A stretch of DNA of 64,000 nt from contig CAWAAL010000024.1 of assembly GCA_963779975.1 (NCBI GenBank), positions 57,153 to 121,152 of the forward strand, written 5' to 3'. How positions within the stretch are numbered: position 1 is the stretch's first letter; each line of letters starts with the position of its first letter. The notes under the pieces are model-generated. The model saw only the letters and a program-made list of their open reading frames with translations. It was not told the origin of the DNA and ran no database searches. Source of the stretch: an uncultured Planctomycetia bacterium. GTDB taxonomy: Bacteria; Planctomycetota; Planctomycetia; Pirellulales; Thermoguttaceae. Made by a program: the position numbers and the translations under genes. This document shows positions 1 to 64,000 of the stretch, piece by piece.

Positions 1-315
1 TGGAAACACTACGTGAAGGTCTATCCGTGGCTATGCGTGGGGGCGGCGGCCGCGCTGGGATTCCTGATCGTTCCCAAACGATCCAGGGCGACCGCCGCCG
101 ACCTGCCCGCCCCGACCGGACCGGCAAAGACCGACCGTCCGGTCGCCACTGTGGCGCCGTCCGCCGCGCGCGGGGTGGTCGATGCGCTCGTCGGCGCCGT
201 CGCCGGCATCGCGGTCCGCGAGGTAATTGCCTACTTGGGCCAAAACGCCGAGAGATTACTGGGAATAAGCAGGGATCCGGGGACAAACCATCATGATTCG
301 AATCCAACGTCCTGA
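1..315 (+). CDS. hypothetical membrane protein, 5' end probably off-window
   Basis: Frame is open from base 1 (WKHYVKVYPWLCVGAAAALGFLIVP...), with GTG at 13. One hydrophobic helix; no family recognised. First gene of a small membrane-protein cluster. Confidence 0.35.
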   Translation, partial: WKHYVKVYPWLCVGAAAALGFLIVPKRSRATAADLPAPTGPAKTDRPVATVAPSAARGVVDALVGAVAGIAVREVIAYLGQNAERLLGISRDPGTNHHDSNPTS

Positions 316-501
316 GTCATCGCATGACGGTGCCGGCCGCTCCTCGCTTGGGCTTGACCGCGGCGAGCATGTCGCCATGGCCCGAAAGGAACCATCACGA
401 ATCATCCGGGCCGTCGAGCGGTTCGTGGCCCGATGGCCGCGCATCTGCCTTGGGGCGGCACTATCCGTCGGAATCGTGCTAGGCTGGTGGGTGAAACGAC
501 G

Positions 502-963
502 ATGAATCAAAGCAACGGATCAACGCCGGCGCCGCCCAATGGGGTCGCCCAGGACATGGGCGATTTGACGCACGACATGGTTTCGCTCGCCGAGCTGCAG
601 TTCGAGCTCTTCAGAAACGACTGTCGCAAAGGCCTGAAAGGACTGCTGACCCCCTTCGCGCTGCTGCTGCTGGCGGGGATCGCGGCCGCCGGCACGGTGC
701 CGGTCGCACTGATTTGCGTCGCCGAACTGCTCGCGCAAGCCGCCGGCCTGTCGCGGGCGGCGGCTTTTTCGATCACGGCGCTGGGCGGGTTCAGCGCGGC
801 GGCGGCCCTGGGAGTCGCGGGGTGGTCCCACGTCCGTGGAGTGGGGCGCGTTTTCCGGCGTTCCCGCGAAGAATTGACCCGCAACATGACCTGGATCAAG
901 CAAGTTTTGAAACCGGCGGCGGCGCACGAAGCAGAGTCGCCGCGAGAACCTTCTAACTCATGA
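502..963 (+). CDS. phage-holin-3_6 / YqjE (DUF1469)-like inner-membrane protein
   Basis: ATG 502 lies inside track ORF 433..963. Two central TM helices are flanked by charged segments (SLAELQFELFRND..., RRSREELTRNMTWIKQ), as in this family. Confidence 0.5.
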   Translation: MNQSNGSTPAPPNGVAQDMGDLTHDMVSLAELQFELFRNDCRKGLKGLLTPFALLLLAGIAAAGTVPVALICVAELLAQAAGLSRAAAFSITALGGFSAAAALGVAGWSHVRGVGRVFRRSREELTRNMTWIKQVLKPAAAHEAESPREPSNS

Positions 964-972
964 GGAAGAACG

Positions 973-1240
973 ATGTCTGCCACAAGTGATCAGTTTGGCC
1001 AAGAGGCGAAAGAAGTGACTGAAAATCTTCAGGAAATGGGACGGACCGTCAGGGACACCGCCCAGGCGAAGCTCGAACAAGCGGGTGAACAGGCCGCGGA
1101 ATACTACGAGCAGGGGCGCAGACAAACTCCATGGCGTCGCGTGCGTCTGCGAGCAGTACATCCGCGAGCGGCCGCTGAGGTCGGTCTTGATGGCGGCCGG
1201 CATCGGCTGGCTGCTCGGTCGCTTTTGGAAACGCGGCTAG
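973..1240 (+). CDS. DUF883 (ElaB/YqjD-like) membrane-anchored stress protein, 1 frameshift in this sequence
   Basis: The frame from ATG 973 (...AAEYYEQGR) plus the +1 frame from 1121 (DKLHGVACVCEQYIRERPLRSVLMAAGIGWLLGRFWKRG, stop 1238-1240) gives the typical DUF883 C-terminal anchor. The shift follows a G4 run at 1113-1116. Track ORF 973..2793 is a read-through chimera. Confidence 0.55.
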
Positions 1241-1254
1241 CGGGAGATGGACCC

Positions 1255-2793
1255 ATGGCGCCCTTGGACCAGTTCGTCAAGTCGGTGTGGATGCTGGGGG
1301 CGACCGCCGTGGTCGTTGCCGCCCTTTACCTCGCCAAGGGCGTGCTCGTGCCCTTGACGCTCGCCGTGCTGCTGAGCTTCCTGCTCAGCCCGGTGTGTGA
1401 TTGGCTCGAGCGGCGCAGGCTGGGCCGGATCCCGGCGGTATTGCTTACGGCCATCCTGGGCTTCGCGGTGCTGGGCTTCGCGGCATGGACGACGGTGGGG
1501 CAAATGACCGCGCTGGCCCCCAAGATGCCCGAGTACCAAGACAACCTGCAAGCGAAACTCCATGCGGTGAACGACTACTTCGTGGCCGCGTTGAACAAGG
1601 CGACAAGAACCGCCGAGGACGTTGGCCAGGATCTTCCGCAAACCCAGCAGGCCAAGACGGCACTGGGAACCGACGAATGGCCCTATTCGGTCCGCGTGCT
1701 TTCCCCGCCCGCGAGTCCCCTGCAACTCCTGGGTCAGACCTTCGGTACGCTGATCGAGGTCTTGGGCCTGACCGGCATCGTCGTCATACTCGTGATTTTC
1801 TTCCTGGTGCGGCGCGAGGACTTGCGCGATCGCTTCATCCGGCTGGTGGGAAAAGGTCACGCGACCGTGACCACGCAGATGCTGGCGGACGCCGCCGCGC
1901 GGGTCAGCCGATACCTCTCGATGCTGTTTCTGATCAATGCCACTTTCGGCATCGTGGTCGGCATCGGGCTTTACCTGATCGGCATACCCAACGCCATCCT
2001 GTGGGGGATCCTGGCTGCAACCTTGAGGTTCGTTCCCTACATCGGCCCCTGGATTGCCGCGGCGCCGCCGATTTGCCTGGCAATGGCCATCTCGACGGGC
2101 TGGTTGGCGCCCATCCTCGCGCTTGCGCTGTTTGCGGGCCTGGAACTCTTCTGCGGGAATGTCCTGGAGCCATGGCTGTATGGCAAGGGCACCGGCGTGT
2201 CGGCGGTGGCGGTTCTGTTGGCGGCCGTCTTTTGGACATGGTTGTGGGGAATCGTCGGACTGCTGCTGGCGACCCCGTTGACCGTGTGCCTGTTGGTGAT
2301 TGGCAAGCACGTTCCCCAACTCTCCTTCTTGCACGTTCTGCTGGGGAACGAGCCGGTGTTCGAGCCCACGCGGCAAGTCTATCAGCGGCTTCTGGCCGGT
2401 GACCAGGAAGAAGCCGCCGAATTGGTCGACGATGATCTCGAGAACAGGCCGCTGGTGGAGGTCTACGACACGCTGCTCGTGCCGGCGCTGGCTTTGGCCG
2501 AAACCGACTGGCATCACGGCGAACTGGACGAGGGCCGGCACGCGTTCATCTTGCGGAGCCTGAAGGAGATGATTCAGGAAAGGGACGAGGGCCAGCCGGA
2601 AGTGAAAGCGAAAGAGGGTATCGAGGACGGGCCGGAAAAGGTGTCGGCCGGGTGGCGGCCGTACATCCTCTGCCTGCCCGCCCGCGACGAGGCGGATGAG
2701 ATCGCCGGAATGATGTTGGCGCAATTATTGGCGACGGGCGAGCGCCTCGTACAGTCGGTCTCGTTTACGGCCGCGGCCGGCGCAGTTGCTTGA
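1255..2793 (+). CDS. AI-2E family transporter (PerM/UPF0118) with cytosolic C-terminal extension
   Basis: In-frame ATG 1255 (MAPLDQFVKS...). Multi-pass membrane core typical of UPF0118, followed by a soluble tail (ILCLPARDEADEIAGMMLAQLL...). Confidence 0.7.
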   Translation: MAPLDQFVKSVWMLGATAVVVAALYLAKGVLVPLTLAVLLSFLLSPVCDWLERRRLGRIPAVLLTAILGFAVLGFAAWTTVGQMTALAPKMPEYQDNLQAKLHAVNDYFVAALNKATRTAEDVGQDLPQTQQAKTALGTDEWPYSVRVLSPPASPLQLLGQTFGTLIEVLGLTGIVVILVIFFLVRREDLRDRFIRLVGKGHATVTTQMLADAAARVSRYLSMLFLINATFGIVVGIGLYLIGIPNAILWGILAATLRFVPYIGPWIAAAPPICLAMAISTGWLAPILALALFAGLELFCGNVLEPWLYGKGTGVSAVAVLLAAVFWTWLWGIVGLLLATPLTVCLLVIGKHVPQLSFLHVLLGNEPVFEPTRQVYQRLLAGDQEEAAELVDDDLENRPLVEVYDTLLVPALALAETDWHHGELDEGRHAFILRSLKEMIQERDEGQPEVKAKEGIEDGPEKVSAGWRPYILCLPARDEADEIAGMMLAQLLATGERLVQSVSFTAAAGAVA

Positions 2794-3112
2794 TCTTGTC
2801 GAGAAGCGCACACCCGACGTGGTGTGCGTTTCCGCCACGCCGCCCGCCGCCGTGATGCATGCCCGCCACCTCTGCAGGCTCGTTCGCAGTCGATTTCCGG
2901 AAGTACGCGTGGTCGTGGGATTGTGGAACGCGCAAGGCGATCTGAGCAAGGCGCAGGCGCGCATCGGCGCGGGCGCCGCAACGCATGTCGTTGCGACCTT
3001 GGCGGAGGCGCAAGAACAGGTCCGCCTGCTGGTCCAGCCGCGCTTGCCGCCGTCCGAAAAAGAGGTACCGCCGGATAGCGGTCCCCTGGTCATGGAGGCG
3101 GCGCACGCGTGA
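2786..3112 (+). CDS. continuation of the AI-2E C-terminal Rossmann-like (B12-binding-fold-like) domain in another frame
   Basis: LLDLVEKRTPDVVCVSATPPAAVMHARHLCRLVRSRFPEVRVVVGLW continues the preceding tail. The junction near 2775-2785 implies a 1-nt frameshift. No DxHxxG motif is seen. Confidence 0.4.
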   Translation: MLDLVEKRTPDVVCVSATPPAAVMHARHLCRLVRSRFPEVRVVVGLWNAQGDLSKAQARIGAGAATHVVATLAEAQEQVRLLVQPRLPPSEKEVPPDSGPLVMEAAHA

Positions 3113-3164
3113 AACTACTCATCAAATCACCAGGTTCGATTGTTCTTTTGAAAGGAGAGCTGAA

Positions 3165-3329
3165 ATGCTCGGTACTATTTTGATCGTGTTGTTGGTTCTG
3201 ATGCTGCTGGGGTCGCTGGGTACGTTGCCCACGTGGTCGCACAGCAGAAGCTGGGGCTATGGCCCGAGCGGCGGGATGGGAGTGGTTGTGGTGATTCTGA
3301 TCGTCCTGCTGCTCGTGAGAGGCTTTTGA
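3165..3329 (+). CDS. DUF3309 family small membrane protein
   Basis: ATG 3165 follows RBS AAAGGAGAG. MLGTILIVLLVLMLLGSLGTLPTWSHSRSWGYGPSGG... fits the DUF3309 pattern. Confidence 0.6.
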   Translation: MLGTILIVLLVLMLLGSLGTLPTWSHSRSWGYGPSGGMGVVVVILIVLLLVRGF

Positions 3330-3340
3330 TCATTGCTGGG

Positions 3341-3912
3341 ATGCAGATCCTGCGGCTGCTGAAGCAAACGTCGTTGGAGTGGTATCAGTCCAGGGCTTTT
3401 GAGCTCGGCGCCGCCCTGGCCTTTTACGCCATTTTCTCGATCGCGCCGGTGATTGTGCTGGCCTTCACTGCCGCCAGCCTGGTTCTCGGTACAGAGGCGG
3501 CGCAGGGCCGGTTGACCGAGCAGATCGAAAGCACCGTCGGTCACACCGTGGCCGTTGCCATCCAGGCCACCGCGCAATACACGTACCAGAGCGGCTCGAG
3601 CGTCCCGGCGACGGTTCTCAGCATCGTCTTTTTCGGGCTTGGCGCCATCGGGCTTTTCAGCCAACTGCAAATCGCCCTGAACGCGATCTGGGAGGTCGAG
3701 CCCAAATCGGGGCGGGGACTGCGAGGAAACCTGCACGATCGGTTGGGATCATTCCTGGCCGTCCTGGGAATCAGCGCGCTCTTGCTGGCCGACCTGCTAG
3801 TCACGGCACTCCTCTCCGCGCTCGGCCGGGTGGTGCCCTCCTCGCCCGCGCCCCAAGGCTTCCCGTTCTGGTGGGCCGTCATGTTCACCGTCTCCTGGGC
3901 ATTCCTCACGCT
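3341..3912 (+). pseudogene. YihY/BrkB family membrane protein, 3'-truncated
   Basis: ATG 3341 (MQILRLLKQTSLEWYQSRAFELGAALAFYAIFSIAPV...). Family-like sequence stops near 3912, where a CCCCTA-tatat-TAGGGG hairpin and lower-GC unrelated sequence begin. The ORF runs on to 4093 without similarity. Confidence 0.5.
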
Positions 3913-4113
3913 GGATCACCACCCCTATATATTAGGGGGCGGAACCGGTAAACTTACAGTCGGACGATGTATTTCAGACTGTATGCTGCGCGTCCTACCG
4001 ATCGCCAGATCGCCCTTGGGCGATTGCCGGCGAACACGTCAAGTCGCGCCTTGCCCGAGTTGTCTACAAAGGCAATCTGGCCATAAGCGATAAGGCGGGG
4101 CCGCGTAGGAACG

Positions 4114-7100
4114 ATGCTTGCGAGCGCTGATTTGTCGCGCAGGAGGAGCAAGGTGTCGAATAGAAAGGTGAAAACCACCGTCAAGCGAGCGCCCACATCG
4201 CTAGAAAACGTAGAACCGGACATGCCAGCCGTCCCCCCGGTGGAGGAGAGGCCGGCTGTAGAGGCAGATTTGGGCGTGCATCCGAAGGCGGGCTTTCCCA
4301 TCGTCGGCATCGGTGCGTCGGCCGGCGGTTTGGCGGCGTTTGAGGCTTTCTTTTCCGGGATGCCTGCCGAGACCGATCCGGGCATGGCCTTTGTCCTGGT
4401 GCAGCATCTGGCCCCGGACCATAAAAGCATCCTCTCCGACCTGGTCAAACGATATACGCGCATGCAGGTCTTCGAGGTCGAGGACGGAATGCCGGTCAGG
4501 CCCAACTGTGCCTACATTATTCCACCCAATCGGGACATGGCCTTTCTGGACGGTACGCTCCAGTTGCTGGAGCCGGCTCGCGCCGCGCGGCCATCGCCTG
4601 CCGATTGACTTCTTCTTCCGCTCTCTGGCCCAGGACCAACACGAGCGGGCGATCTGCATCGTGCTCTCGGGCACCGGTAGCGATGGTACGCAGGGAGTGC
4701 GGGCGGTCAAGGGCGAGGGCGGCATGGTGATGGTACAGAACCCCGAATCCACCGAGTACGACGGTATGCCGCGCAGCGCCATCGCCACTGGACTGGTGGA
4801 CTACGTGCTGCCGCCCGCCGAGATGCCGCCCCAGATCATCGCCTACGTCGCCCATGCATTCGGCAAAAAACCCCGGCCGGTCTCTCCCCCGGCTCCCAAG
4901 GCCGGAGACGCGATGAAGAAGGTCTTTATCCTGTTGCGAGTCCAGACCGGCCACGATTTTTCGCAGTACAAACAAACCACGATCAACCGCCGCGTCGAGC
5001 GGCGCATGGCCGTCCACCAGATCGAACGGTTGAATGAGTACGTTCGTCACTTGCAGCAGACCCCGGCCGAAGTGGAGGCCCTCTTTCGCGATCTCTTGAT
5101 CGGCGTCACCAATTTCTTTCGCGACCCGGAGGCGTTCGCGGCGCTGAAAGGAACAGGTCATCCCGCGACTTTGTGCCGACAAGGACGCGGGGGCAGCGAT
5201 CCGCGTCTGGGTGCCTGGTTGCTCCACCGGCGAGGAAGCATTTTCCATCGCCATCCTGATCCAGGAGCAGATGGAACTGCTGAAGCAGAGTTGCAAAGTG
5301 CAGGTGTTCGCCACGGATATTGATCGCCAGGCCATCGAACAGGCCCGCACCGGTATCTATCCCGTCAGCATTGCCGCCGACATTTCACCGGAACGACTAT
5401 CGCGGTTTTTCGCCCAGGAGCCGGACGGCACGGCCTATCGCGTCAACAAAAGCCTCCGCGACCTATTGGTCTTTTCCGAGCAGGACGTGATCAAAGACCC
5501 GCCGTTTTCCAAACTGGACATGATCAGTTGCCGCAACCTGTTGATCTATATGGGCGGGGATCTCCAGAAGAAGCTCATGCCCCTGTTCCATTACGCACTA
5601 AAGCCGGGCGGCACGCTCTTCCTGGGAACCTCCGAGACCGTGGGCGAGTTCGCGGACCTGTTTTCCACGCTGGACCGCAAGTCGAAGCTGTATCAACGCA
5701 AAGAGAACGGTTCTGGCGCACAACGCCCGGCCATGGGAAAGTATCTTCCGCCCCTGACGGAAGGTGAAACCGCTTTACGGCCCTCCGCGAAGGCTCCCGG
5801 CGAAAGCACGTTCCGACTGCGCGAGTTGACCGAACGGGCGTTGCTGCAACAGTACGCCCCGGTCGCTGCGCTGATCAACCAACGCGGCGACATCCTGTAC
5901 CTCCACGGCCGTACCGGCTTGTACCTGGAACCAGCCCCAGGCGAACCCGGCATGAATATCCTGAAGATGGCCCGCGAAGGGTTGCGGCAAGAACTGACGA
6001 CTGCCTTGCACAAGGCTGTGGCCAGCAGAGATTTGGTGCGGCATCCGGGACTGCGGGTCAAAACCAACGGCGACTTCACCTTGGTCGATCTAACGATCCG
6101 GCCGGTAGCGGCAGGCCCCAGACGCCGCCACTGATTCGGCCCTGTTTCTGGTCATCTTTGAGGAATCGCCGCCGACAGTCCAGCAGCGGCCGGAAAAGGC
6201 CATAGCCGTGGATTCGGTGCAAGGCTCGGACTCCGGCGCCATGGATGTCGATGCGCGGATCGCGGCGCTCAAGCAGGAACTGCGGGCCAAGGAAGAATAC
6301 CTCCAGACCACGAACGAGGAATTGGAGACATCCAACGAAGAACTGAAATCCTCCAACGAGGAGATGCAGTCGGTCAACGAAGAGTTGCAATCCACGAACG
6401 AGGAACTGGAAACCTCCAAGGAGGAACTGCAATCGGTCAACGAGGAACTGGCCACGGTCAACGCCGAGTTGCAACAGAAGGTGCTCGATCTCTCGCGGGC
6501 CAACAACGACATGAACAATCTGCTGGCTGGTTCGGGCATTGGTACAATTTTCGTGGACTATCAACTGCACATCCAGCGATTTACTCCCGCTGTCACCCAG
6601 GTCATCAACCTGATCCTGACCGACGTGGGGCGGCCCGTGGGGCACATCGTATCCAACTTGGCTGGTTATGACCGCCTGGTGGAGGACGTGAAGGCCGTCC
6701 TGGACACCCTGGTTCCCAAGGAGGTTGAAGTGCAAACCAAGGCGGGTGCGTGGTATTTGCTGCGAATCCGGCCCTATCGTACCCTGGAGAACGTGATCGA
6801 AGGCGCGGTGATTACCTTCACGGAGATTACCGAAATGAGAAATGCCCAGGCAGCCCTGCGGGAATCCGAGGCCCTGCGCCGCCTGGCCGTCGTGGTGCGC
6901 GATGCGCAAGATGCCATCCTGATGCAAGACTTGGAGGGACGCATCCTGGCATGGAACCCGAGTGCGGAGGCAATGTACGGCTGGAGCGAAGCCGAGGCGC
7001 TGACGATGAATATCCGCGACCTGATCCCGGAAGGGCAGCGGGAGGGCACGTCCGCCATGGTGAAACAGATTGCTCGTGGTGGGATCTTGGAGCCCTATCA

Positions 7101-7272
7101 CACGCAACGGATCGCCAAGGACGGCCGGATCGTGGAGGTGCGGCTGTCTGCCACTGCCTTGATGAACGAAATCGGAAAAGTGTATGCCATCGCGACCACG
7201 GAGCGGGAGATACGCGGGCAAGATGAGGATAGGGCCTCTATGGTCACGAGAAGGAAGCCTGGCCATGACTAA
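4114..7272 (+). CDS. CheB methylesterase - CheR methyltransferase - coiled coil - PAS sensory protein, 3 frameshifts in this sequence
   Basis: Track ORFs 4114..4608, 4313..5323, 5211..6134 and 6208..7272 read as one protein. Motifs: GIGASAGGLAAFEAFF, LPIDFFFRSLA, VWVPGCSTGEEAFSIAILI, NEEL-repeat coiled coil, two PAS. Frame changes lie near 4575-4590, 5149-5152 and 6116-6121. Confidence 0.8.
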
Positions 7273-8995
7273 GAAACGACCTCGTGCAGACGATTTCGCC
7301 GATCTGCGTCGGCGGGCGGAGGAAAAGGCTCACGCCGACGAGGCCCAGGTTCAGAAACCGCTATCGCCCAAGGAATCCGGACGGCTGCTCCACGAGTTGC
7401 AAGTGCATCAGATCGAGCTGGAGATGCAGAACGAGGAACTGCGCCGGGCACAGGGCGAACTCGAAGCCGCGCGGGCGCGGTATTTCGACCTCTTCGACCT
7501 GGCGCCGGTGGGCTATTTCACCCTCAGCGAACAGGGGCTGATCCTGGAAGCAAACCTCACGGCGGCCAGTTTACTGGGCGTGGAGAGACGCGACTTGGTC
7601 AAGAAGCCGTTGACGCGCTTCATCCTTCCGGAGGACCAGGATATCTACTACCGGCATCGCAAGCAACTCTTTGAAACGGGCACGCCGCAGGTGTACGATC
7701 TGCGAGTGCTGCGTGCAGACACCGACCCCTTCTGGGCGCGTTGGGAGACGACCGAGGCGCAGGATGCTGACGGTGCGCCCGTGTGCCGGGCCGTGATGAG
7801 CGACATTACCGCGCGGAAGCAGGCAGAGGAGAAGTTGGCCGAACTGGACCGCCGCAAAGATCAATTTCTGGCGATGCTCAGCCATGAACTTCGCAACCCT
7901 CTTGCCCCCATCCTCAACTCCGTGCAACTGCTTCAACTCCAGAAAAGCCAGAACTCCGTTCAACAAAAGGCCCTGGCCATCATCGAGCGACAGGTGGGGC
8001 AACTGACGCACTTGGTTGGCGACCTGTTGGAAGTCTCCCGCGCGATCACCGGCAGGATTCAGCTTTGCCAAGAGCAAGTCGCCGTGAACAGCATCGTGGA
8101 ACGTGCCCTGGAGACGGCTCGTCCGCTGATCGACCAGCGCAAACATGAACTCACGGTGTCGCTGCCGCAAGACCCGATTTGGCTGTACGCCGACGCCTCC
8201 CGGCTGGAGCAAGTCGTGACGAACCTCCTCACCAACGCCGCCAAGTACACCAAGGAAGGCGGTCACATCTGGCTCTCCGCCGAGCAGGAGGGCGACAAAG
8301 CGGTGTTGCGCGTGCGGGATACGGGCCTCGGCATTGCTCCCGCGTTCCTGCCTCACGTCTTCGAATTGTTCACGCAAGCCGAGCGGTCATCCGACCGTTC
8401 GCAGGGCGGGTTAGGCATTGGATTGACCCTGGCGAAGCGGCTGGTCGAAATGCACGGAGGAACCATAGGGGTCTCCAGCACTTTGGGGCAAGGTAGCGAG
8501 TTCGTCGTGAGCCTTGTCGTCTGTCCGCCAGGAACGATCTCGGGCCGGGCCGGGTACCAGCGCAGCGGGTGGGCTTGCGGGTGGCAGCCGCCTGCAACGG
8601 AAATAGCCAGGCCGACCGAGTCAGTCTTGCGGGTCCTGGTGGTGGACGATAACCTGGATGCGGCGAATGCCTTGAAAATGCTGGTGGAGGAAGCGGGGCA
8701 TTTGGTGCGGATGGCTTACACCGGCCCGACGGCATTGGCAGCGGCCCTCGATTATCGGCCCGACGTGATGCTGCTGGACATCGGCCTGCCGGAGTTGGAT
8801 GGCCTTGAAGTGGCAAAGCGGATACGTCAGGAGCCCCTACTCCGCGACATCGTGCTAGTAGCCGTGACGGGGTATCGACAGGCGGCAGACCGGCAACGTG
8901 TGCTGGAAGCGGGGTTCGATCACTATTTGGTCAAGCCCGCCGACTTCGAGAAGGTGCGACAAATCTTGGCGGAGGTCGCGGAGAAGGCGACCTGA
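7265..8995 (+). CDS. hybrid sensor histidine kinase (PAS-HisKA-HATPase_c-REC)
   Basis: ATG 7265 overlaps the end of the upstream gene. LAMLSHELRNPLAPI (H-box), GLGIGLTLAKRLVEMHGG, and a C-terminal receiver (VLVVDDN...MLLDIGLPELDG). Confidence 0.85.
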   Translation: MTKKRPRADDFADLRRRAEEKAHADEAQVQKPLSPKESGRLLHELQVHQIELEMQNEELRRAQGELEAARARYFDLFDLAPVGYFTLSEQGLILEANLTAASLLGVERRDLVKKPLTRFILPEDQDIYYRHRKQLFETGTPQVYDLRVLRADTDPFWARWETTEAQDADGAPVCRAVMSDITARKQAEEKLAELDRRKDQFLAMLSHELRNPLAPILNSVQLLQLQKSQNSVQQKALAIIERQVGQLTHLVGDLLEVSRAITGRIQLCQEQVAVNSIVERALETARPLIDQRKHELTVSLPQDPIWLYADASRLEQVVTNLLTNAAKYTKEGGHIWLSAEQEGDKAVLRVRDTGLGIAPAFLPHVFELFTQAERSSDRSQGGLGIGLTLAKRLVEMHGGTIGVSSTLGQGSEFVVSLVVCPPGTISGRAGYQRSGWACGWQPPATEIARPTESVLRVLVVDDNLDAANALKMLVEEAGHLVRMAYTGPTALAAALDYRPDVMLLDIGLPELDGLEVAKRIRQEPLLRDIVLVAVTGYRQAADRQRVLEAGFDHYLVKPADFEKVRQILAEVAEKAT

Positions 8996-9046
8996 CGCCC
9001 ACGAATCGGGTAGAATGGCCTGCGATTCACAACAGGGTTCAAACCG

Positions 9047-9088
9047 TCCGACGTGGCCGAAGGCCTTGGAGTGTTCCGTCACGTCGGC
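9047..9088 (+). repeat. terminator-arm-only copy of the repeated module hairpin, no U-tract
   Basis: CCGACGTGGCCGAAGGCCTTGGAGTGTTCCGTCACGTCGG is ~85% identical to the module terminator hairpin but is followed by CGGGATT. It ends 26 nt before the REC-DUF2294 start codon. Confidence 0.55.
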
Positions 9089-9113
9089 GGGATTGGCGAA
9101 AGAGAGAAAACTT

Positions 9114-9974
9114 ATGCCAGGGACAGGGAAAGTTCTTCGGGTTCTCGTGGTCGATGACGACCGAGACGGTGCGGACACGCTTGGCCTGCTCGTTGAAGAA
9201 CTCGGCAACCAGGTACATGTGACCTATGGCGGGACGTCGGCACTCGACGTTGCGACCGTATTTCGGCCCGACCTGATGTTGATCGACCTGGCAATGCCTG
9301 ACATGGATGGATGTCATCTCGTTGGGCAATTTCGCCAGATTCCGGCCTTCGCGAAGACGCGAATCGTGGCGGTCACCGGCCATGCCAACGAGGGACATAG
9401 AACCTTGGCCATGAAGGCCGGGTTCGATAAGGTCCTCTTCAAGCCTGTTGCTCTGAAAGAAATCAAAGCGGTCTTAGCCAGTGTCGTTCAGGGGGGCGCA
9501 CTTGCGGGCCCATCGCCGCAACCGGCCAAGAAGCATGCGAGTTCCCAAGCAGAACGACGTTTGCCGATTAACGAAGCGCGTAGAATCAGGAAGGATCGCA
9601 AATCAGGAATCCTCACTCAAGCAGAAAGCGAAGCAGCCGTCTGCGAGGGGATCATTCGCTTTCAAGAGGACTATTTGGGAGGGGGGGCGGAGCAGATCCG
9701 CGTACACTTCATCAAAGACCTCCTCGTGATCCGCATTCTGGGTGCTTTGACGGTGGCCGAGCGGCAACTGGTCAAGTCCTTTTCGCCGGAGAAAGGGAGG
9801 GATCTCATCAAGCAGACACGGGAACAACTGCTGGAGTTGGCACGCCCGATGTTGGAATCGATGGTCCATGAGGTCGTGGGCGTGAAGGTGTTGAGCATGC
9901 ACCACGACATCAGTACTGTGACCGGGGAAGAAGTGGTCCTCTTCAGCTTGACCGAGGCACCTCGCTTTTCCTAA
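9114..9974 (+). CDS. response regulator: receiver domain fused to DUF2294 (MpsC-like) domain
   Basis: ATG 9114. REC (LVVDDDRDGADTL...MLIDLAMPDMDG...FKP), a linker, then a full DUF2294 pattern (ESEAAVCEGIIRFQEDYLGGG...LSMHHDISTVTGEEVVLFSL). Confidence 0.8.
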   Translation: MPGTGKVLRVLVVDDDRDGADTLGLLVEELGNQVHVTYGGTSALDVATVFRPDLMLIDLAMPDMDGCHLVGQFRQIPAFAKTRIVAVTGHANEGHRTLAMKAGFDKVLFKPVALKEIKAVLASVVQGGALAGPSPQPAKKHASSQAERRLPINEARRIRKDRKSGILTQAESEAAVCEGIIRFQEDYLGGGAEQIRVHFIKDLLVIRILGALTVAERQLVKSFSPEKGRDLIKQTREQLLELARPMLESMVHEVVGVKVLSMHHDISTVTGEEVVLFSLTEAPRFS

Positions 9975-10248
9975 GGTCGGCAAGCCGCCAGGGCAAAAGC
10001 CGCCAGGGCAAAAGTCGCCACAGACGCCGATCCCCGACACTTGGGAACTACTGTAGAGACCAAGGAGATTCCTCGTGGTCGGGGCAAATTGCATGCAGGA
10101 CATCCTGTTCCACCGCATCGTGACCATTAGGGCGTTTGGGTGGCGAGTCCTCTCTTGGGCTGTTTTCGAGAGCCAGGGCGACACATTCCTCTCCTTGGCT
10201 CCAAGGAGACGCGTTCTTTGAAGCGACGACTTCGCGAGAATAACTCTC

Positions 10249-10396
10249 TTGCCTTTGCCTCATAGCGGCATACAATGATGGCAGAGTCGCGATACACTCG
10301 ATCGCGACTCTGCAACAAGAATGTCGGATGACTAGATAGAGAGCAACCCGGCCGTACGGGGAGGCTCGTTAGTGAGTAAGCCGACGTGGTCGAATA
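10249..10396 (+). ncRNA. GTCGGATGACTAG-box RNA module, copy 1 (3'-truncated)
   Basis: -35 TTGCCT 10249-10254, 16 nt, -10 TACAAT 10271-10276. 13-bp P1 hairpin 10281-10313; box 10323-10335. The terminator 5' arm breaks at 10396 into an antisense gene relic. Confidence 0.7.
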
Positions 10397-10819
10397 GTCG
10401 TACAGCTCGCGCAGTTGCGTTTCCGGCAGTTCGACGGGCGCCAAATACGGGAAGAGCATCATGTGCTCCCAAGGCATCCAGACCAGTGGAAACGACGGAC
10501 GGATTGGCGCACGAGTGAAGGCGAACGGGTTGACGCCGGACAAGGCAATCGTGGACTCGGCCGTGAGTATGAGTTCCGTGTAGGGTTGGCTGATCTCGAA
10601 TCGACTGGCCGAATTGCCAAAGACATCTTCGAATTCCATGATCGGGACGGCGGGAACAATCTGCAAGCGATAGTTCAAGACGCTCTGATGGACGTCATTG
10701 ATCGGCCGCAGGTGGACGCAATGCTTGCTGTGCTGAACGGGCTGATTGTAACCAAACCGGGTCGTGTGCTTGACAGTCAAGCGACGGCTGCCAATCGTGG
10801 ACGGGACGGGCATGGTCAT
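10397..10819 (-). pseudogene. transglutaminase N-terminal-domain (Bact_transglu_N-like) protein, 3'-truncated by module copy 1
   Basis: RLTVKHTTRFGYNQPVQHSKHCVHLRPIND...FEDVFGNSASRFEI fits the family. Similarity ends at ...LRELYDY, after which the ORF translates the module antisense. Confidence 0.6.
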
Positions 10820-10836
10820 GATGAGGGTCTGAACGG

Positions 10837-11241
10837 CTACTTCTTCTTAACGTCGCGGAGCATCGGCGACTCGGCCAGGGTGAAGAGAACGACCTCCTCG
10901 CCGGTGACGGTGCTAATGTCGTGGTGCATGCTCCGCACCTTGATGCCGGTGATCTCCTGGACCAGCGTTTCCAAGATCGGACGGGCCGTTTCGATCAGAT
11001 GCGTCCGCACTTGCTTGAGCAGGTCGCGCCCCTTCTCGGCAGAGAGCGACTTGACGAGTTGCTGCTCGGCGGCGGTCAAAACGCCTTGCAGGCGGACCAC
11101 GAGCAGATCGCCGAGCAGGTGCGCGTGAATATCCTTGGGTCCCCGGCCCATATAGTCCTGCTCGAAGCGTGTCACTGCTTCGCAGACGGCGGATTCGATC
11201 TCTCCGTGGGTTCTCATGGCAATTTCTCGCTGGGTTCTCAA
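10837..11241 (-). CDS. DUF2294 (MpsC-like) family protein, stand-alone
   Basis: IESAVCEAVTRFEQDYMGRGPKDIHAHLLGDLLVVRLQGVLTAAEQQLVKS...MHHDISTVTGEEVVLFTLAESPMLRDVKKK. Divergent from module copy 2. Confidence 0.8.
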   Translation of the reverse strand: MRTQREIAMRTHGEIESAVCEAVTRFEQDYMGRGPKDIHAHLLGDLLVVRLQGVLTAAEQQLVKSLSAEKGRDLLKQVRTHLIETARPILETLVQEITGIKVRSMHHDISTVTGEEVVLFTLAESPMLRDVKKK

Positions 11242-11344
11242 GAAAGTGGATTATAGCAGATGAACGAAGTTGAGGAAAGCGGTCGAGTAACGCCCTTGAA
11301 CCAGTGGAAGGTCGATCGCCCCGGCGTTCTTGCCAGTCGGGTTA

Positions 11345-11530
11345 TAGCCAGTCGGCAAGGGATCGCTAAAATATAGATGTAACCGCTCCAAAGAGCTTGA
11401 ATGCTCGGATTACGATGAATGTTTGTCGGATGACTAGATGAAATACAACCCGGCCTTGCCGGGGGGTTCGTTGAAGAGTAAGCCGACGTGGCCGAATACC
11501 TGCGGGTGTTCCGCCACGTCGGCTTTTTTG
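11345..11530 (+). ncRNA. GTCGGATGACTAG-box RNA module, copy 2
   Basis: Divergent promoter region (TAGCCA, 16 nt, TAAAAT 11367-11372). Box 11425-11437; full terminator; T6 11524-11529. 75 nt to ATG 11605. Confidence 0.7.
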
Positions 11531-11604
11531 TTTCCGTGGTGCAAGACGGTCGGAATCCATTCACGGAAGGCTACTTCTCGGCCCAAGCATTGGAGGATAG
11601 GATC

Positions 11605-11883
11605 ATGTTGTTCTTGGCGCAATCACTACTCACGATGGCGGGCTTTGAGTACGACGAAATCGACGAAACCTGGGTAGCGCGAATGCCGTTGCGTCCTCTT
11701 GTGGCGGTCGAATGCGACGAGGATCGAGCTTACGTCCGGGAGGCGCTGAGGGAGGTCCAAGCGAGTCTTGACGCTATCGGCTGCGCCTACGACAACTACT
11801 TCGTGGTCAACGGCCGCTTCGTCTCCGTCCCAGGGCCTAGCGCCCGTGCGGCTACGGGTCTGGACGAACAGGATGACGGTTAA
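11605..11883 (+). CDS. hypothetical protein
   Basis: ATG 11605 follows RBS GGAGGA (MLFLAQSLLTMAGFEYDEIDETWVARMPL...). No family recognised. Confidence 0.4.
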   Translation: MLFLAQSLLTMAGFEYDEIDETWVARMPLRPLVAVECDEDRAYVREALREVQASLDAIGCAYDNYFVVNGRFVSVPGPSARAATGLDEQDDG

Positions 11884-12071
11884 AGTCGTCCCCATCCTGT
11901 GCAGGGCAGGATCGGATCGAGCCCGCTCAGCCAATGTCTCGTCAATCTGATGGATCATCCGGCAGGATCGGTCCATCAGGTCCCTCGCCTCCTGTTCATT
12001 GATCTTCAGGTTCCACTTCACGTCGTTGAGCCGCAGGTTACCACACAACTGAAGACCGTAATCGTGCGCGC

Positions 12072-12248
12072 CTACCCGGTCACGTTCTTCACGGCTTTCT
12101 TTACCGCGCAGGCAGCCTTTTGGACGGCCTGCTTCGCCTTCCCGACCACTTGGTCGGTCTTTCCTTCGTCACGAAGCTTGTCGTTGCCGGTCAGCGCCCC
12201 GGCGGCTTCCTTGATTCGACCCTTCACCACGTCTGTCTTGCCACCCAT
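12072..12248 (-). CDS. CsbD-like general stress protein (58 aa, below ORF-track cutoff)
   Basis: Hand translation: MGGKTDVVKGRIKEAAGALTGNDKLRDEGKTDQVVGKAKQAVQKAACAVKKAVKNVTG. ATG at 12248-12246, TAG at 12074-12072. Confidence 0.75.
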   Translation of the reverse strand: MGGKTDVVKGRIKEAAGALTGNDKLRDEGKTDQVVGKAKQAVQKAACAVKKAVKNVTG

Positions 12249-12585
12249 GATGGTGACTCCTTTCCTATAAAGCCCGGAATGGAGAATGCAACAGGTAGGG
12301 CCAATGCAGCGAATTTCGGACGTAAGTGCTTCAAAGTGAAGTGGTTCCGCCGATGGCTGCGGTCATTCTCTGTGCCTCGCTGGGGAACAAACTGTTTCCA
12401 GCCAAGATGAAACAGGCCCAGCAATTCGGTCCATGCCGTCTCGTTGGATGGCAGCGGCACGAAGGGCAGCGTAGCCGACAGGCAAGGCTTCCCTTTCATG
12501 AACAAATGCCCTATTGGTTGTATTTAATTACAGCAGCCAAAGCAGGGGCCCACAAGGGTCCGGCGCCAGGAAAGGACCTGAACGG

Positions 12586-12672
12586 CTACTTCTTCTTTAC
12601 GTCGCGGAGAATGAGCGACTCGGCGCGGGTGAAGAGAACGACCTCCTCGCCGGTGACGGTGCTGATGTCGTT
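12586..12672 (-). pseudogene. DUF2294 gene relic (last 28 codons + stop)
   Basis: The reverse strand reads NDISTVTGEEVVLFTRAESLILRDVKKK-stop. It lies 22 nt left of the copy 3 promoter. Confidence 0.7.
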
Positions 12673-12694
12673 TGAAAGAAAGCCAAAAGCTCTA

Positions 12695-12880
12695 TTGCCT
12701 TCGCCGCGTAGCGGCGTATGATAGTTGTATTGGGAGAATCGCGGCGCACTTGATCGCGACCTTTCAACGCAATTGTCGGATGACTAGATAGAGAGCAACC
12801 TGGATGTGCCAGGGGGCTCGTTGAAGAGTAAGCCGACGTGGTCGAATGCCTTCGGGTGTTCCGCCACGTCGGCTTTTTTC
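12695..12880 (+). ncRNA. GTCGGATGACTAG-box RNA module, copy 3
   Basis: TTGCCT 12695-12700, 16 nt, TATGAT 12717-12722. Box 12775-12787; P2 variant CCTGG/CCAGG; T6 12874-12879. 74 nt to ATG 12954. Confidence 0.75.
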
Positions 12881-12953
12881 GTTTTCGGTGTTGCGGGAAC
12901 AGTCGCAACGACCGAGCATGGTCCTTGGACAATCTCAAAAAGGGAGAGTTATC

Positions 12954-13028
12954 ATGTACATCGGTGGCGGATTGGTTACGCTTGTGATCATCGTCTTGGT
13001 TGTCATGTTCCTCGTTCGCGGCTCTTGA
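12954..13028 (+). CDS. possible 24-aa hydrophobic peptide
   Basis: RBS AAGGGAGAG, then ATG 12954: MYIGGGLVTLVIIVLVVMFLVRGS. The tail resembles the DUF3309 C-terminus (LLLVRGF at 3329). Confidence 0.35.
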   Translation: MYIGGGLVTLVIIVLVVMFLVRGS

Positions 13029-13075
13029 GCGTTCACGAAAGCAAGAACGAATCACAATTCACAAAGGATACTATC

Positions 13076-14764
13076 ATGACCGTACGTCACATTTGCCCAT
13101 GGTGCAGAGTCGCCGCACTGGCAACCCTGGGCGCAATAGTTGGCTTGCACAAGGCTACCGCCGTACCGCCGGGCCCGACGGATGCCGCGGATGGGATACA
13201 AGTGCTCACGCGCGGGCCGGTGCATGAGGCCTTCGCGGAAACGGTGACCTTCGATCCGCAACCGGGCATCGTGGCGCCGAAAGCGCCGCCGGCCGCCATC
13301 GAAGAACTTCCGCCGGACCAGAAACCGGAGGGGGCCAACATCGCCTGGATCCCCGGCTACTGGGCCTGGGACGACGAACGAAGCGACTTCCTTTGGGTCA
13401 GCGGCATCTGGCGCGACCTTCCGCCGAGCCGCCAATGGGTGCCCGGTTATTGGGACCAGTCCGGGCAAGGCTACCAATGGACTTCCGGGTACTGGGCGGA
13501 TGCCCAGGCGAGTAACGTGCAATATTTGCCCGAACCGCCTGTGACCGCCGAAGCCGGTCCCAACATTCCGTCGCCTTCGCCGGACGACACTTGGCTGCCG
13601 GGAAGTTGGCTGTGGCAGCAAAACCGCTATGCTTGGCGTCCCGGTCTCTGGGCCACCGCACATCCGGATTGGGAGTGGGTTCCCGCCCATTACCTATGGG
13701 CTCATCGCGGCTATGTTTTTGTCGACGGCTACTGGGATTACTCCATCGGCCGCCGCGGCGTACTGTTTGCGCCAGTGTATTTCAGTGCGGGCATGTATAC
13801 GCAGCCCCGTTTCTCCTATTCGCCCGCGACGGTGATCGATCTGGATGTTTTCACCAACTGTCTGTTCTTGAGGCCGCAATATCAACACTACTATTTCGGC
13901 GACTACTACGCCGACAATTATCAAGCAGCGGGGTTCTACCCGTCGTATTCGTACAACTCCGGCCGCCATGGCTACGATCCGATTTTCACCCACGAGCGCT
14001 GGCAGCATCGCCAGGACGGACAGTGGGAGCGTCGCATTGCGGCCGACTTCCAGAACCGCCGCGATCACGCGGATGCCCGACCGCCGCGGACGTTGGCGGC
14101 GCAAACAGCATTCAGGGCCGGCGAGGCGACGTCCGGAAAGAGGAGTCCCGTGCTGGCCGTGCCGTTCTCCCAATTCACGAAGAGTCAGAATAGTCCGCTG
14201 CGATTCCAGCCGGTCGATTCGTTGGAGCGACAAAAGCTGGTTCAGCACGTGCAAGCGGTGCAACGATTCCGCGAGCAGCGGCAGAAACTGGAGAACCAAG
14301 CAGCGGCGCCCTCAGCCGCCTCAGCGGCGAGACAATTCGCGCCGGCCAACGGGAGACTTCCCACCTCTCCGATCGCGACGAGGTCAAACACGGAACTCGG
14401 CAAGGATCACGTTCCACCCCAGATGCATGTAGCTCCCAAGCCGGATCTCACGGTCGAGGCCAAGCCGAGAGCGACTCCATCGCTGGAGAAACCGCAGCAA
14501 CGCACCGTGAACCGGCTGCCGCTCGATACGCCGAAACCTGAACCCCGGGCCGAACGGCCGGCACCGAAAGCGGAACCCCGGGTCGAACGGCCGGCACCGA
14601 AAGCGGAACCCCCGGTCGAACGGCCGGCACCGAAACCTGAACCCCAGGTCGAACGCCCAGCGCCGAAACCTGAACCCCAGGTCGAACGCCCAGCGCCGAA
14701 ACCGCCGGCAGAGCGACCGGCAGCGGGACCGAACCGAAATGGACAAAAGGAAAAGGGTAAATAG
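13076..14764 (+). CDS. secreted YXWGXW-repeat protein with Pro/Lys/Glu-rich repeat tail
   Basis: ATG 13076 with a signal-like N-terminus. Repeated GYWxW/WxPGxW aromatics (WIPGYWAWDD, WVPGYWDQSG, WTSGYWAD, WLPGSWLWQ). The tail is (PKxEPxVERPA)n. Confidence 0.6.
   Translation: MTVRHICPWCRVAALATLGAIVGLHKATAVPPGPTDAADGIQVLTRGPVHEAFAETVTFDPQPGIVAPKAPPAAIEELPPDQKPEGANIAWIPGYWAWDDERSDFLWVSGIWRDLPPSRQWVPGYWDQSGQGYQWTSGYWADAQASNVQYLPEPPVTAEAGPNIPSPSPDDTWLPGSWLWQQNRYAWRPGLWATAHPDWEWVPAHYLWAHRGYVFVDGYWDYSIGRRGVLFAPVYFSAGMYTQPRFSYSPATVIDLDVFTNCLFLRPQYQHYYFGDYYADNYQAAGFYPSYSYNSGRHGYDPIFTHERWQHRQDGQWERRIAADFQNRRDHADARPPRTLAAQTAFRAGEATSGKRSPVLAVPFSQFTKSQNSPLRFQPVDSLERQKLVQHVQAVQRFREQRQKLENQAAAPSAASAARQFAPANGRLPTSPIATRSNTELGKDHVPPQMHVAPKPDLTVEAKPRATPSLEKPQQRTVNRLPLDTPKPEPRAERPAPKAEPRVERPAPKAEPPVERPAPKPEPQVERPAPKPEPQVERPAPKPPAERPAAGPNRNGQKEKGK
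14531..14722 (+). repeat. 33-bp tandem repeat x ~5.8 (codes PKAEPRVERPA units)
   Basis: Units at 14531, 14564, 14597, 14630 and 14663, plus a partial unit at 14696, read directly from the sequence. Confidence 0.85.
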
Positions 14765-15041
14765 GTCGTCGTGGTTGAGCCTTGACGGCAAGAACACGAC
14801 CGGCTGTGTGCTCGGCGAGCAGTTCGGCAGGTCGAAGGAAGTGAAACGACTTGCCTTTGCCAGAAAGGCACGAGCAAAAACAAGACCGTGACGACGACCA
14901 CTCAGACCAAGGACGGTAAGACAGCAGGCGGGACGACCACGAACGACACGAAGACAAAAACCACTGCTCCTCCCGCTGGCGGCAAGGCGACTGAAAAGAC
15001 GACCGAAACGACCACCGAGACGACCAAGTAGGTTTTGCGAA

Positions 15042-15094
15042 AGCGTTTTCTGAATGCTAGGTATAACCCCTACGCATTCAGAAACGCTATTTTA
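15042..15094 (+). terminator. long hairpin, terminator-like
   Basis: AGCGTTTTCTGAATGCTAGG / CCTACGCATTCAGAAACGCT (about 19 bp, one bulge), followed by ATTTTAT. Confidence 0.5.
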
Positions 15095-16311
15095 TCCTTG
15101 CTTCGCCCGAAGAAATACGAGCTGGAGATTCACGGCGCGAAGGTGAAACCAGGCTTCGAGGTCGATCCCGATGTCCCGGCCTGTCATTCGGAGGTGCGGG
15201 AACGTGTCCATAGGGTCCGGTCAGATCGCCTGTCGCCTTGCGGTTTGAGTCCTTATGACACGCCTTGGCGGCGGAACGACACCGGCCTTGCTGTGCCCAG
15301 TCCCACCGGGCAACCGTCGCTGAACGCCGCACTTTCGCCTCAATCTTCAGCGCCGGAGTCCAATTTTCCCGAACTACAGGCCATTCCCGATCTCGGCCCC
15401 CCGTCGTTCCCCGAAACGAATGGGCGGGAAGGCACGAGCCCGGCCGAGCCAGCCCTTGACCTGACTCGCAGCGTCGGACGGCCGGTCGCGCTTCCGCAGC
15501 AAACGTACACCCGCTCGTCGGAGTTATCCGACCGCTTGACGCAGATCGCACGCGGCAAGGGCATGCTCCCCGGTCAGGGCATCAACGTCTGCTCATAAGC
15601 AACGGCATCGCCCTCATGCACGGCACCGTCCGCACGCCCGGCGACTGCGTCCTGCTGGCGAACGTCCTGGCTCTCGAACCGGAGGTGCGGCAGATTGACA
15701 ACCGCTTGGTCGCCTTCGGTCCTCGGTAGGCTTTTTGGGCGATCGCCGGTGGCCGTTCGGGGTTCCGTGGCATTGACGCTTTGCGGGCGCTATCGTCGCT
15801 TGTACGCACTCCAGGGGGTAACTGGACGGGATTTCGCTGGTGTCGGCCGGCAAGGCCGGGTTCAGGCGATTACCGGGTCGATCGAGATTGTTGGCTGCGG
15901 CACGAATTGACCCGCCGACCTGAAACAGGGCGCGTAGCGTCGGTCCTGCACCACGGCATCCGGTCGAACCACCACCAGACGGCGCCCATGGCCACGAATT
16001 TGGCGGACCACGAGCACGGATTCCGCATTAAGAAGTGGACACCGAATGAGAGTGATGCCCAGAGTGCTGGGCCGGATCAGAAGGACAATGGGCCATGGCA
16101 GAAAGTGAAACCTTCCGGGCGCTGCACGACAACAGTACGACACCAAAGACAAACAGTGCGGCGCTCGGAGGTTCCTCCCGCGCCGGAAAAGCCGAGCCGA
16201 CACCTGTGCCAATGGCGCCGCACGCATGCGCGCTACAGTACCTCATTTCCATCATCAAGAACTCGCAACGCAGGAGCCCGTCACAATAGAACGACTGAAG
16301 GATGGTGCCTC

Positions 16312-17763
16312 ATGGTAACAATGGACAAGTCCGAACCGGGGTCGATTCGCACCTATCTGATGCAAATGGGCGACATCCCTCTGCTCAGCCGGAGCGAGGA
16401 GTTGGCGACAGCTCGTCAAATCGACAAGACTCGCGGTCGGCTGCGGCGTGGCATGTTGTCCGCCCACTTTATCCTTCACGCGGCGATCGCCGCGGCGGAA
16501 GAAGTCCTGAGCGGCAAGCTGCGGTGGGACCAGGTGATCGAGTTATCGAACGATGATCCCAGGAAGGGGCAGATAACTCAGCTCTTGGAGACGAATTGCC
16601 GGACGCTCGGTCAGCTCCTGCGCTTGAACCGGAATGATTTCCGCATCGCCGTCGGTCATCGGAAGCATTCGCCGGACGATCGTCGGGCCGCACGGCGGCG
16701 GCTAGTCCATCGCCGTCGAAGGGCGGCGTCGTTGATCGAGGAAGTCGCGGTGCGAATGCCCTGCATGCAGTCGGCGCTGACCACGCTCAGGCAGATGTCC
16801 GAACGGATGACCGCCGTCGCCGTAGCGCGGGCGAAAGTGCAATCGGTTGCTGGCGAAGAACACCAACTTGAAGAGCTGCGCAAGGAAATGCGCTGCCTGA
16901 TGCGGGTCACGCAGGAAACCCCAGCCACGTTGCGCCGACACTTGACGCGGATCGCGGCGATGAGCAAAGAGCATGCAGCGGCCCGCCGCGACCTGGCGGC
17001 GGGCAACCTCCGTCTGGTCGTCTCGATCGCCAAGCGATACCGCAATCGCGGGCTGAGCTTGTTGGACCTGATCCAGGAAGGTAATACCGGCCTGATGCGG
17101 GCCGTCGATAAGTTCGAGTCCGCCCGCGGCTTCCGCTTCTCGACCTACGCTACCTGGTGGATCCGCCAGGCCATGAGCCGGGCGATCGCCGACCAGAGCC
17201 GGACCATCCGCGTGCCGGTCCACATGATCGAAAAGATGGGCAAGGTCCGCGACATCAATCGCGATCTGGTTCACAACGAGGGCCGCGAACCGACCCTGGA
17301 GGAAGTGGCCCAACTCAGCGGGCTGTCGATCGCCGACACGCAGCGGGCCTTGAAGATGAGCCGGCAACCGCTTTCCTTGGACCAACCCGTGGGCCATCAG
17401 GAAGAGAACTTCCTTGGCGACCTGCTCTTCGATCATCGCGAAGAAGATCCGCTGGCCGGCATGAACCAGGCCATGCTTCGTTCGAGCATCACCGACGTTT
17501 TGCAGACGCTCGACTATCGCGAGCGGGAGATCCTGCGGCTGCGCTACGGGCTGGCCGACGGCTACACCTCGACACTGCAGGAGATCGGCCGGATCTTCTC
17601 CGTCACCCGGGAGCGGGTCCGCCAGATCGAGTCCGAGGCGATCCGCAAGCTCCAGCGTCCGGCTCTGTCTCGCAAACTCGCAGGCTTTCTGGATGAGCAG
17701 ATCCCGCTGCTGAGCAACATCAACTTCGGTCTCAGCGGGATCGCCATGGCCGGGAATTTGTGA
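16312..17763 (+). CDS. RpoD-family sigma-70 factor (regions 1.2, 2, 3, 4)
   Basis: ATG 16312. [85 protein letters not shown]...[20 protein letters not shown]. Confidence 0.85.
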
Positions 17764-17801
17764 CGGCCTGCCGGGACCGACTGGCAGTGGTCCATCTCCG
17801 C

Positions 17802-17918
17802 TTCCTTGCCGGCGCAACCATCTTGGACGGCAGAGCCTTGGCGATAAATGGCGCGGTAACACTCGATGACAACACGATCACCGCGCCAAGTTCGGTTCCA
17901 GAACCCGTATCCCTAAGC
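17802..17918 (+). pseudogene. relic of a DUF3494 (ice-binding-like) protein C-terminus with start of a PEP-CTERM motif
   Basis: FLAGATILDGRALAINGAVTLDDNTITAPSSVPEPVSLS parallels ATILNGRALAQTGAVTMDTNTIS of the 18149 gene. It is cut at the -35 of module copy 4 and has no 5' part. Confidence 0.55.
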
Positions 17919-17922
17919 CCCA

Positions 17923-18105
17923 TTGCCTTTGCCCTTTGGCGGCGTAAAATGTGAGTGTTGGAAGAGTCGCATGGCAGATCGCGCTGCTCCAACGTAATTG
18001 TCGGATGACTAGAAAGAGGGCAACCCGGCCCTGCCGGGGGGCTCGTTAGCGAGTAAGCCGACGTGGTCGAATACCTCCGGGTGTTCCGCCACGTCGGCTT
18101 TTTTC
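17923..18105 (+). ncRNA. GTCGGATGACTAG-box RNA module, copy 4
   Basis: TTGCCT 17923-17928, 16 nt, TAAAAT 17945-17950. Box 18000-18012; T6 18099-18104. 44 nt to ATG 18149. Confidence 0.75.
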
Positions 18106-18148
18106 GTGCTTGGTTGCGCATCACAGTCACTTCACACGGAGACCCACG

Positions 18149-20779
18149 ATGTTCTGCCCGAGTTTCGCTCCCCTGTTCGGAAATTCCTGGTCTCGCAAGC
18201 GCACCCGCCGGACGCCGGTTGCGAAACGCCTCACTCGGCCGCTGTCGCTGCTTCGCCTGGAATACCTGGAAGATCGCCGAATGCTCACGAGTATTCTGGG
18301 CTCGGCGGGGAGTTTCGCGGTTCTGGGCGCCTCGACGGTGACCAATACCGGCCCGACCACCATCACCGGAAATCTGGGTGTGTACGCGGGTAGTTCGATC
18401 ACGGGCCTGGGGAGCATCACGATCACGGGAACGGTACACCAAACGGATGCGGTCGCGCAGTTGGCGCAGGCCGATAACACCACCGCGTACAATGGTCTGG
18501 CGAACATGCCGTTCAACAGCGACTTGACGGGCGAGGATCTGGGTGGACTCACGCTCGTGTCGGGCGTCTATCATTTTGACTCGGCGGCCCAGTTGACGGG
18601 AACACTCACGCTCAACGCCCAGGGCAACAACAATGCGTTCTGGGTTTTCCAGATAGGGAGCGGGCTGACGACCGCCAGCAACTCGGCGGTTCAGGTGATC
18701 AATTTCGGTTCGAATGGCGGTTCCGATGACGGCGTGTTCTGGCAGGTCGGCAGTTCCGCCACGCTCGGCACCGCCACTTCGTTCGAAGGGAATATTCTCG
18801 CGCTGGCGAGCATCACCCTCAACACCACCGCAACCATTCTGAACGGCAGGGCCTTGGCGCAAACCGGCGCGGTGACGATGGATACCAACACCATCAGTAA
18901 CGTCTGCCCGCTGGGCGGCCCCGGTAACGGCGGCCCCGGCTACAGCGGCGGCCTTGAGTTCAATCCCATTGGCAAAGTCGTGCCCGTTACCCCGGGCGTC
19001 ATCCCGCCAACCGGGCCAGGCGTCATCGGCGGCATGAAGTTCGACGACCTGAACGGGAGTGGGGTGCAGAATGCCGCCGATCCGGGCCTGGCGGGGTGGA
19101 CGGTTTACGTAGACTACAACGACAACGGCGTGTTCGACAGCGCCACGGAGCCGTCGGCAGTGACGGGCCCGGGGGGAACGTATACGATCACGGGCGTGAC
19201 GCCGGGCACCTGGAAGGTGCGGGAAGTCGGCCAGACAGGCTGGACGACCTCGCTTCCTGCGACAAGCGACGTCTACGGCGCCTACCAGCTAGTCACCGTG
19301 CCGGCGAACGGGTCGTTGGTAGGGGTCGAATTCGGCAATTATGAGCAGACCTCGATCCACGGCTACAAGTTCAACGACCTGAACGGCAACGGCGTGGACA
19401 ACAGCGAGCCGCGGCTTGCCGGCTGGACGATCGTGCTGGTCGGCACGACCGGCGCGGGCACTGCGGTCTCGACCACCACGACGACGGGAGCCGACGGCCA
19501 GTATTCGTTCACCGGCCTGGCGCCGGGAACCTACACCGTGAGCGAGCAGAACCAGACCGGCTGGACGCAATTGGCCGGCGGGGCGACGTTCACGCTCACC
19601 AGCGGCGAAGAGGCGGTGGCCTATACCGGTGAGGCGGGCACGCTGTTGCCCGGTCAGGCCGAGGTGCTCACTGCCGGGCTGGCCTTCGGCAACCATCATC
19701 GTAATGTGATCGTCATCGCGCAGGCCAAGAGTCCGAACACGCCGCAATTGGTCCGAGTGATCGACGAGGGGAGCGGGGCCGTGTTGTCGCAGTTCGCACC
19801 GTACGGCAAAACCTTCCAGGGCGGCATTCGGATCGCCACCGGCGATCTCATCGGCAATGGCGCCGACGAGATCGTTACGGCGCCCGGATGGAGCACGGTT
19901 GCGGTCGTCAAGGTGTACAGCCAGACGGGCGTTCTGCTGACGTCCTTCGATCCGTACGGCCCGACGTTCACGGGCGGCGTCCAGGTGGCGATCGCCGACG
20001 TCGATGGCGACGGGTTGAACGACATCATCACGGTTCCCAGCTACGGGCCTGCCGAGATGAAGGTGTTCCGGAACCTGGGCGTCGTGGGTGGAGTGCCCAC
20101 GTTCAATGCATCGCTGCCCTACAGGGAATTCCTCGCCTTTCCGTCGTCGTTCATCGGCGGCGCGGTGGTTACCGCGGCCGACATGGGAAGCACCCCGCTG
20201 GCAAACGGACCGTTCGTCCCCGGGCTGCTGGACGGGAAGGCGGAAATCGTCGTCGGGAGCGGCGCCGGCATGAAGACCACGGTGAAGGTGTTCGACGTTA
20301 GCCGCATGACCACACTCATGCCCAACAGTGTGGCCGCGGCCGTTGCGAGTTTCACTCCTTTCAGCACAGCCACTTTCACTTATAAAGGGGGGGTGTCGCT
20401 CAGCGTGGCGAGGATCAGCGCCAGTCTCACCCCGGACATCATCGTGGGGGCCGGCGTCGCCGGCAATTCCCTGGTGGACGTTTGGGCCTGGAACACTCCT
20501 TCCCCCACGTTGTCCAGTTTATCGGCCAATGGCATGGGCTTTGCCGCGTTCACCGGTCCGAGTCAAACCGCGCCGGTTGAGGTAGCGGCAATGGACACTG
20601 CCGGTAACGGCATCGCGGATACGATTATTGCCGTGCAGGGACCTGGTGGGACCACGGGCCAGATCCGCGCGTTCAAGATTACCAGCGTCTCGCCGCTCCA
20701 GGTTTCGCCACCCACGACAGTCCCCGGCAGCTATCTGCAACCCTATTTCATCGATCAGGTTTTCGCGGCATACGTGTGA
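18149..20779 (+). CDS. large secreted surface protein: DUF3494 ice-binding-like domain + 2 SdrD-B/Cna-B-like domains + FG-GAP/VCBS-like region
   Basis: ATG 18149. N-terminal LRLEYLEDRRMLTS leader, then ILGSAGSFAVLGASTVTNTGPTTITGNLGV..., GxKFxDLNGxGV repeats, and DVDGDGLNDIIT-type repeats. Confidence 0.7.
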   Translation: MFCPSFAPLFGNSWSRKRTRRTPVAKRLTRPLSLLRLEYLEDRRMLTSILGSAGSFAVLGASTVTNTGPTTITGNLGVYAGSSITGLGSITITGTVHQTDAVAQLAQADNTTAYNGLANMPFNSDLTGEDLGGLTLVSGVYHFDSAAQLTGTLTLNAQGNNNAFWVFQIGSGLTTASNSAVQVINFGSNGGSDDGVFWQVGSSATLGTATSFEGNILALASITLNTTATILNGRALAQTGAVTMDTNTISNVCPLGGPGNGGPGYSGGLEFNPIGKVVPVTPGVIPPTGPGVIGGMKFDDLNGSGVQNAADPGLAGWTVYVDYNDNGVFDSATEPSAVTGPGGTYTITGVTPGTWKVREVGQTGWTTSLPATSDVYGAYQLVTVPANGSLVGVEFGNYEQTSIHGYKFNDLNGNGVDNSEPRLAGWTIVLVGTTGAGTAVSTTTTTGADGQYSFTGLAPGTYTVSEQNQTGWTQLAGGATFTLTSGEEAVAYTGEAGTLLPGQAEVLTAGLAFGNHHRNVIVIAQAKSPNTPQLVRVIDEGSGAVLSQFAPYGKTFQGGIRIATGDLIGNGADEIVTAPGWSTVAVVKVYSQTGVLLTSFDPYGPTFTGGVQVAIADVDGDGLNDIITVPSYGPAEMKVFRNLGVVGGVPTFNASLPYREFLAFPSSFIGGAVVTAADMGSTPLANGPFVPGLLDGKAEIVVGSGAGMKTTVKVFDVSRMTTLMPNSVAAAVASFTPFSTATFTYKGGVSLSVARISASLTPDIIVGAGVAGNSLVDVWAWNTPSPTLSSLSANGMGFAAFTGPSQTAPVEVAAMDTAGNGIADTIIAVQGPGGTTGQIRAFKITSVSPLQVSPPTTVPGSYLQPYFIDQVFAAYV

Positions 20780-20790
20780 CGTGCAATGTC

Positions 20791-22065
20791 TTACCACCGC
20801 GCCTCCAGGCCGACGTTCACCCCATGCAGGAACATGGCCCCGCCATTTTGCAATTGGTTGCCGCTGGGCGACGTCGCGAAGTTGAAATCGAGTTGATCCG
20901 GGGCGAGGGCCAGACCATCGATCCACATCAGGTTGTAGCCGGCCTTCAGGTTCCAGACGTCCGTCAGGCGATAGAGGGCCGAGAGGTTGATCTCGCCGAC
21001 AAAGGCCACTTCGTCGCCGCTAGCCGACACCGACGGCCGTAAGGGGAAACTAGGAAAATCAGTCACCGATTGCGTCTCTTTTGCTGCGTTGCCGAAGATG
21101 CCGGCCTTGCCAGTCGCCTCGCAGCCGAAGCGACTCCACGTGCGTCGCCACCTTGCCCCGGCCTGGGCGCCGAAGAGGTTATTGGTGGTGTGAATGTCGT
21201 AGGCCCCGTCCTCGACTGCCCCGGAAACCGTTTTCTGAACTGCAATGTCGAGTTCTTCGCCGAGGTCGATGTAGCGAAAGCCGGCAAACCACTCGAAAGA
21301 TCGGCAGCGCGCCGCGCCGCCGCCACATTCGTCGTTGACCTCGCCGCCGCCGCAGTCGCCGCCGCCGCAGTCGCCGCCGCCGCAGTCGTCGCGACGCTCG
21401 TCGCAGCACCCGCGACAGCAGACCAAATTCATCTCGAAACTATGCACCCAGGAAGTATAATTCACCTGAGCACTGTCCATGCCGACAAATACATTTCCAA
21501 AGAAGTTACCCGGGAAAATAAGGGCCCCGTTGGGATTGGGAACAGGTGCTACGGTACTCGCGGACGCATTTCCTTGAAAGAGGCCGAAATAGGAGAATTC
21601 GAGCGCCCGGCAACCGCAAAGCCGCACGCCAACCGTTACTTGCAAGCCGGGATCGAAGTTGAAATCGAGATCCGACGTCGACAGCAACGTCGTGCTCGTG
21701 TGGTCGACCTCGTTGTAGTTGACGACGATCGGCTGGCGAGCGAATTGGGGCTCCTGCTTCATGACCAGAGCCTCGACCTGGCCGTAGAACCGGGGACATG
21801 CGTCGTTGCAAGAGGGAAGGCAACACCCACCGAGACCATTGTCCTGCGACTTCGTGGACGGCGCCGTAGATCCCTGCTGGGGGGGCATTGGCGATGTTGC
21901 GTCGCTGGCGGGAACCGTCGCGTTCGATTCGGGCGCATCCGTCTGGCAAATACTCGTCGCCGAGGGTTGCTCGACATCCTTTGCAATCACCAGGGTGGTG
22001 GTTGTCGCGGCGAAGACCACGAACAAGATTCCGACCGTCAATCTCATGCGATTCATGCTCTTCAC
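20791..22065 (-). CDS. BBP7-type outer-membrane beta-barrel protein with Cys-rich insert
   Basis: Signal peptide, alternating beta-strand pattern, C-terminal ...GVNVGLEARW. Insert CCRGCCDERRDDCGGGDCGGGDCGGGEVNDECGGG. Confidence 0.6.
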   Translation of the reverse strand: MKSMNRMRLTVGILFVVFAATTTTLVIAKDVEQPSATSICQTDAPESNATVPASDATSPMPPQQGSTAPSTKSQDNGLGGCCLPSCNDACPRFYGQVEALVMKQEPQFARQPIVVNYNEVDHTSTTLLSTSDLDFNFDPGLQVTVGVRLCGCRALEFSYFGLFQGNASASTVAPVPNPNGALIFPGNFFGNVFVGMDSAQVNYTSWVHSFEMNLVCCRGCCDERRDDCGGGDCGGGDCGGGEVNDECGGGAARCRSFEWFAGFRYIDLGEELDIAVQKTVSGAVEDGAYDIHTTNNLFGAQAGARWRRTWSRFGCEATGKAGIFGNAAKETQSVTDFPSFPLRPSVSASGDEVAFVGEINLSALYRLTDVWNLKAGYNLMWIDGLALAPDQLDFNFATSPSGNQLQNGGAMFLHGVNVGLEARW

Positions 22066-22242
22066 TCCGGTTTGCTGATAGGAACCGCTCGTATCGGGAA
22101 GGCCCTATAAACAAATACCCCATTGGTTATAATTAATTACAATCGCGGTGGGTGATGGTGGATGACATCCTCGTCTCTCGTTGACAATCGCGGCGACCAG
22201 GCATGGTCCCACTAAAAGACGGAGGAAGGCAATGTTTCTGTT

Positions 22243-22296
22243 GTCGCTATGATCCATTTTCTTACTATAGTCGCTATGATCCATTTTCTTACTATA
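22243..22296 (+). repeat. 27-bp perfect tandem duplication inside an AT-richer 250-bp insert
   Basis: GTCGCTATGATCCATTTTCTTACTATA occurs twice in direct succession. Confidence 0.85.
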
Positions 22297-22455
22297 TTCG
22301 ATCGGACCCGCGCAATTGGAAATTGCAACAAACTGCGACACGTCGGCACAAACAGCATAACCGTCAAACTTTGCCAACTCGCGGGTGCAAGGTCGCCAAC
22401 AAGCAGCCAAAGCAGGGCCCGACAAGGGTTCGGCGCCACGAAAGGACCTGAACGG

Positions 22456-22543
22456 CTACTACTTCTTTACGTCGCGGAGAATGGGCGACTCGGCGCGGGT
22501 GAAGAAGAACGACCTCCTCGCCGGTGACGGTGCTGATGTCATT
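22456..22543 (-). pseudogene. DUF2294 gene relic (frameshifted 3' end)
   Basis: The reverse strand reads NDISTVTGEEVVL, then is out of frame through one extra T relative to relic 12586-12672. It lies 22 nt left of the copy 5 promoter. Confidence 0.65.
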
Positions 22544-22565
22544 TGAAAGAAGGCCAATAGCCCTA

Positions 22566-22748
22566 TTGCCTTTACCCTTTGGCGGCGTACAATGTGACTG
22601 TTGGAAGAGTCGCATCGCAGATCGTGCTGCTCCAACGAAGTTGTCGGATGACTAGAAAGAGGGCAACCCGGCCCTGCCGGGGGGCTCGTTGACGAGTAAG
22701 CCGACGTGGTCGAATACCTCCGGGTGTTCCGCCACGTCGGCTTTTTTC
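22566..22748 (+). ncRNA. GTCGGATGACTAG-box RNA module, copy 5
   Basis: TTGCCT 22566-22571, 16 nt, TACAAT 22588-22593. Box 22643-22655; T6 22742-22747. 30 nt to ATG 22778. Confidence 0.75.
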
Positions 22749-22777
22749 ATTTTCTGCCAGGTTCGGAGTACCCTCCC

Positions 22778-23791
22778 ATGTCGATCTTACCACACTTTCA
22801 CCAACCCCTGCAGACCGCGACAAAACAGCAGATTTTCCAGCAACATCGCCATGGCGACTCGGCGGAGTCGCTGGCCCGGCGTTTTTGTCGGTCCTGCACC
22901 CGCATTTACGGCATCATCAAGGAGATCCGGGCCGCACGGATCATGGAACTGCCGCTGGACTCCATGGGCAACGAGCAGTTTGCCCGCCTGTGCTCGGAGA
23001 AGAAGGAACGCGAGATATTACAGCCACCGCCGGAAGGCGATCTGGCGGCGAAGAAGTCGCGCGTGCCCGCCGGCATGCCCGCGTATCTGGCCAACCTGTA
23101 CGACGTGCCCCTGCTGACGCACGAGGAGGAGGTCCATCTCTTTCGGAAGATGAACTATCTCAAGTTCAAGGCGAGCGGGCTCCGCGACGCCCTCGACGTG
23201 AACCGGCCCAAGAGTTGCCTGATGGACCAGATCGAGGATCTGTACGACGAATCGGTCGCAGTCCAGAATCAGATCATCCGCGCCAACCTGAGGTTGGTGG
23301 TCGGGATTGCCAAGCGGTACGTCGGTCCGGCGGAAGACTTCTTCGAACTGGTCAGCGACGGGAACATGTCGTTGATCCGCGCCGTGCAGAAGTTCGATGT
23401 TTCGCGGGGCAACAGGTTCAGTACGTACGCAACTTGGGCGATCATGAAGAATTTCGCCCGCACGATCTCCGACGTGCTCCGTCAGCGGGGCCGTTTTTGC
23501 ACGAACCACGCGGAAACGTTCGGCGGCGCCGAGGATGACCGCACGGACCAGTACGAGCAGGCGTCGGCCCAAATCCAGCGGGAATCGCAAGTCGAGGGGA
23601 TCCTCGAGCGACTCGACGAGCGGGAGCGGCAGATTGTCACGAGCCGTTTCGGCCTGGCGCGCGGCCAGGAACCGCTGACCTTGAAGCAGGTCGGGGCTGC
23701 GATCGGCGTAACCAAAGAGCGGGTCCGTCAGATCCAGTGCCGGGCGATGAGCAAATTGAGAACGGCTGCCGAGGAGGACGGAATCGAGTGA
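22778..23791 (+). CDS. alternative sigma-70 family factor (regions 2-4, long N-terminal extension)
   Basis: ATG 22778. [72 protein letters not shown]...TLKQVGAAIGVTKERVRQIQ. Confidence 0.8.
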   Translation: MSILPHFHQPLQTATKQQIFQQHRHGDSAESLARRFCRSCTRIYGIIKEIRAARIMELPLDSMGNEQFARLCSEKKEREILQPPPEGDLAAKKSRVPAGMPAYLANLYDVPLLTHEEEVHLFRKMNYLKFKASGLRDALDVNRPKSCLMDQIEDLYDESVAVQNQIIRANLRLVVGIAKRYVGPAEDFFELVSDGNMSLIRAVQKFDVSRGNRFSTYATWAIMKNFARTISDVLRQRGRFCTNHAETFGGAEDDRTDQYEQASAQIQRESQVEGILERLDERERQIVTSRFGLARGQEPLTLKQVGAAIGVTKERVRQIQCRAMSKLRTAAEEDGIE

Positions 23792-23811
23792 TTCCAAGGG
23801 AAAGGGACAAC

Positions 23812-24195
23812 ATGACACTGAGTGAATATTTCGAGAATGCCAGAGGTTTCGGCGTCTTGGCGACAACCGACGCCGCCGCCCAAGTGAATCAGGCGATCTA
23901 CGCCAAGCCTCTCTTTTTGGACAAGGACGACGACGGGACTTGCTCCTTCATCATGAGCAACCGCCTCACCCACGACAACGTCGAACATAACCCAAGCGCA
24001 TCGTATCTCTTTATCGAAGATGGCGGAGGCTTCGTCGGCAAGCGGCTATCGCTGGTGATCATCGACGAGGAGACCGATCCCGAGAAGATCGAGGCGATCC
24101 GCCGCCGCGTCGAACTGCCGATGAGCGAAGAGGAATGCAAGTACCTCGTCCATTTCCACATCGAGGGCGTGCGCCCGCTGCGCGGCAACGCATGA
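23812..24195 (+). CDS. pyridoxamine 5'-phosphate oxidase-like (split-barrel flavin-binding) family protein
   Basis: ATG 23812 (MTLSEYFENARGFGVLATTDAAAQVNQAIYAKPLF...). Pattern-level match only. Confidence 0.45.
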   Translation: MTLSEYFENARGFGVLATTDAAAQVNQAIYAKPLFLDKDDDGTCSFIMSNRLTHDNVEHNPSASYLFIEDGGGFVGKRLSLVIIDEETDPEKIEAIRRRVELPMSEEECKYLVHFHIEGVRPLRGNA

Positions 24196-24349
24196 TGCAG
24201 CAGATTCGTCTGCCGGACGAGCAAGGCCCGCAGACGAATTCGCAAACAAGACGCAACCGTAAGGGAATCAACGGCTTGCGAAATCGGCCCTTGAATTCCC
24301 CGGTGAGGGCAATAGAATTGGCTCGAACCCTAGGGTACCGATAACGATC

Positions 24350-24979
24350 ATGGAAAACGCGATCCCGATTACGACTTTGTTCCTGGACGTCGGCGGCGTG
24401 TTGCTCACCAACGGGTGGGGCCGTCAATCCCGGGCACTGGCCGCCAAGACGTTCGAACTGAACCTGGACGAGTTGGAAGACCGGCATCACCTGACCTTCG
24501 ATACCTACGAAGTGGGCAAACTGACGCTGGAGGAATACCTGGACCGGACCGTTTTCTATGAGGACCGGCCGTTCACGCAGGACCAGTTCCGGGAATTCAT
24601 GTTCGCGCAGTCGCAACCTTATCCTGAGATGATCGAGCTGGTCCGCAATCTCAAGGCGCAGCACGAACTGAAGATCGCCGTAGTCAACAACGAAGCCCGC
24701 GAACTGAATTCGCATCGGATTCGAACCTTCAAGCTGGAGCAGTTCGTAGACTTCTTCATTTCCTCCTGCTTTGTCCACTTTCGCAAGCCCGACGCGGACA
24801 TCTTTCGGCTCGCGCTGGACATTGCCCAGGTGCCAGCCGAGCAAGTCGTCTATATCGACGACCAGCCGCTGTTCGTTCAGGTCGCGGACGGTCTGGGGAT
24901 TCGCGGCATCCGTCACGCGGGTTACCAGTCGACGAGCGCACAACTGGCCTCGTTCGGCCTGAAGCATGACGGGAATTAG
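24350..24979 (+). CDS. HAD-superfamily hydrolase (subfamily IA-like)
   Basis: LFLDVGGVLLTNGW (DxG variant motif I), VVNNEARE, FRKPDADIF, VYIDD. Confidence 0.7.
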   Translation: MENAIPITTLFLDVGGVLLTNGWGRQSRALAAKTFELNLDELEDRHHLTFDTYEVGKLTLEEYLDRTVFYEDRPFTQDQFREFMFAQSQPYPEMIELVRNLKAQHELKIAVVNNEARELNSHRIRTFKLEQFVDFFISSCFVHFRKPDADIFRLALDIAQVPAEQVVYIDDQPLFVQVADGLGIRGIRHAGYQSTSAQLASFGLKHDGN

Positions 24980-24981
24980 CT

Positions 24982-26214
24982 ATGGAACCCGCGAAAGCCG
25001 CTAGCCCGCGCATCCTGACGATCAACGGCGGCTCGTCGAGCATCAAGTTCGCGCTTTTCGAGGCCGGTGCCCCGCCGAAGCGGGTTCTTTCGGGCGGGAT
25101 TGAGCGGATCGGAACGCCGGATGCCACCTTCCAGGTGAAAGGCTTCGGCCAGATGGAGAATTTCTCGCGGCGAATTGCCGCGCCGGATCACACCGCGGCC
25201 GTGGGCGCTCTGATGGATTGGATCGAGGAACAAATCGGTAGTGGCGCCTTGACCGCGGTGGGGCATCGCGTCGTGCATGGCGGGCCGAAGTACAGCGACC
25301 CGGCGTTGATCACCAAGGAAATGGTCGAGGAGTTGCGTCAACTCAAACCATTCGATCCGGAGCACCTGCCGGAAGAGATCCAGTTGACCGAGGCATTTCA
25401 TCGCCGATTCCCTGACCTGCCGCAAGTGGCCTGTTTCGATACGGCCTTTTACCATGACCTGCCGCGCGTGGCCCAGTTGCTGCCGATCCCGCGCCGCTAC
25501 GAGGCGCAGGGCGTGCGCCGGTACGGCTTTCACGGGCTGTCGTATGCGTTTCTGATGGAAGAGCTGGCCCGCCTGGCGGGAGCGGAAGCGGCACAAGGCC
25601 GGATCATCCTCGCCCACCTTGGCAATGGCGCAAGCCTGGCGGCAGTGCATCACGGCAAAGCCGTGGACACGAGCATGAGTTTCACCCCGACCGCCGGCGT
25701 GCCGATGAGCACCCGCTCAGGCGATCTCGATCCCGGACTCGTTTGGTATCTGGCACGCACGGAGAAAATGAGCGCAAAGCAATTCAACGAGATGGTCAAT
25801 TTCCAGTCCGGGCTGCTCGGCGTGTCGGAGACCAGTTCCGACATGCGCGACCTGCTCGACCAGGAGACGCAGGACGTGCGGGCGGCGGAAGCGGTCTCGC
25901 TGTTTTGCTACCAGGTCAAGAAATGGATCGGCGCATTCGCGGCGGCGCTCGGTGGATTGGACACGCTGGTGTTCGCGGGAGGCATCGGCGAAAACGCTCC
26001 CGCGGTCCGCGCCCGGATTTGCCAAGGGCTGGAATTCCTGGGGATCGAACTCGAAGAAAAACACAACGCGGCCAACGCAGGCGTGATTTCCGCGTCCGCC
26101 AGGCGGGTAAGCGTCCGCGTCATTCGCACCGACGAAGAACTGATGATCGCCAAGACGGCTTGCCGCGTTCTTGGTCTGAGCGGACCCCAACCCGCTTGCG
26201 GTTTGTCGATTTAA
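24982..26214 (+). CDS. ackA: acetate kinase
   Basis: ILTINGGSSSIKFALFE, VGHRVVHGG, RRYGFHGLSY, AHLGNGASL, FAGGIGENAPAVR. Confidence 0.9.
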   Translation: MEPAKAASPRILTINGGSSSIKFALFEAGAPPKRVLSGGIERIGTPDATFQVKGFGQMENFSRRIAAPDHTAAVGALMDWIEEQIGSGALTAVGHRVVHGGPKYSDPALITKEMVEELRQLKPFDPEHLPEEIQLTEAFHRRFPDLPQVACFDTAFYHDLPRVAQLLPIPRRYEAQGVRRYGFHGLSYAFLMEELARLAGAEAAQGRIILAHLGNGASLAAVHHGKAVDTSMSFTPTAGVPMSTRSGDLDPGLVWYLARTEKMSAKQFNEMVNFQSGLLGVSETSSDMRDLLDQETQDVRAAEAVSLFCYQVKKWIGAFAAALGGLDTLVFAGGIGENAPAVRARICQGLEFLGIELEEKHNAANAGVISASARRVSVRVIRTDEELMIAKTACRVLGLSGPQPACGLSI

Positions 26215-26302
26215 TCGAAAACTGACCAAAGAATAAGGACTTACGCCGACAGCATTGACGTACTCCGTATTTATCGGTGCATCCCGGCCTTAAATCGACA
26301 GA

Positions 26303-26541
26303 CCGCTTGCCGGGCTGGTGAAGAAGTCTTTCTAGCGAGTAAGATCCGCAACAACCGATCAACGACCCCTGCCAGCTTGTCTGGCAGGTGAAGGAGTTTT
26401 GTTAGCGACTCGACAGGATCCCAACGATCCTCTTGTCGCGTCCGGTCCGGCACCCGGAGGGTGCCGGACCGGACGCGAAATGCGTTGGGGAGACGGCACC
26501 GTTCTCGCTAATAAAACTCGTTCACCAGCCCGGCAAGCGGG
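26303..26541. repeat. three ~41-nt related repeats (two direct, one inverted) in the ackA-xfp spacer
   Basis: 26303-26343 CCGCTTGCCGGGCTGGTGAAGAAGTCTTTCTAGCGAGTAAG; 26373-26413 CAGCTTGTCTGGCAGGTGAAGGAGTTTTGTTAGCGACTCG; 26501-26541 is the reverse complement of a third copy. Confidence 0.7.
26437..26477. repeat. perfect 19-bp inverted repeat, 3-nt loop
   Basis: CGCGTCCGGTCCGGCACCC-gga-GGGTGCCGGACCGGACGCG. No U-tract on either strand. Confidence 0.85.
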
Positions 26542-26743
26542 CTGGGGTCCCGAATAGATGCTGGAGACGCGTATCCGCCAATTCAGTTTGTGAGTTGCCC
26601 GTGCGATTTATATAATTGATGCGATCGCAGAGAAACCGGATGTATTGAGAGAGCAAACCCTGGATCATCCGCCTGATCGTCCTTGGCAGTTGAGTTTCCT
26701 TTGAGTTGCAAAACATGAAACGAAGAAGAGGGAGCCTTGATCC

Positions 26744-29150
26744 ATGACGACAAAAGCCCTTTCCCCCGAACTGCTCCAGAAGATGGACGCTTATTGGCGC
26801 GCCGCGAACTATCTCTCGGTCGGCCAGATTTACCTTTATGACAATCCCCTCCTGAAGCGGCCGCTTGCGCTTGCCGACGTGAAGCACATGCTGCTGGGAC
26901 ACTGGGGCACGACCCCCGGACAGAACTTCATCTACGCACACCTGAACCGGGTCATCAAGAAATACGACCTCGACATGATTTATGTCTCCGGTCCGGGGCA
27001 CGGCGGCCCGGCCGTCGTGGCCAACACGTACCTCGAAGGCACGTACAGCGAGGTCTATCCCGACATCAGCCAGGACGAGGCCGGGCTGCGGAAGCTCTTT
27101 CTGCAGTTCTCGTTTCCCGGAGGAATTCCCAGCCACGCATCGCCCGAGTGCCCGGGCTCGATCCACGAGGGCGGCGAGTTGGGCTATTCGCTCAGCCATT
27201 CGTTCGGAGCGGTGTTCGACAATCCCGGTCTCATCGTCGCCTGCGTCGTCGGCGACGGCGAGGCGGAGACGGGACCGCTGGCCACGGCGTGGCATTCGAA
27301 CAAGTTCCTCGATCCGGCCACCGATGGCGCGGTGCTGCCGATCTTGCATCTCAACGGCTACAAGATTTCCAACCCGACCATCCTGGCCCGCATCGAGCAC
27401 GAGGAATTGGAGCAGTTGCTCCGCGGCTACGGGTGGACGCCCTACTTCGTCGAGGGGCACGAGCCCGAACTGATGCACGAGGCGATGGCCGCGACGCTCG
27501 ACGCGGCGGTGGAGCAGATCCGACAAGTCCAGGACAACGCCCGCCGACCATCGGTAGATGGCGCCCCCTACAGCCTGACGCGTCCGCGCTGGCCGATGAT
27601 CGTGCTGAACTCGCCCAAGGGCTGGACGGGGCCGAAGATGATCGATGGATTGCAAGTGGAAGGCACCTTCCGGGCGCACCAGGTGCCGCTCTCCGATCCG
27701 GCGACGCATCCGGAACACCTCAAGCTGCTGGAAGACTGGCTGAGGAGCTACCGGCCGGAGGAACTCTTCGACGATTCAGGCCGCCTGAAAGCGGAGTTGG
27801 CCGAACTGGCGCCCCAAGGCCAGCGGCGCATGGGCGCCAATCCCCACGCCAACGGCGGCCTGCTGCTCCGCGACCTGCGGATGCCGGACTTCCGCGACTA
27901 CGCGGAAGCCGTACCCTCGCCGGGCGCGCGCGGCATCGGCGAACGTCCACGTGCTCGGGCCTTTCCTCCGCGACGTGGCGAAGCTCAACGCCGAGCCGAC
28001 CATGGGTACACGGTGCCCGAACTTTCGCGTCTTCGGCCCTGACGAGACGCTCTCCAACGGCCTGGAGGCCCTTTTCGAAGTGACGCAGCGCCAATGGGAC
28101 GCCGCAACCGTGCCCAACGACGAATTCCTCGCGCCCGCGGGGCGGGTGATGGAAATGCTCAGCGAACATCAATGCGAGGGCTGGCTCGAAGGCTACCTGC
28201 TCACCGGGCGGCATGGACTCTTCAACTGCTACGAGGCCTTCATCCACATCGTCGATTCGATGTTCAACCAGCACGCCAAGTGGCTGAAGGTCACGTCGCG
28301 CTTGCCGTGGCGGCGGAAGATCGCCTCGCTGAACTACCTGCTGGCCTCGCACGTCTGGCGCCAGGACCACAACGGTTTCACGCACCAGGACCCCGGTTTC
28401 ATCGATCACGTCCTGAACAAGAAGGCCGAAATCGTCCGCGTTTACCTCCCCCCGGACGCCAACTGCCTGCTCTCCGTGATCGACCACTGCCTCCGCAGCC
28501 GGCATTACGTGAACGTCGTGGTCGCGGGCAAACACCCCGCGCCGCAGTGGCTGACGATGGACGCCGCCGTCAAGCACTGCACCGAGGGCATCGGCATCTG
28601 GCCGTGGGCGAGCAACGACCAGGGCGTCGCCCCCGACGTGGTCATGGCCTGCTGCGGCGACGTGCCCACGCTGGAGACGCTCGCCGCCGTCTCGATCCTC
28701 CGCGAGCATCTGCCGGAGTTGAAGATCCGGGTGCTCAACGTCGTCGACCTCATGCGGCTGCAACCGCAAAGCGAACACCCGCACGGGCTGAGCGACATGG
28801 ATTTCGACGAGCTTTTCACCAAGGACAAGCCGGTCATCTTCGCGTTCCATGCCTACCCATGGCTGGTCCACCGGCTGACCTACCGCCGCACCAACCACCG
28901 CAACATCCACGTCCGCGGCTACAAGGAAGAGGGCACCATCACCACGCCCTTCGACATGACGGTGCTGAACGATCTGGACCGCTTCCATCTTGTGATGGAC
29001 GTCATCGACCGCCTGCCGCAGACCGGCGACAAGGGCATCTATCTCAAGCAGCAACTCAAGGACAAGCTCATCGAGCACAAGCAATACATCGAGAAGTACG
29101 GCCAGGACCTGCCGGAAATCCGCAACTGGAAGTGGGACAACCTCAAATGA
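26744..29150 (+). CDS. xfp: phosphoketolase (xylulose-5-P/fructose-6-P), 1 frameshift in this sequence
   Basis: Track ORFs 26744..28042 and 27951..29150 together cover a full ~800-aa Xfp ([62 protein letters not shown]). The shift is near 27941-27946. Confidence 0.9.
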
Positions 29151-29367
29151 ATGCACAAGCGCTTATGGACTGCCCGCGCTGTCCAGCAACCGGCATTGGA
29201 GACTTGGCAAGGCAAGGAGGCCCACGTAACGGCGGCACGGCAAGCCCTGGTTCATCGGGCCCGGTGCAACCGGGCAGCGCGTCGCGGCGAATATGATGCC
29301 GCGATGGAACGAATACGAGCGTCACAACAAGTGTCCGGCAACTCATGTAACTTGTGAAACTGAAGGG

Positions 29368-30237
29368 ATGACGATGAAAGTCAATTTGAACGATTTCCGC
29401 GTGCGGCCCGGAAAGAAGACCGCACTCGAAGAGTGGCCGACGATCGTCAAGCCCTTCTGCACGTCGAAAAAGCGGTATCGAAAACTGCTGGAAAAGCACG
29501 TCGAGGAGCTGAGCGCGCTGCAGAATCTTCACTACGCGTCCAGTCGCTATGCATTGCTGCTGATTTTCCAGGGAATGGACGCTGCCGGCAAGGACGGCGC
29601 CGTCCGGCACGTCATGTCCGGGGTCAATCCGGAGGGCTGCGAGGTTTTCAGTTTCAAACAGCCCAGCGCCGAGGAATTAAAACACGATTTTCTATGGCGC
29701 TCGACCTGCCGCCTGCCGGAGCGCGGGCGGATCGGCATCTTCAATCGTTCCTACTACGAGGAGGTGCTCGTCGTTCGCGTGCATCCGGAGATCCTCCGCA
29801 ACCAAGGGCTTCCGCATGAGCTTGTCGACGAAAAGAACCTTTGGAAGGAGCGGTATCGTTCCATCGTTGACTTTGAGGAGCATCTCCACCGTAACGGTAC
29901 CCGGATCATCAAGGTTTTCCTCCACCTGTCGAAGGACGAACAGCGAAAGCGGTTCCTGGAGCGCATCGACGAATCGGACAAAAATTGGAAATTCAGCCTC
30001 GCCGACATCCAGGAGAGGAAATACTGGAAACAATACACGAAGGCCTTTGAGGCCTGCCTGACCGCGACGAGCACGCGCCACGCGCCGTGGTACGTCGTTC
30101 CCGCCGACGATAAGGAGAATGCCCGGTTGGTTGTTTCCCAAATCGTTCTCGATGCGCTCAATGACCTTAAGATGGCCTATCCCAAGACCACCGCCAAACG
30201 CCGGCGGGAACTGAAATCGATCCGCAAACGGCTCTGA
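29368..30237 (+). CDS. ppk2: polyphosphate kinase 2 family protein
   Basis: ATG 29368. [20 protein letters not shown] (Walker A), [24 protein letters not shown]. Confidence 0.85.
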
Positions 30238-30247
30238 GTCAGCCCCG

Positions 30248-30349
30248 CTATTTCTTCTTCGCGTCGCGGAGCATCGGCGACTCGGCCAGGGTGAAAAGAA
30301 CGACCTCCTCGCCAGTGAGGGTGCTTATGTCATGGCGCATGCTCAACGC
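30248..30349 (-). pseudogene. DUF2294 gene relic (last 33 codons + stop)
   Basis: The reverse strand reads LSMRHDISTLTGEEVVLFTLAESPMLRDAKKK-stop. It lies 47 nt left of the copy 6 promoter. Confidence 0.7.
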
Positions 30350-30396
30350 AATCCAGGCAATCATCATATCAAGGTTAGAAAAAGGGCAATAGTCGC

Positions 30397-30581
30397 TTGC
30401 CTTTTTTGCGTGGCTGGTTACAATGACCGGTGGGAAGAGTCGCGGCGGACTAGACTGTGGCTTTTCACTGGAATTGTCGGATGACTAGATAGAGGGCAAC
30501 CCGGCCGTGCCGGGGGGCTCGGTAGCGAGTAAGCCGACGTGGTCGAATACCTGCGGGTATTCCGTCACGTCGGCTTTTTTC
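30397..30581 (+). ncRNA. GTCGGATGACTAG-box RNA module, copy 6
   Basis: TTGCCT 30397-30402, 16 nt, TACAAT 30419-30424. Box 30476-30488; T6 30575-30580. 56 nt to ATG 30637. Confidence 0.75.
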
Positions 30582-30636
30582 GTTTTCTGCCAGTTTTGGT
30601 CCAAGCCCCACTTGTTACCCAATGAGGAACTGAATC

Positions 30637-31170
30637 ATGTCCGAGAAGAAGTCCGTTGTCGCTATTTTTGAAACCCACGATCAAGCCGAGGACGCTGTTC
30701 GCGAACTCCAGAAGGACGGCTTCGACATGAAGAAGCTGTCGATCGTCGGCAAGGCTTACCTCACGGACGAGCACGTCGTCGGCTACTACAACACGGGCGA
30801 CCGCATGATGTATTGGGGCAAGCTGGGGGCCTTCTGGGGCGGCTTCTGGGGACTGCTCTTCGGCTCCGCGTTCTTCTGGGTGCCGGGCATCGGTCCGCTC
30901 GTCGTGGCGGGACCGTTGGTGACCTGGATCGTCGCCGGGCTCGAAGGCGCCGTCATGACAGGATCGCTCACCGCTCTCGGCGCAGGACTCTACAGCATCG
31001 GGATTCCCAAGAACAGCATCGTAGAATACGAGACCGAGGTGAAGAGCGGCAAGCTTCTCCTGGTTGCCCACGGAACGGCCGACGAAGTGGAACACGCCCG
31101 GGACCTCCTGCATCAGACGGGAGTGGAGACAGCAACGGTTCATGCGGAGCGGGTCGCAGTCGGCGTCTAA
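30637..31170 (+). CDS. YflT/general-stress-protein-17M-like domain membrane protein
   Basis: VVAIFETHDQAEDAVRELQKDGFDMKKLSIVGK, then glycine-zipper TM segments, then LLLVAHGTADEVEHARDLL. Confidence 0.5.
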   Translation: MSEKKSVVAIFETHDQAEDAVRELQKDGFDMKKLSIVGKAYLTDEHVVGYYNTGDRMMYWGKLGAFWGGFWGLLFGSAFFWVPGIGPLVVAGPLVTWIVAGLEGAVMTGSLTALGAGLYSIGIPKNSIVEYETEVKSGKLLLVAHGTADEVEHARDLLHQTGVETATVHAERVAVGV

Positions 31171-31181
31171 GGTCAGGAACC

Positions 31182-31391
31182 ATGGAAGACCACCACGAGC
31201 ATGGCCACCAACACGAGCATGACCACCACCACGGGCCGCCGCGCAGGAAACTGCATCGCGATTGGCGCCTGTGGCTGGTGGTCGGCCTGATGCTGGCCGC
31301 GATGCTCATGTACGTTTTGTCAGACAACGAGCGATTCGGTCTGGGACGAGGTACGGGAAAGATCTCCCCGCCCGTCCCGGCGATGCCGTGA
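31182..31391 (+). CDS. His-rich small membrane-anchored protein
   Basis: ATG 31182: MEDHHEHGHQHEHDHHHGPPRRKLHRDWRLWLVVGLMLAAMLMYVL... No family recognised. Confidence 0.4.
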   Translation: MEDHHEHGHQHEHDHHHGPPRRKLHRDWRLWLVVGLMLAAMLMYVLSDNERFGLGRGTGKISPPVPAMP

Positions 31392-31421
31392 TCCTCGGGG
31401 AGCCAGGGGGGAGGATATCGG

Positions 31422-32579
31422 ATGGACAAGATTAGGCCGGAAACACATGGTCCCGAACATCATTCGTACAGGGCGAAGCCGTTGACGGTGATCCTCGTCG
31501 CGCTGGCCGGCGGCGCAGTGCTGTATTTTGGCGTCATGGCATGGTATTTCACGGGGGTCGATCCGGGCGGCGGGCCGCCGGGCCTCGATGAGGCCGCGAC
31601 GGAGTCGTCTTCCGCCGGCGAGGGCCAGGGCAACTTGGCCCTTCCTTCTTTTTCAGCAAGACTATTTTCGGAGGTTCAAGTCATGTGGATGCACTATACT
31701 GCAATTGGCCTGGGGGTCGCCCTGGTATTGGTCGCCTTGTACCTGGCGAGTTGTATCCGTGTTCTCAACGAATACCAGCGCGGCGTCATCTTCCGCCTGG
31801 GCCGGGCCATGCCCGCGCCCAAGGGACCGGGGCTGATCATGGTCTTCTCGCCGGTCGACAGCATGGTGCGAGTCGACTTGCGGACCATAACAAGAGTCAT
31901 CGAGCCCCAGGACATCATCACCCGGGACAACGTCTCGGTCCGCGTCAATGCCGTGCTCTATTTCCGGGTCGTGGACCCCATGCGGTCCGTGTTGGAAGTG
32001 GCCGACTTCTTGTTCGCCACTTCCCAGGTGGCGTTGACGACGTTGCGCAGCACGCTGGGGCAGGCGGAACTCGACGACCTCCTGACGGAGCGGGACAAAG
32101 TGAACCGCCGCTTGCAAGAGATCATCGATAAGCACACCGAGCCGTGGGGAGTGAAAGTCTCCGTCGTGGAGGTCAAGGACGTGGACCTGCCCGAGCCGAT
32201 GAAGCGGTCCATGGCCCATCAGGCGGAGGCCGAACGCGACCGGCGTGCGAAGGTCATCAACGCGGAAGGGGAGTTCCAGGCCGCGGACAAACTCCGCCAG
32301 GCTGCCCAGATCATGACGCCCTATCCCATGGCGATGCAGATGCGCTACCTCCAGGCCCTGGCCGAGGTAGCCTCCGAAAAGAACTCCACCATCATCTTTC
32401 CGCTGCCGTTGGAACTGTTGGCGCCGTTCCTGAAAAGCGGCCGGGACGGCGCGAGCAGCGCCGTGCCAACCAGCACGCGACTCGAGAATGCAACCCTTGG
32501 TGTAAATGATTCTTTAGAACCGGCGCAAGTTATCGGATCGGGAGCAATGCCAGCGACGATCGGCGGGAACGGCCGGTAG
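31422..32579 (+). CDS. SPFH/band-7 (stomatin-like) protein
   Basis: LNEYQRGVIFRLGR..., DLRTITRVIEPQDIITRDNVSVRVNAVLYFRV, AEAERDRRAKVINAEGEFQAA. Confidence 0.8.
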   Translation: MDKIRPETHGPEHHSYRAKPLTVILVALAGGAVLYFGVMAWYFTGVDPGGGPPGLDEAATESSSAGEGQGNLALPSFSARLFSEVQVMWMHYTAIGLGVALVLVALYLASCIRVLNEYQRGVIFRLGRAMPAPKGPGLIMVFSPVDSMVRVDLRTITRVIEPQDIITRDNVSVRVNAVLYFRVVDPMRSVLEVADFLFATSQVALTTLRSTLGQAELDDLLTERDKVNRRLQEIIDKHTEPWGVKVSVVEVKDVDLPEPMKRSMAHQAEAERDRRAKVINAEGEFQAADKLRQAAQIMTPYPMAMQMRYLQALAEVASEKNSTIIFPLPLELLAPFLKSGRDGASSAVPTSTRLENATLGVNDSLEPAQVIGSGAMPATIGGNGR

Positions 32580-32582
32580 CAT

Positions 32583-32732
32583 GTTCAGTTGGAGCACGAT
32601 GGCGCCACTTATGCTGTCGGCAAAGGCGACGTGTTGCTCTTGCCGGCCGTGGTCGGAGCGTGTTTCTGCCGACCGCGTGGCGCCATTGGCTTGTTGGAGA
32701 TTTCGCTGCCGGCAAAGAACCCGACCCCATGA
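32583..32732 (+). pseudogene. possible cupin / mannose-6-phosphate-isomerase-like 3' relic
   Basis: VQLEHDGATYAVGKGDVLLLPAVVGACFCRPRGAIGLLEISLP ends in an ATGA overlap with the next gene. It has no 5' part and lies in frame behind the SPFH stop codon. Confidence 0.3.
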
Positions 32733-33512
32733 AAAAGCTCATTGTCTTCGATCTTGATGGCACGCTTGCCGAAAGCAAGGCATCTCTCGACGCCGAGATG
32801 GCCACACTGCTCACCACTCTCCTAGGCATCGTGAAGGTGGCTGTCATTTCCGGTGGCAACTGGCCGCAATTCGAAAAACAAGTTCTCTCTCAATCTTCCC
32901 CACGACGAACGTCTGAAGAACTTGTCTCTCCTTCCTACCTGTGGAACAAAGTTCTACCAATACGCAGGCGATTGGAAAAAGCTCTATTCCGAAGATTTCA
33001 CCGCAGCGGAGAAAGACAAAATCATCAGCTCTCTCAACAAGGCGATCGGGGCAGCGGGCTGCAAGGTCGAAAAAGTCTGGGGAGAGGTCATTGAAGACCG
33101 GGGAAGCCAGATTACGTTCTCCGCACTAGGCCAGCAGGCTCCGCTCGATGAAAAGAAGAAATGGGACCCTGACTTCGCCAAGCGGAAGAAGATGAAAGCA
33201 CTCCTCGATAAGCTTATCCCCGAGTTTTCCGTGCGATTGGGCGGCGCGACATCCGTTGACGTCACCAAGCCCGGCATCGACAAAGCCTACGGGATTCGAA
33301 AACTCCGCGACACCCTGGGCATTGCAATTCATGACATGATTTATGTCGGGGATGCCTTGTTTCCTGGCGGGAACGACTATCCGGCTGAAGAAGCGGGTGC
33401 GGTTTCGATCCAGGTCCGAGATCCCCACGAGACGAAACGCGTGATTGAAGCGATCATCGCTTGTTTGGATGGCGATGAACCGGCACAACCTCGCAAGGAG
33501 GAGAGTCGATGA
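32729..33512 (+). CDS. HAD-IIB family sugar phosphatase/phosphomannomutase-like, 1 frameshift in this sequence
   Basis: MKKLIVFDLDGTLAESK...ISGGNWPQFEKQVLS continues in another frame (NLPHDERLKNLSLLPTCGTKFY...GGATSVDVTKPGIDKAYG...VGDALFPGGNDYP). The shift is near 32890. Confidence 0.7.
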
Positions 33513-34619
33513 ACGGCTTTCAATTGCAGCGGCTCGGGCTGATGATGGAGCCGGAACCGGGCAATCCGCATGGAGGCTGAAGGCGTCCTGAATCCGGCGG
33601 CCGTTCGCGGCCCTGACGGCAAGCTTTACCTGTTTCCACGGCTCGTCGCGCGAGGCAATTATTCGCGCATCGGCATTGCCCGCGTAAAATTCAACGAAGC
33701 CGGCGATCCGTGTGGAGTCCAACGGCTCGGCATCGCACTGGAGCCGGAAACCGATTATGAGCGTCGGCCCGACGGCAGCGGTGGCTGCGAGGATCCGCGT
33801 GTCACGTTCGTCGAACCGCTTCAGTGCTACATGATGACTTACGCGGCGCTCTCGCCCATCGGCCCACGGATTGCCGTGGCCGTATCGGAGGATCTGTTTC
33901 ACTGGAAGCGACTGGGGCTCGCGACCTTTGCTCCGTATGACGGCATCGATTTCGTTCACGTGGACAACAAGGATGCCAGCCTCTTCCCCGTCGCCATCCC
34001 CAATCACGCCGGGAAAATGCAGATGGCCATGCTCCATCGTCCCCTTTTCCCCGGCACTCGTCCCGAGGAAACCGCCTGCCAGGCCGCGTCGCGCGAGGTG
34101 GATCTCGATCATGAGAGCATCTGGATTTCCTACTGTCCGATGGCCTTGGAGGGTCCCGAACCGTCACACCTCGGCCTGTTTAATTCGCATCACCGGCTGG
34201 CGACTCCGGTGTCGCCCTGGGAGCGGCTCAAGATCGGTGCGGGCACTCCGCCCGTCATGACCCGGCACGGCTGGCTGATCCTTTACCACGGCGTGAGCGA
34301 AATGGCGGAGGCAAGTAACGACGGACATCATTTGTGCTACTCGGCCGGGGTGATGGTGCTCTCGAAGGAACATCCGCGCGTGATCCGCTATCGTTCGGCG
34401 GAGCCTGTGTTGACGCCGGAATTGCCTCAAGAGCGCTGCGGGACCATTGCCAACGTCGTGTTCCCCACCGGCATCGACCGCCGCGACGACATCGGCTTGC
34501 CGGACCGCTTCGACGTTTACTACGGGATGGCCGACAACCGGATTGGCGCGGCACGCCTGGATGTGCCGGATTTCCTGCCGCCGGGACGAGTCGTCGATCC
34601 GCCGGAAGCAAAGGTGTAG
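33509..34619 (+). CDS. GH130-like glycosidase/phosphorylase family protein, 1 frameshift in this sequence
   Basis: ATG 33509 (ATGA overlap). MNGFQLQRLGLMMEPEPGNPH, then a shift at 33569-33573 into EAEGVLNPAAVRGPDGKLYLFPR...CEDPRV...GWLILYHGV...VYYGMADNRIG. Confidence 0.65.
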
Positions 34620-34654
34620 CGTGCCCGATTTCGGGAAAGAACAGGAGGATAGTC

Positions 34655-37153
34655 ATGTTGAAACCAAATGCAGATAAGCCGGGATCGAAGGACGATCTAA
34701 AATCCCTGCCGCTGGCGGAGGTGGAGAAACGATTGGGCTCGTCGCCGGACGGCCTCAGTCAAGCCGAGGCGCAGAAACGGCTGACCCAATATGGGCCTAA
34801 CGAGATTGAAGAAAAGAAGACCAATCCGCTCCTGAAATTCCTCGCCTATTTTTGGGGTCCCATCCCGTGGATGATCGAAGTGGCGGTGATTCTGTCGGGT
34901 GCGGTCCAGCACTGGCCGGATTTCTTCATCATCCTCCTCTTGCTGGTGACCAACGCCGTGGTCGGATTCTGGGAAGAACACCAGGCGGGCAACGCCATCG
35001 CCGCCCTGAAGGCCAAGCTGGCGATCAAGGCGAGGGTGAAACGTGATGGGAAGTGGGTCAACCCGGCGGCGCGTGAGTTGGTGCCGGGCGACGTCATCCG
35101 CATGCGCCTGGGCGACATCGTGCCGGCCGATGCACGGCTGTTGGACGGCGACCCGGTGGAGGTGGATCAATCCGCGCTGACGGGAGAGTCGTTGCCCGCC
35201 GAGCGCAAACCGGGCGAGGCGGTGTTTTCCGGTTCGATCATTCGTCAGGGTGAAATCGGCGCACTGGTCTACGCCACGGGGGCAAACACCTACTTCGGCA
35301 AGACGGCGCAACTGGTGCAGGAGGCACACACCGTCAGCCATTTTCAAAAGGCGGTCTTGAAGATCGGCGATTACCTGATCATCCTCGCGGCGGCTCTGGT
35401 GGCAGTGATCGTCGTGGTTGCGCTGTTCCGCGGCGATCCGATGCTTTACGCAGAGCCCGGCCGGGAGCCCGTACTGTTGTTTGCGCTGGTCCTCACGGTG
35501 GCCGCGATTCCCGTGGCAATGCCCACGGTGTTGTCGGTGACGATGGCGGTCGGCGCCCGCCTGCTCGCCAGGAAAAAGGCGATCGTGAGCAAGCTGGTGG
35601 CCATCGAGGAACTGGCGGGCGTGGACGTGCTGTGCGCGGACAAGACCGGCACCCTGACCCAGAACAAGCTGACGCTGGGCGATCCGTTCAGCGTACACAA
35701 CGTCGCCGCCGATCAAGTGATCCTGGATGGCGCGCTGGCGTCGCGTGCGGATAATAACGACACCATCGATCTGGCCGTCCTGGGCGGACTGAAAGACAAG
35801 GATTCGTTAAAGGCTTATGAGGTGCTTCATTTCCAGCCGTTCGACCCGGTGCATAAACGCACCGAGGCCACCGTCAAAGCCAAAGACGGAAAGACGTTCA
35901 AGGTGACGAAGGGTGCGCCGCAGGTGATTTTGGCGTTGTCGGCCAATGCCGGGCAGGTGAAGCCCGCCGTCGAGAAAGCCGTCAATGAATTTGCGGCGCG
36001 CGGCTTCCGTTCGTTGGGCGTGGCGCGGGCCGAGGGCGACGGGCCATGGCAGTTTGTCGGCGTGTTGCCCTTGTTCGATCCCCCGCGGGAAGATGCCAAG
36101 GCAACCATCGCGACCGCGCTGGCCATGGGCGTAAAGGTCAAGATGGTTACGGGGGACGCGCTGGCCATCGCCAAGGAAACCGCCAAGAAGCTGGACATGG
36201 GCACGAATATCCTCGATGCCGGCGGCCTGGGCGACACGAAGCATCACGAGACGGCGCAGTCGGCGGAGGCAATTGAAAAAGCGGACGGCTTCGCCCAGGT
36301 GTTCCCCGAACACAAGTTCCACATCGTGGACGTCCTGCAGCAACGCGGCCACATCGTCGGCATGACGGGCGACGGGGTGAACGATGCCCCCGCGCTGAAG
36401 AAGGCCGACTGCGGCATCGCCGTTTCCGACGCGACGGACGCGGCCCGCGCGGCGGCGGCCATCGTGCTGCTGACGCCGGGCCTATCGGTGATTATCGACG
36501 CCATCAAGGAGAGCCGGAAGATCTTCCAGCGGATGAACAGCTACGCGATCTACCGCATCGCCGAGACGCTGCGCGTGCTGTTCTTCATGACGCTGGCGAT
36601 CCTGGTGTTCAACTTCTATCCGTTGACGGCGGTGATGATCGTGATGCTGGCGTTGCTCAACGACGGGGCGATCCTCTCCATTGCCTATGACAACGTTCAT
36701 TACAAGGACAAGCCCGAGGCCTGGAACATGCACATGGTGCTGGGGGTCGCCACGGTGCTGGGCCTGATCGGGGTCGTCTCCGCGTTCCTTCTGTTTTATC
36801 TTGGCGAGCGTGTCTTCGGCCTCGACCGCGCGCACATCCAGACGCTGATGTACTTGAAGCTCTCCGTGGCGGGACATCTGACGATCTTCCTGACGCGGAC
36901 GCGCGGCCCGTTCTGGTCGATCCGCCCCGCGCGAATTCTATGGGTGGCCGTGCTCGGCACGCAAATCGTGGCGACGTTGATCGCCGTTTATGGACTGTTC
37001 ATGACGCCCCTTGGCTGGGGTTGGGCGATGTTTGTTTGGGGTTATGCCCTGGCTTGGTTCCTCGTGAATGACCGCCTGAAATTGCTCGCGTATCGGATTT
37101 TCGATCCAACTACCTTGCCCCTATTGGCCAAGAAACACTGCCATGCCGGATGA
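34655..37153 (+). CDS. P3A-type (plasma-membrane H+-ATPase-like) P-type ATPase
   Basis: ATG 34655 follows RBS AGGAGGA. LSQAEAQKRLTQYGPNEIEEKKTNPLLKFLAYFWGPIPWMIE, LTGESLP, CADKTGTLTQNKL, MTGDGVNDAPALKKADCGIAV. Confidence 0.85.
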   Translation: MLKPNADKPGSKDDLKSLPLAEVEKRLGSSPDGLSQAEAQKRLTQYGPNEIEEKKTNPLLKFLAYFWGPIPWMIEVAVILSGAVQHWPDFFIILLLLVTNAVVGFWEEHQAGNAIAALKAKLAIKARVKRDGKWVNPAARELVPGDVIRMRLGDIVPADARLLDGDPVEVDQSALTGESLPAERKPGEAVFSGSIIRQGEIGALVYATGANTYFGKTAQLVQEAHTVSHFQKAVLKIGDYLIILAAALVAVIVVVALFRGDPMLYAEPGREPVLLFALVLTVAAIPVAMPTVLSVTMAVGARLLARKKAIVSKLVAIEELAGVDVLCADKTGTLTQNKLTLGDPFSVHNVAADQVILDGALASRADNNDTIDLAVLGGLKDKDSLKAYEVLHFQPFDPVHKRTEATVKAKDGKTFKVTKGAPQVILALSANAGQVKPAVEKAVNEFAARGFRSLGVARAEGDGPWQFVGVLPLFDPPREDAKATIATALAMGVKVKMVTGDALAIAKETAKKLDMGTNILDAGGLGDTKHHETAQSAEAIEKADGFAQVFPEHKFHIVDVLQQRGHIVGMTGDGVNDAPALKKADCGIAVSDATDAARAAAAIVLLTPGLSVIIDAIKESRKIFQRMNSYAIYRIAETLRVLFFMTLAILVFNFYPLTAVMIVMLALLNDGAILSIAYDNVHYKDKPEAWNMHMVLGVATVLGLIGVVSAFLLFYLGERVFGLDRAHIQTLMYLKLSVAGHLTIFLTRTRGPFWSIRPARILWVAVLGTQIVATLIAVYGLFMTPLGWGWAMFVWGYALAWFLVNDRLKLLAYRIFDPTTLPLLAKKHCHAG

Positions 37154-38045
37154 AGTCACGTTTGATCATGAAGCAGGCGTCTTGCGGGTCTTGCAGACCA
37201 AGAGCGAGACGAAGGCATTCTACGACAAGATCGCCATGGTCTATGATCTCTTGGCGGAGCATTCCGAGCGGCCCGTGCGTGAAACCGGGCTGCGGCTGCT
37301 CGCTGCTGCCCCAGGTGAGCGCGTTCTGGAAATCGGCTTCGGGACCGGCCATATCTTGGCCGAACTTGCCCGTGCCGTCGGGCCGACGGGAAAGGTCTTC
37401 GGCATCGACATCTCGGAGAACATGTTGGACCACGCAAGAGGCGTTCTGAGCAACAAGGGCCTCATTGACCGCGTTTCCCTTGATTGCGGCGATGCCCAAA
37501 GCCTCCCCTACGGTGACGACTCGCTGGACGGGATATTCATGTGCTTCACCCTGGAACTGTTCGACACGCCGGACATTCCCAAGGTGCTGGCAGAGTGCAA
37601 GCGGGTCCTGCGGCCGCGCGGGCGCATCGTCGTCGTGGCCATTTCCAAGGAGTGTAAAGACGGCAAAGAAGGCAAGGACGGGTTCATCATTCACGCCTTC
37701 GAGTGGACACATCGCCACTTTCCCAATTTGATGGACTGCCGGCCGATCTATGTCCGCCGAGCGCTGGAGGCGGCGGGCTTTGCCATCGAGGACTCGCGGA
37801 CGGAATCTATGTGGATTCCCGTGGAGATTGTGCTGGGCAGGAGGGCCGTCTTCTTGCCTTTGCCCCGAAGCTGGACTCCATGGGCGACGAGCAAATTGCG
37901 AACGGCTGCCGAGGAGGACGGAATCGAGTGCTTTCCAGCGGTGGAGGCGAAGGACCACGAGTCGAGCAGCGAGGCCAGAACATGCCCCCACAGCCCCATG
38001 CCCATAAACATTTCACCGGCACGGCAACCGTCCGCGACATCGTGA
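37143..38045 (+). CDS. class I SAM-dependent methyltransferase; ORF tail reads through unrelated relic sequence
   Basis: VLEIGFGTGHILAELA (motif I), VFGIDISENML, GIFMCFTLELF, LRPRGRIVVV. Family-like sequence ends about 37850. Confidence 0.7.
   Translation: MPDEVTFDHEAGVLRVLQTKSETKAFYDKIAMVYDLLAEHSERPVRETGLRLLAAAPGERVLEIGFGTGHILAELARAVGPTGKVFGIDISENMLDHARGVLSNKGLIDRVSLDCGDAQSLPYGDDSLDGIFMCFTLELFDTPDIPKVLAECKRVLRPRGRIVVVAISKECKDGKEGKDGFIIHAFEWTHRHFPNLMDCRPIYVRRALEAAGFAIEDSRTESMWIPVEIVLGRRAVFLPLPRSWTPWATSKLRTAAEEDGIECFPAVEAKDHESSSEARTCPHSPMPINISPARQPSATS
37854..37930 (+). pseudogene. collapsed relic of a module + alternative-sigma paralog
   Basis: TTGCCTTTGCCC (module -35 region), then GCTGGACTCCATGGGCGACGAGCA (matches 22954-22977, 23/24) joined to AATTGCGAACGGCTGCCGAGGAGGACGGAATCGAGTG (matches 23754-23790, 36/37). 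Confidence 0.55.
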
Positions 38046-38308
38046 TCGGCATGTCCGATGGTTTGACCGTTCCCTTCGCCCTCGCAGCTGGGCTTTCGGG
38101 GGCCGTGGACGCGACGAGCATCGTGATTACGGCCGGGCCGGCCGAGGTTGCGGCTGGTTCGATTGCGATGGGCCTGGGCGGCTACTTGGCCGCAAGGACC
38201 GATTCCGAACATTACGTCACGGAGCGGGCTACCGAAAAAGAGGCAACGATCGAGATGCCGGAACCGGAGGCCGAAGAAGTGGCCTCAGTATTCCGGCACT
38301 TATCTTAG
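37982..38308 (+). pseudogene. VIT1/CCC1 family iron/manganese transporter, 3'-truncated before module copy 7
   Basis: ATG 37982. VRDIVIGMSDGLTVPFALAAGLSGA...AGSIAMGLGGYLAARTDSEHY...EPEAEEVASVF, then stop. The C-terminal TM half of the family is missing. Confidence 0.6.
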
Positions 38309-38336
38309 CGAAGATGCTTGGCTAAAACCACGAGTA

Positions 38337-38522
38337 TTGCCTTTTCCCTTCGGCGGCGTACAATTTCAGTGTTGGAAGAGTTGCGGGGCACTTGTTCGCG
38401 GCTCTCCAGTGAAATTGTCGGATGACTAGATAGAGGGCAACCTGGCTGTGCCGGGGGGCTAGTTGAAGAGTAAGCCGACGTGGTCGAACACCTTAGGGTA
38501 TTCCGCCACGTCGGCTTTTTTG
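38337..38522 (+). ncRNA. GTCGGATGACTAG-box RNA module, copy 7
   Basis: TTGCCT 38337-38342, 16 nt, TACAAT 38359-38364. Box 38417-38429; T6 38516-38521. 84 nt to ATG 38606. Confidence 0.75.
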
Positions 38523-38605
38523 TTTTCTGTGACGCCAAACGGTCGGAATCCAGCACGGAAGACTTCCAGGTTCAAAATCCTGGAGTTGAGCGGAGGTGAC
38601 GAACC

Positions 38606-39052
38606 ATGAGTCGAGATGCAATTGACAGAATGGAAATCCTCATGGTCGAGGATAACTTGCAGAATGCCAACGGCACGATACAGGCCCTCAAATGGGGCAA
38701 CGTGCAATGCCGAGTGAGCCTGGTCTGCGATGACGAGGAAGCGATCCGCTTTCTCTACCGTAAGGGTGAATTCGCCAAGGCGCCGACGCCCAACCTGATC
38801 CTGCTGGACATGCAGTTGCCCAAGGAGGAAGGTCAGCGCTTGCTTGCGGAAATCCGCGCCAACGAAGAACTCAAGGACATTCCCGTTGTGGTCCTCACCG
38901 GTTCACTGGATCACCGAGCGGGTCTTCACGTCCAAGAGATTCAGGTGGACGGCTTGATCACGCACCCCGTGGAGTTGGACAAGTTCATCGGTGTGGTCAA
39001 GTCGCGTCGCCGGTCTTGGTTGACCGACCTTGCGCTGTCCTCCATTGCCTGA
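38606..39052 (+). CDS. single-domain response regulator (receiver only)
   Basis: ILMVEDNLQNA, LILLDMQLPKEEG, PVVVLTGS, and K in DGLITHPVELDKF. Confidence 0.8.
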   Translation: MSRDAIDRMEILMVEDNLQNANGTIQALKWGNVQCRVSLVCDDEEAIRFLYRKGEFAKAPTPNLILLDMQLPKEEGQRLLAEIRANEELKDIPVVVLTGSLDHRAGLHVQEIQVDGLITHPVELDKFIGVVKSRRRSWLTDLALSSIA

Positions 39053-39099
39053 CGGACACGACCTGGAACACAACCGTTACGAAGACAATCATCCTTTTT

Positions 39100-39432
39100 T
39101 GCAGCACCGTTCTGGCCGTCGGCGAATTCGGCATGGGTTTCACAATCGGGGTGTTGAGAACCCTGGCTTTTGTCGTCATCGTGTTCGGCAATCAGGCGAC
39201 GACCTATGCCAACCGCGAATGCCGGCGACTCCGGTCCTCTCACCCCAGCTTCTGGCTGGCAATGTCATCGGTTGCCGATATCCTGATCGCCTCGATGTTG
39301 GCCATCGGGGGAATCTCCATGACTCTTTTGCCGGCTCTTGTCGTGGCCGGCACGCTTGCCGCGGCGGTGGTCTTCGCCTTGGTCGTGGATGCGGCCAAAG
39401 TGCCGGTATTCGGGCGACTCGGGATCGCGTGA
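39100..39432 (+). pseudogene. relic of a P-type ATPase C-terminus (last TM helices)
   Basis: LRTLAFVVIVFGNQATTYANRECRRLRSSHPSFWLAMSSVADILIASMLAIGG...VVDAAKVPVFGRL parallels the C-terminus of the 34655 ATPase (TIFLTRTRGPFWSIRPARILWVAVLGTQIVATLIAVYG). No start or upstream domains. Confidence 0.5.
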
Positions 39433-39441
39433 TCACTAATC

Positions 39442-39717
39442 CGCATCCTGGACGGCGTGGGGGCGGGAGTATTCGGCGTTGTCTCGGTCCTCGTGATCGC
39501 CGACCTCACGCGGGGCTCGGGCCGCTTTAATCTCACGCTCGGGGCCATCAGCACGGCGGTCGGCATTGGTGCTTCGCTCAGCCAGGTCATTGCCGGCTCC
39601 ATCGTGCATCACTTTGGCTCCAACGTCGGCTTTCTCTTCCTTGCCGCGGTCGCGTCGGCCGCATTGGGCATCCTTTACTTCTTCATGCCGGAGACACACA
39701 ATAAAGGGTTTGCCTGA
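39442..39717 (+). pseudogene. relic of an MFS transporter C-terminus
   Basis: ILDGVGAGVFGVVSVLVIADLTRGSGRFNLTLGAISTAVGIGASLSQVIAGSIVHHFG...LGILYFFMPET. Only the last ~3 TM helices are present. Confidence 0.5.
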
Positions 39718-39740
39718 CCAACCCCACGAGCATCAACCCT

Positions 39741-40091
39741 ATGAACACCGTCCTTCTGCTGGTTCTGTCGAATGTCTTCATGACTTTCGCCTGGTACGGG
39801 CACTTGAAATACGGTCACGAGTGGCCGCTATGGAAAGCGATCCTGGTCTCCTGGGCGATCGCGCTCTTGGAATACTGCCTGGCGGTGCCGGCAAACCGCC
39901 TCGGTTACGGCCAGTTCTCCGGATTCCAGCTCAAGATCATTCAAGAGGTCGTCACGCTCCTCGTCTTCATCGTATTCGCGATCGCGTTTCTGAAGGAGAA
40001 AGTTGCGTGGAATTATCTCGTGGCCTTTGTGTTTCTCGGCGTTGCCGCGTTCTTCGCCTTTGCGTTCAAGGCGCCCGGACCGGCCGCCTGA
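39741..40091 (+). CDS. DMT-superfamily small membrane protein (DUF486-like)
   Basis: MNTVLLLVLSNVFMTFAWYGHLKY...FQLKIIQEVVTLLVFIVFAIAFLKE. Confidence 0.65.
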   Translation: MNTVLLLVLSNVFMTFAWYGHLKYGHEWPLWKAILVSWAIALLEYCLAVPANRLGYGQFSGFQLKIIQEVVTLLVFIVFAIAFLKEKVAWNYLVAFVFLGVAAFFAFAFKAPGPAA

Positions 40092-40134
40092 ACGACTGGA
40101 TGGGAAGGCATGAACCTGGCGCGGAGCAATCCCC

Positions 40135-40200
40135 ATTTTCTCTTTACGTCGCGGAGAATTGGCGACTCGACCGGGAGACCTCCTCGCGGCTGACGGCGCC
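40135..40200 (-). pseudogene. strongly decayed DUF2294 3' relic
   Basis: TTCTCTTTACGTCGCGGAGAATTGGCGACTCGACC...CCTCCTCGC aligns with the other relics (CTTCTTTACGTCGCGGAGAATGAGCGACTCGGC...CCTCCTCGCC). Confidence 0.4.
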
Positions 40201-40257
40201 GAACACCACGGCCCATGCCTCAACAGCTTGATACTGTGGGAAAAAGCAATGGGCCTA

Positions 40258-40444
40258 TTGCCTTTGTACCCTCATGACGTACAATGATGGTGTTGGAAGA
40301 GTCGTGGCGCGATTGATCTCGACTCTCCAGCGAACGTGTCGGATGACTAGATGAAGAGCAGCCCGGCTGTGCCGCGGGGGCTCGTTAGTGAGTAAGCCGA
40401 CGTGGTCGAATACCTTGGGGCATTCCGCCACGTCGGCTTTTTTC
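40258..40444 (+). ncRNA. GTCGGATGACTAG-box RNA module, copy 8
   Basis: TTGCCT 40258-40263, 16 nt, TACAAT 40280-40285. Box 40338-40350; T6 40438-40443. 101 nt to ATG 40545. Confidence 0.75.
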
Positions 40445-40453
40445 GTTTTCCTA

Positions 40454-40525
40454 AGAACGTTCGGAAGAAATTGGTGCCAGTCACACGTTTGTCCCGGGCT
40501 TCCGCTCATTTCTTCCGAACGTTCT
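40454..40525 (+). repeat. second hairpin element (IR2), copy A
   Basis: AGAACGTTCGGAAGAAAT ... ATTTCTTCCGAACGTTCT (18-bp arms, 36-nt interior), immediately after the copy 8 U-tract. Confidence 0.75.
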
Positions 40526-40544
40526 AACATGAAAGGCTGAACCC

Positions 40545-41531
40545 ATGCGTAGTGTTTTGATCATGACAGGCGTGGCTCTCGCGCTGGTCGCGATGGCGGT
40601 TGCCCAAGGACCACTGAAGAGCGTATCGGGCGACTTGCCCGACAAGCCCGCCGCGTCCGATACGGCAACGACGGCAACCGCCGCGTTTGTGGCCAGCCTG
40701 GCGCAGCCGCAAGACGAGAAGTCGATCCGGCTCGCCGCCGAGGCGTTTGCCAAGGCGTATAATGCGGGCAATGCCCAGACGATCGCGCAACTGTTCATAC
40801 CCAGCGGGGAGATAGTCAGCGAAGAAGGCCAATCTACTCAGGGCCGCGAAGCGATCGAGCAAGAGTTCGCAGGAATCTTCAAGGAACATCCCAAGACCCA
40901 CATGGTTCTGGCCATCGGCTCCATTCGGTTCATCGGTCCGGACATGGCCGTCGAGGACGGGACGGCGACCGTGACCCATGGGCCCGACGAGCCCGCCCAG
41001 CGCAGTCCCTACTCGGTGACCTACGCCAGGCAGGACGGCAGGTGGCTGACGGCCAGCTCGCGAGACCTTCCCGATGACACGCCCACGCCCGAGGAGCAGC
41101 TCAAGCAACTCCAGTGGATGATCGGCGAATGGGTGGACGAAAGCCCGGAAGCCCTGATCATGACCTCCTACCGCTGGACCGACAATCAATGCTACATCTT
41201 GAGCGAATTCAAGGTCCAGGTCGGCGGCCGGCCGGTGATGACCGGTACCCAGCGCATCGGCTGGGACCCCTTGGCAAAGAAGATCCGTTCCTGGGTCTTC
41301 GACTCGGAAGGCGGGTTTGGCGAAGGTCTCTGGACGCGGGAAGGCAACCAATGGATCGTGAAAAGGACCGGCGTGACGCGTGACGGAAAGACCGCCTCGG
41401 CGACCAACATCATCGCCCGAGTATCCAAGGACCGAATGACGTGGCAACAACGGGACCGCATCGTCGGCGGGGAGAAGACGCCCGACATCGCGGAAACCCC
41501 GATCACGCGTAATCCGCCCGCCCCCAAATAA
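40545..41531 (+). CDS. secreted protein with two NTF2-like (SnoaL/DUF4440-type) domains
   Basis: Signal peptide. IRLAAEAFAKAYNAGNAQTIAQLF...GREAIEQEF, and a second unit LKQLQWMIGEWVDES...WTREGNQWIVK. Confidence 0.55.
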   Translation: MRSVLIMTGVALALVAMAVAQGPLKSVSGDLPDKPAASDTATTATAAFVASLAQPQDEKSIRLAAEAFAKAYNAGNAQTIAQLFIPSGEIVSEEGQSTQGREAIEQEFAGIFKEHPKTHMVLAIGSIRFIGPDMAVEDGTATVTHGPDEPAQRSPYSVTYARQDGRWLTASSRDLPDDTPTPEEQLKQLQWMIGEWVDESPEALIMTSYRWTDNQCYILSEFKVQVGGRPVMTGTQRIGWDPLAKKIRSWVFDSEGGFGEGLWTREGNQWIVKRTGVTRDGKTASATNIIARVSKDRMTWQQRDRIVGGEKTPDIAETPITRNPPAPK

Positions 41532-41576
41532 CACGCCAACTTCGCAGCTTGATCTGCATAGACCGGAGAAATACCA

Positions 41577-43228
41577 ATGAATACGAGATCGAAAACAGTC
41601 GTGACCTTCGTGCTGGTTGTCGTGTTGTCAGCGGGCCTGGCCATGGCGGGCCGGGGCGGAGGCGGCGGTGGAGGCGGGGGCGGCCGTGGCGGCGGCGGGG
41701 GCGGCGGTGGATTCCACAGTGGAGGCGGCGGTGGCGGATACCAAGGTGGAGGCGGCGGATACCACGCGCCTTCTTTCAGCACCCCGCGCAGAGTTTTAGC
41801 GAGCCGCGCCAGAGTTTTAGCGAGCCGCGCCAGAGTTTCAGTGCGCCGCATCAGAATTTCAATGCCCCGCGTCAGACTTTCAACACGGCGCGTCCCGGCG
41901 AGACGTCGGCGTCGCGGCCATCGTTGCCGCAGAATGCCGGGGCCAACCGCGCGGCCTTTACGCCAAGCAACCGGTCTGGAACCGGCGAGCGGCCAGGAAT
42001 TGCCAACATGCCCAATTGGGACAACCGCCTGAACACCGGGAATCGCGCGAACGCCGGGAATCGCGCGAACATCGACAATCGTGCGAATATTGGGAACCGG
42101 GCCTACGTCGCAAACCGTCCGAACCTCGGTAACAACTTCAACATCAACCGGACGAACAACTTCGTCCGACCGACACATGGCGATTGGAACCGCGGCGGTT
42201 GGTATCACGGGGATTGGCACGGCAACTGGAATAACTCTTGGAATTATGGGCCGGTGGGCTGGTGGGGCACCGGCTACTGGGCCGGTGACGCTCTTTCCGC
42301 GACCCCCTGGTCCTGGGGATATTGGCCGTACTACAACCCCTACTACGGCGGGTCGTTCGTCGCCGGCAGTGCCTTCGATTACTCGCAGCCGATCGTGGTG
42401 GCCCAGGCGGCCGTCGCGCCGGCCGGCGCTCCAGCGGGTCTGACCGCCGAGCAACAGGCAACTCCCTTGCTCGATGCGGGGCGCAATGCCTTCATGCAAG
42501 GCGACTATGCAACCGCGCTGGCCCAGGTGGACCAGGCCATTGCGCAAGTGCCCAACGACACCGTGCTCCACGAGTTCCGCGGCCTGGCGCTGTTCGCACT
42601 GGGGCGTTACAAGGAAGCGGCTGCCACCGACTATGCCGTGCTGTCTGCCGGTCCTGGCTGGGATTGGACGACGCTCAGCGGCCTCTATCCGGACGTGGAC
42701 GTCTACACGACACAACTCCGCGCCCTGGAGCAGTACGCAAACTCGCACCCGGCCGACTCGGAGGCGAGATTCCTGCTGGCCGAAAATTACCTGACTTGCG
42801 GCCACACCGCTGCTGCCGCCGCACAGTTCCAGGAAGTCGTACAACTGGATCCCAAGGACCAGTTGTCCGCCCAACTACTCAAGAGCATTTCCGGAGCGGA
42901 TACTGCCACGCCCGATACTGCCCAACCGGCGCCAACGAAGCCGGCCGATGCGGCGGGCCTCGTGGGCAACTGGACCGCGACGCGCGCCGACAGTGCCACG
43001 ATCAAACTGGCCCTGGCCGGCGATGGAAAGTTCACCTGGGCCCTGGATCAGAACGGCAAGCCGCAACAGTTCAGCGGCACGTATACCGTTGCCGACAACC
43101 TCCTGGTCCTTAAGCAGGGCAACAATCCCATGATGGTGGGCCAGGTCGCCCCGCTTGCCAGCAACCGTTTCAATTTCAAGCTGGCGGGAGACAACCCCAG
43201 CGACCCCGGCCTGACCTTCGTGCGATAA
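41577..43228 (+). CDS. secreted Gly-rich / Asn-rich repeat / TPR-like protein, 1 frameshift in this sequence
   Basis: Signal peptide plus poly-Gly in frame 41577. The rest lies in the frame of track ORF 41549..43228 (PRQSFSE repeats, GNRANx repeats, WxGxW aromatics, TPR-like LDAGRNAFMQGDYATALAQVDQAI). The shift is near 41789. Confidence 0.6.
41784..41887 (+). repeat. 21-bp tandem repeat x5 (PRQSFSE units); first unit is 20 nt
   Basis: Units at 41784 (20 nt, lacks one C), 41804, 41825, 41846 and 41867. Confidence 0.85.
42039..42110 (+). repeat. 18-bp tandem repeat x4 (GNRANx units)
   Basis: GGGAATCGCGCGAACGCC / GGGAATCGCGCGAACATC / GACAATCGTGCGAATATT / GGGAACCGGGCCTACGTC. Confidence 0.8.
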
Positions 43229-43339
43229 GGATCGGCGGGCTCGAGATTCGGACCACCCGACCCCATCTTGACCTGCGCGGCCGCGGGTGCGACAATGCTG
43301 TCGTACTTGGTCCTAAGGCCATTGGTGAGTCGGACGGCC

Positions 43340-43918
43340 ATGAAATCGAGCCGATCTTCTCGTGTCACGCAACTCCTGGAGAAACCCGGACCGGGGGACC
43401 GCCCTGCCGCAGAGCAGTTGTTTGCGGACGTCTACGGCGAACTGCGATCGCTTGCCGCGCGATACCTGCACCGGGAACGAAAGAGCCATACGCTTCAGCC
43501 GACCGCGCTGGTTCACGAAGCCTACTTGAAGCTCGTCGGTCAAACGCGCGTGGATTGGCAGGGCCGGGCCCATTTCCTGGCCATTGCCGCTCACGCCATG
43601 CGAGAGATCCTCGTCGATCATGCTCGGCGGCATAAGGCAAAAAAGCGGGGTGGCAATCGGCATCGCATCGCGCTGGACGACAACCTGGCCGTCGAGTCCA
43701 ATCGCGACGTGGACCTGTTGGCGCTGGAAGACGCCTTGGCCAAGCTCGCAAAGCTCGACCCGCGCCAGGCCCAAATGATCGAACTCCGATTCTTTGGCGG
43801 CCTGGACATCGCGGAAGTCGCGAAGGTGATGGGGATGTCCAAACGATCGGTGGAGCGGGAATGGACCATGGTTCGCGCCTGGTTGCGGCGGGAACTCGGC
43901 AGGAGCGGCACGCCATGA
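43340..43918 (+). CDS. ECF sigma factor (HTLQPTALVHEAYLKL type; TIGR02999-like from memory)
   Basis: ATG 43340. VTQLLEKPGPGDRPAAEQLFADVYGELRSLAARYLHRERKSHTLQPTALVHEAYLKLV; region 4 LDIAEVAKVMGMSKRSVEREW. Confidence 0.8.
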   Translation: MKSSRSSRVTQLLEKPGPGDRPAAEQLFADVYGELRSLAARYLHRERKSHTLQPTALVHEAYLKLVGQTRVDWQGRAHFLAIAAHAMREILVDHARRHKAKKRGGNRHRIALDDNLAVESNRDVDLLALEDALAKLAKLDPRQAQMIELRFFGGLDIAEVAKVMGMSKRSVEREWTMVRAWLRRELGRSGTP

Positions 43919-45002
43919 ATGCGGAGCGCTATGCGCAGGTCCGAAGACTGTTCCTGGCCGCGTGCGAGCTTGCCGAAAGTGAGATGGGCGCGTTTCTCGA
44001 TCACGCCTGCGCGGGCGATCCCGAGCTTCGCGAGGAACTGGAATCCCTGCTGAAGCAACCTCGCGCGACGACCATCATCGGCACGTCAAGCGAAGACGCC
44101 GCCCGCGGCAAGGTCCTTTCCCCCCTCGCCCATCTTCCGCAGTGAACTTGTTCCCGCCGATATCCCCCTTGAGGCGGCACGGGCTGGGAATCCGTGGCGT
44201 TTTTCGCCGGGTGAAATCATTGCCGCCCAGCGCTACAAGATTCTGGGGCCGCTGGGCGGAGGCGGCGCCGGCGAGGTCTACAAGGCGCACGATCAGATCA
44301 TGGATCAAGACGTGGCGTTGAAGTTTCTCGCCCCCGGGCAGAGCGGCGGCGACCCGACGTGCAGCCGTTTCGTGAGCGAAGTCGCGATGGCCCGTGAAGT
44401 TGCCCATCCGAACGTGGTCAGGGTCTACGACGTCGGCCAACTTGCCGACGGCGAGGTGTTTCTGTCGATGGAGTTCATCGACGGCGAAGACCTTGCGTCG
44501 TTGCTCCGCCGCGCCGGCAGGCTCTCGCCTGAAAAGACCGTGCAAATCGCCCGGGAACTGTGCGCCGGGCTGGGCGGCCGCGCACGATCATGGCGTGTTG
44601 CACCGGGACCTGAAGCCGTCCAATATCTTGATCGACGGAGACGGTCACGTGCATATCGCCGATTTCGGCATTGCGGCTTTCGTTCCCACTGCCGCAGGCG
44701 AGATTCCTTTGGCCGGGACACCCGCTTTCATGGCCCCCGGGTTGTTTCACCACAAGCAACCCTCGAAACAAAGCGACCTCTATGCGCTGGGGATCGTGCT
44801 GTATGAAGTGGCCACGGGAAGGGAGCCCTTCGGCGGCGTGCCGGCCGACGGCCTCCAAGCCGCTGCCGAACTGGTTCCGCCTTCGGTGCTGTGTCCCGAA
44901 ATCGGGCCTGCCCTGGAACGGGCCATCCTGCGGTGCTTGGAAGAAGATCCGGGCCGGCGGCCCGAATCCGCGGAAGCTGTTGCGGCCCTTCTGCCGCGAT
45001 AG
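43915..45002 (+). CDS. Ser/Thr protein kinase with sigma-associated N-terminal domain, 2 frameshifts in this sequence
   Basis: ATG 43915 (ATGA overlap with the sigma stop): MNAERYAQVRRLFLAACELAESEMGAFLDHACAGDPELREELESLL. Kinase motifs GPLGGGGAGEVYKA, VALKFL, HRDLKPSNILID, DFGIA. Shifts lie near 44117-44126 (C6 run) and 44570-44580. Confidence 0.75.
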
Positions 45003-45007
45003 GTTCC

Positions 45008-46570
45008 CTAGTTGTCCACGTCCTTCCGGAGGGGCAATTGGACCACGATCCGGGTTCCCTTGCCCAAGCTGCTCGTGATGGTCGCGGATCCCCCAAACAA
45101 CTTTGCGCGTTTCTGAATTCCTTCCAAGCCAAAGTGGCCGTCGCCGACTTCACGGGGATTGAAGCCGATGCCCCAGTCTTGGACCTCAATCAGAACGTGC
45201 CGGTTCCGCCGGGTCAACCTGACGAGCACGCGCTCGCTCTGGCTGTAGCGGCGGGCGTTGGCAAGGCCCTCTTGCAGGATCCGATAAATGGTATTTTCCG
45301 ACGCGGGCTCCCACCGCTCGCCGTCGAGGTTATGGACGAACTCGATCTCTGGTTTGCCCGGAGCGCTGCCTTGGGAGATAAGGTCCTCGATGGCAGCCAC
45401 CACGCCGCATTCGTCCATGAGCGGTGAACGCAGTCCACGGATCAACCGGCGTGCTTCCCGCATACAGTCGTCAAGCGCTCTTAGTCCAGTCTCGAAACTC
45501 GTCCAGACCTCGCCGTCTCCCTCTCCTTTGAACCGGCTGAACGCCGCAAAGTGCGTGATCGCGGCGGCGAGTTGCTGGACGAATCCGTCGTGGATTTCGC
45601 AGGAAACCACTTGTCGATCCCGGTCCTGCAATTCCAGCAAGTGGCGGAGATACTGCTGCTCCTTGAGCGACTGTTCCTCTGTCTGCCGACGCTCCTTGAT
45701 CTCCGGCCTCGACGGTTCGGCGGCTTGATCGCGGCCAAGCCCGGCGGCGTGCCCAGGGACGGGATCGGTATCCAGGCCCAGGAACTGCGGACCTTGCGAC
45801 GCCCACTCGGTCGGGTCCAAGGGCCCCGTGACCCTAGTAAGACCGAGATCCAGCGTGCGGAGTTGTCTCAACCCCTTGAGGTGCTCCATGCCGGCGTCGC
45901 TGACCTCGGTGCCGCGGAGGCCCAGCGACTGGAGTTGCCTCAATCCCTTGACGTGTTCCAGGCCGGCGTCCGTGACCTTGGTGCCGCCGAGGTCGAGTTC
46001 TCGAAGTCGGGGCAGACCCCTGAGGTGCTTCAGATCGGCGCCGGTAGCCCAGAAGCACAATTCTTCGAGTTCGGGCAGACCGCGGAGGTGCTGCAAACCG
46101 GCATCGGTGACTTCGGTGCCGCCGAGCCCCAGTTCTTGGAGTTGCCGCAACGCCTGGAGGCGCTTCAGACCGGCGTCGGTGACCTTGGCGCCGCTGAGGT
46201 CCAGCGTCTGGAGTTGGGGCAGATCCTCAAGGTGCTCCAGGCCGGCGTCGCTGACCTCGGCGCCGCCGAGGTCCAGCGTCTGGAGTTGGAACAGACCCTT
46301 GAGGTGTTCCAGACCGGCGTCGCTGACCTTGGTGCCGCCGAGGTCCAGCGTTTGGAGTTGCGTCAGCCCCTTCAGGTGTTCCAAACCGGCGTCGCCGACT
46401 TCCGTGTGGGAGAGATACAACTCTCGGAGCAGGGGCAAGTCCTTGAGGCACTCCAAGGCGTCGTCGTCGAGCAGGCACCAGGAGAGGTCAACGGATATCG
46501 CAACGTCGCCTCGCAACAACTGGATCTTGGCAATCGCCTCTGCGCAATCCGGGTAATCTGGCTTCATCAT
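45008..46570 (-). CDS. cytoplasmic leucine-rich-repeat domain fused to HisKA_3/HATPase_c histidine kinase
   Basis: About 9 repeats of TxVSDAGLEHLKGLxQLQTLDLGG (24 aa), a coiled coil, then SCEIHDGFVQQLAAA (H-box, NarX/DegS type) and LEGIQKRAKLFGGSATITS. Confidence 0.75.
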   Translation of the reverse strand: MMKPDYPDCAEAIAKIQLLRGDVAISVDLSWCLLDDDALECLKDLPLLRELYLSHTEVGDAGLEHLKGLTQLQTLDLGGTKVSDAGLEHLKGLFQLQTLDLGGAEVSDAGLEHLEDLPQLQTLDLSGAKVTDAGLKRLQALRQLQELGLGGTEVTDAGLQHLRGLPELEELCFWATGADLKHLRGLPRLRELDLGGTKVTDAGLEHVKGLRQLQSLGLRGTEVSDAGMEHLKGLRQLRTLDLGLTRVTGPLDPTEWASQGPQFLGLDTDPVPGHAAGLGRDQAAEPSRPEIKERRQTEEQSLKEQQYLRHLLELQDRDRQVVSCEIHDGFVQQLAAAITHFAAFSRFKGEGDGEVWTSFETGLRALDDCMREARRLIRGLRSPLMDECGVVAAIEDLISQGSAPGKPEIEFVHNLDGERWEPASENTIYRILQEGLANARRYSQSERVLVRLTRRNRHVLIEVQDWGIGFNPREVGDGHFGLEGIQKRAKLFGGSATITSSLGKGTRIVVQLPLRKDVDN

Positions 46571-46670
46571 TCACTATTCCTTAATTCGCTCCCTACTGTT
46601 AATGCGAAATCCGCGCTGTGCGTCCGCCAGATTCCGAAAATCGCAGACGCGGAAAAAGACGACAATCCAC

Positions 46671-46862
46671 TTGCTTTCCTCATGCCGCGCCATACAATGG
46701 TTAATGGAGGGGTGGCGAAGTCGAAAGCCGCTCGCCCCAGAAGTGAATTGGAAGTCGTCGGACGACTAGATAAAGAGCAAGCCGGCCGTGCCGGGGGGCT
46801 CGTTAGTGAGTAAGCCGACGTGGCGGAATACCTCCGGGTGTTCCGCCACGTCGGCTTTTTTC
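46671..46862 (+). ncRNA. GTCGGATGACTAG-box RNA module, copy 9 (box variant GTCGGACGACTAG)
   Basis: TTGCTT 46671-46676, 16 nt, TACAAT 46693-46698. Box 46757-46769; T6 46856-46861. 38 nt to ATG 46900. Confidence 0.7.
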
Positions 46863-46899
46863 GTTCTTGATCGTTTCTTAACCAATACAGAGGATCGTC

Positions 46900-47115
46900 A
46901 TGAGAAGGCTGATGTTCGTGGTCGTTTTGCTCGTGATCGGCATCGCCGGCTTCGGGTATTACCGCGGTTGGTTCGCTTTCACGGTGGACAAAGACAAGTT
47001 CCACCAAGATGAACAAACAACCAGGGAAAGGGTGCAAGGCGCCGGGCAAGAGGCCAAGGAAAAGGTCGACAATCTGACTGGCGGCAAGGTCAAAGAACCC
47101 CAGCGCCAACCCTGA
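46900..47115 (+). CDS. small N-terminally anchored membrane protein
   Basis: MRRLMFVVVLLVIGIAGFGYYRGWF, then a charged tail (KDKFHQDEQTTRERVQGAGQEAKEKVDNL). RBS GAGGA. Confidence 0.5.
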   Translation: MRRLMFVVVLLVIGIAGFGYYRGWFAFTVDKDKFHQDEQTTRERVQGAGQEAKEKVDNLTGGKVKEPQRQP

Positions 47116-47200
47116 GACTTTACACTTTGTGGATGCTAATCACGGACCATGTTGGCATTTCGCCAACTTGGGCACACTATACGTGAAGGAGAATTTGATC

Positions 47201-47377
47201 ATGTTACGGCTTGCTATCGTGTTCCTCGTCATCGCCCTGATCGCCGGGTTCCTCGGCTTTGCAGGAGTGGCACAATTATCCTGGGACGGAGCGAAGATCC
47301 TCTTCGTTGTCTTCCTGATCCTCGCCGTGCTCTCTTTCGTGGGGCACGGTTTCCGGAGGCGACCCTACTGGGGGTAA
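47201..47377 (+). CDS. DUF1328 (UPF0391/YtjA-like) small membrane protein
   Basis: ATG 47201 follows RBS GAAGGAG. MLRLAIVFLVIALIAGFLGFAGVAQLSWDGAKILFVVFLILAVLSFV. Confidence 0.7.
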   Translation: MLRLAIVFLVIALIAGFLGFAGVAQLSWDGAKILFVVFLILAVLSFVGHGFRRRPYWG

Positions 47378-47384
47378 CGCATAG

Positions 47385-47571
47385 TTGCCTTTTTCCCCTT
47401 GCGGCGTATAATGATGGTGCTGGCAGAACCGCGACGCACTTCATCGCGACTCTGGCAGTGAAATTGTCGGATGACTAGATAGAGAGCAACCCGGCCGTGC
47501 CGGGGGGCTCGTTAGCGAGTAAGCCGACGTGGTCGAATACCTGCGGGTGTTCCGTCACGTCGGCTTTTTTG
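47385..47571 (+). ncRNA. GTCGGATGACTAG-box RNA module, copy 10
   Basis: TTGCCT 47385-47390 (8 nt after the DUF1328 stop), 16 nt, TATAAT 47407-47412. Box 47466-47478; T6 47565-47570. 29 nt to ATG 47600. Confidence 0.75.
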
Positions 47572-47599
47572 TTTTCTTACCCGAAAGGAAGGTGCCACA

Positions 47600-48010
47600 A
47601 TGTCGGAAAACCGCATCAAGATCGCTCCCGAGACAGTAGCGTATGCTGACTCGGAGACGCGCAAGCTCGTGGTGGAATTCGCCATCCCGGGAGCGCCCAC
47701 GGATTCCATCGACGTGAAGATCCTGGGAGACAGCATCCACCTGACGGCGCCCGCAAGGGACATCGAGTATGTTTCGGCCCTGGCTTTAGCCTGGCCGGTG
47801 AAACCGGACAAAGCCGAAGCGATCTACGAGCACGGACTGCTCCGCATCGAGGTGCCCTTCAAAGATCCGATGGAGGATGCCGTGAAGGTTGCCATCAAGA
47901 CAGCCGGTACCGAAACCAAGCCCGCAGTAATCGCGACTCCAGCGGTTCCGCCGGCGGTTGGACGCGGCAGTAGCAAGCCGCTGGCCGTCGAACCGGCCTT
48001 AACGGTCTGA
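47600..48010 (+). CDS. Hsp20/alpha-crystallin family small heat-shock protein
   Basis: KLVVEFAIPGAPTDSIDVKILGDSIHLTA...AIYEHGLLRIEVPFK. Confidence 0.7.
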   Translation: MSENRIKIAPETVAYADSETRKLVVEFAIPGAPTDSIDVKILGDSIHLTAPARDIEYVSALALAWPVKPDKAEAIYEHGLLRIEVPFKDPMEDAVKVAIKTAGTETKPAVIATPAVPPAVGRGSSKPLAVEPALTV

Positions 48011-48138
48011 GCCGCGGGCCTTAACGGCCTGAGCCACGCCAGGGCACGCGTTGCCCCAGGCCTCGGTTTCTCAGCGGCGACAGGCTGTTGATCACGCTAA
48101 CTGCCGTGCCAACTTGCACGGCCATTTGGAAAGGCCGC

Positions 48139-48339
48139 TTGTGCTTCTCTTTCCGTACGGTATAATTGGAGTGTGCTGCGAGGCGGCGGAGAGCTCCGCG
48201 CGACTTGCTGACGCAGTGGATTTGAATTCGTCGGATGACTAGATAAAGAGCAACTCGGCCGGAATGGCCGGGGGGCGCGTTGAAGAGTAAGCCGACGTGG
48301 GCGAATGCCTTTGGGTGTTCGGCTACGTCGGTTTTTTTG
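48139..48339 (+). ncRNA. GTCGGATGACTAG-box RNA module, copy 11 (most divergent)
   Basis: TTGTGC 48139-48144, 16 nt, TATAAT 48161-48166. Box 48230-48242; P2 variant CGGCC-ggaat-GGCCG; T7 48332-48338. 109 nt to ATG 48448. Confidence 0.7.
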
Positions 48340-48349
48340 TTTTCTGCTT

Positions 48350-48421
48350 AGAACGTTCGGAAGAAATTGGTGCGAGTCCCGCGTTTTTCCAGGGCTTCCG
48401 CCCATTTCTTCCGAATGTTCT
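48350..48421 (+). repeat. second hairpin element (IR2), copy B
   Basis: AGAACGTTCGGAAGAAAT ... ATTTCTTCCGAATGTTCT, same position relative to the module U-tract as copy A. Confidence 0.75.
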
Positions 48422-48447
48422 TGGGAAACCACCACAGGAGGTGATCA

Positions 48448-49683
48448 ATGAATAATGTTCGGCCGCTTTTCGTATCGACCTATCCGCCGGAAGCCTGCGG
48501 ACTGGCGACCTTCACCCGCGACTCGGCCGACGCCGTGGACATGGCGGCGGGCGCGCGCGTCTCGTCGATTGCGGCGATCCGGAAGACCGCCGCGCTTTGC
48601 TACGACGATCCGCGCGTAGTCCACGTCATCGACAATGGCCGCCCGGACGCATACCGCCTCGCCGCGGAGGCGGCCAACGACGGCCCCTGGGACGTGGTGA
48701 GCTTGCAGCACGAATTCGGCCTTTATCCCGACGATTGGGGCCGACGCGTGCTGGACTTCGTGCGCGACTGCCATAAACCGATCGTCACCACGTTCCACAC
48801 GCTCCTGACCGAGCCCACCGCGCTGCCGCGATACATCATTCAGAAATTGGCGGCCCGCAGCCAAGGCGTCATCGTGATGACGAGAGTCGCGGCGCGGCTG
48901 TTGGAGCAGATCTACCAGGTGTCCGGGGCAAAGGTACAGGTGATTCCCCATGGCGTGCCGGAGGTTCCCTATCAACGCGACGGCTCGCACAAGACACGGT
49001 TGGGGTTCGCCGGCCGGCAGGTGATATGCACCTTCGGACTGATCAATCGAGGCAAGGGACTCGAATACATGATTGGGGCCATGCCGCGGATCGTCGCCGC
49101 TTGCCCGGACGCCTTGTACTTGATCGTGGGCGTTACCCACCCGCAGGTCAAACGGCAGGAGGGCGAGGTCTACCGAGAAAGCCTGGTCGCGATGACCGAG
49201 AAACTGGGCGTTGCCGCCAACGTCCGTTTCGTCAACAAGTATCTCAGCCTGGCCGACCTGCTGGTGCATTTGCAGGCGTGCGACGTGTACGTTACACCCT
49301 ATCCGGGCAAAGACCAGATTGCCAGCGGCACCTTGGCCTATGCCTTGGCAGCCGGCGGCGCGGTGGTCAGCACCCCCTACCTCTATGCCGAAGAAGTCCT
49401 GGCCAACGGGCGCGGTCTGCTCGTGCCGTTTGGTGAAAGCCGTGCCATGGCCGACGCCACGTTGCGGTTCCTGACAGACCCCGTGTTCCAAATGGAGACT
49501 CGACGCAAAGCGTACCGCTACGCAAAACCCATGTTCTGGCCGAACGTGGGCCTCAGGTACTTGGACTATTTCACGCGTGTTTCCGCCCGCAGAACGGCGG
49601 TCGTCCCCCCATACCACCGAGAGTTTGTGACGTCAGGCAGCGAGCGCGAGCCCGTGCAGGTCGTACAAGCAGGAGGCATCTGA
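48448..49683 (+). CDS. GT4-family glycosyltransferase
   Basis: ATG 48448 follows [25 protein letters not shown]..., [44 protein letters not shown]. Confidence 0.75.
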
Positions 49684-50780
49684 TGTTCGTCCGTGACGCC
49701 GTCGTCTTGAACCACCTCGACCACATGACCGACTCGACCGGGTTGGTTCAACACGCCATTTTCAGCCTCCCCAGGCGCGAGAGCGGCTACACGACCGACG
49801 ACAACGCCCGGGCCTTGCGGCTCTGCGTTCGTCTCTGGAACCAGCATCCCCACGAGAAGATGTTGAAGCGGGTGACCAACTACCTGAGCTTTCTCGAATT
49901 TGCGCGTGGCATCGGCCGCGGATTTCACAATTTCCTCAGCTACGATCGGCGTTGGCTCGATGCCGAAGGCTGCGGTGATTGCCAGGGCCAAGCAGTCCGT
50001 GCCCTGGCGGAAGTGCTCGGCAGCAACTTGCCCGATGGCTACCGGGCGTTGGGTCGCGAGTTGATCGAAGCGGTTTTGCCCACCCTCGCCGATCTGCGGA
50101 GCCTGCGTGCCCAATCCTACGTGATCCTGGCTTACGGGCATTTGTGGAGCAAGGGGGCAGAAGACATCGAACCTCTGGAAAGCGTAGCCTGGTCGGCGGC
50201 GCGGCGGCTGGCCGAATGCTACGACCACGCCCGGCGGCCGGATTGGCAGTGGTTCGAGTCGCGCATGACCTATGCCAATGCGGTCTTGCCGCACGCCTTG
50301 TTCGTCGCTGCCAAGCGTTGGCCGCAGGAAAACTTCCTCGACATCGCGCGGGCCTCGTTTTCCTTCCTCGACCGGAAGACGACGGTCGTGAGCCAGAGTA
50401 CTGGGTGCTCCGTCTTCTGGCCGATCGGGAACGAGGGCTGGCATCCCCGCGGGGAGGAAAAGGCGCCCTACGATCAACAGCCCGTGGAAGCCGTCACGAT
50501 GGCCGAAACCGCGCTGGCCGCGCTGGACCTGCTTGGCGACGAGGAGTACTTGGCGAGTTTCCGCCGTGCCCACGGTTGGTTCCATGGCCGCAATAGCCTG
50601 GGCCAGTCGCTCATCGATGTCCGGGCCGGTGCCTGCTACGACGGCCTGCAGGCCACCGGCGTGAATTACAACCAGGGGGCCGAATCGACGCTCGCGTATT
50701 TGTGGGCGGAAATGAGCAAACACGAAATCCTGCACTTGCTTGGCGAAAACTGCCCCACGCTTGCCGGCGCGGAGGCCTGA
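49683..50780 (+). CDS. conserved hypothetical, possibly (alpha/alpha)6-barrel-like
   Basis: TGATG overlap with GT4. TTDDNARALRL..., repeated helical W/Y-rich segments. Family not recognised with certainty. Confidence 0.4.
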   Translation: MFVRDAVVLNHLDHMTDSTGLVQHAIFSLPRRESGYTTDDNARALRLCVRLWNQHPHEKMLKRVTNYLSFLEFARGIGRGFHNFLSYDRRWLDAEGCGDCQGQAVRALAEVLGSNLPDGYRALGRELIEAVLPTLADLRSLRAQSYVILAYGHLWSKGAEDIEPLESVAWSAARRLAECYDHARRPDWQWFESRMTYANAVLPHALFVAAKRWPQENFLDIARASFSFLDRKTTVVSQSTGCSVFWPIGNEGWHPRGEEKAPYDQQPVEAVTMAETALAALDLLGDEEYLASFRRAHGWFHGRNSLGQSLIDVRAGACYDGLQATGVNYNQGAESTLAYLWAEMSKHEILHLLGENCPTLAGAEA

Positions 50781-50812
50781 AGGTATTCCAGTGACGACAA
50801 ATCCCTACGATC

Positions 50813-51943
50813 ATGGCAGCAAACCAGAAAATTAGCGCAACCAGTTCGGTTCTCCCGAGGACCTCCGCCGTGTTGAAGTTCGGCCCGGGTGACGAGTTTC
50901 ATCAGGAGCTTCGACGCCGCATCGATCGGTATTTCACGCGCACCGGGCTGGGGCGCCGCGACTGCCCGCAGATGTACCTGAAGACGGCGGTTGTTCTCGG
51001 CTGGCTGGCGGCATCCTACGTGCTGTTGGTGTTTGTCGCAGGATCGTGGTGGTTGGCCTTGTTGCTGGCGATTTCGCTGGGCCTGGCGATGGCCGCGGTC
51101 GGGTTCGATATCCAGCACGATGGCGGACATCATGCCTACTCGGACCGTCCTTGGATCAACCGCCTCATGGCGAGATCCCTCGATCTGCTGGGCGGCAGTT
51201 CGTACTTCTGGGCCAGGAAGCACAACGCGATGCACCACAGCAACACCAACATCACCGGCCACGACGACGACATCGACCTCGGCTATTTCGGTCGGCTCTC
51301 GCCACACCAGAAGCGACTCACCATTCACCGTTTCCAGCAGTATTATCTCTGGGTGTTGTATGGCTTTCTGCCTCTGAAGTGGCAACTCTACGACGACTTT
51401 CATGACTGGGCGGCCGGCCAGATCGGCGGGCGCCAGTTCGCGCGACCCAAGGGGTGGGATTTGGCGGTGTTTCTCGGCGGCAAGGCGTTTTTTTTTTCGC
51501 TGGCCCTGCTGCTCCCGCTGCTCGTGCATCCGTTGTGGGCCGTAGTGTTGTTCTACCTCACCGCGTCGCTGGTCCAGGGAGTTACGCTGAGTGTCGTGTT
51601 TCAGTTGGCGCATTGCGTGGAGGAGGCCGCTTTTCCCCTGCCGCGGCCGGATACCGGCCGGATGGAGACGGGCTGGGCCGAACACCAGGTCGAAACGACC
51701 GTCGATTTCGCCCGCCGGAACCGGCTGCTCTCCTGGTTCATCGGGGGGCTGAACTTCCAGATCGAGCACCACCTCTTCCCCCGCCTTTGCCACGTCCATT
51801 ACCCGGCGATCGCGCCGCTGGTGGAAGAGACCTGCCGGGAGTTCGGGCTGTTCTACATGGCGCACGAGACCTTTCGGGCGGGTGTCGGTTCCCATTTCCG
51901 CTGGCTGCGGCGGATGGGCGCGTCAAACACCGTCTTGGAATGA
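50813..51943 (+). CDS. membrane fatty-acid desaturase family protein
   Basis: His boxes HDGGHH, HNAMHH and QIEHHLFP, with four TM segments. Confidence 0.85.
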   Translation: MAANQKISATSSVLPRTSAVLKFGPGDEFHQELRRRIDRYFTRTGLGRRDCPQMYLKTAVVLGWLAASYVLLVFVAGSWWLALLLAISLGLAMAAVGFDIQHDGGHHAYSDRPWINRLMARSLDLLGGSSYFWARKHNAMHHSNTNITGHDDDIDLGYFGRLSPHQKRLTIHRFQQYYLWVLYGFLPLKWQLYDDFHDWAAGQIGGRQFARPKGWDLAVFLGGKAFFFSLALLLPLLVHPLWAVVLFYLTASLVQGVTLSVVFQLAHCVEEAAFPLPRPDTGRMETGWAEHQVETTVDFARRNRLLSWFIGGLNFQIEHHLFPRLCHVHYPAIAPLVEETCREFGLFYMAHETFRAGVGSHFRWLRRMGASNTVLE

Positions 51944-53467
51944 ATGGAGAAGATCTTGCACGACGCCTCCGGCCACGATCTTGCGCCTCGATCCAACCAC
52001 CGAAAAGGAAACGACGGTTCCCTGAAAGTCCGACGTTTGCCGGTCACCTTCCGCAGCGATTTTCGCCGCGTCATTACTCGCTTCTTTAACCCCGGCGGGG
52101 GGGCGCGGATCTGCCGCGTCATCGACCGCGTGCGCACCCTGAACGACGAACAGGTCGACCGCTTGCTCGACGAGGTGTTCGTCAAGTTCCGTACCCGCCA
52201 CGGCAACATTGCCTCAGTGATTGACGAGAACTACCGGACGGCCCTGGGCATAGCCGGCCAACCGGACGAGTGCTCGCGCAATCGCCGCATGCTGATCGGA
52301 GCTTACTTGACCGCGGAGTATTCGCTCGAATCCGCGGCGCTGTTCAATCCCTCGATCGTCCCGCATCACGACCAGCGTAACCTTCCCACCGGCGCGGTGC
52401 GGATCATCATGAGCCTGCGGGCGACCGGCAAGGGGCACGTCTCCTCCATCGTCTTTCGCACCGGCGTCATCTATTCCGATCACCAGATCCAAATCGACGC
52501 TTGCAGCCGCTTCAGTAATCCTGTTCGGGTTGTGCGCGACAAGCAATATGAGAAGTCTCTGTTCCGCCGCAAGCTCAAAGACATCGGCGTGAACGATGCG
52601 GTGACGGACGTCGTCCTGGATCGCCTCGGCGACTTTTTCACTTTGGCCCAGCTCGAGCAGGCCATTGCGGAATCGCAGGCTGCGGCGCCCGAGAAGCTTC
52701 AACTCGATGAATCGCTCCAGGACATCCATTGGTTGGCCGACTCGAACTACCAGTTGGAGCTGCCGCGGGATGCGGAAGCCTCGGAGTTGGTGATTTTTCC
52801 GCTGACCAGCAACGAAAGCCACGGCATCGAGGACCTCCGCCTGGTCCGCTTCGTGGACGACGACGACACGGTCACCTACTACGGCACCTGTACGGCCTTC
52901 GACGGTTATCGCCTGCTTCCGCAATTGATCGAGACCCGCGACTTCCTGCGGATCGGCGTCCACACGATCAACGGCGCCTGCGCATTGAACAAGGGCATGG
53001 CGATTTTCCCCCGGCGGATCAGCGGGCACTACGCGATGTGTTCGCGAATCGACGGCGAGAACCTGTACATCATGTACTCCGACATCGTCCACTTCTGGGA
53101 GACTGCCGAGTTGCTCCAGACGCCGCGCCCGCCCTGGGGTTTGGTGCAGATCGGCAACTGCGGTTCACCCCTGGAAACGCCGGAAGGCTGGCTGTTGCTG
53201 ACGCACGGCGTGGGCCCCATGCGCACCTATTGCATCGGCGCCATGCTGCTGGACCTGAACGACCCGCTGAAGGTGATCGGCTGCCTCGACGAACCGCTCA
53301 TCACGCCCACCGAACGGGAACGCGACGGCTACGTCCCCAACGTGGCCTATTCCTGCGGGGCAATGATCCACGCCGGGAACCTCTACCTCCCCTTCGCCAC
53401 GTCCGACATGATAACCCGCTTCGCCATCGTGTCGCTCGAAGCCCTGCTGAACCGACTGGTCGGCTAG
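51944..53467 (+). CDS. GH130-like glycosidase family protein with long N-terminal extension
   Basis: ATG directly after the desaturase stop. GIEDLRLVRFVDDD...YYGTCTAFDG, GWLLLTHGVGPMRTYCIGAMLLD, VPNVAYSCG. Confidence 0.65.
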   Translation: MEKILHDASGHDLAPRSNHRKGNDGSLKVRRLPVTFRSDFRRVITRFFNPGGGARICRVIDRVRTLNDEQVDRLLDEVFVKFRTRHGNIASVIDENYRTALGIAGQPDECSRNRRMLIGAYLTAEYSLESAALFNPSIVPHHDQRNLPTGAVRIIMSLRATGKGHVSSIVFRTGVIYSDHQIQIDACSRFSNPVRVVRDKQYEKSLFRRKLKDIGVNDAVTDVVLDRLGDFFTLAQLEQAIAESQAAAPEKLQLDESLQDIHWLADSNYQLELPRDAEASELVIFPLTSNESHGIEDLRLVRFVDDDDTVTYYGTCTAFDGYRLLPQLIETRDFLRIGVHTINGACALNKGMAIFPRRISGHYAMCSRIDGENLYIMYSDIVHFWETAELLQTPRPPWGLVQIGNCGSPLETPEGWLLLTHGVGPMRTYCIGAMLLDLNDPLKVIGCLDEPLITPTERERDGYVPNVAYSCGAMIHAGNLYLPFATSDMITRFAIVSLEALLNRLVG

Positions 53468-53497
53468 ACAAGATGCCGTAGAATTGGCGGCGTCGAG

Positions 53498-54492
53498 TTA
53501 CGACAGTTGCAGGCCCAACTCGAGCCGGCCGGCATTTTCCAGGGCTTTCGCCGCCGCGCATAAATCCTGAATTGCCACGCCGACGGACTTGAACAAGGTG
53601 ATCTCGTCCGCATGTCCTCGGCCCGGCGACCGACCCAGCACAACGTCGCCCAACTCCGTGGCGAAGTGCGACTCCTCGATCAAGCCTTGCCGCAATGGTT
53701 GGAGCAAATCACCTGCTTCTTCCAGCGCTGCTGCGAGGTGATCCACCACGACGTGCGCTCGGCAGACCGTGGCGGGAGGGATCTCGCTCACGTGCGGCTG
53801 GTAGGAACCGATCGCGTTGACGTGGACGCCATGCTTGAGATCGGAGTCTTCGAAGATGGGCTCCGACGAAGTGGTAGCCGTGCAAACGACGTCGGCGTCT
53901 TTCAGAGCTTCAACCGGGCTGGCCGCGCGTTCGACGGGCCGGCCGAGGCGCCGGGTCATTTCGGCCGCAAACCGATCCGCGGCAGACGGGGCCGCGTCAT
54001 AGATGTATGCCCGGTGGATCGTGCGCACGCAACAAACTGCTTCCAGTTGAGTGCGTGCCTGCGCGCGGCGCCAAACACAGCTACCACCGCGGCATCGGGT
54101 CGGGCCAGGAGATCCGTGGCCAGACCGGACGCGGCACCGGTGCGGATGGCGGTGAGGCTCGTACCGTCCATCACCGCCAGATGCGCACCGGTCGTGCCGT
54201 CGGTCAGGATCACCAGTGACTGAATCGTCGGCAGCCCGCACCGCGGGTTATCAGGAAATATCGTGATGGTCTTCAATGAGAACATCCGCAACGCGATGGA
54301 ATGGCAGGGCATGACAAGCGCCACGCCACGCTCGTCCGGCGTTTGCAGACTTGCGCGGGCAGGCAACGTCACCTGCCCGTCGGCTAACTGGGCGAACGCC
54401 TCGCGCATCGCCGCAATCGCGTCGGTCATCGGCAGCGCGCGGCATACGTCGGCAGCGGAAAGATAGAGCCATGGAGCGGTTCTCATCGTCAT
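53498..54492 (-). CDS. ornithine cyclodeaminase/mu-crystallin family protein, 1 frameshift in this sequence
   Basis: MTMRTAPWLYLSAADV...DGTSLTAIRTGAASGLATDLLAR...AVVAVFGA, then a shift near 54070 (a missing G) into AQARTQLEAVCCVRTIHRAYIYD...HVNAIGSY...FKSVGVAIQD. Confidence 0.75.
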
Positions 54493-54880
54493 TTGCAACC
54501 GGTGCCTCCGGGGCGGCAGCAACCAGGTTTCAATGCCTGGGCCGACGGCGTGACGGCAATGCCTCCCTTGGACGTACAACGTAATGCCGAGGGCATCGCG
54601 AGCCCTACGGCGTAAACGGCGTCGATCGTCTCGTCCAACGGAATGAAGTTCGTGTAACCGCCGAGTACGAGATCCGCATTGACAAAGGCAGCGGCGGCGG
54701 CGGCCGCGTTGCGCGTATGGCACGGTATCTCGACCATGCCGTGCAGAAGGTCGCAGACGGTCCCCGAGGTGTCTTGGAACGGGCCATGCAGCCGACGTGG
54801 AACGCGCCCGCCGTGTGGGAGCTGGAGGGGCCGCGCATCACGGGTCCGAGGACATGATTGAGGATACTGACGGCTTTCAT
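54489..54880 (-). pseudogene. L-serine dehydratase relic with large internal deletion
   Basis: N-terminus MKAVSILNHVLGPVMRGPSSSHTAGAFHVG is joined, out of frame, to a C-terminus-like GTVCDLLHGMVEIPCHTRNAAAAAAAFVNADLVLGG...TSKGGIAVT. Total length is 392 nt. ATGA overlap with the OCD start. Confidence 0.5.
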
Positions 54881-54931
54881 GGCTTGGGAACCTCGGGTTC
54901 TCATGGTTGTTTCTCGTTTGCGATTGCCTGC

Positions 54932-56221
54932 TCAGACGATTTCTTCCCGAGCGGCATCCCAGCGCACCTGGCGCCGCTGTCGGTACGAAACCAGCGACAT
55001 GAGGAATGTCGCCGTTTCGACGAACGCTTCGTCGGTCGAGCATTTTGGCGTGCCGCGGTTTTGGATGCAATTCACCCAGTCGGCCACGTGGTTCGGCTGC
55101 TTAGGCGTCTTGTTCCACTCGTAGCCCTTGGGCAGGTTCGTTCGCGTGTCGTGCTCTTCGGGGAGTATTTGGAAACGCGTCACGTCGTGCGCGGTGTCGT
55201 CGAAACGAAGGGTGGCGTCTCGACCGCAGATTTCCACGGGCTGCTTCGCCTGGCTGGTGTTCATGCTCCCGGAAAAAGTCACGGTCCGGCCGAGCTTCTC
55301 AAACTCGTAGGTCGCCGACCACGTATCCGGCACCTCGCGATCGTCGCGAAGTTGCGAGGTCAGGCCTGTACAACAGCAGGTGTCTGGAATGCCATGGCCG
55401 AGAAGATACTGCACGAAGTCCATCTCGTGCGACAGCAGATCTCCGGCATAACCGGTGCCGTAGGCCCAGTAACAGCGCCAGTGCCAGAAGTGGCGTTCGT
55501 TCCAAGGGATCTTCCGCGCCGGCCCCAACCACAGGTCCCAATTCACTTCCTTCGCGACCTTTGCCGGGTCCGGCCGGTCCCACTGATCGTAATAGCCGTA
55601 CCAGCGCCAATTGGGATGCCCGGGCTCGGATGCCTTGAAGCGCCCCATGGGCACCAGCGTGACGGGGCCCAGGATGTCCTTGGCGAGCAGTCCCTTCGCC
55701 TGCAAAGCGCAAGCGGCTTGGCGCGCATGGTGGCCGAGTTGGAACACGACCCGGCTCCGTTTCAGCGCGTCGCGCATCAGCTTCGCCTCGGCCAGGGTCC
55801 GCGAGAATCCCTTCTCGCAATAAATGTCCTTCCCCGCTTTTACGGCATCGAGCACCATCTGGCAGTGCCAGTGGTCCGGCGTGCCGATGACTACCGCATC
55901 GACATTCGGGTCGGCCAGCAGTTCACGGTAGTCGATGTAGGCTTTCACCACCGGGTTCAGGCTCCGCTCGATGCCTTTCTGCCGATGCGGCCCATAGACG
56001 TCGCAGACCGCCGTTACCTTGACGTTGGGGACATTGACAACCGCATTGATGAGGTCGCCGCCGCGGGTGCCCAACCCGATGCAACCCACGCCAATGGTCT
56101 TGGCAGGAGATGGAGCGGAGAGAACTGCCGGAGCGAACGTGGAGACGGCTGCCAGGGCTGTCGCCGCGCGGCCGGTAGTGCGGAGAAATCGCCGACGGTT
56201 CCAGGTGGAGTTGTCCTTCAT
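54932..56221 (-). CDS. Gfo/Idh/MocA family oxidoreductase with twin-arginine signal
   Basis: MKDNSTWNRRRFLRTTGRAATALAAV (Tat motif), GVGCIGLGTRG, VVIGTPDHWH, EKGFS. Confidence 0.85.
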   Translation of the reverse strand: MKDNSTWNRRRFLRTTGRAATALAAVSTFAPAVLSAPSPAKTIGVGCIGLGTRGGDLINAVVNVPNVKVTAVCDVYGPHRQKGIERSLNPVVKAYIDYRELLADPNVDAVVIGTPDHWHCQMVLDAVKAGKDIYCEKGFSRTLAEAKLMRDALKRSRVVFQLGHHARQAACALQAKGLLAKDILGPVTLVPMGRFKASEPGHPNWRWYGYYDQWDRPDPAKVAKEVNWDLWLGPARKIPWNERHFWHWRCYWAYGTGYAGDLLSHEMDFVQYLLGHGIPDTCCCTGLTSQLRDDREVPDTWSATYEFEKLGRTVTFSGSMNTSQAKQPVEICGRDATLRFDDTAHDVTRFQILPEEHDTRTNLPKGYEWNKTPKQPNHVADWVNCIQNRGTPKCSTDEAFVETATFLMSLVSYRQRRQVRWDAAREEIV

Positions 56222-56294
56222 GGATTTGCGCCTTTCTTTCGTCTAGAGTGTCTTTTTTACCCGGGCAACGTACCAATCCCTCATTGTAGCGAAG

Positions 56295-56507
56295 TTGCGT
56301 GTGCATGGTCGAACGGCCGGAGAGGCGAAGGTGGTAGCCGTGGAGCTGGCCTGCCGGCCGACCGGGCGTGCCATCAGCGCCCATTACGGCAAGATCAGCT
56401 CGGCAGCGGTCAGCACGACGCACTGCAAGGTGCGGCAAGGGAATTGCACGATCACTCCCGTCGTTGATTCCCTGCTCAGTCAATTGACGGCCCAGCGGCA
56501 AAGATAA
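56295..56507 (+). pseudogene. possible relic of a DnaA-C-like HTH domain (as at the C-terminus of some Y1 transposase-like proteins)
   Basis: VVAVELACRPTGRAISAHYGKISSAAVSTTHCKVRQ has the r.va.yl...g.s..eIa..fg.vs.saVs pattern. No catalytic part is present. Confidence 0.25.
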
Positions 56508-56707
56508 TGAAAGTTGAAAGTTAATATTCAAAGTCTGATCGCCATGCTAAGTCTGACCGCCATGCTGAAAAACGGGCAGTTGGGGCTGAATCTGGCGTCG
56601 TAGCGGCGGTTCCAGCGGCTCGGAAGTGGGCCGTTACGTCGCTTCTTGGGATCTGCGGTGCAAAACTTCGGCAGCGACGGAAACCATTACCTAGGAAGGC
56701 CCGACGA

Positions 56708-57157
56708 ATGAACAACGACAACAAGACCGCTGGCAGGCCGAAACTCGCAGGGATGGCGAGAACCAGCAACGCCAGGGCGATCAAGGCCGTCACCGCCAGG
56801 AAAGCTGCGGCCAGAAAAGCCTATCGGGCCAAGATCGAGTCTCTGCTCGGAAAGTCGGAAGACGGGCCGTTGGCCGGCGTTTGGCAACAAGTTTGCCCAT
56901 TCTCCTTTGACGGAGCCTGCGAATTACCGAATCGCCGAGCGATCATTAAGGACCTGGCCGACTTCGCCGAGGTACTTCAGCCGAGTCTGGACGGCATGCA
57001 GGTCCAGCGCTTGTGTCGGCTGATTGAGAAGTATGCCGCCTCCAAGCCTCGTCCATCGGACCTGTCGGTCTCCCGGCCGGCCCGACAGACCGGGACGCCG
57101 AACTACCGCGGCCAGGAAGAAAGTCGCGGCAAAGAGCTCGCCTCGCTACGCGGATGA
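56708..57157 (+). CDS. hypothetical protein
   Basis: ATG ORF with a basic N-terminus. No family recognised. Confidence 0.3.
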   Translation: MNNDNKTAGRPKLAGMARTSNARAIKAVTARKAAARKAYRAKIESLLGKSEDGPLAGVWQQVCPFSFDGACELPNRRAIIKDLADFAEVLQPSLDGMQVQRLCRLIEKYAASKPRPSDLSVSRPARQTGTPNYRGQEESRGKELASLRG

Positions 57158-57423
57158 GATATTGTCCGCCCGCTGACAACCAACTCGGGCTGGCTGACAG
57201 GAATCGGAATCGTCATCTGGCCGGTGGCTACCCGTTCCGTTCCGCGAAGCATGAACCGGGCGAGCGAAGTTCTCTTCAAACCGCTGGTAACTGGGCGATT
57301 CTCGCCGCAATCTGGCATATTCCCAAGTCCTGGTCGTCGCCACCTTGACATTCCGGCGGGTGGTTGAAAAATATCTCGTGACGTTTTCCGGCCGGCGGCA
57401 ACTGATCGATTGTGGGAATCTCG

Positions 57424-58008
57424 ATGGCAGCGTTCAAAGAGACCGAAGAGGCCGTGCTGCTCCGCCAGGCGGCCGGCGGATCGCCGGAGGCGTTTGCGCT
57501 GCTGGTGCGCCTCCACCAGGCCGCGGTTCGCTGGCGCCTGGTCCGTTACGTTCGCGATCCGGCAACCGCCGACGATCTCGCCCAGGAGGTGTTCTTGGCG
57601 GCCTACCAGAATCTCGCGACGTGCCGGTCGGCTGGCAGTCTGCGGGGATGGCTGCTGGGCATTGCCCGCAACGTGGCGATCCAGCACGTTCGCGGCGATG
57701 CCCGCCGCCGGCTCAGGGAAACAGGGCCGCTAGCAACGCAATTGGCCCAATGGCGGATCGAGCAACTGGAGCAAGACCCGGCGGACAGCCTGGACCATGA
57801 GCGAAAATTGGCGAGCCTGCGAGAGTGTGTCGAGCATTTGGCGCCGGAAAGCCGGCGGGTGGTCGAGGAACACTATTTTCAGCGCCAGACGGTGGAATCG
57901 ATCGCCCAACGCCAGGGCCGGGGCGCGGGGACCGTGCGGATGATGCTCCTCCGCATTCGAAAGGTTCTGGGCGAGTGCATTCGCAAGAATTTGCGGCAGG
58001 ACAGGTGA
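57424..58008 (+). CDS. ECF sigma factor
   Basis: ATG 57424. AFALLVRLHQAAVRWRLVRYVRDPATADDLAQEVFLAAY (region 2); VESIAQRQGRGAGTVRMMLLRIRKVL (region 4). Confidence 0.8.
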   Translation: MAAFKETEEAVLLRQAAGGSPEAFALLVRLHQAAVRWRLVRYVRDPATADDLAQEVFLAAYQNLATCRSAGSLRGWLLGIARNVAIQHVRGDARRRLRETGPLATQLAQWRIEQLEQDPADSLDHERKLASLRECVEHLAPESRRVVEEHYFQRQTVESIAQRQGRGAGTVRMMLLRIRKVLGECIRKNLRQDR

Positions 58009-58013
58009 GCGAA

Positions 58014-59099
58014 ATGGACACCCAATTGTTCAGTGAATTGGTCTCGCGCTGGGTCTCCGGCGATCGGCTTGCGCCGGCCGAACAGCAGAGCTTGCTCGAC
58101 TGGCTGGAAAACCACCCCGAAGCCCGCCGTGAGCTGCTGGAGGACGAGACGCTGGACAGCCTGCTGCATTGTTGGCCCCGACTGGAAGGCACGGCCGAGG
58201 ATTTCGTGCAGGACTGCCTGCGTCGCGCGGCCGGCCAACGGGCGGATCACCACGAACCGGTTTCCGCGGTGACGGCTCCGCCGATCGTCGCGCTGCCCGT
58301 GACGGTGGTTCGGCCGCCGAAGACTGCAGACGACGCCCGGCGCGGCCGAAGGCTGTTTGCAGGCAGCGCTGGCCGGTGGGTGGCGGCCGTGGCCGGCTGC
58401 GGCGCGGTCCTCGTGCTCGGCGCAATCGGTTGGCGGTGGCTGACGCACGGGCCACGGGCAGTCGAGATGAACCAGCCCGCGTTGCCTTTGGCCGAAAACC
58501 AGGATTCGCGGCCGGAACCGGACCGGACCTTCGCCACACTGGCGCAAAGCGCCGGCGCCGCGTGGGAAACGCCGCGGTCCGCGGGTGACCGGCTCGCGGC
58601 GGGCGTCTTGAAGCTGACCGCTGGAACGGCGGAGTTGCACTTCGACAAAGGGAGCATCGCTCGCCTGACCGGGCCCGCGGTGCTGGAGCTTCGCAACGGG
58701 GACGAAGTATTTCTGAAACGTGGCAGTCTGGCAGCCAGGGTCCCGCCGCCGGCGGTCGGCTTTCTCGTCGCCACCCCGCTATCGCAGATCGTCGACCTGG
58801 GCACCGAATTCGACGTGGTCGTGGAAGATTCGGGAGTCACGCGGACCGTGGTACGTCAGGGGCGCGTGTCGCTCAGGCCGCAAAGGGGCCAGGAAGAGTT
58901 CGGATCACCCATCGAATTGGCGGCGGGGGCCTTGGACCACGCCACGGTCTCGGTCCCGGACATCGCCGCCGCCGTGCTGCCGGTCACAACCGTTGCCCAC
59001 GGGAGTCAAGGCCGGTTCCTGGGCCGTTTGAGCGCCAACGGCAAGACTGCGGAGTTCCACTCGCGACCGGCTTTCCGCGAGTTCCGCGCCTGGCGCTGA
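58014..59099 (+). CDS. FecR-domain anti-sigma factor
   Basis: ATG 58014, 5 nt after the sigma stop. N-terminal zinc-free anti-sigma helix region, one TM (WVAAVAGCGAVLVLGAIGW), FecR-like GTAELHFDKGSIARLTGPAVLEL...VATPLSQIVDLGTEFDV. Confidence 0.7.
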   Translation: MDTQLFSELVSRWVSGDRLAPAEQQSLLDWLENHPEARRELLEDETLDSLLHCWPRLEGTAEDFVQDCLRRAAGQRADHHEPVSAVTAPPIVALPVTVVRPPKTADDARRGRRLFAGSAGRWVAAVAGCGAVLVLGAIGWRWLTHGPRAVEMNQPALPLAENQDSRPEPDRTFATLAQSAGAAWETPRSAGDRLAAGVLKLTAGTAELHFDKGSIARLTGPAVLELRNGDEVFLKRGSLAARVPPPAVGFLVATPLSQIVDLGTEFDVVVEDSGVTRTVVRQGRVSLRPQRGQEEFGSPIELAAGALDHATVSVPDIAAAVLPVTTVAHGSQGRFLGRLSANGKTAEFHSRPAFREFRAWR

Positions 59100-59162
59100 A
59101 GCAATTGCGCGAGGCCCCTGGCCAGTTCGGTCAGAAGTGGCCCGCTCTCGCTGACGGGGCTC

Positions 59163-59513
59163 ATGGGGCCAACGGGGGCCTCACGGGCCAGAACAATGGC
59201 AACCATGGTGCCGCCGAGCGCCGCTCCGGTTCGGAGGCAGACGCTGCCGCCGGAACCCATGGGAATGGTCGCGCCCGCCGCGGTCGCGGATGGCCAAACC
59301 GTCGATGTCCAGGAGAACGGAAAGGTAATTTCGATCACCGATTCCAAAGAATCGGGCATCACCGTCACGATCACCGAATCGGTGGGCGGGAAGAAGAAAA
59401 TGACCAAGGTGCAGGCCGCCGATTTGCCGGAACTGGCCAGGAAGAACCCCGAGGCACACCACCTCTACGGGAAATACTTCCACCTCCGACCGAAAAGCGG
59501 CAAGCCCAAATAG
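59163..59513 (+). CDS. hypothetical protein
   Basis: ORF only. The C-terminal part is ...VDVQENGKVISITDSKESGITVTITESVGGKKKMTKV... The start is uncertain. Confidence 0.3.
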   Translation: MGPTGASRARTMATMVPPSAAPVRRQTLPPEPMGMVAPAAVADGQTVDVQENGKVISITDSKESGITVTITESVGGKKKMTKVQAADLPELARKNPEAHHLYGKYFHLRPKSGKPK

Positions 59514-59523
59514 CTGCCGAGTG

Positions 59524-59573
59524 GGCTTTAGCCCGGCTTTGTATTACTATTGTAGAGGAGGCGGGCTAAAGCC
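59524..59573 (+). repeat. 12-bp-stem hairpin
   Basis: GGCTTTAGCCCG ... CGGGCTAAAGCC with a 26-nt loop. A T7 run follows at about 59674. Confidence 0.5.
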
Positions 59574-59753
59574 TGCCCTACGGAACCGGAAGATTCGCAA
59601 AAAACCTTGTGACGATTCTCGCTTGGCGGCAACTAGCTATCGAGAGGTCTTTTGGCGGCCGTTCAGCGGGCCTTTTTTTGGCCAGCGGTTCTGCTTGCGT
59701 CCGTGCCGGAAAACTGTTTTTAATTTTTTTAGAAGCAAGATAGGAGAATGAAC

Positions 59754-60241
59754 ATGCGTCGGAATTTGTTTGGTGGCCTTGGCTTGTCGATCTCGGTCTT
59801 CCTAGGTGCGCTCAGCCTGGCTTCGTTGGCCTCGGCCCAGGCAACCACCACCCCCGCGACGCCATCGGCCCATGCACAACTGCTCAAGACACTCAGGCAG
59901 GCCCACCATCTCCTGGTCAATGCCGACCACGACTACGATGGTCATCGGGCCAAGGCCGCCGAAGAGGTCCACAAGGCGATCAAGGAACTGGAAGGTAAGC
60001 ATCACGGCAAGAAGGCCCAGTCGGCCACAACCCCCTCCACCGGCGGCATCGGCCCGCGCAGGCCGGCCAGGGGGGCAAAGGCAAAATGCATGAAGCCCAG
60101 GCAAGCTCGGATGCGCAGTTGCAGCAGGCCCTGCAACTTCTGCAAGGGACCTCGACGCATTTAAGCGGCAAGCACCCCAAGGCGAGCACCAACGTAAGTA
60201 ATGCGATTGCCGAAATCAACACGGCACTTAAGATCAAGTAA
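59754..60241 (+). CDS. secreted two-repeat helical His/Lys-rich protein, 1 frameshift in this sequence
   Basis: RBS AGGAG, then ATG 59754, signal peptide. HAQLLKTLRQAHHLLVNADHDYDGHRAKAAEEVHKAIKELE repeats after a shift in a G6 run (60070-75) as DAQLQQALQLLQGTSTHLSGKHPKASTNVSNAIAEINTALK. Confidence 0.45.
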
Positions 60242-60248
60242 ACGTCGA

Positions 60249-61295
60249 TCATTCGAAAACCGTGTTGTGGGTGGCCGTGCAGCGGATAAAGGTGCAGCAC
60301 TTGCAAAGGTCCTTGAGGCGATCGGCGCCGACGTAGGCACAAGCCGATCGCAGACCCCCGGCGACGTCCTGCAGCACCCCTTTCACCGGGCCCTTGCAGG
60401 CCACCTCCACGCACTTTCCCTCAGCCGCACAGTAGTCCTTCACCCCCTCGTGGTGTTTCTCTTGGGCTTCCCGACTGGACATGCCGTAGAACTTCAGCGA
60501 CTTTTTCTCGCCGTTGTCGGTTGTCCACTCCCCGTCGCATTCCTCGGTTCCCGCCAGCATCCCGCCCAGCATCACGAAGTCGGCGCCCGCTCCGAATGCC
60601 TTGGCAATGTCGCCCGGCATCCGGCAGCCGCCGTCGGCACAGATGTGTCCCTTGTTGCCATGAGCGGCGTCGGCACATTCGATGATCGCGGACAGTTGCG
60701 GGTATCCCACGCCGGTCATCATCCGGGTCGTGCAGACGCTTCCGGGGCCGATCCCCACTTTCACGATATCGGCCCGGCCCTCGATCAAGAGTTCCTGGAC
60801 CATTTCCGGGGTCGCCACGTTTCCGGCCATGATGCTCGCCGTGGGGCACAACTCGCGGACGTGTTTCACCCGATCCACGAAGAACTTGGTGTAGCCGTTG
60901 GCGGCATCGATACAGATCAGGCCGGCCCCCTCCGGCGCCCGCTCCACGAATGCCTTGAGCTTGTCGAAGTCTTCGTCCCGTATTCCCAGCGTGTAGAACG
61001 TGGACGTGCGGGCCGGGTTTGCGGTGAAGAAACGGACCAGGTCCTCCAAGGGGTAGTACTTGTGCAGGCAGGTGAGCATGTTCAAGTCGTGCAAGGCCGC
61101 TGCCATGCGCATCGTTCCGGTGGTGTCGAGATTGGCGGCGATGATGGGGATGCCCGTCCAGCCCGCCCGTGGCGCGGCGGCCCGAAAGCGATGGCTCCGT
61201 TTCAGATCGACGCTCGCCCGGCTGGGAGCGACCGAGCGCTTGGGTCGGATCAACACGTCGTCGAAATCGAGCCTCAGTTCGGATTCAACTCTCAT
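60249..61295 (-). CDS. guaC: GMP reductase
   Basis: [66 protein letters not shown]. Confidence 0.85.
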
Positions 61296-61316
61296 CGCTT
61301 TCGCCCTCTACGGCAT

Positions 61317-61400
61317 TTCCCCGTCAGGAAGCAATACTTCCCCGTCAGGAAGCAATGTTTCCCTATCAGGAAGCAATGTTTCCCTATCAGGAAGCAATCG
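61317..61400. repeat. 21-bp tandem repeat x4 upstream of guaC
   Basis: TTCCCCGTCAGGAAGCAATAC / TTCCCCGTCAGGAAGCAATGT / TTCCCTATCAGGAAGCAATGT / TTCCCTATCAGGAAGCAATCG. Each unit carries TTCC-N6-GGAA. Confidence 0.85.
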
Positions 61401-61956
61401 ACCTCGGCCACAGGAAGAGGTAAACGCCGATGCCGACTAGCAGCAGGATCAGCGCCCATCGCCAGACCTGCGGCATGCGGTCCAGGCGCAGCGGTTGGCC
61501 AGGACTGGCCTGCCATCCCCAACGCACTCCTATTCCCAGGGCGACGGCGGCGAGCAGCACCAGACCGTTGCACATCTGGTAGCCGAACTTGAGGTTGTAG
61601 AGCCAGGTGGCGGCGCCCGCTGTATGGCCCAGCACGACGGCGACACTCACGATCAGGGCCAAAGTATCAGGCAGCAAGAGCAGCACCATGACGAAGATGG
61701 CGGCCCACGCCGCCATGCCGGCGGCGAACGCCGCGGGGTGAGCCGTTAGCAGGTGGTGCCAGGTGGGCGAGATTTCGTTGGCATAGGCCCGTTGGCCTTG
61801 CCAATACTCGGCGGATTGGCCGATCAAGGTGAGAGTGGTATCCAACGCACAGAACACAAGCGGCGGCAGGCATAAGCCGAGGAACCGCTGACGAAGGCCG
61901 CTAATCACGATCGCATCTCCCATCGCTTCTACGCCGAACCCTTGAACTTCTTCCAA
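61387..61956 (-). CDS. hypothetical multi-pass membrane protein
   Basis: Four or five hydrophobic helices. No family recognised. The 3' end overlaps the 21-bp repeats. Confidence 0.45.
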   Translation of the reverse strand: MEEVQGFGVEAMGDAIVISGLRQRFLGLCLPPLVFCALDTTLTLIGQSAEYWQGQRAYANEISPTWHHLLTAHPAAFAAGMAAWAAIFVMVLLLLPDTLALIVSVAVVLGHTAGAATWLYNLKFGYQMCNGLVLLAAVALGIGVRWGWQASPGQPLRLDRMPQVWRWALILLLVGIGVYLFLWPRSIAS

Positions 61957-62168
61957 CTTCCGCCATTATCCCCCGGAATGGAAACCGGAGCAAGTGGCTG
62001 TCGGAGCAAGTGGCGCAAGGCGGAGCGGCGGGAGAGAGGGGGGCGCGGACCCCCCATGCGACTCGGCAGTATTTCCCTTTGCCGTCGTATGGGGGTGGCC
62101 GGCCTCCCTCTCTCCGCGGACCAAGAATCAAGGAAGGAAGCGTTTGGGACTAGCCGAAATGGATCGGG

Positions 62169-64000
62169 TCAGACCGGGATTGGCGACTTCCCCACCCACG
62201 TTCCGATCACTTCGACCAGTTTTTTCGGGTCGATCGGCTTGCTGATGTAATCGTCGCAGCCGGCATTGATGCACTTCTGGCGATCTCCCGACATGGCGTG
62301 GGCGGTCAAGGCGATGATCGGCTCCCGGCAGCCGGCGTCTCGCAGTTTCCGCGTTGCTTCGTAGCCGTCCATCACGGGCATCTGGATATCCATGAGAATC
62401 GCGTCGAAGGGATTTCCCGCCTGCCGTGCGGCCAAAGCGAGGCCCAAGGCGATCCGTCCATCTTCCGCCAGTTCCACGTCGGCCCCCGCCTTGCGGAGAA
62501 AGAAAGCAATCAATCGCCGGTTGTCGGCGCCATCCTCGGCCAAGAGAATGCGGCAGTCGAGTTTCCGCCAGCCATTCCCCGCGAATTCCCTGGCGGTCAC
62601 CGCTTCACCCGACTCCGGCGGCGACGCCGGTCCATCACACGGGACGATGCTGATACTGAGGCTGAACGTACTGCCCATGCCGGGGCTGCTCCTAACGACA
62701 AGATCGCCGCCGAGTGTCCCCGCCAACCGCTTGCTGATTGCCAAGCCCAGGCCGGTGCCGCCGAATCGACGACGAGCGGAACCGTCCACCTGGGAAAACG
62801 GGCGGAACAACTGGCCCATGTCTTCCGCCGATATGCCGATGCCCGTGTCGATCACGTCGCATAGCAACTTGTTGTCGCCCTCGCCCGTGGAGTCCAGCCG
62901 CATGACGATCCGGACGCCGCCAACCTCGGTGAACTTGACGGCATTGCCGATGAGGTTGACAAGGATTTGCCGCAAATGGACCGGATCGGTCTTGACTGCC
63001 ATCGGCACGTCGGGCTCGCACTCGGCGGTCAGTCGCAGCCCCTTGGCTTCCGCTCGCACGCGCATCGTGCCGAGGACATCCGCCGCAACCTGCCGTGGAG
63101 AGCAGGTCTGGACATGCAATGTGTGCTTGCCGGCCTCGATCTTCGACAAGTCAAGGATGTCGTTGATGAGATTGAGCAGGTGGTGTCCATTGCGTTTGAT
63201 GATCTGGACGGCTTCCAGCGTGTCTTGGTCCTGGGCGCTGTCCAGGAGGACATCGGCATAGCCGATGATGGCAGTCATCGGCGTGCGGATTTCGTGGCTC
63301 ATGTTCGCCAGGAACTCGCTCTTGGCGCAGTTGGCGGCCTCGGCCCGGGCGCAGGCTTCTTCCAGTTTCTGGTTGGCTTGCCGCAAGGCTTCCGAGTATT
63401 GTCGCAACGTCTGCTCGGCGTTCCTTCTTGCGGTGACGTCCACGCAGAACGCAACCGTCTTGTCTTTCTGCACCTTGACGGCATGGACCGACATGAAGAA
63501 TCTCGAACCGTCCTTGCGCACGAAGCAGAATTCGCCGCTGACCGCGGAGCCGGTCTGCATCACTTCGTGGAACGCCGTGATTGCCGCCGTCGCGTGCTCG
63601 GGCGCGACAATGTCGGGAATTGCCATTTGCGTCAATTCTGCTTCCGAGTATCCGAGGAGGCGGCACGCCGACGCATTGACCTCCAAGTACCGCCCGGTTG
63701 AATCCGTCACGAACACGCCGGTGGGAGAGTTGTTGACGTAGGTCCGATATTTTTCCTCGCTGGCCCGCACCATCTCCTCGGCCCGCTTGCGGTCGGTAAT
63801 GTCGCGGGCGAAGGCACAGTTGTACTCTTTCCCGTCGCGCGTCATGTAATTGACCGCGATCTCCACCGGGAAGGTCCGGCCGGTCTTCGTGCGATGGCGA
63901 CTTTCAACGACAAACGACTTCTTTTCCCGAATCGCCTCCCAGTGAGGCCCCCAAAACTCTCGGCTGACGATCGTGTCGATATCGAACACCGTCATGGCCT
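62169..64000 (-). CDS. hybrid sensor histidine kinase (PAS-PAS-HisKA-HATPase_c-REC), 5' end off-window
   Basis: FLANMSHEIRTPMTAIIGY (H-box), GTGLGLAISKRLAGTLGG, ILLAEDGADN...ILMDIQMPVMDG...ISKP. The N-terminal PAS is cut by the window edge. Confidence 0.85.
   Translation of the reverse strand, partial: AMTVFDIDTIVSREFWGPHWEAIREKKSFVVESRHRTKTGRTFPVEIAVNYMTRDGKEYNCAFARDITDRKRAEEMVRASEEKYRTYVNNSPTGVFVTDSTGRYLEVNASACRLLGYSEAELTQMAIPDIVAPEHATAAITAFHEVMQTGSAVSGEFCFVRKDGSRFFMSVHAVKVQKDKTVAFCVDVTARRNAEQTLRQYSEALRQANQKLEEACARAEAANCAKSEFLANMSHEIRTPMTAIIGYADVLLDSAQDQDTLEAVQIIKRNGHHLLNLINDILDLSKIEAGKHTLHVQTCSPRQVAADVLGTMRVRAEAKGLRLTAECEPDVPMAVKTDPVHLRQILVNLIGNAVKFTEVGGVRIVMRLDSTGEGDNKLLCDVIDTGIGISAEDMGQLFRPFSQVDGSARRRFGGTGLGLAISKRLAGTLGGDLVVRSSPGMGSTFSLSISIVPCDGPASPPESGEAVTAREFAGNGWRKLDCRILLAEDGADNRRLIAFFLRKAGADVELAEDGRIALGLALAARQAGNPFDAILMDIQMPVMDGYEATRKLRDAGCREPIIALTAHAMSGDRQKCINAGCDDYISKPIDPKKLVEVIGTWVGKSPIPV

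Follow-up and report, generated by a model that had tools for sequence, protein, structure and literature searches.

Thirteen single-base frame breaks in a 64-kb window are probably consensus errors of the deposited assembly

Thirteen frame breaks, spread over 10 otherwise well-preserved genes, were identified in the window, i.e. the whole 64-kb stretch of DNA analysed here. Each of the lesions involves a single base, ten being one-base insertions and three one-base deletions. Based on sequence comparisons, we suggest with a probability of about 80% that the 13 breaks are residual single-base consensus errors of the deposited assembly. As far as its origin and sequencing technology can be inferred, the deposited sequence probably derives from a soil or peat bacterium whose genome was either assembled from a metagenome or obtained from long reads with light polishing, and the genes beneath the breaks are probably intact and functional. 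An earlier, sequence-only reading of this DNA also favoured assembly error, and this preference is retained, in view of the single-base nature of the lesions, the absence of nonsense splits, unrelaxed constraint, random placement and a recurrent CGCAG context. That reading spoke of about 14 frameshifts; every site it listed is a real frame break, but the list holds 13, and its coordinates are correct to within a few bases except for the first kinase break and the break of the two-repeat protein, which were misplaced. The affected genes and their breaks are as follows:

973-1239, plus strand: DUF883 gene; break at 1116..1121, frame 1 to frame 2
1255-3112, plus strand: AI-2E transporter with a C-terminal B12-binding-like domain; break at 2780..2785, frame 1 to 2
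4114-7272, plus strand: CheB/CheR-PAS gene (CheBR); three breaks
4575..4582, plus strand: CheB/CheR-PAS break 1, within the CheB methylesterase domain, frame 1 to 2
5143..5150, plus strand: CheB/CheR-PAS break 2, within the CheR domain, frame 2 to 3
6116..6119, plus strand: CheB/CheR-PAS break 3, in the linker upstream of the coiled coil and PAS_10, frame 3 to 1
26744-29150, plus strand: phosphoketolase gene xfp; break at 27941..27942, frame 2 to 3
32729-33512, plus strand: HAD-IIB hydrolase; break at 32872..32886, frame 2 to 3
about 33512-34619, plus strand: GH130 glycoside phosphorylase; break at 33569..33570, frame 2 to 3
41577-43228, plus strand: secreted Gly-rich/TPR protein (Gly/TPR); break at 41786..41791, frame 3 to 2
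43916-45002, plus strand: ECF-linked Ser/Thr kinase (STK); two breaks
44141..44143, plus strand: Ser/Thr kinase break a, frame 1 to 2
44575..44576, plus strand: Ser/Thr kinase break b, within the kinase domain, frame 2 to 3
53498-54493, minus strand: OCD/mu-crystallin family gene; break at 54059..54068
59748-60245, plus strand: secreted two-repeat protein; break at 60053..60061, frame 3 to 2

Each break was accepted on the basis of intact homologues, or of a domain or structure match. Addition or removal of one base yielded a full-length, homologue-like protein at all 13 sites, and the homologues examined were all single-frame at the broken positions. Single uninterrupted Pfam matches (CheB_methylest, CheR, Hydrolase_3, Pkinase, OCD_Mu_crystall and B12-binding) span six junctions, while seven (DUF883, the third of CheBR, xfp, GH130, Gly/TPR, the first of STK and two-repeat) are supported by homologue alignments. 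In the coding direction, the shift is +1 in DUF883, the AI-2E tail, CheB/CheR-PAS (three times), xfp, HAD-IIB, GH130 and the Ser/Thr kinase (twice), and -1 in Gly/TPR, OCD and the two-repeat protein. One break is thus met every 5 kb or so, which corresponds to roughly Q37.

The DUF883 and AI-2E genes were compared with about 25 or more JGI metagenome contigs. In DUF883 the extra base is most plausibly the C at 1119 (GCG[C]AG); seven JGI relatives carry GCG-AGAC at this point and encode single-frame proteins of 86-88 aa. Past the break, frame 1 continues into the AI-2E gene, which creates a spurious 606-aa ORF (973-2793). DNA alignment identified the extra base of the AI-2E gene as C at 2783 (GCG[C]AG). 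Residues 1-617 of this protein are read in one frame in about 25 or more metagenome homologues, and the B12-binding match runs across the junction. Occasional frame breaks in the AI-2E gene were also observed in the short-read contigs of relatives (L110 and L126).

For CheBR, homologues from 8 genomes, all single-frame, were used. Break 1 results from an extra base in GCC[G]GC[T]CGCG, which is not a homopolymer and is absent from eight homologues; CheB_methylest covers positions 1-174 of 174 over this junction. Break 2 is an extra base in CTG[A]AAGG (A2 to A3 or G1 to G2) that lies under a CheR match covering 2-191 of 195, and break 3 is an extra C (C3 to C4). A search of the repaired CheBR protein against the genome collection revealed no close relative among the matches listed, the best of which reached 79% (a Bryobacteraceae MAG).

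The extra A of xfp (GGCG[A]ACG) was located by tblastn and by aligning the DNA with the xfp genes of Nitrobacter and Methylophaga; two plasmid genes and 120 protein homologues are intact and single-frame. The xfp gene of the window also contains two unusual in-frame 18-nt insertions. A megablast search of the window against plasmids returned only distant xfp and ATPase homologues. The extra base of HAD-IIB is of ambiguous placement, being either CAA[G]TTC or A4 to A5 at 32874-32878, and the Hydrolase_3 match bridges the junction. In GH130 it lies outside any homopolymer (CCGC[A]TGG), and its removal restores GNPLEAEG, the same as in the Nitrobacter protein. Both HAD-IIB and GH130 are single-frame on Nitrobacter plasmid 2.

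Orthologues of the Gly/TPR and STK genes were found on three short-read metagenome contigs. The Gly/TPR gene lacks one base in the first of its 21-nt repeat units (GCG[C]CAG to GCGCAG): as the sequence-only reading had observed, this unit is 20 nt long, whereas units 2-3 and those of relatives L086, L087 and L084 measure 21 nt. The relatives have single ORFs of 528-544 aa, and in L084 residues 1-550 lie in a single frame. The copy number of the tandem repeat varies between relatives. The STK orthologue is an intact 361-aa ORF on each of the three short-read contigs. Break a of the kinase is an extra T (CCGCAG[T]GAAC) that generates an in-frame TGA; it is located at 44141-44143, outside the C6 run (44120-44125) to which it had been ascribed. 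In the intact orthologues L086 and L087 this run, which lies 20 nt upstream of the break, has the same sequence. Break b is an extra G (GGGC[G]GCC), over which Pkinase covers positions 1-258 of 263.

In the OCD gene a base is missing directly before a coding-strand GCGCAG, within the GAGxQAR dinucleotide-binding motif. The OCD_Mu_crystall match extends over 6-309 of 314, and the alignment with PDB 6t3e_A is gap-free through the motif. The gene of the two-repeat protein lacks a base at CCCG[G]CGCAG. Its break had been placed in a G6 run at 60070-60075; the actual position is approximately 60053-60057, as frame 2 already matches the homologues from AQAGQ, upstream of that run. More than 100 homologues of this protein are single ORFs of 150-170 aa, and the annotated 136-aa product P0241 is a truncated version of it.

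The role assigned earlier to homopolymers could for the most part not be upheld. The runs G4 (DUF883), C6 (STK break a) and G6 (two-repeat protein), in which several breaks were said to sit, are unchanged or irrelevant in the alignments. According to the homologue alignments, only 1-3 of the 13 breaks fall in runs of at least three bases: C3 to C4 at 6116-6119 is the clear case, and A2 to A3 at 5147-5149 and A4 to A5 at 32874-32878 are possible ones. Most of the indels thus lie outside the runs named, and the signature of homopolymer-prone chemistry is lost as an argument for error. Few homopolymer sites and a 10:3 excess of insertions depart from the textbook nanopore profile, which counts against the error reading.

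A different sequence context recurs at the breaks. CGCAG, whose enrichment was spotted post hoc, lies no more than 7 nt away from 5 of the 13 sites in their first placement (raw p = 3e-5; with family-wise correction across all 5-mers, p = 0.04), and from 6 of 13 after the two-repeat site was re-placed by homologue alignment (about 0.004 from the same null distribution). Moreover, two insertions and one deletion, starting from different inferred originals, all ended in the hexamer GCGCAG, a convergence that looks like a systematic consensus artefact. If so, part of the error would be context-specific, GCGCAG having been written where GCGAG, GCGCCAG or GGCGCAG is probably true. Motif-specific consensus errors have been documented, e.g. 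at Dcm sites (PMC6591954). It is also conceivable, but quite improbable, that a real, insertion-biased mutational process directed to (G/C)CGCAG on the coding strand has just switched off ten genes of a modular stress and regulatory island; error-prone repair at the sites of a strand-specific modifying or nicking enzyme, or end-joining repair, would be possible causes.

Further information on the error class came from the syntenic relative L084 (contig_20891, ENA metagenome assembly). It contains 17 indels of lengths other than multiples of three in 8 genes, at points where the reading frames of the window continue, and many of these indels are single-base insertions outside homopolymers. As L084 is riddled with such indels, a class of single-base, non-homopolymer artefacts does exist in assemblies of this lineage. 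None of the 17 indels lies in a CGCAG context, so that the motif could be peculiar to this genome (e.g. its methylation) or a chance finding.

The sequence-only reading had kept real pseudogenisation as a possibility beside error, and a place for it is justified by the relics nearby. It had described such relics as abundant, which we confirmed for truncated ATPase, MFS and VIT1 pieces and, probably, for BrkB:

3233-4093: BrkB, probably truncated; a probable relic
38021-38308: VIT1-like fragment; a genuine relic
39100-39432: C-terminal fragment of a P-type ATPase; a genuine relic
39433-39717: MFS fragment; a genuine relic

These relics cannot be indel errors, and real decay therefore operates in the window. 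It could be argued that the 13 indels are real and very recent, and that ten genes of a horizontally acquired stress/regulatory island have entered the first stage of decay. Older truncated relics in the same window speak for this, as do the three breaks in CheBR and two in STK, which would be expected of dead genes, the two 18-nt insertions in xfp and the occasional AI-2E breaks in short-read contigs L110 and L126. Nevertheless, we consider this explanation unlikely for several reasons.

Firstly, other kinds of damage are lacking. Neither nonsense mutations nor IS insertions nor internal deletions were found in the 10 genes, and the repaired reading frames of the broken genes contain no stop codons. 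In the mutation spectrum assumed here, nonsense mutations make up roughly 30% of the inactivating point lesions, and with this share the absence of any nonsense mutation among 10-13 lesions has a probability of about 0.01-0.03. Apart from the junction of two old gene fragments, a window-wide GC3 screen revealed no gene interrupted by an in-frame stop, and it revealed no further breaks; codon-usage frame tracking gave a noisy signal.

Secondly, constraint is not relaxed. Changes at conserved columns unique to the window's protein were counted and set against the homologue median: xfp has 1 (median 3), CheBR 5 (median 5), AI-2E 0 (median 1) and DUF883 0 (median 0). The dN/dS of STK is 0.21-0.23 between the window and relatives and 0.20 among the relatives, which carry intact orthologues. 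The absence of an excess of conserved-residue changes and of raised dN/dS, which extends to genes with 2-3 breaks, argues against decay, with the limited power that such tests have against very recent inactivation.

Thirdly, the placement of the hits among genes fits a random distribution by gene length. In simulations, four or more colliding pairs were obtained with P = 0.17 and 10 or fewer genes hit with P = 0.30; multiple hits per gene are no commoner than under random placement, and as a sign of decay they were not significant in this over-dispersion test. The break-free stretch of 21.8 kb (6.1-27.9 kb), the largest gap, had a simulated probability of 0.06, a point against the error reading. 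Finally, decay offers no obvious mutational rationale for the convergence of three events on GCGCAG, and bacterial mutation is usually deletion-biased, contrary to the 10:3 excess of insertions observed here.

A mixed origin was also considered: consensus errors would account for most breaks, and a minority, with the Gly/TPR deletion and the breaks in variable linkers as candidates, would be true strain-level polymorphisms that entered a population consensus. Strains are merged in metagenome consensus sequences, the Gly/TPR deletion sits in a 21-nt tandem repeat of variable copy number, and STK break a and the two-repeat break lie in poorly conserved linkers. However, the breaks of Gly/TPR, STK (a) and the two-repeat protein have the same CGCAG context as those in conserved domains, which argues for one common cause, and we regard the mixed origin as very improbable.

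Whatever the cause, the prediction that automated annotation of this sequence would be fragmented holds true: about 20% of the window's genes are affected, P0241 being an example. If the breaks are errors, about one in five genes in the window, including those encoding phosphoketolase, CheB/CheR-PAS and the ECF-linked kinase, will be wrongly annotated as split or as pseudogenes, which would distort the pseudogene counts of the genome and any metabolic or regulatory conclusions drawn from it, and the repaired protein sequences are preferable to the deposited ones. The finding would then be an ordinary one, mainly an annotation warning, with a GCGCAG-linked part worth knowing for those who polish such assemblies. 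If, on the other hand, the indels are real, the window would have caught its genes very shortly after a simultaneous inactivation, a rarely seen stage, and this inactivation would bear a sequence-specific signature.

Three known phenomena may be compared with the breaks described here. The first is programmed ribosomal frameshifting of the prfB type, which, like transcriptional slippage, could bypass the breaks in vivo. The +1 direction shared by 10 of the 13 shifts and the stop codon located at the shift at one site (CAG TGA A) are reminiscent of prfB. However, none of the orthologues has the shift, all being single-frame at every site, and this lack of conservation effectively refutes recoding. 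Neither a conserved slippery site nor a stimulatory element is present; the sites have no slippery heptamer in common, and A/T runs of 9 or more are lacking. The next 0-frame stop lies anywhere between 0 and over 1600 nt from the shift, and three sites would require a -1 shift. Recoding can thus hardly be credited. No Rfam matches were obtained in the window at gathering thresholds.

The second comprises the frameshift pseudogenes of a decaying genome or island. They share with the window ORFs disrupted relative to intact orthologues and truncated remnants in the vicinity, but the mixed lesions, raised dN/dS, loss of conserved residues and nonsense codons that characterize them are missing here.

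The third, to which the preferred explanation of consensus error corresponds, is the fragmentation of gene calls by long-read consensus indels (PMC9262707, PMC12007338). Classically, long-read errors are biased towards deletions and cluster in homopolymers, whereas 10 of the 13 breaks in the window are insertions, mostly outside runs of at least three bases. In other respects the breaks resemble Nanopore or PacBio CLR consensus errors: they are isolated single-base indels in conserved genes, adjacent ORFs join into one protein of homologue length, the density is about 1 per 5 kb, and they recur at one short sequence context. The related metagenome assembly L084 shows the same defect as the window, in a far denser form.

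Three-frame translation recovered all the frame breaks that the sequence-only reading had listed, at 13 sites in 10 genes. Each lesion is one base in size (13/13) and, in the coding direction, ten sites carry one extra base (+1) and three lack one (-1).

Frame breaks in the window, with direction of the shift
~1119, +1, DUF883 gene
~2783, +1, tail of the AI-2E gene
~4575-4582, 5143-5150 and 6116-6119, +1 each, CheB/CheR-PAS gene
27942, +1 (extra A), phosphoketolase gene (xfp)
32872-32886, +1, HAD-IIB gene
33570, +1, GH130 gene
~41789, -1, Gly/TPR protein gene
44143 and 44576, +1 each, Ser/Thr kinase gene
~54066, minus strand, -1, OCD/mu-crystallin family (OCD) gene
~60056, -1, two-repeat protein gene

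All 13 breaks are real departures from intact genes. Once one base is repaired, six junctions are crossed by single contiguous Pfam matches (CheB_methylest 1-174/174, CheR 2-191/195, Pkinase 1-258/263 and OCD_Mu_crystall 6-309/314; the Hydrolase_3 and B12-binding matches likewise span theirs without interruption), and the other junctions were judged by homologue alignments. In a DNA alignment xfp has one extra A relative to its counterparts on Nitrobacter hamburgensis plasmid 2 and on a plasmid of Methylophaga, and no split phosphoketolase occurs among its 120 protein homologues. HAD-IIB and GH130 each have one extra base with respect to the Nitrobacter cluster, and at each of three places the CheB/CheR-PAS gene has one base more than eight genome-assembly homologues, none of which is interrupted. 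The alignment of the repaired OCD protein with PDB 6t3e_A is free of gaps across the GAGxQARTQL motif, and more than 100 homologues of the two-repeat protein (150-170 aa) cover 99-100% of its repaired form.

The operon of holin-like, DUF883 and AI-2E genes was found again in at least about 25 JGI metagenome contigs, in which DUF883 is an ORF of 86-88 aa and AI-2E with its C-terminal domain forms a single 617-aa frame; at both break sites the window has GCGCAG and the relatives GCG-AG. Because the extra base keeps the original frame of DUF883 stop-free into the AI-2E gene, a spurious 606-aa ORF (973-2793) arises, which an annotator could call a fusion protein. In two other JGI contigs, L110 (~6078-6127) and L126 (~1671-1739), the AI-2E homologue lies in two frames, broken elsewhere than in the window; frame breaks in this family, real or artefactual, are therefore also present in other assemblies.

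The Ser/Thr kinase belongs to a conserved block (window 40545-46570) of genes for a SnoaL/DUF4440 protein, the secreted Gly-rich TPR protein, a planctomycete-type ECF sigma factor, the kinase itself (which has a sigma-associated domain at its N terminus) and, encoded on the other strand, an LRR histidine kinase. This block, which suggests a functional signalling module, recurs in syntenic order in the peat and soil metagenome contigs L085, L086 and L087, which look like short-read assemblies. There the Ser/Thr kinase orthologue is an intact ORF of 361 aa; compared with it, the window has one base too many at two places, a T at 44143 (giving TGA) and a G at 44576. In the Gly/TPR gene the first 21-nt repeat unit is indeed 20 nt long, as had been noticed, through a change of GCGCCAG or GCGTCAG to GCGCAG.

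The sequence-only reading had also placed several indels in homopolymers, and here the homologue alignments contradict it. The indel in DUF883 lies elsewhere than in the G4 run, the C6 run near the first kinase break is identical in the intact orthologues of L086 and L087, and the G6 run of the two-repeat gene is downstream of the shift. In that gene the downstream frame is already right at AQAGQ, which therefore puts the deletion at CCCG[G]CGCAG, ~15 nt upstream of G6. Clear insertions outside homopolymers are GCG[C]AG (twice), CCGC[A]TGG, GCAG[T]GAAC and GGC[T]CGCG; runs of at least three bases are involved only at C3->C4 (6116-6119) and possibly at A2->A3 (5147-5149) and A4->A5 (32874-32878).

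A different context emerged post hoc: CGCAG lies within 7 nt of five sites in their initial placement (raw p = 3e-5; family-wise p = 0.04, by simulation over all 5-mers), and of six once the two-repeat site was re-placed by homologues (~0.004 from the same null distribution), at all six on the coding strand. GCGCAG in the window derives from differing inferred originals, namely GCGAG (two sites), GCGCCAG (one) and GGCGCAG (two). Such convergence on one k-mer would be expected from a biased basecaller or polisher, or from signal disturbance by a modified base; we know of no mutational process that produces it.

Nonsense mutations normally form a sizeable share of natural gene inactivation (the share of 30% used in our reasoning is an assumption). 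No stop codons occur within the repaired frames, and a GC3-based screen of the entire window found no gene cut by an in-frame stop, with the sole exception of 39430, where two old gene fragments join. Constraint was measured as deviations unique to the window's protein at highly conserved alignment columns, which number 1 in xfp (homologue median 3), 5 in the CheB/CheR-PAS protein with its three breaks (median 5, IQR 3-8), 0 in AI-2E (median 1) and 0 in DUF883 (median 0). The Ser/Thr kinase, with two breaks, gives dN/dS of 0.21-0.23 between window and relatives and 0.20 among relatives. These counts and ratios therefore indicate that nothing but indels befell these genes, with limited power against very recent events. 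The multiplicity of hits (three and two in single genes, ten genes hit) is unremarkable (P = 0.17-0.30; 48 genes, length-weighted), and a break-free gap of 21.8 kb is marginal (P = 0.06).

We conclude that the 13 breaks are probably consensus or assembly errors (probability about 0.8), which makes them a matter of data quality with little biological interest. Real, recent pseudogenisation appears unlikely. It draws support from bona fide relics in the window, which no indel error can create and whose abundance the sequence-only reading had rightly noted. These pieces of genes, for the most part clear remnants, are as follows.

Gene fragments in the window
3233-4093, BrkB-family ORF, profile positions 4-172/259 only
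10127-10819, ORF with the transglutaminase N-domain only
38021-38308, VIT1-like N-terminal fragment
39100-39432, C-terminal ~110 aa of a second P-type H+-ATPase
39433-39717, C-terminal part of an MFS transporter, abutting the ATPase fragment

The ATPase and MFS fragments share one frame with a single stop codon between them and, like the VIT1-like fragment, are products of old rearrangement and did not arise from indels. For the BrkB and transglutaminase ORFs, partial Pfam coverage was the sole basis of assessment. Relics left by rearrangement differ in kind from pristine but frameshifted genes. A mixture of error and real pseudogenisation is quite improbable, and recoding at the breaks is hardly credible.

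The window (G+C ~61%) is mosaic in content, with stress, regulatory and carbohydrate genes predominantly on the + strand and Pfam families including BBP7 and Sigma70_ECF. Such families, together with relatives in peat and soil metagenomes, tentatively suggest that the organism lives in soil and is planctomycete-like or acidobacterial. Its xfp gene contains two in-frame 18-nt insertions (27543-27560 and 27995-28016), GCCGACCATCGGTAGATGG and GCCGACCATGGGTACACGG, which are identical at 16/19 positions, differ in codon phase and have no other matches in the window. The first lies in a loop variable among homologues; the second, in a segment without extra residues in any common homologue variant.

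A structured element of ~110 nt also recurs in at least 11 copies, all 11 in + orientation (mean column identity 80%).

Copies of the structured element, + strand
10310-10396 (partial)
11412-11545
12762-12895
17987-18120
22630-22763
30462-30595
38404-38537
40325-40458
46744-46877
47453-47586
48222-48355

In order, it consists of a conserved core (GTCGGATGACTAGA), a stem-loop domain, a long GC-rich hairpin and a U run; the last two resemble an intrinsic terminator. From the end of the element to the start of a + strand gene downstream the distance is roughly 30-110 nt for at least six copies (YflT-like, response regulator, SnoaL, glycosyltransferase and others); in another three, the element touches or overlaps the earliest potential start codon of the following ORF (the 12806 ORF, the surface protein and the sigma factor). 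The core is also present in the relatives' contigs L084, L085, L089, L090, L091, L100, L110 and L117, and no Rfam family matches the element at the gathering threshold. Its appearance suggests one of three roles: shared leader or attenuator, small RNA, or repeat with a terminator that marks off the gene modules of the island. The copy at 40325 has an extra C at ~40375 (TGCCG[C]GGGGG), absent in the other ten, that disrupts the first stem and may be one more insertion like those in the genes, here in non-coding DNA.

The closest syntenic relative, L084 (79% identity in the LRR kinase), is contig_20891 of ENA ERZ25039480, a metagenome assembly with contig_N-style names, and is syntenic with window positions ~40.5-53.5 kb. 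It reads the Gly/TPR protein in a single frame and has 17 indels of lengths other than multiples of three over eight genes, all eight read through in the window. Many of these consist of one base inserted between unlike neighbours, and CGCAG occurs at none of the 17. L084 thus offers a precedent for such breaks within the lineage. L084 is very error-rich: its SnoaL, glycosyltransferase, fatty-acid desaturase, GH130 and other genes each extend over 3-4 frames, and its kinase linker has a duplication-like insertion of 29 nt. In one large long-read soil MAG project a single Medaka polishing round was used to cut indel errors (PMC12313526). Gene calls are known to be fragmented by consensus indels of long-read assemblies, and motif-specific consensus errors occur (PMC9262707, PMC6591954, PMC12007338).

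Follow-up and report, generated by a model that had tools for sequence, protein, structure and literature searches.

A putative Planctomycetota phosphorelay operon with an MpsC-domain response regulator and its proposed link to terminator-switch leader RNAs

Introduction

In ANTAR-type regulators (AmiR, NasR, EutV) a phosphorylated receiver governs an output on which the read-through of terminators in many leaders depends. PF10057, the MpsC family, takes its name from MpsC of the Staphylococcus MpsABC system. In the Bacillus cereus RsbK-RsbM-RsbY/sigma-B system the hybrid kinase RsbK, once methylated by RsbM, no longer passes phosphate to RsbY (PMC9912610).

Here we compare with such systems a block of three genes in the window, that is, the whole 64,000-nucleotide stretch of planctomycete DNA that was analysed. 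The original prediction, made from the DNA letters, was that a CheB/CheR-PAS protein, a hybrid kinase and a response regulator with a DUF2294 output could form one signalling unit, and that this unit, placed at the head of an array of RNA modules, is a candidate input pathway for their regulon. In its working idea this agrees with the ANTAR regulators; unlike them, the block has no Pfam match to an ANTAR domain and the module is not a two-hexaloop ANTAR target. The output shares its Pfam family with Staphylococcus MpsC, but stands without MpsA/MpsB in a context of receiver, RNA leader and csrA.

Judged from sequence, there is a probability of roughly one half for the following reading as a whole: the three genes make up a genuine phosphorelay operon that Planctomycetota have conserved, CheB/CheR-PAS is the split-off N-terminal part of the kinase, and REC-MpsC is joined to the modules in the circuit proposed below.

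Results

Gene content and conservation of the block

The earlier coordinates hold, and Pfam bears out the domain content: CheB/CheR-PAS, kinase and REC-MpsC are three genes, all on the + strand (Table 1). No block protein reaches the cut-off of any curated NCBIfam family. The kinase ATG at 7265 lies within the end of the CheB/CheR gene (stop TAA, 7270-7272; string in Table 1), and the REC-MpsC start at 9114 falls 119 nt past kinase coordinate 8995, both as predicted. The overlap amounts to 8 nt in the window, and tblastn ends imply 4-8 nt in the related loci L001, L003, L005 and L074. We read CheB/CheR-PAS and the kinase as translationally coupled in the window.

Table 1 Features of the block and of its right-hand neighbourhood, in window coordinates.
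Feature	Position	Strand	Evidence and remarks
Conserved 5' leader of block	3914..4113	+	DNA homology from 3914 (L003), 3979 (L001); contains hairpin CCCCTATATATTAGGGG
CheB/CheR-PAS gene	4114..7272	+	About 1040 aa once repaired; inserted bases C 4579, G 5146, G 6121
CheB methylesterase domain	4303..4837	+	PF01339 in two pieces, 82.7 + 105.2 bits; split by first break
CheR_N + CheR SAM-binding methyltransferase domain	4913..5678	+	PF03705 55 bits, PF01739 140 bits; split by second break
Coiled coil, heptads x-N-E-E-L-x-[ST]	6247..6528	+	Translation; coiled-coil Pfam matches at noise level
PAS_10 then PAS	6511..7212	+	PF13596 105 bits; PF13426/PF00989
Hybrid histidine kinase	7265..8995	+	Pfam; start set by L001 orthologue; overlap ATGACTAA
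Kinase domains	PAS 7475-7819; HisKA 7856-8044; HATPase_c 8192-8515; REC 8633-8968	+	Pfam
Module terminator hairpin copy, without T-run	9048..9088	+	Kinase/REC-MpsC spacer; repeat family D5; nhmmer to module positions 110-150, E=1.2e-7
Response regulator REC-MpsC, 286 aa	9114..9974	+	PF00072 77.2 bits; PF10057 97.7 bits
REC-MpsC parts	REC 9141-9476; arginine-ladder linker 9558-9599; MpsC 9618-9953	+	Pfam; conservation over 81 orthologues
FHA-domain gene 3' fragment	9997..10070	+	Right-hand rearrangement scar; tblastn + blastn to L001 16709-16782
Module copy 1, promoter + 5' part only	10249..10396	+	Truncated in terminator left arm
Stand-alone MpsC paralogue mpsC1	10837..11241	-	PF10057 122.7 bits; between modules 1 and 2, divergent from module 2
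Module copy 2	11345..11545	+	Promoter-like TAGCCA-16-TAAAAT, conserved core, terminator; leads 92-aa ORF 11605-11883

Of 63 related loci, 55 have a kinase gene immediately 5' of the REC-MpsC gene, and all but one of the 55 kinases (54) are hybrid kinases; CheB/CheR lies 5' of the kinase in 15/47 loci. At least six species encode CheB/CheR-PAS and the kinase at this locus as a single protein of 1587-1715 aa, and fused CheB-CheR-PAS_10-PAS-PAS-HisKA-HATPase-REC ORFs adjoin REC-MpsC in L024, L038, L055, L056, L073 and L080. DNA homology between the block and five relatives runs from about 3914/4126 to 9975 and ends on both sides, and the colinearity of the genes is more than chance. The kinase/REC-MpsC pairing, the fused CheB/CheR-kinase elsewhere and the short overlap in the window's clade uphold the notion of one signalling unit. 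We had also considered PAS_10 as a sensor common to CheB/CheR and to longer kinases elsewhere; this was dropped for weak Pfam support, the direct fusions being better evidence.

A promoter consensus scan found no sigma-70-type promoter in the conserved leader of the block and no separate promoter for REC-MpsC or the block. A TAGAAT at 9011-9016 is conserved, but lacks a -35 element.

The kinase and its regulator

The kinase scores above cut-off with PF00512 (61.3 bits), PF02518 (99.3 bits) and PF00072 (78.4 bits), as a HisKA-class hybrid kinase does, and SHELRNPL (the H-box), a DD pair, LLDIGLP, VTGY and VKP are visible in its translation. Its H-box and the REC Asp/Thr/Lys are conserved among 81 orthologues. 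The REC-MpsC receiver likewise keeps, with little or no variation across 81 orthologues, its acidic pocket D14/D15, T88, K110/P111 and the phospho-Asp, which is D58 of the ID pair in LIDLAMP, and the output passes the 23-bit family cut-off of PF10057 (MpsC, formerly DUF2294). The protein has 1848 homologues, and species-representative genomes hold 304 relatives; for P0001, a protein 100% identical to it, no genomic context is on record.

Hybrid kinases normally need an Hpt step, by which phosphate passes on from their own receiver to the final regulator. Pfam finds no Hpt domain in the kinase, in the block or in about 55 window ORFs, a scan that was not exhaustive for small ORFs, and this counts against reading the pair as a relay from kinase to REC-MpsC.

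The module RNA and the position of the block

Eleven module copies had been claimed and eleven exist; a twelfth, partial copy, missed earlier, is the 41-nt terminator hairpin between the kinase and REC-MpsC genes. Besides the window this hairpin is kept only in L001-L004, and such confinement rules it out as a general feature preceding REC-MpsC.

As an RNA the module is conserved and built like a terminator switch; it shows covariation and one invariant GGA hairpin, one further GGA being variable. Its architecture is riboswitch-like, with conserved internal loops and a P1 that competes with the base of the terminator, and the whole looks like an aptamer with an expression platform. Many copies occur per locus, before diverse genes, and the genes that they lead are of stress type. 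A single-domain REC (38600-39052 in the window) is also led by a module. Rfam, searched over the whole window, gives no match at gathering threshold or at a relaxed E-value, and the closest model for the module is CsrC, sub-threshold at 17.5 bits against a gathering score of 61. The Rhodopirellula-1 motif (PMC2864571) has a consensus unlike that of the module and is a different RNA.

The argument from the head of the array proves weak: the block is flanked by gene fragments, which are rearrangement scars, and in the close relatives L004 and L007 a 10-kb neighbourhood contains no full module. The place of the block beside the array is lineage-specific and, its flanks being fragments of this kind, recent. 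The predicted 275 nt from REC-MpsC to the first module is correct (-35 hexamer at 10249 against 9974), but module 1 is a truncated relic, which breaks inside the terminator left arm and gives way to an antisense transglutaminase fragment.

MpsC genes, csrA and the modules

In 51 of 57 metagenome loci (89%) mpsC1 lies opposite a divergent module. The gene behind this module is often another paralogue, mpsC2 (88.1 bits to PF10057 for the MpsC2 of L003), csrA follows next after mpsC2 in 15 of 21 loci, and mpsC2 with csrA is the commonest operon led by modules. The window is without mpsC2 and holds csrA as a remnant only. Control of the modules by the REC-MpsC operon is plausible, because MpsC-domain relatives almost always adjoin a module leader.

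The case for the predicted role as input pathway of the module regulon is circumstantial. It is favoured by the tight linkage of MpsC genes to modules and by the module hairpin before REC-MpsC, but the operon is also a target: in 20 related loci a module on the same strand precedes the gene string of kinase and REC-MpsC, abutting the kinase gene in 11, and there the operon itself belongs to the regulon. That other species have the operon led by a module suggests feedback.

It is possible, though not what we would expect, that the operon just belongs to the regulon and is not its master. It would then be one more stress-induced unit, with MpsC acting elsewhere (for example at the membrane or in an ion/CO2 system, to which the family name points) and the modules gated by some other factor, for instance a small-molecule ligand or CsrA alone. 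The upstream modules just described fit such a role, as do the riboswitch-like internal loops and P1 of the module and the position by the array in the window, a product of rearrangement. The MpsC domain adds to this a weak likeness to its closest folds, the V4R, Bet3 and H-NOX-type small-molecule/protein-binding folds, none of them informative. Mere membership leaves unexplained both the divergent pairing of mpsC1 with modules and the prevalence of mpsC2 with csrA among module-led operons, and the window ORFs scanned contain no MpsA/MpsB-like genes. Stress-regulon regulators are commonly autoregulated members of their own regulons, so membership does not exclude control.

The MpsC domain

By tblastn, the MpsC domain of REC-MpsC is 59% identical to MpsC1, with invariant residues in common. 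The invariant residues include HHD, E and R; H98, H99 and D100 (HHD) are among the charged ones common to MpsC1 and REC-MpsC, and the HHD motif is absent from MpsC2. A PDB sequence search matched receiver domains only. Pfam finds no HTH output domain in REC-MpsC, and the NCBIfam models for BarA, UvrY and FixJ match far below cut-off, in the receiver only. Next to no literature exists on DUF2294/MpsC: a full-text search returned one unrelated paper, and "MpsC" is used for unrelated abbreviations.

The invariant charged residues would also suit an enzyme or ligand carrier, with phosphorylated REC-MpsC shifting a small molecule sensed by the module as a riboswitch, much as REC-GGDEF regulators pair with c-di-GMP riboswitches. 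The missing HHD of MpsC2, the aptamer-like build of the module and its many copies ahead of diverse genes agree with this. We consider it improbable: the MpsC fold shows no similarity to known enzyme folds, the domain has only about 110 aa, and the tight coupling of mpsC2 to csrA points to protein-RNA and not to metabolite control.

The CheB/CheR-PAS gene

The assumption that CheB/CheR-PAS is one gene frame did not survive, as the region 4114-7272 is not one ORF and runs through frames 1, 2, 0 and 1. DNA alignment with L001, L004 and L005 traces the breaks to three single-base insertions (Table 1). Programmed frameshifting is ruled out, the extra bases being absent from these three loci. The repaired pieces are collinear with the intact 1038-aa L001 orthologue at 85-98% identity (tblastn) and have no other lesions (stops, deletions) relative to it. 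CheB_methylest, CheR_N and CheR all score above the Pfam cut-off, and the motifs GASAGG, QHLAPDH and GTGSDG of CheB and GCSTGEEAFS of CheR can be read in the translation.

In other long-read contigs the breaks in these genes fall elsewhere, and L001 and the short-read L074 have them intact. The three breaks are most likely long-read consensus or assembly errors, and the gene is therefore probably intact in the cell. A phosphoketolase in the window carries the same type of +1 break.

That the locus is decaying, with CheB/CheR-PAS a true pseudogene and the block being lost after rearrangement, is very improbable: three breaks within 3.2 kb and the truncated BrkB, FHA fragment, truncated module 1 and csrA remnant nearby speak for it, but the pieces, still 85-98% identical to the intact orthologue, are otherwise free of lesions, every break is a +1 insertion like that in the phosphoketolase, and the orthologues break elsewhere or not at all.

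The coiled-coil/PAS_10/PAS tail forms a very large family (8756 representative clusters at E<=1e-30), and our literature search on the combination of CheB/CheR with PAS_10 found nothing. The coiled coil is a candidate methyl-acceptor segment.

Discussion

Proposed mechanism

Beyond the gene content, conservation, fusions and MpsC-module-csrA linkage observed above, we infer steps of methylation, phosphotransfer and action on the modules. The PAS domains would sense a signal, and the methyltransferase and methylesterase domains would set the gain of the kinase through reversible glutamate methylation of the coiled-coil segment, by analogy with RsbM acting on RsbK in Bacillus cereus. The kinase would phosphorylate REC-MpsC and so free or activate its MpsC domain, which may act in a circuit with MpsC1, MpsC2 and CsrA. 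This circuit would decide between termination at the full module terminator and read-through into the stress genes.

REC-MpsC would accordingly be the phosphorylation-switched member of a set with MpsC1 and MpsC2, gating together with CsrA a terminator-switch RNA, about 110 nt long and so far undescribed, before many Planctomycetota stress genes, and CheB/CheR-kinase would be its adaptable sensor. In this specific form the proposal is tentative and rather doubtful.

The locus joins a widespread and conserved REC-MpsC family, stand-alone paralogues, csrA and a structured leader RNA absent from Rfam. A limited literature search found nothing on how the general stress response is organised in Planctomycetes. 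If gating by the MpsC set and CsrA is true, this response would run by regulated antitermination and not by sigma-factor partner switching. If the link is causal, the locus offers a tractable system for the working of the MpsC domain and for the tuning, by reversible methylation, of a kinase outside chemotaxis; without such a link the module regulon would still count this conserved operon among its well-defined members.

Comparison with known systems

The first gene encodes, across its broken frame, the CheB_methylest, CheR_N and CheR domains of CheB/CheR fusion proteins with their catalytic motifs. Pfam finds no CheA, CheW or MCP in the window ORFs scanned; in view of this lack of che/MCP genes and of the fusion of CheB/CheR to the kinase elsewhere, a classical chemotaxis role is ruled out. 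Since other species have the orthologue in one protein with a histidine kinase, CheB/CheR probably acts on the kinase or on the coiled coil of its own chain and not on chemoreceptors.

In the RsbK-RsbM-RsbY/sigma-B system a hybrid sensor kinase shares a transcript with a CheR-type methyltransferase, which methylates it and gates phosphotransfer; the regulator's output is non-DNA-binding and a general stress regulon is the read-out (PMC9912610), much as is proposed for the block. Unlike RsbY, whose output is PP2C, the regulator here ends in MpsC, and Pfam finds no PP2C, STAS or anti-sigma kinase, and so no RsbV/RsbW partner switch, in the window ORFs scanned. A CheB methylesterase is also present here, both enzymes form one protein with PAS domains or with the kinase, and the mark of the regulon is an RNA leader instead of a sigma-B promoter.

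The mpsC2-csrA pair, a small protein gene in translational coupling with csrA, recalls FliW-CsrA and other CsrA protein antagonists (for example PMC6529632 and PMC4894983); MpsC is unrelated to FliW, and any interaction of MpsC with CsrA is hypothetical.

The remaining parallel is the BarA/UvrY (GacS/GacA)-CsrB/Rsm-CsrA system (PMC4682653). REC-MpsC differs from UvrY/GacA in lacking a LuxR/FixJ-type HTH, and the module, with its one invariant and one variable GGA, stands leader-like directly before genes, unlike the CsrB/Rsm RNAs with their many GGA. In both systems, on the other hand, a hybrid kinase and its regulator have multi-copy RNAs as neighbours, each with a promoter of its own, a GGA hairpin and an intrinsic terminator, and csrA is genetically linked.

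A signalling unit built around a hybrid kinase and REC-MpsC

The three co-directional genes of the block (a CheB/CheR-PAS gene, a hybrid kinase and REC-MpsC) are present with the domains named in the original prediction, whose coordinates for the kinase, REC-MpsC and the first module, a leader RNA repeated in 11 copies, were also right (Table). The kinase ATG overlaps the gene 1 stop codon within ATGACTAA. None of the block proteins reaches the cut-off of any NCBIfam family. The source is a planctomycete: the window also encodes PF07638 ECF sigma and BBP7 families, and every related locus comes from a Planctomycetota MAG.

Table. Features in and around the block and the module array (window positions)
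Feature	Position	Strand	Description
Truncated BrkB	3341-3913		cut off after residue 191 of 294; abuts block
Block	4114-9974	+	genes 1-3
Gene 1	in 4114-9974	+	CheB_methylest, CheR_N, CheR, coiled coil, PAS_10, PAS
Added bases in gene 1	4579 (C), 5146 (G), 6121 (G)		one at each frame break
Gene 2, hybrid kinase	ATG 7265	+	PAS-HisKA-HATPase_c-REC
Gene 1 TAA	7270-7272	+	
Terminator hairpin copy	9048-9088		no T-run; 5' of REC-MpsC
Gene 3, REC-MpsC	start 9114	+	REC and MpsC (PF10057, formerly DUF2294)
Arginine ladder	9558-9599	+	linker before MpsC domain
FHA 3' fragment	9997-10070		19 aa
Transglutaminase-like fragment	10127-10819	-	N-terminal; antisense to module 1
Module 1	10249-10396 (10249-10819 with the antisense fragment)		-35 hexamer at 10249; cut within terminator, running into the preceding fragment
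mpsC1	10837-11241	-	59% identity to REC-MpsC output domain; divergent from module 2
mpsC1 fragments	12589-12678, 22460-22549, 30251-30343, 40136-40168	-	C-terminal, ~30 aa
33-nt tandem repeat	14498-14737		proline-rich coding repeat of a 652-aa module-led protein
csrA remnant	15122-15211	+	C-terminal half only, right behind a terminator-like hairpin
RpoS/RpoD-like sigma factor	22706-23791	+	module-led; Mor-like N-terminal region
Phosphoketolase	26744-29150	+	two overlapping frames; +1 break at ~27950-28040
MFS fragment	39433-39717		
88-nt element	40438-40525, 48334-48421	+	85% identity between copies; long internal inverted repeat; directly 3' of terminators of modules 8 and 11
Ser/Thr kinase fragment	44300-44806		
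72-nt tandem repeat	45828-46466	-	LRR repeats of an LRR-HisKA_3 kinase

We compared 83 loci at REC-MpsC homologues, drawn from species-representative genomes and two contigs of one metagenome. A hybrid kinase lies directly upstream of REC-MpsC on the same strand at 55 of the 63 loci that offer 2 kb or more of upstream sequence, and CheB/CheR precedes the kinase at 15 of the 47 that offer 5.5 kb or more. At L024, L038, L055, L056, L073 and L080, a single ORF of 1587-1715 aa (CheB-CheR_N-CheR-PAS_10-PAS-PAS-HisKA-HATPase-REC) stands directly before REC-MpsC, and L010 and L027 appear to carry the same fusion with assembly frame breaks. Because these loci hold both proteins as one ORF, the window's clade represents a split product, divided between the PAS domains and retaining an overlap of 4-8 nt. 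Five relatives share DNA homology with the window over about 3914/4126-9975 only, with sharp ends, which argues well for a single signalling unit. The proposal that the block forms one unit is therefore supported by kinase adjacency, by the fusions and by the block-limited homology; the kinase/REC-MpsC pair is its core and CheB/CheR an accessory, ancestrally fused part.

The H-box and both receivers, of kinase and regulator, have their usual residues, and in 81 orthologues the acidic pair, phospho-Asp, Thr and Lys-Pro vary little or not at all. In the arginine ladder of the REC-MpsC linker, R156, R159 and R162 never vary and R149 is kept in at least 90% of the 81; the ladder, which is absent from MpsC1, would fit contact with nucleic acid or with a phospho-receiver. 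Of the window ORFs that were scanned, none showed an Hpt domain.

Modules and their link to MpsC

The module comprises its own sigma-70-type promoter, a hairpin of variable sequence at the 5' side, a core of ~110 nt that is conserved, and an intrinsic terminator. In an analysis of 129 distinct copies drawn from many species, the core folds into a long bulged hairpin with covariation. The promoter TTGnnn-N16-18-TAnnnT is found in 105/136 copies, most commonly as TTGC[TCA]T, a 16-nt spacer and TA[CG]AAT. For the invariant U-C-GGA-N-G-A-C element two pairings are possible, either within a GGA tetraloop mini-hairpin or with GCCG at the terminator base, and a read-through switch has this layout. 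The module matches no Rfam family; its identification as the Rhodopirellula-1 motif was rejected.

The genes behind the window modules are stress-type: they encode YflT, Band 7, DUF1328 and DUF4440 proteins, a single-domain receiver, an Hsp20-like protein, and the RpoS/RpoD-like sigma factor, after which come acetate kinase, phosphoketolase and PPK2. The same type of sigma gene follows an mpsC1-adjacent module in some metagenome loci (L087, L112). Modules repeatedly lead a gene for a KaiC/RecA-like ATPase, at 5 loci including L012 (5119-7156) and L131; in L012 this gene lies upstream of the kinase/REC-MpsC pair.

In a survey of 80 loci sampled from metagenomes, an opposite-strand module lies within 700 nt of the start of mpsC1, a stand-alone MpsC gene, at 51 of the 57 assessable loci, with MpsC1 identity of 80-91% across samples. 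A second paralogue, mpsC2, stands within tens of nt downstream of that module and is directly followed by csrA, often with overlap (15 of 21 assessable loci). This association is the strongest new argument tying an MpsC-output regulator to the modules. The copy of the module terminator hairpin 5' of REC-MpsC is confined to the window and the four relatives closest to it.

The window lacks mpsC2; where it has the csrA remnant, relatives have module-mpsC2-csrA (L003 16585-17423). Elsewhere, csrA-like genes lie shortly 3' of same-strand modules with no intervening mpsC2 (L018 2825-3467, L083 394-846). The mpsC1 fragments adjoin the promoters of modules 3, 5, 6 and 8. The copies apparently spread through duplication of a cassette that joined truncated mpsC1 to a module.

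Position of the block and its role

The block was also proposed to head the module array as its input pathway. In L001 the BrkB and FHA genes stand side by side (16340-17687), so the block flanks are rearrangement scars. The position beside the array is recent, given the truncated module 1, the cut BrkB on the left and the FHA fragment on the right. L004 and L007, both close relatives, lack any full module within 10 kb. The input-pathway reading is weakened by these scars and module-free relatives, by the modules found upstream of the operon in other loci, and by the window's lack of mpsC2 and its mere remnant of csrA. Of the original interpretation, the single unit is supported, and control of the modules by REC-MpsC is plausible through the MpsC-module linkage.

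Among the REC-MpsC loci, 20 have a same-strand module ahead of a co-directional kinase string ending in REC-MpsC, and at 11 of these the module directly abuts the kinase gene; for L055, L073 and L080 the order is module, kinase, CheB/CheR-kinase fusion, REC-MpsC. This arrangement makes the operon itself a module target, which fits autoregulation and plain membership equally. We give a probability of about 0.5 to an intact kinase/regulator operon whose phosphorylated MpsC domain would feed MpsC/CsrA control of module read-through, with feedback. That the operon is a regulon member only, as the upstream modules would also allow, is the main rival and rather doubtful; a signal-producing enzyme is improbable.

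The CheB/CheR-PAS gene has the predicted domains but not a continuous open frame, its successive reading frames being 1, 2, 0 and 1. Against the intact L001 orthologue (1038 aa) it aligns as four collinear pieces with 85-98% identity and zero residues lost, and each break is one added base. We consider these breaks, with good confidence, to be consensus errors and neither programmed frameshifts nor decay, because the extra bases are missing in the DNA of L001, L004 and L005, the same two genes are broken elsewhere along the sequence in the long-read MAG contigs L003, L004, L005 and L007 and unbroken in L001 and the short-read contig L074, and the phosphoketolase is broken in the same way. True pseudogenisation, to which such breaks might point, is very unlikely.

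Relation to known systems

The closest working analogue of the block is RsbK-RsbM-RsbY of Bacillus cereus, in which a CheR-type methyltransferase methylates the hybrid kinase, blocking transfer to an atypical general-stress regulator (PMC9912610). The block falls outside that family, lacking both a PP2C output and RsbV/RsbW. The other analogue is BarA/UvrY with the Csr RNAs and CsrA (PMC4682653), where membership fails because the block regulator has no HTH and the module carries a single invariant GGA. What is new here is that a two-component system whose output domain is uncharacterised is tied to a leader RNA not described before.

Follow-up and report, generated by a model that had tools for sequence, protein, structure and literature searches.

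DUF2294 genes and gene relics of a Planctomycetia bacterium adjoin a repeated terminator leader, in a partly decayed version of a cassette conserved among Planctomycetota

The DNA analysed here (the window) is a 64-kb stretch from the genome of an uncultured Planctomycetia bacterium. It carries many copies of a module, a repeated promoter/leader/terminator unit, together with sequences derived from DUF2294 (MpsC), a protein family for which we know of no established function. Is the proximity of the two a local accident, and if it is not, do DUF2294 proteins act on the leader or on whatever reads it? An earlier note on this DNA had counted six DUF2294-derived sequences, all touching the module family, and that count was reproduced by Pfam, tblastn/blastn and a covariance model.

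DUF2294 sequences and module copies in the window

The DUF2294-derived sequences of the window comprise two intact genes and four relics of 3' ends, and all six adjoin a module. The gathering cut-off of the Pfam MpsC/DUF2294 profile (PF10057) is 23 bits. The relics are too short for this profile and were assigned by tblastn and blastn against the intact free gene; with the same query, the two programs found no further DUF2294-derived sequence below an E value of 0.1 in the 64 kb. Close homologues of the free gene are called A-type, and a second DUF2294 paralogue B-type. Module copies were located with the covariance model, which finds 10 full copies (107-131 bits), all on the plus strand, besides one shortened copy (10321-10416) and one hairpin-only match (9048-9087).

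7184-8995, plus strand: hybrid histidine kinase (PAS-HisKA-HATPase-REC; Pfam), directly upstream of REC-DUF2294
9048-9088, plus strand: hairpin-only variant of the module terminator, without T-run (covariance model 25.8 bits, positions 61-100; repeat family D5)
9114-9974, plus strand: REC-DUF2294 response regulator, 286 aa (Pfam Response_reg 77.9 bits, MpsC (PF10057) 98.4 bits)
10127-10819, minus strand: truncated transglutaminase-N gene abutting copy 1 (Pfam Bact_transglu_N)
10249-10416, plus strand: module copy 1, with promoter TTGCCT-16-TACAAT, first hairpin and truncated core (covariance model 47 bits)
10837-11217, minus strand: intact free A-type DUF2294 gene, 126 aa (Pfam MpsC 122.7 bits, scored on 10837-11241)
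11345-11533, plus strand: module copy 2, with promoter TAGCCA-16-TAAAAT, first hairpin and 111-nt core 11423-11533
12578-12678, minus strand: relic 3, an A-type gene reduced to its final 30 codons or so (tblastn 30 aa, 80%, E 2e-9)
12695-12883, plus strand: module copy 3, with promoter TTGCCT-16-TATGAT and core 12773-12883
17998-18108, plus strand: module copy 4 core, without DUF2294 sequence in its vicinity
22448-22549, minus strand: relic 5, frameshifted (DNA 91% over 93 nt)
22566-22751, plus strand: module copy 5, core 22641-22751 (covariance model)
30247-30346, minus strand: relic 6 (31 aa, 90%, E 1e-13; 91% identical to the intact free gene)
30397-30584, plus strand: module copy 6, core 30474-30584 (covariance model)
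38415-38525, plus strand: module copy 7 core, leading into a single-domain response regulator (38606-39052)
40136-40196, minus strand: relic 8, weak, with an internal deletion (11 aa, 82%; DNA 85% over 40 nt, E 5e-5)
40258-40447, plus strand: module copy 8, core 40336-40447 (covariance model)
46755-46865, plus strand: module copy 9 core (covariance model)
47464-47574, plus strand: module copy 10 core (covariance model)
48228-48342, plus strand: module copy 11 core (covariance model)

The free gene has its ATG at 11217, and the open reading frame extends to a TTG at 11241. As had been noted earlier, it is transcribed divergently from copy 2; the ATG and the core of copy 2 lie 206 nt apart on opposite strands. 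A caveat is that copy 2 is itself a divergent copy in its promoter and first hairpin. Among the relatives, the closest are MAGs from peat and soil that bear the label Planctomycetaceae or Thermoguttaceae.

The second intact gene, REC-DUF2294, joins a receiver to the DUF2294 domain. Residues D14, D15, D58 and K110 are invariant in 37 homologues, in keeping with a receiver of family PF00072, and the architecture is shared by at least 120 clusters, with identities of 79% or higher, among the matches listed; one database match, P0121, is 100% identical. The AF2 model has a pLDDT of 82.9, with a disordered linker at residues 128-146. Residues C12, H33 and H98-H99-D100 (A-type numbering) do not vary among A-type and REC-type proteins and are missing from B-type. 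The order of kinase and REC-DUF2294 recurs in L086 and L087, with a CheB/CheR-PAS protein further upstream. A terminator hairpin in front of this gene had been taken as a further sign of coupling. The hairpin exists and ends 25 nt before the ATG, but it is a clean 41-nt insertion relative to the orthologue L019, where it is absent; it is present in L086-L088 and confined to relatives of 95-98%. Being an insertion limited to close relatives, it is weak evidence and does not speak for an ancient coupling.

A conserved cassette and the decay of its A-type genes

Two samples of other genomes bear on the link between DUF2294 and the module. The first is anchored on A-type genes, comprising 78 loci from other Planctomycetota genomes with 88 A-type homologues, and is biased towards module-rich islands. 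A divergent module lies beside 73 of these 88 homologues, 124-473 nt from the ATG (median about 217), and 130 of the 133 modules in the 78 loci are on the strand opposite to the A-type gene. Forty-six of 71 partner modules lead directly into a B-type gene, and 37 onward to csrA; conversely, a module is found within 400 nt upstream of 53 of 58 B-type genes. The second sample was picked by module alone, independently of the presence of DUF2294. Here the module has a divergent A-type gene in 24 of 85 cases (28%), a B-type gene downstream in 17 of 84 and csrA downstream in 9 of 63 (about 14%). Several A-type/module units occur per genome. Other cargo of the modules is of general-stress type, including CsbD, YflT, BON, DUF3309, sigma factors and response regulators. 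The link goes beyond local chance, and the coupling in the window is a local, partly decayed form of a cassette that is conserved across Planctomycetota.

It could be argued that DUF2294 genes are cargo only, the oldest and most frequent members of a regulon, with adjacency and relics recording their history of duplication and the divergent A-type gene simply sharing a bidirectional promoter region. Such an explanation, which we consider rather unlikely, would fit the rank of MpsC as the commonest family directly downstream of modules (36/146), where it stands like other cargo, the roughly two thirds of modules in the module-selected sample that have no DUF2294 neighbour at all, the A-type gene of L087 that has no module, and the decay of A-type genes beside leaders that remain intact. 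However, the near-fixed distance and the divergence of A-type genes beside leaders with different cargo exceed what is expected of passive cargo, and the A-type sequence is highly conserved (82-91% identity of the free gene to at least 120 clusters, among the best-scoring matches listed). DUF2294 is moreover fused to a receiver domain beside a kinase, and an A-type gene is also found in a KaiC-KaiB-PAS operon, both of which point to a role in signalling.

Within the window, all A-type copies but one have been cut down in place to their last 30 codons or so, and the pieces have been shuffled by recombination at the conserved core and promoter. All four relics, on the minus strand, retain roughly these last 30 codons only. 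They end about 17-24 nt (relics 3 and 5) or 50-60 nt (relics 6 and 8) from the -35 box of copies 3, 5, 6 and 8, in agreement with the decayed 3' relics described earlier to the left of these promoters. The history proposed with that description, an ancestral divergent DUF2294/leader unit that was duplicated repeatedly and then lost redundant DUF2294 copies, holds in two respects. The ancestral unit is matched by the divergent module of most A-type genes elsewhere. An intact A-type gene occupies the position of relic 5 in the orthologous cassette of L011 and that of relic 8 in the cassettes of L021 and L054, so DUF2294 copies have been lost in place. The left flank of relic 8 is syntenic with the region downstream of the intact L054 gene and its cargo with L021; synteny shows relics 5 and 8 to be A-type paralogues that decayed where they stand.

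In another respect the history has to be revised. Relics 3 and 5 share one common deletion junction and are therefore not independent. Copy 5 is a mosaic, with a relic resembling that of copy 3 and a first hairpin resembling that of copy 4 (90% identical to copy 4's and 61% to copy 3's in identity matrices), and relics are also spread by recombination between copies. One ancestral truncation copied four times was dropped as the sole explanation, because relic 6 shares more identity with the intact gene (91%) than with relics 3 and 5 (76-78%) and because L011, L021 and L054 carry intact genes at relic positions; it still holds for relics 3 and 5.

The leader RNA, csrA and the candidate reader

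In the leader, of about 160 nt, a variable first hairpin is followed by the conserved mini-hairpin GUC-GGAU-GAC, a second, long hairpin and finally an intrinsic terminator. Compensatory changes in 26 of 36 pairs, pairing in 96.8% of alignment cells (about 40% in slid controls) and folding z-scores of -5 to -6.6 argue that the module is a real structured RNA. Its terminator, a 20-bp helix with 14 covarying pairs followed by T6, was missed by a generic terminator scan, and folding and covariation were used instead. With a promoter of its own, a GC-rich stem and U-run, and a co-oriented ORF starting 26-106 nt past the terminator, the leader has the make-up of a putative attenuator. A TTGnnn-N15-18-TAnnnT promoter is found in 121 of 137 unique copies, and in most of these (99) it ends about 46-65 nt upstream of the core. 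The families of Rfam 15 have no match at the gathering score in the 64 kb, and a search with copy 4 by itself gave only chance-level matches (E above 1). An antiterminator formed by the 5' GUCGG and the CCGAC of the terminator was set aside as too weak, only 5-6 bp being possible on a reading of the sequence.

The sequence GTCGGA(T/C)GAC heads all but about 5 of 106 copies (the 15 commonest core-start variants among the 137 unique copies). In the minimum-energy fold, GGAU occupies the 4-nt loop of GUC-GGAU-GAC and so places a GGA in a hairpin loop, as in CsrA-binding RNA. A second GGA, at about -41 within the stem of the first hairpin, is present in just 26 of 137 copies, and a GGA in the Shine-Dalgarno sequence is not discriminating.

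The most frequent order downstream of the module is a B-type DUF2294 gene and then csrA, a gene that the earlier note had missed and that has left a relic in the window:

15122-15211, plus strand: csrA relic, residues 29-58 of 70, 70% identical, without the N-terminal strand (tblastn, L001 CsrA as query)

Elsewhere B-type directly precedes 41 of 48 csrA genes. The B-type stop overlaps the csrA start by 7 nt (ATGTTAG), matching the gene calls of L001, and ATGTTAG is the commonest csrA start context (20 of 48 csrA genes; the 8 commonest variants listed). No fusion of DUF2294 with CsrA was seen among the best matches (homologues and representatives), which are single-domain proteins or fragments, with the exception of one B-type protein fused to CsbD (P0273).

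As a candidate reader of the leader, CsrA would be equally or more plausible than DUF2294; it is the more conventional candidate because the module carries a near-invariant GGA hairpin, and such a hairpin upstream of csrA itself would allow autoregulation. Two observations weigh against a CsrA mechanism: each leader has a single conserved GGA hairpin, against the two or more sites that are usual in well-studied targets of CsrA, and csrA follows only about 14% of modules. The copy in the window being a relic, the CsrA model takes an intact csrA elsewhere in this genome as an assumption.

A proposed control circuit and its competitors

We put the chances at about even that the cassette belongs to a conserved stress regulon, that DUF2294 proteins take part in it as trans-acting partners in signalling, probably those of CsrA, and that CsrA controls the leader terminator. 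Control of the terminator would lie with a protein, most probably CsrA, that binds the invariant GGA hairpin, and DUF2294 proteins would modulate that reader instead of reading nucleic acid themselves. B-type DUF2294 would be made together with CsrA, A-type would serve as a free sensor or adaptor, and REC-DUF2294 would be a version that the neighbouring hybrid kinase controls by phosphorylation. Since A-type copies have been lost while leaders stayed intact, any action of DUF2294 on the module would be in trans.

The earlier note had instead cast DUF2294 as the factor that reads the leader RNA or its DNA. We think it unlikely that DUF2294 is itself an RNA-binding factor with a logic like that of ANTAR response regulators, in which the kinase-phosphorylated REC-DUF2294 and the free A-type and B-type paralogues would bind the leader and decide between termination and read-through. 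The physical coupling to the leader is tight and conserved, and REC-DUF2294 has no other output domain in a widely conserved architecture. A confidently predicted, conserved arginine-rich helix, ERRLPINEARRIRKDR (residues about 147-162), lies just before its DUF2294 domain, and A-type proteins end in a conserved KKK tail. Nevertheless, a Pfam scan of the DUF2294 proteins detected no recognised nucleic-acid-binding domain, a PDB sequence search gave no match, and the structure prediction suggested earlier as a check yielded only weak top matches (BcsD, TRAPP Bet3, V4R and YslB), which are not RNA binders, and no significant solved relative. The proteins have a pI of 5.1-6.6, and the same operon codes for CsrA, a bona fide RNA binder, and has a leader with a CsrA-type site.

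It is very improbable that the A-type protein is a DNA-binding transcription factor controlling itself and the divergent module. The arrangement would suit one: A-type gene and module have back-to-back sigma-70-like promoters that drive transcription outward (L012; intergenic consensus), with -35 boxes about 10 nt apart. But neither a helix-turn-helix nor any other domain for DNA binding was found, the fold matches include no DNA binder, the A-type protein is acidic to neutral, and leaders without an A-type neighbour retain the same promoter.

It is scarcely credible that the module or its hairpin is a mobile element that inserts preferentially into or beside DUF2294 genes and leaves truncated copies. 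In favour of such an element, the 41-nt hairpin is, against L019, a clean insertion, the truncated copy 1 abuts a truncated transglutaminase-like gene, and the island is rearranged among the 95-97% relatives, whose synteny with the window ends at the end of REC-DUF2294. However, no module has the 5' part of a DUF2294 gene on its far side, which makes the relics internal deletions rather than insertions. Where an orthologous cassette has an intact A-type gene, the same module holds the same position beside it. All copies run in the direction of their cargo and have promoters of their own, terminal repeats, target duplications and a transposase were not seen, and C-terminal relics beside modules are rare in other genomes (1/123).

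The proposal of DUF2294 as signalling partners of CsrA can be widened. DUF2294 may be a new post-transcriptional signalling domain that, with CsrA and the shared attenuator RNA, underlies a Planctomycetota-wide general stress response, A-type, B-type and phosphorylation-controlled REC-DUF2294 binding the leader or switching CsrA on or off it; we regard this as possible but doubtful. If it were true, dozens of stress operons per genome would be controlled jointly through a single RNA element. DUF2294/MpsC in any case gains a precise context, the cassette of A-type, leader, B-type and csrA plus the pair of kinase and REC-DUF2294, which suggests an undescribed circuit for the control of stress genes. 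One structured leader standing many times per genome before stress-type genes makes it possible to define a regulon from sequence, with three candidate regulators. Nothing was found in the literature or Rfam on CsrA gene regulation or this leader RNA in Planctomycetota, and literature searches on DUF2294/MpsC, YbcI with CsrA, DUF3309/CsbD and structured RNA motifs of Planctomycetes returned nothing relevant. Should B-type prove to be a partner of CsrA, it would join FliW and CesT as another kind of protein antagonist; should DUF2294 bind RNA, it would represent a new RNA-binding fold.

Several known systems resemble parts of this arrangement. As in the FliW-CsrA system of Bacillus subtilis and many other bacteria, csrA has immediately before it a gene for a small protein, and the two are coupled in translation; the 7-nt overlap and the adjacency at 41 of 48 csrA genes point away from sponge RNAs and towards a protein that is a partner or antagonist of CsrA. 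B-type differs in having no sequence relation to FliW (PF10057, MpsC, alone in the precomputed Pfam annotation) and no flagellar context; its operon has a structured terminator leader, and its interaction with CsrA is putative, from gene order. The near-invariant GGA in the loop of a short hairpin recalls CsrA/RsmA leaders and sponge RNAs (CsrB, RsmY, RsmZ). Sponges have many such hairpins, whereas here there is one conserved GGA hairpin per RNA, and the module, which has no Rfam match, is a promoter-proximal leader that carries a terminator and stands before coding genes.

ANTAR regulators (EutV, AmiR, NasR) likewise combine a receiver with a non-DNA-binding output, an adjacent sensor kinase and a leader with an intrinsic terminator common to many operons. 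REC-DUF2294, however, has no ANTAR domain (PF03861), Pfam listing Response_reg and MpsC only, and the leader conserves one GGA tetraloop hairpin and one long hairpin, not dual hexaloop hairpins. With the PhyR-NepR-sigma EcfG switch of Alphaproteobacteria the arrangement shares a receiver joined to a paralogue of a regulatory domain that also occurs free, a sensor kinase next to it and target genes of general-stress type (here CsbD and others). The analogy is one of logic only; there is no sigma-like domain and no anti-sigma factor here, and regulation apparently runs through an RNA leader. Lastly, MpsC of the Staphylococcus aureus mpsABC locus, from which we take the name of PF10057 to derive, belongs to the same Pfam family. 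No MpsA/MpsB-type genes are present among the annotated genes of the window or the called genes of related loci, and the context of DUF2294 here, with a receiver domain, a kinase, KaiBC and CsrA, is one of signalling.

Leader repeat and DUF2294 sequences of the window

The window is GC-rich (about 0.6). The module is a true repeat, in which a sigma-70-like promoter (TTGCCT-N16-TACAAT) and a variable first hairpin precede a conserved core of 111 nt; this core starts with TTGTCGGATGACTAG, and its 3' end is a long GC-rich hairpin with T6 after it. A covariance model trained on the ten full cores of the window recovered them at 107-131 bits, every one of them within 11.4-48.3 kb and on the + strand, together with two partial matches (listed below). 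No Rfam 15 family matched the module when the window was scanned. Among 147 distinct copies, compensatory changes occur in 26 of the 36 proposed pairs and 96.8% of alignment cells are paired, a share that falls to about 40% with slid partners; folding z-scores range from -5 to -6.6. The predominant core start among 137 unique copies is GTCGGA(T/C)GAC; minimum-energy folds give it a 3-bp stem and place GGAU in the loop. This GGA hairpin is the most conserved unpaired element of the leader, and GGA in a hairpin loop is the type of site bound by CsrA/RsmE proteins. A promoter-like motif is present in 121 of the 137 copies and ends about 46-65 nt before the core in 99 of these.

DUF2294 is now Pfam MpsC (PF10057). 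We searched the window with the free DUF2294 gene, which with its close homologues we call A-type, and found the relics, decayed 3' ends of DUF2294, at the coordinates and distances from the modules that the earlier note had described. All four are reduced to roughly the final 30 codons, and a gap of 17-60 nt separates each of them from the module -35 box to its right. With this query no further DUF2294-derived piece was found below E 0.1 in the whole window, and the second paralogue, B-type, is absent from it.

9048-9087, +, hairpin-only module match (covariance model, 25.8 bits)
9114-9974, +, REC-DUF2294 gene (Pfam MpsC match plus receiver domain)
10321-10416, +, truncated module copy (covariance model, 47 bits)
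10837-11241, -, free DUF2294 gene, 126-134 aa (Pfam MpsC match)
12578-12678, -, relic 3 (30 aa, 80%, E 2e-9)
22448-22549, -, relic 5 (frameshifted; DNA 91% over 93 nt)
30247-30346, -, relic 6 (31 aa, 90%, E 1e-13)
40136-40196, -, relic 8 (weak: 11 aa at 82%; DNA 85% over 40 nt, E 5e-5)

The window holds several other repeats. An 88-nt repeat (85% identical, 40438-40525 and 48334-48421) directly follows the terminators of copies 8 and 11; with its long inverted repeat (AGAACGTTCGGAAGAAAT ... ATTTCTTCCGAACGTTCT), it possibly adds another structured element to these two leaders. Four tandem 21-nt units at 61316-61398 (consensus about TTCCC(C/T)(G/A)TCAGGAAGCAAT), each with a short palindrome, may be a set of binding sites for a protein. 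In-frame tandem repeats lie at 14498-14737, where a WXXGXW-repeat protein downstream of copy 3 has its C-terminus encoded by six 33-nt units (ERPAPKxEPxV), and at 45828-46466 (five copies, four of them 72 nt apart).

Coupling of DUF2294 and the leader across genomes

The coupling of DUF2294 and the module is more than local chance in both a protein-anchored and an RNA-anchored test. A scan for the A-type protein, with one genome per species, gave 78 loci at 76-91% identity (L008-L085) from Planctomycetota MAGs labelled Thermoguttaceae, Pirellulales, Gemmataceae and Phycisphaerae. Their 1.2 Mb contain 133 non-overlapping modules, 130 of which are on the opposite strand from A-type, even when several kb away. 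A divergent module with its core start 124-473 nt from the ATG accompanies 73 of the 88 A-type genes (median about 217 nt, mostly about 200-230 nt; 206 nt in the window), and one of the genes lacking it is at a contig edge. The islands at these loci are arrays of co-oriented cassettes, with A-type as the main gene on the other strand. The second sample, a metagenome scan with the module pattern, is independent of the protein. Here an A-type gene diverges within 700 nt from 24 of 85 modules, a DUF2294 gene directly follows 17 of 84, and 23 of the 67 modules with both flanks present adjoin a DUF2294 gene. Since a genome has a handful of DUF2294 genes, the enrichment is very large.

At locus L012 the A-type promoter (TTGCCG-18-TATTAT) stands back to back with the module promoter, the -35 boxes about 10 nt apart, and the intergenic consensus of 45 loci is consistent with this arrangement. 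To the left of the relic-bearing promoters stands an A-rich "…AAAGNCAA…", apparently what remains of the opposing A-type -35 box.

The local association described in the earlier note stands, and related loci add to it an operon outside that note's view. The commonest gene behind a module that adjoins A-type is B-type, a 147-aa paralogue about 30% identical to A-type (78-98% identity among its best-scoring 120 clusters). After B-type comes csrA (Pfam PF02599), the last gene of the operon, whose start overlaps the B-type stop in ATGTTAG. B-type is next in 46 and csrA in 37 of the 71 modules divergent from A-type; a module lies within 400 nt upstream of 53 of 58 B-type genes, and B-type precedes csrA in 41 of 48 cases. 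The window retains a trace of csrA:

15122-15211, +, csrA relic inside ORF 15035-15598 (residues 29-58 of a 70-aa Planctomycetota CsrA, 70% identical; N-terminal MLVLSRK strand gone)

MpsC is the top Pfam family among 146 first ORFs downstream of modules (36), followed by receiver domains, sigma-70 factors, YflT, BON, DUF3309, CsbD and CsrA. This spectrum of families makes the leader the head of a regulon of general-stress type. Locus L007, from a related genome, carries a module-led operon of KaiC-like, KaiB, PAS and A-type DUF2294 genes (7903-11010, -), which ties DUF2294 to signalling genes of clock or stress type.

Decay and shuffling of the island

Relics 3 and 5 share a common junction at 95% identity. 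Relic 6 is closer to the intact gene (91% identity) than to relics 3 and 5 (76-78%), and relic 8 has about 62% identity to all other copies compared. The first hairpin of copy 5 is 90% identical to that of copy 4, which has no relic, and 61% to that of copy 3; since its relic junction nevertheless matches copy 3, copy 5 is a mosaic, its crossover lying close to the -35 box. At L011 an intact A-type gene precedes a module and a cargo gene orthologous to window 22643-23793; relic 5 corresponds to the 3' end of this gene in the alignment, and the window lacks about 460 nt. The module and cargo gene of the relic 8 cassette stand beside an intact A-type gene at L021, with about 800 nt extra between them, and the relic 8 flank is found downstream of an intact A-type gene at L054. 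Based on this synteny, the relics are A-type paralogues deleted in place, with recombination between copies, which bears out the earlier proposal that DUF2294 copies were lost by deletion. Such relics are rare in other genomes (1 of 123 regions upstream of modules).

Synteny with 95-97% identical relatives (L086, L087) breaks off exactly at the REC-DUF2294 stop (window 9975 onward). Past it the island is rearranged into hypervariable co-oriented promoter/leader/cargo cassettes whose order and content differ between close relatives. One gene there is interrupted by a module:

10127-10819, -, transglutaminase-like gene, N-terminal domain only, interrupted by truncated module copy 1 (10249-10416, +)

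In L087 a 272-aa minus-strand gene just after REC-DUF2294 is its positional counterpart. Short segments at 90-91% identity (23742-23798 / 37882-37938 and 22954-22983 / 37870-37899) are common to the gene downstream of copy 5 and a region about 450 nt upstream of copy 7, which we read as further evidence of gene-fragment shuffling within the island.

Before the break, the gene order CheB/CheR-PAS protein, hybrid kinase, REC-DUF2294 is conserved (window 4000-8995, L086, L087). The first is a CheB-CheR-PAS fusion, kept with the PAS-HisKA-HATPase-REC hybrid histidine kinase (Pfam) directly upstream of REC-DUF2294; in the window the kinase gene ends 118 nt before the REC-DUF2294 gene. Together they look like a dedicated signalling pathway with DUF2294 as the only output domain. 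In REC-DUF2294 a disordered linker (128-146) is followed by a conserved arginine-rich helix, which comes right before the DUF2294 domain. The hairpin in front of this gene, taken earlier as a sign of coupling, is a lineage-specific copy of the terminator hairpin. A comparison with the orthologous L019 intergenic region shows it to be a clean insertion of 41 nt; it lacks a T-run and is found in three 95-98% relatives, so it argues only weakly for an old link of REC-DUF2294 with the module.

Candidate readers of the leader

The conserved cassette consists of A-type, back-to-back promoters, a structured terminator leader, B-type and csrA; many more leader copies stand in front of stress-type genes, and in the window the cassette is decayed and shuffled. 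Leaders outlast their A-type neighbour, so any action that DUF2294 may have on the module must be in trans.

A-type is highly conserved: at least 120 clusters have 82-91% identity, and it matches about 1,600 representatives at 50% identity with E up to 0.001. Its AF2 model, of alpha-beta-beta-alpha-alpha-beta-beta order, is confident (pLDDT 86.8). C12, H33 and H98-H99-D100 are invariant in A-type and REC-type and, as read from the sequences, absent from B-type, which may point to a metal or ligand bound by A-type.

CsrA is the sole known RNA-binding protein of the cassette. For this reason, and given the GGA hairpin and the B-type/csrA overlap, we rank first the reading in which CsrA would bind the leader, with the GGA hairpin as candidate site, and DUF2294 proteins would modulate this in trans; taken jointly with the well-supported structure of the cassette, belief and doubt are about evenly balanced. 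DUF2294 reading the RNA itself comes second and seems improbable: Pfam detected no nucleic-acid-binding domain in DUF2294 proteins, although their pI (A-type 6.6; B-type 5.1-5.2; REC-type domain 5.35) is not decisive against RNA binding, as B. subtilis CsrA is likewise acidic. That DUF2294 is cargo only comes third and seems about as unlikely. DNA binding by DUF2294 and a mobile-element nature of the module rank last.

Our literature search found no link of DUF2294/MpsC to CsrA, Planctomycetota gene regulation or an RNA leader. A protein-controlled terminator leader is a known kind of element; the components of the cassette and their combination appear to be new, and the overlap of B-type with csrA recalls the fliW-csrA pairing.
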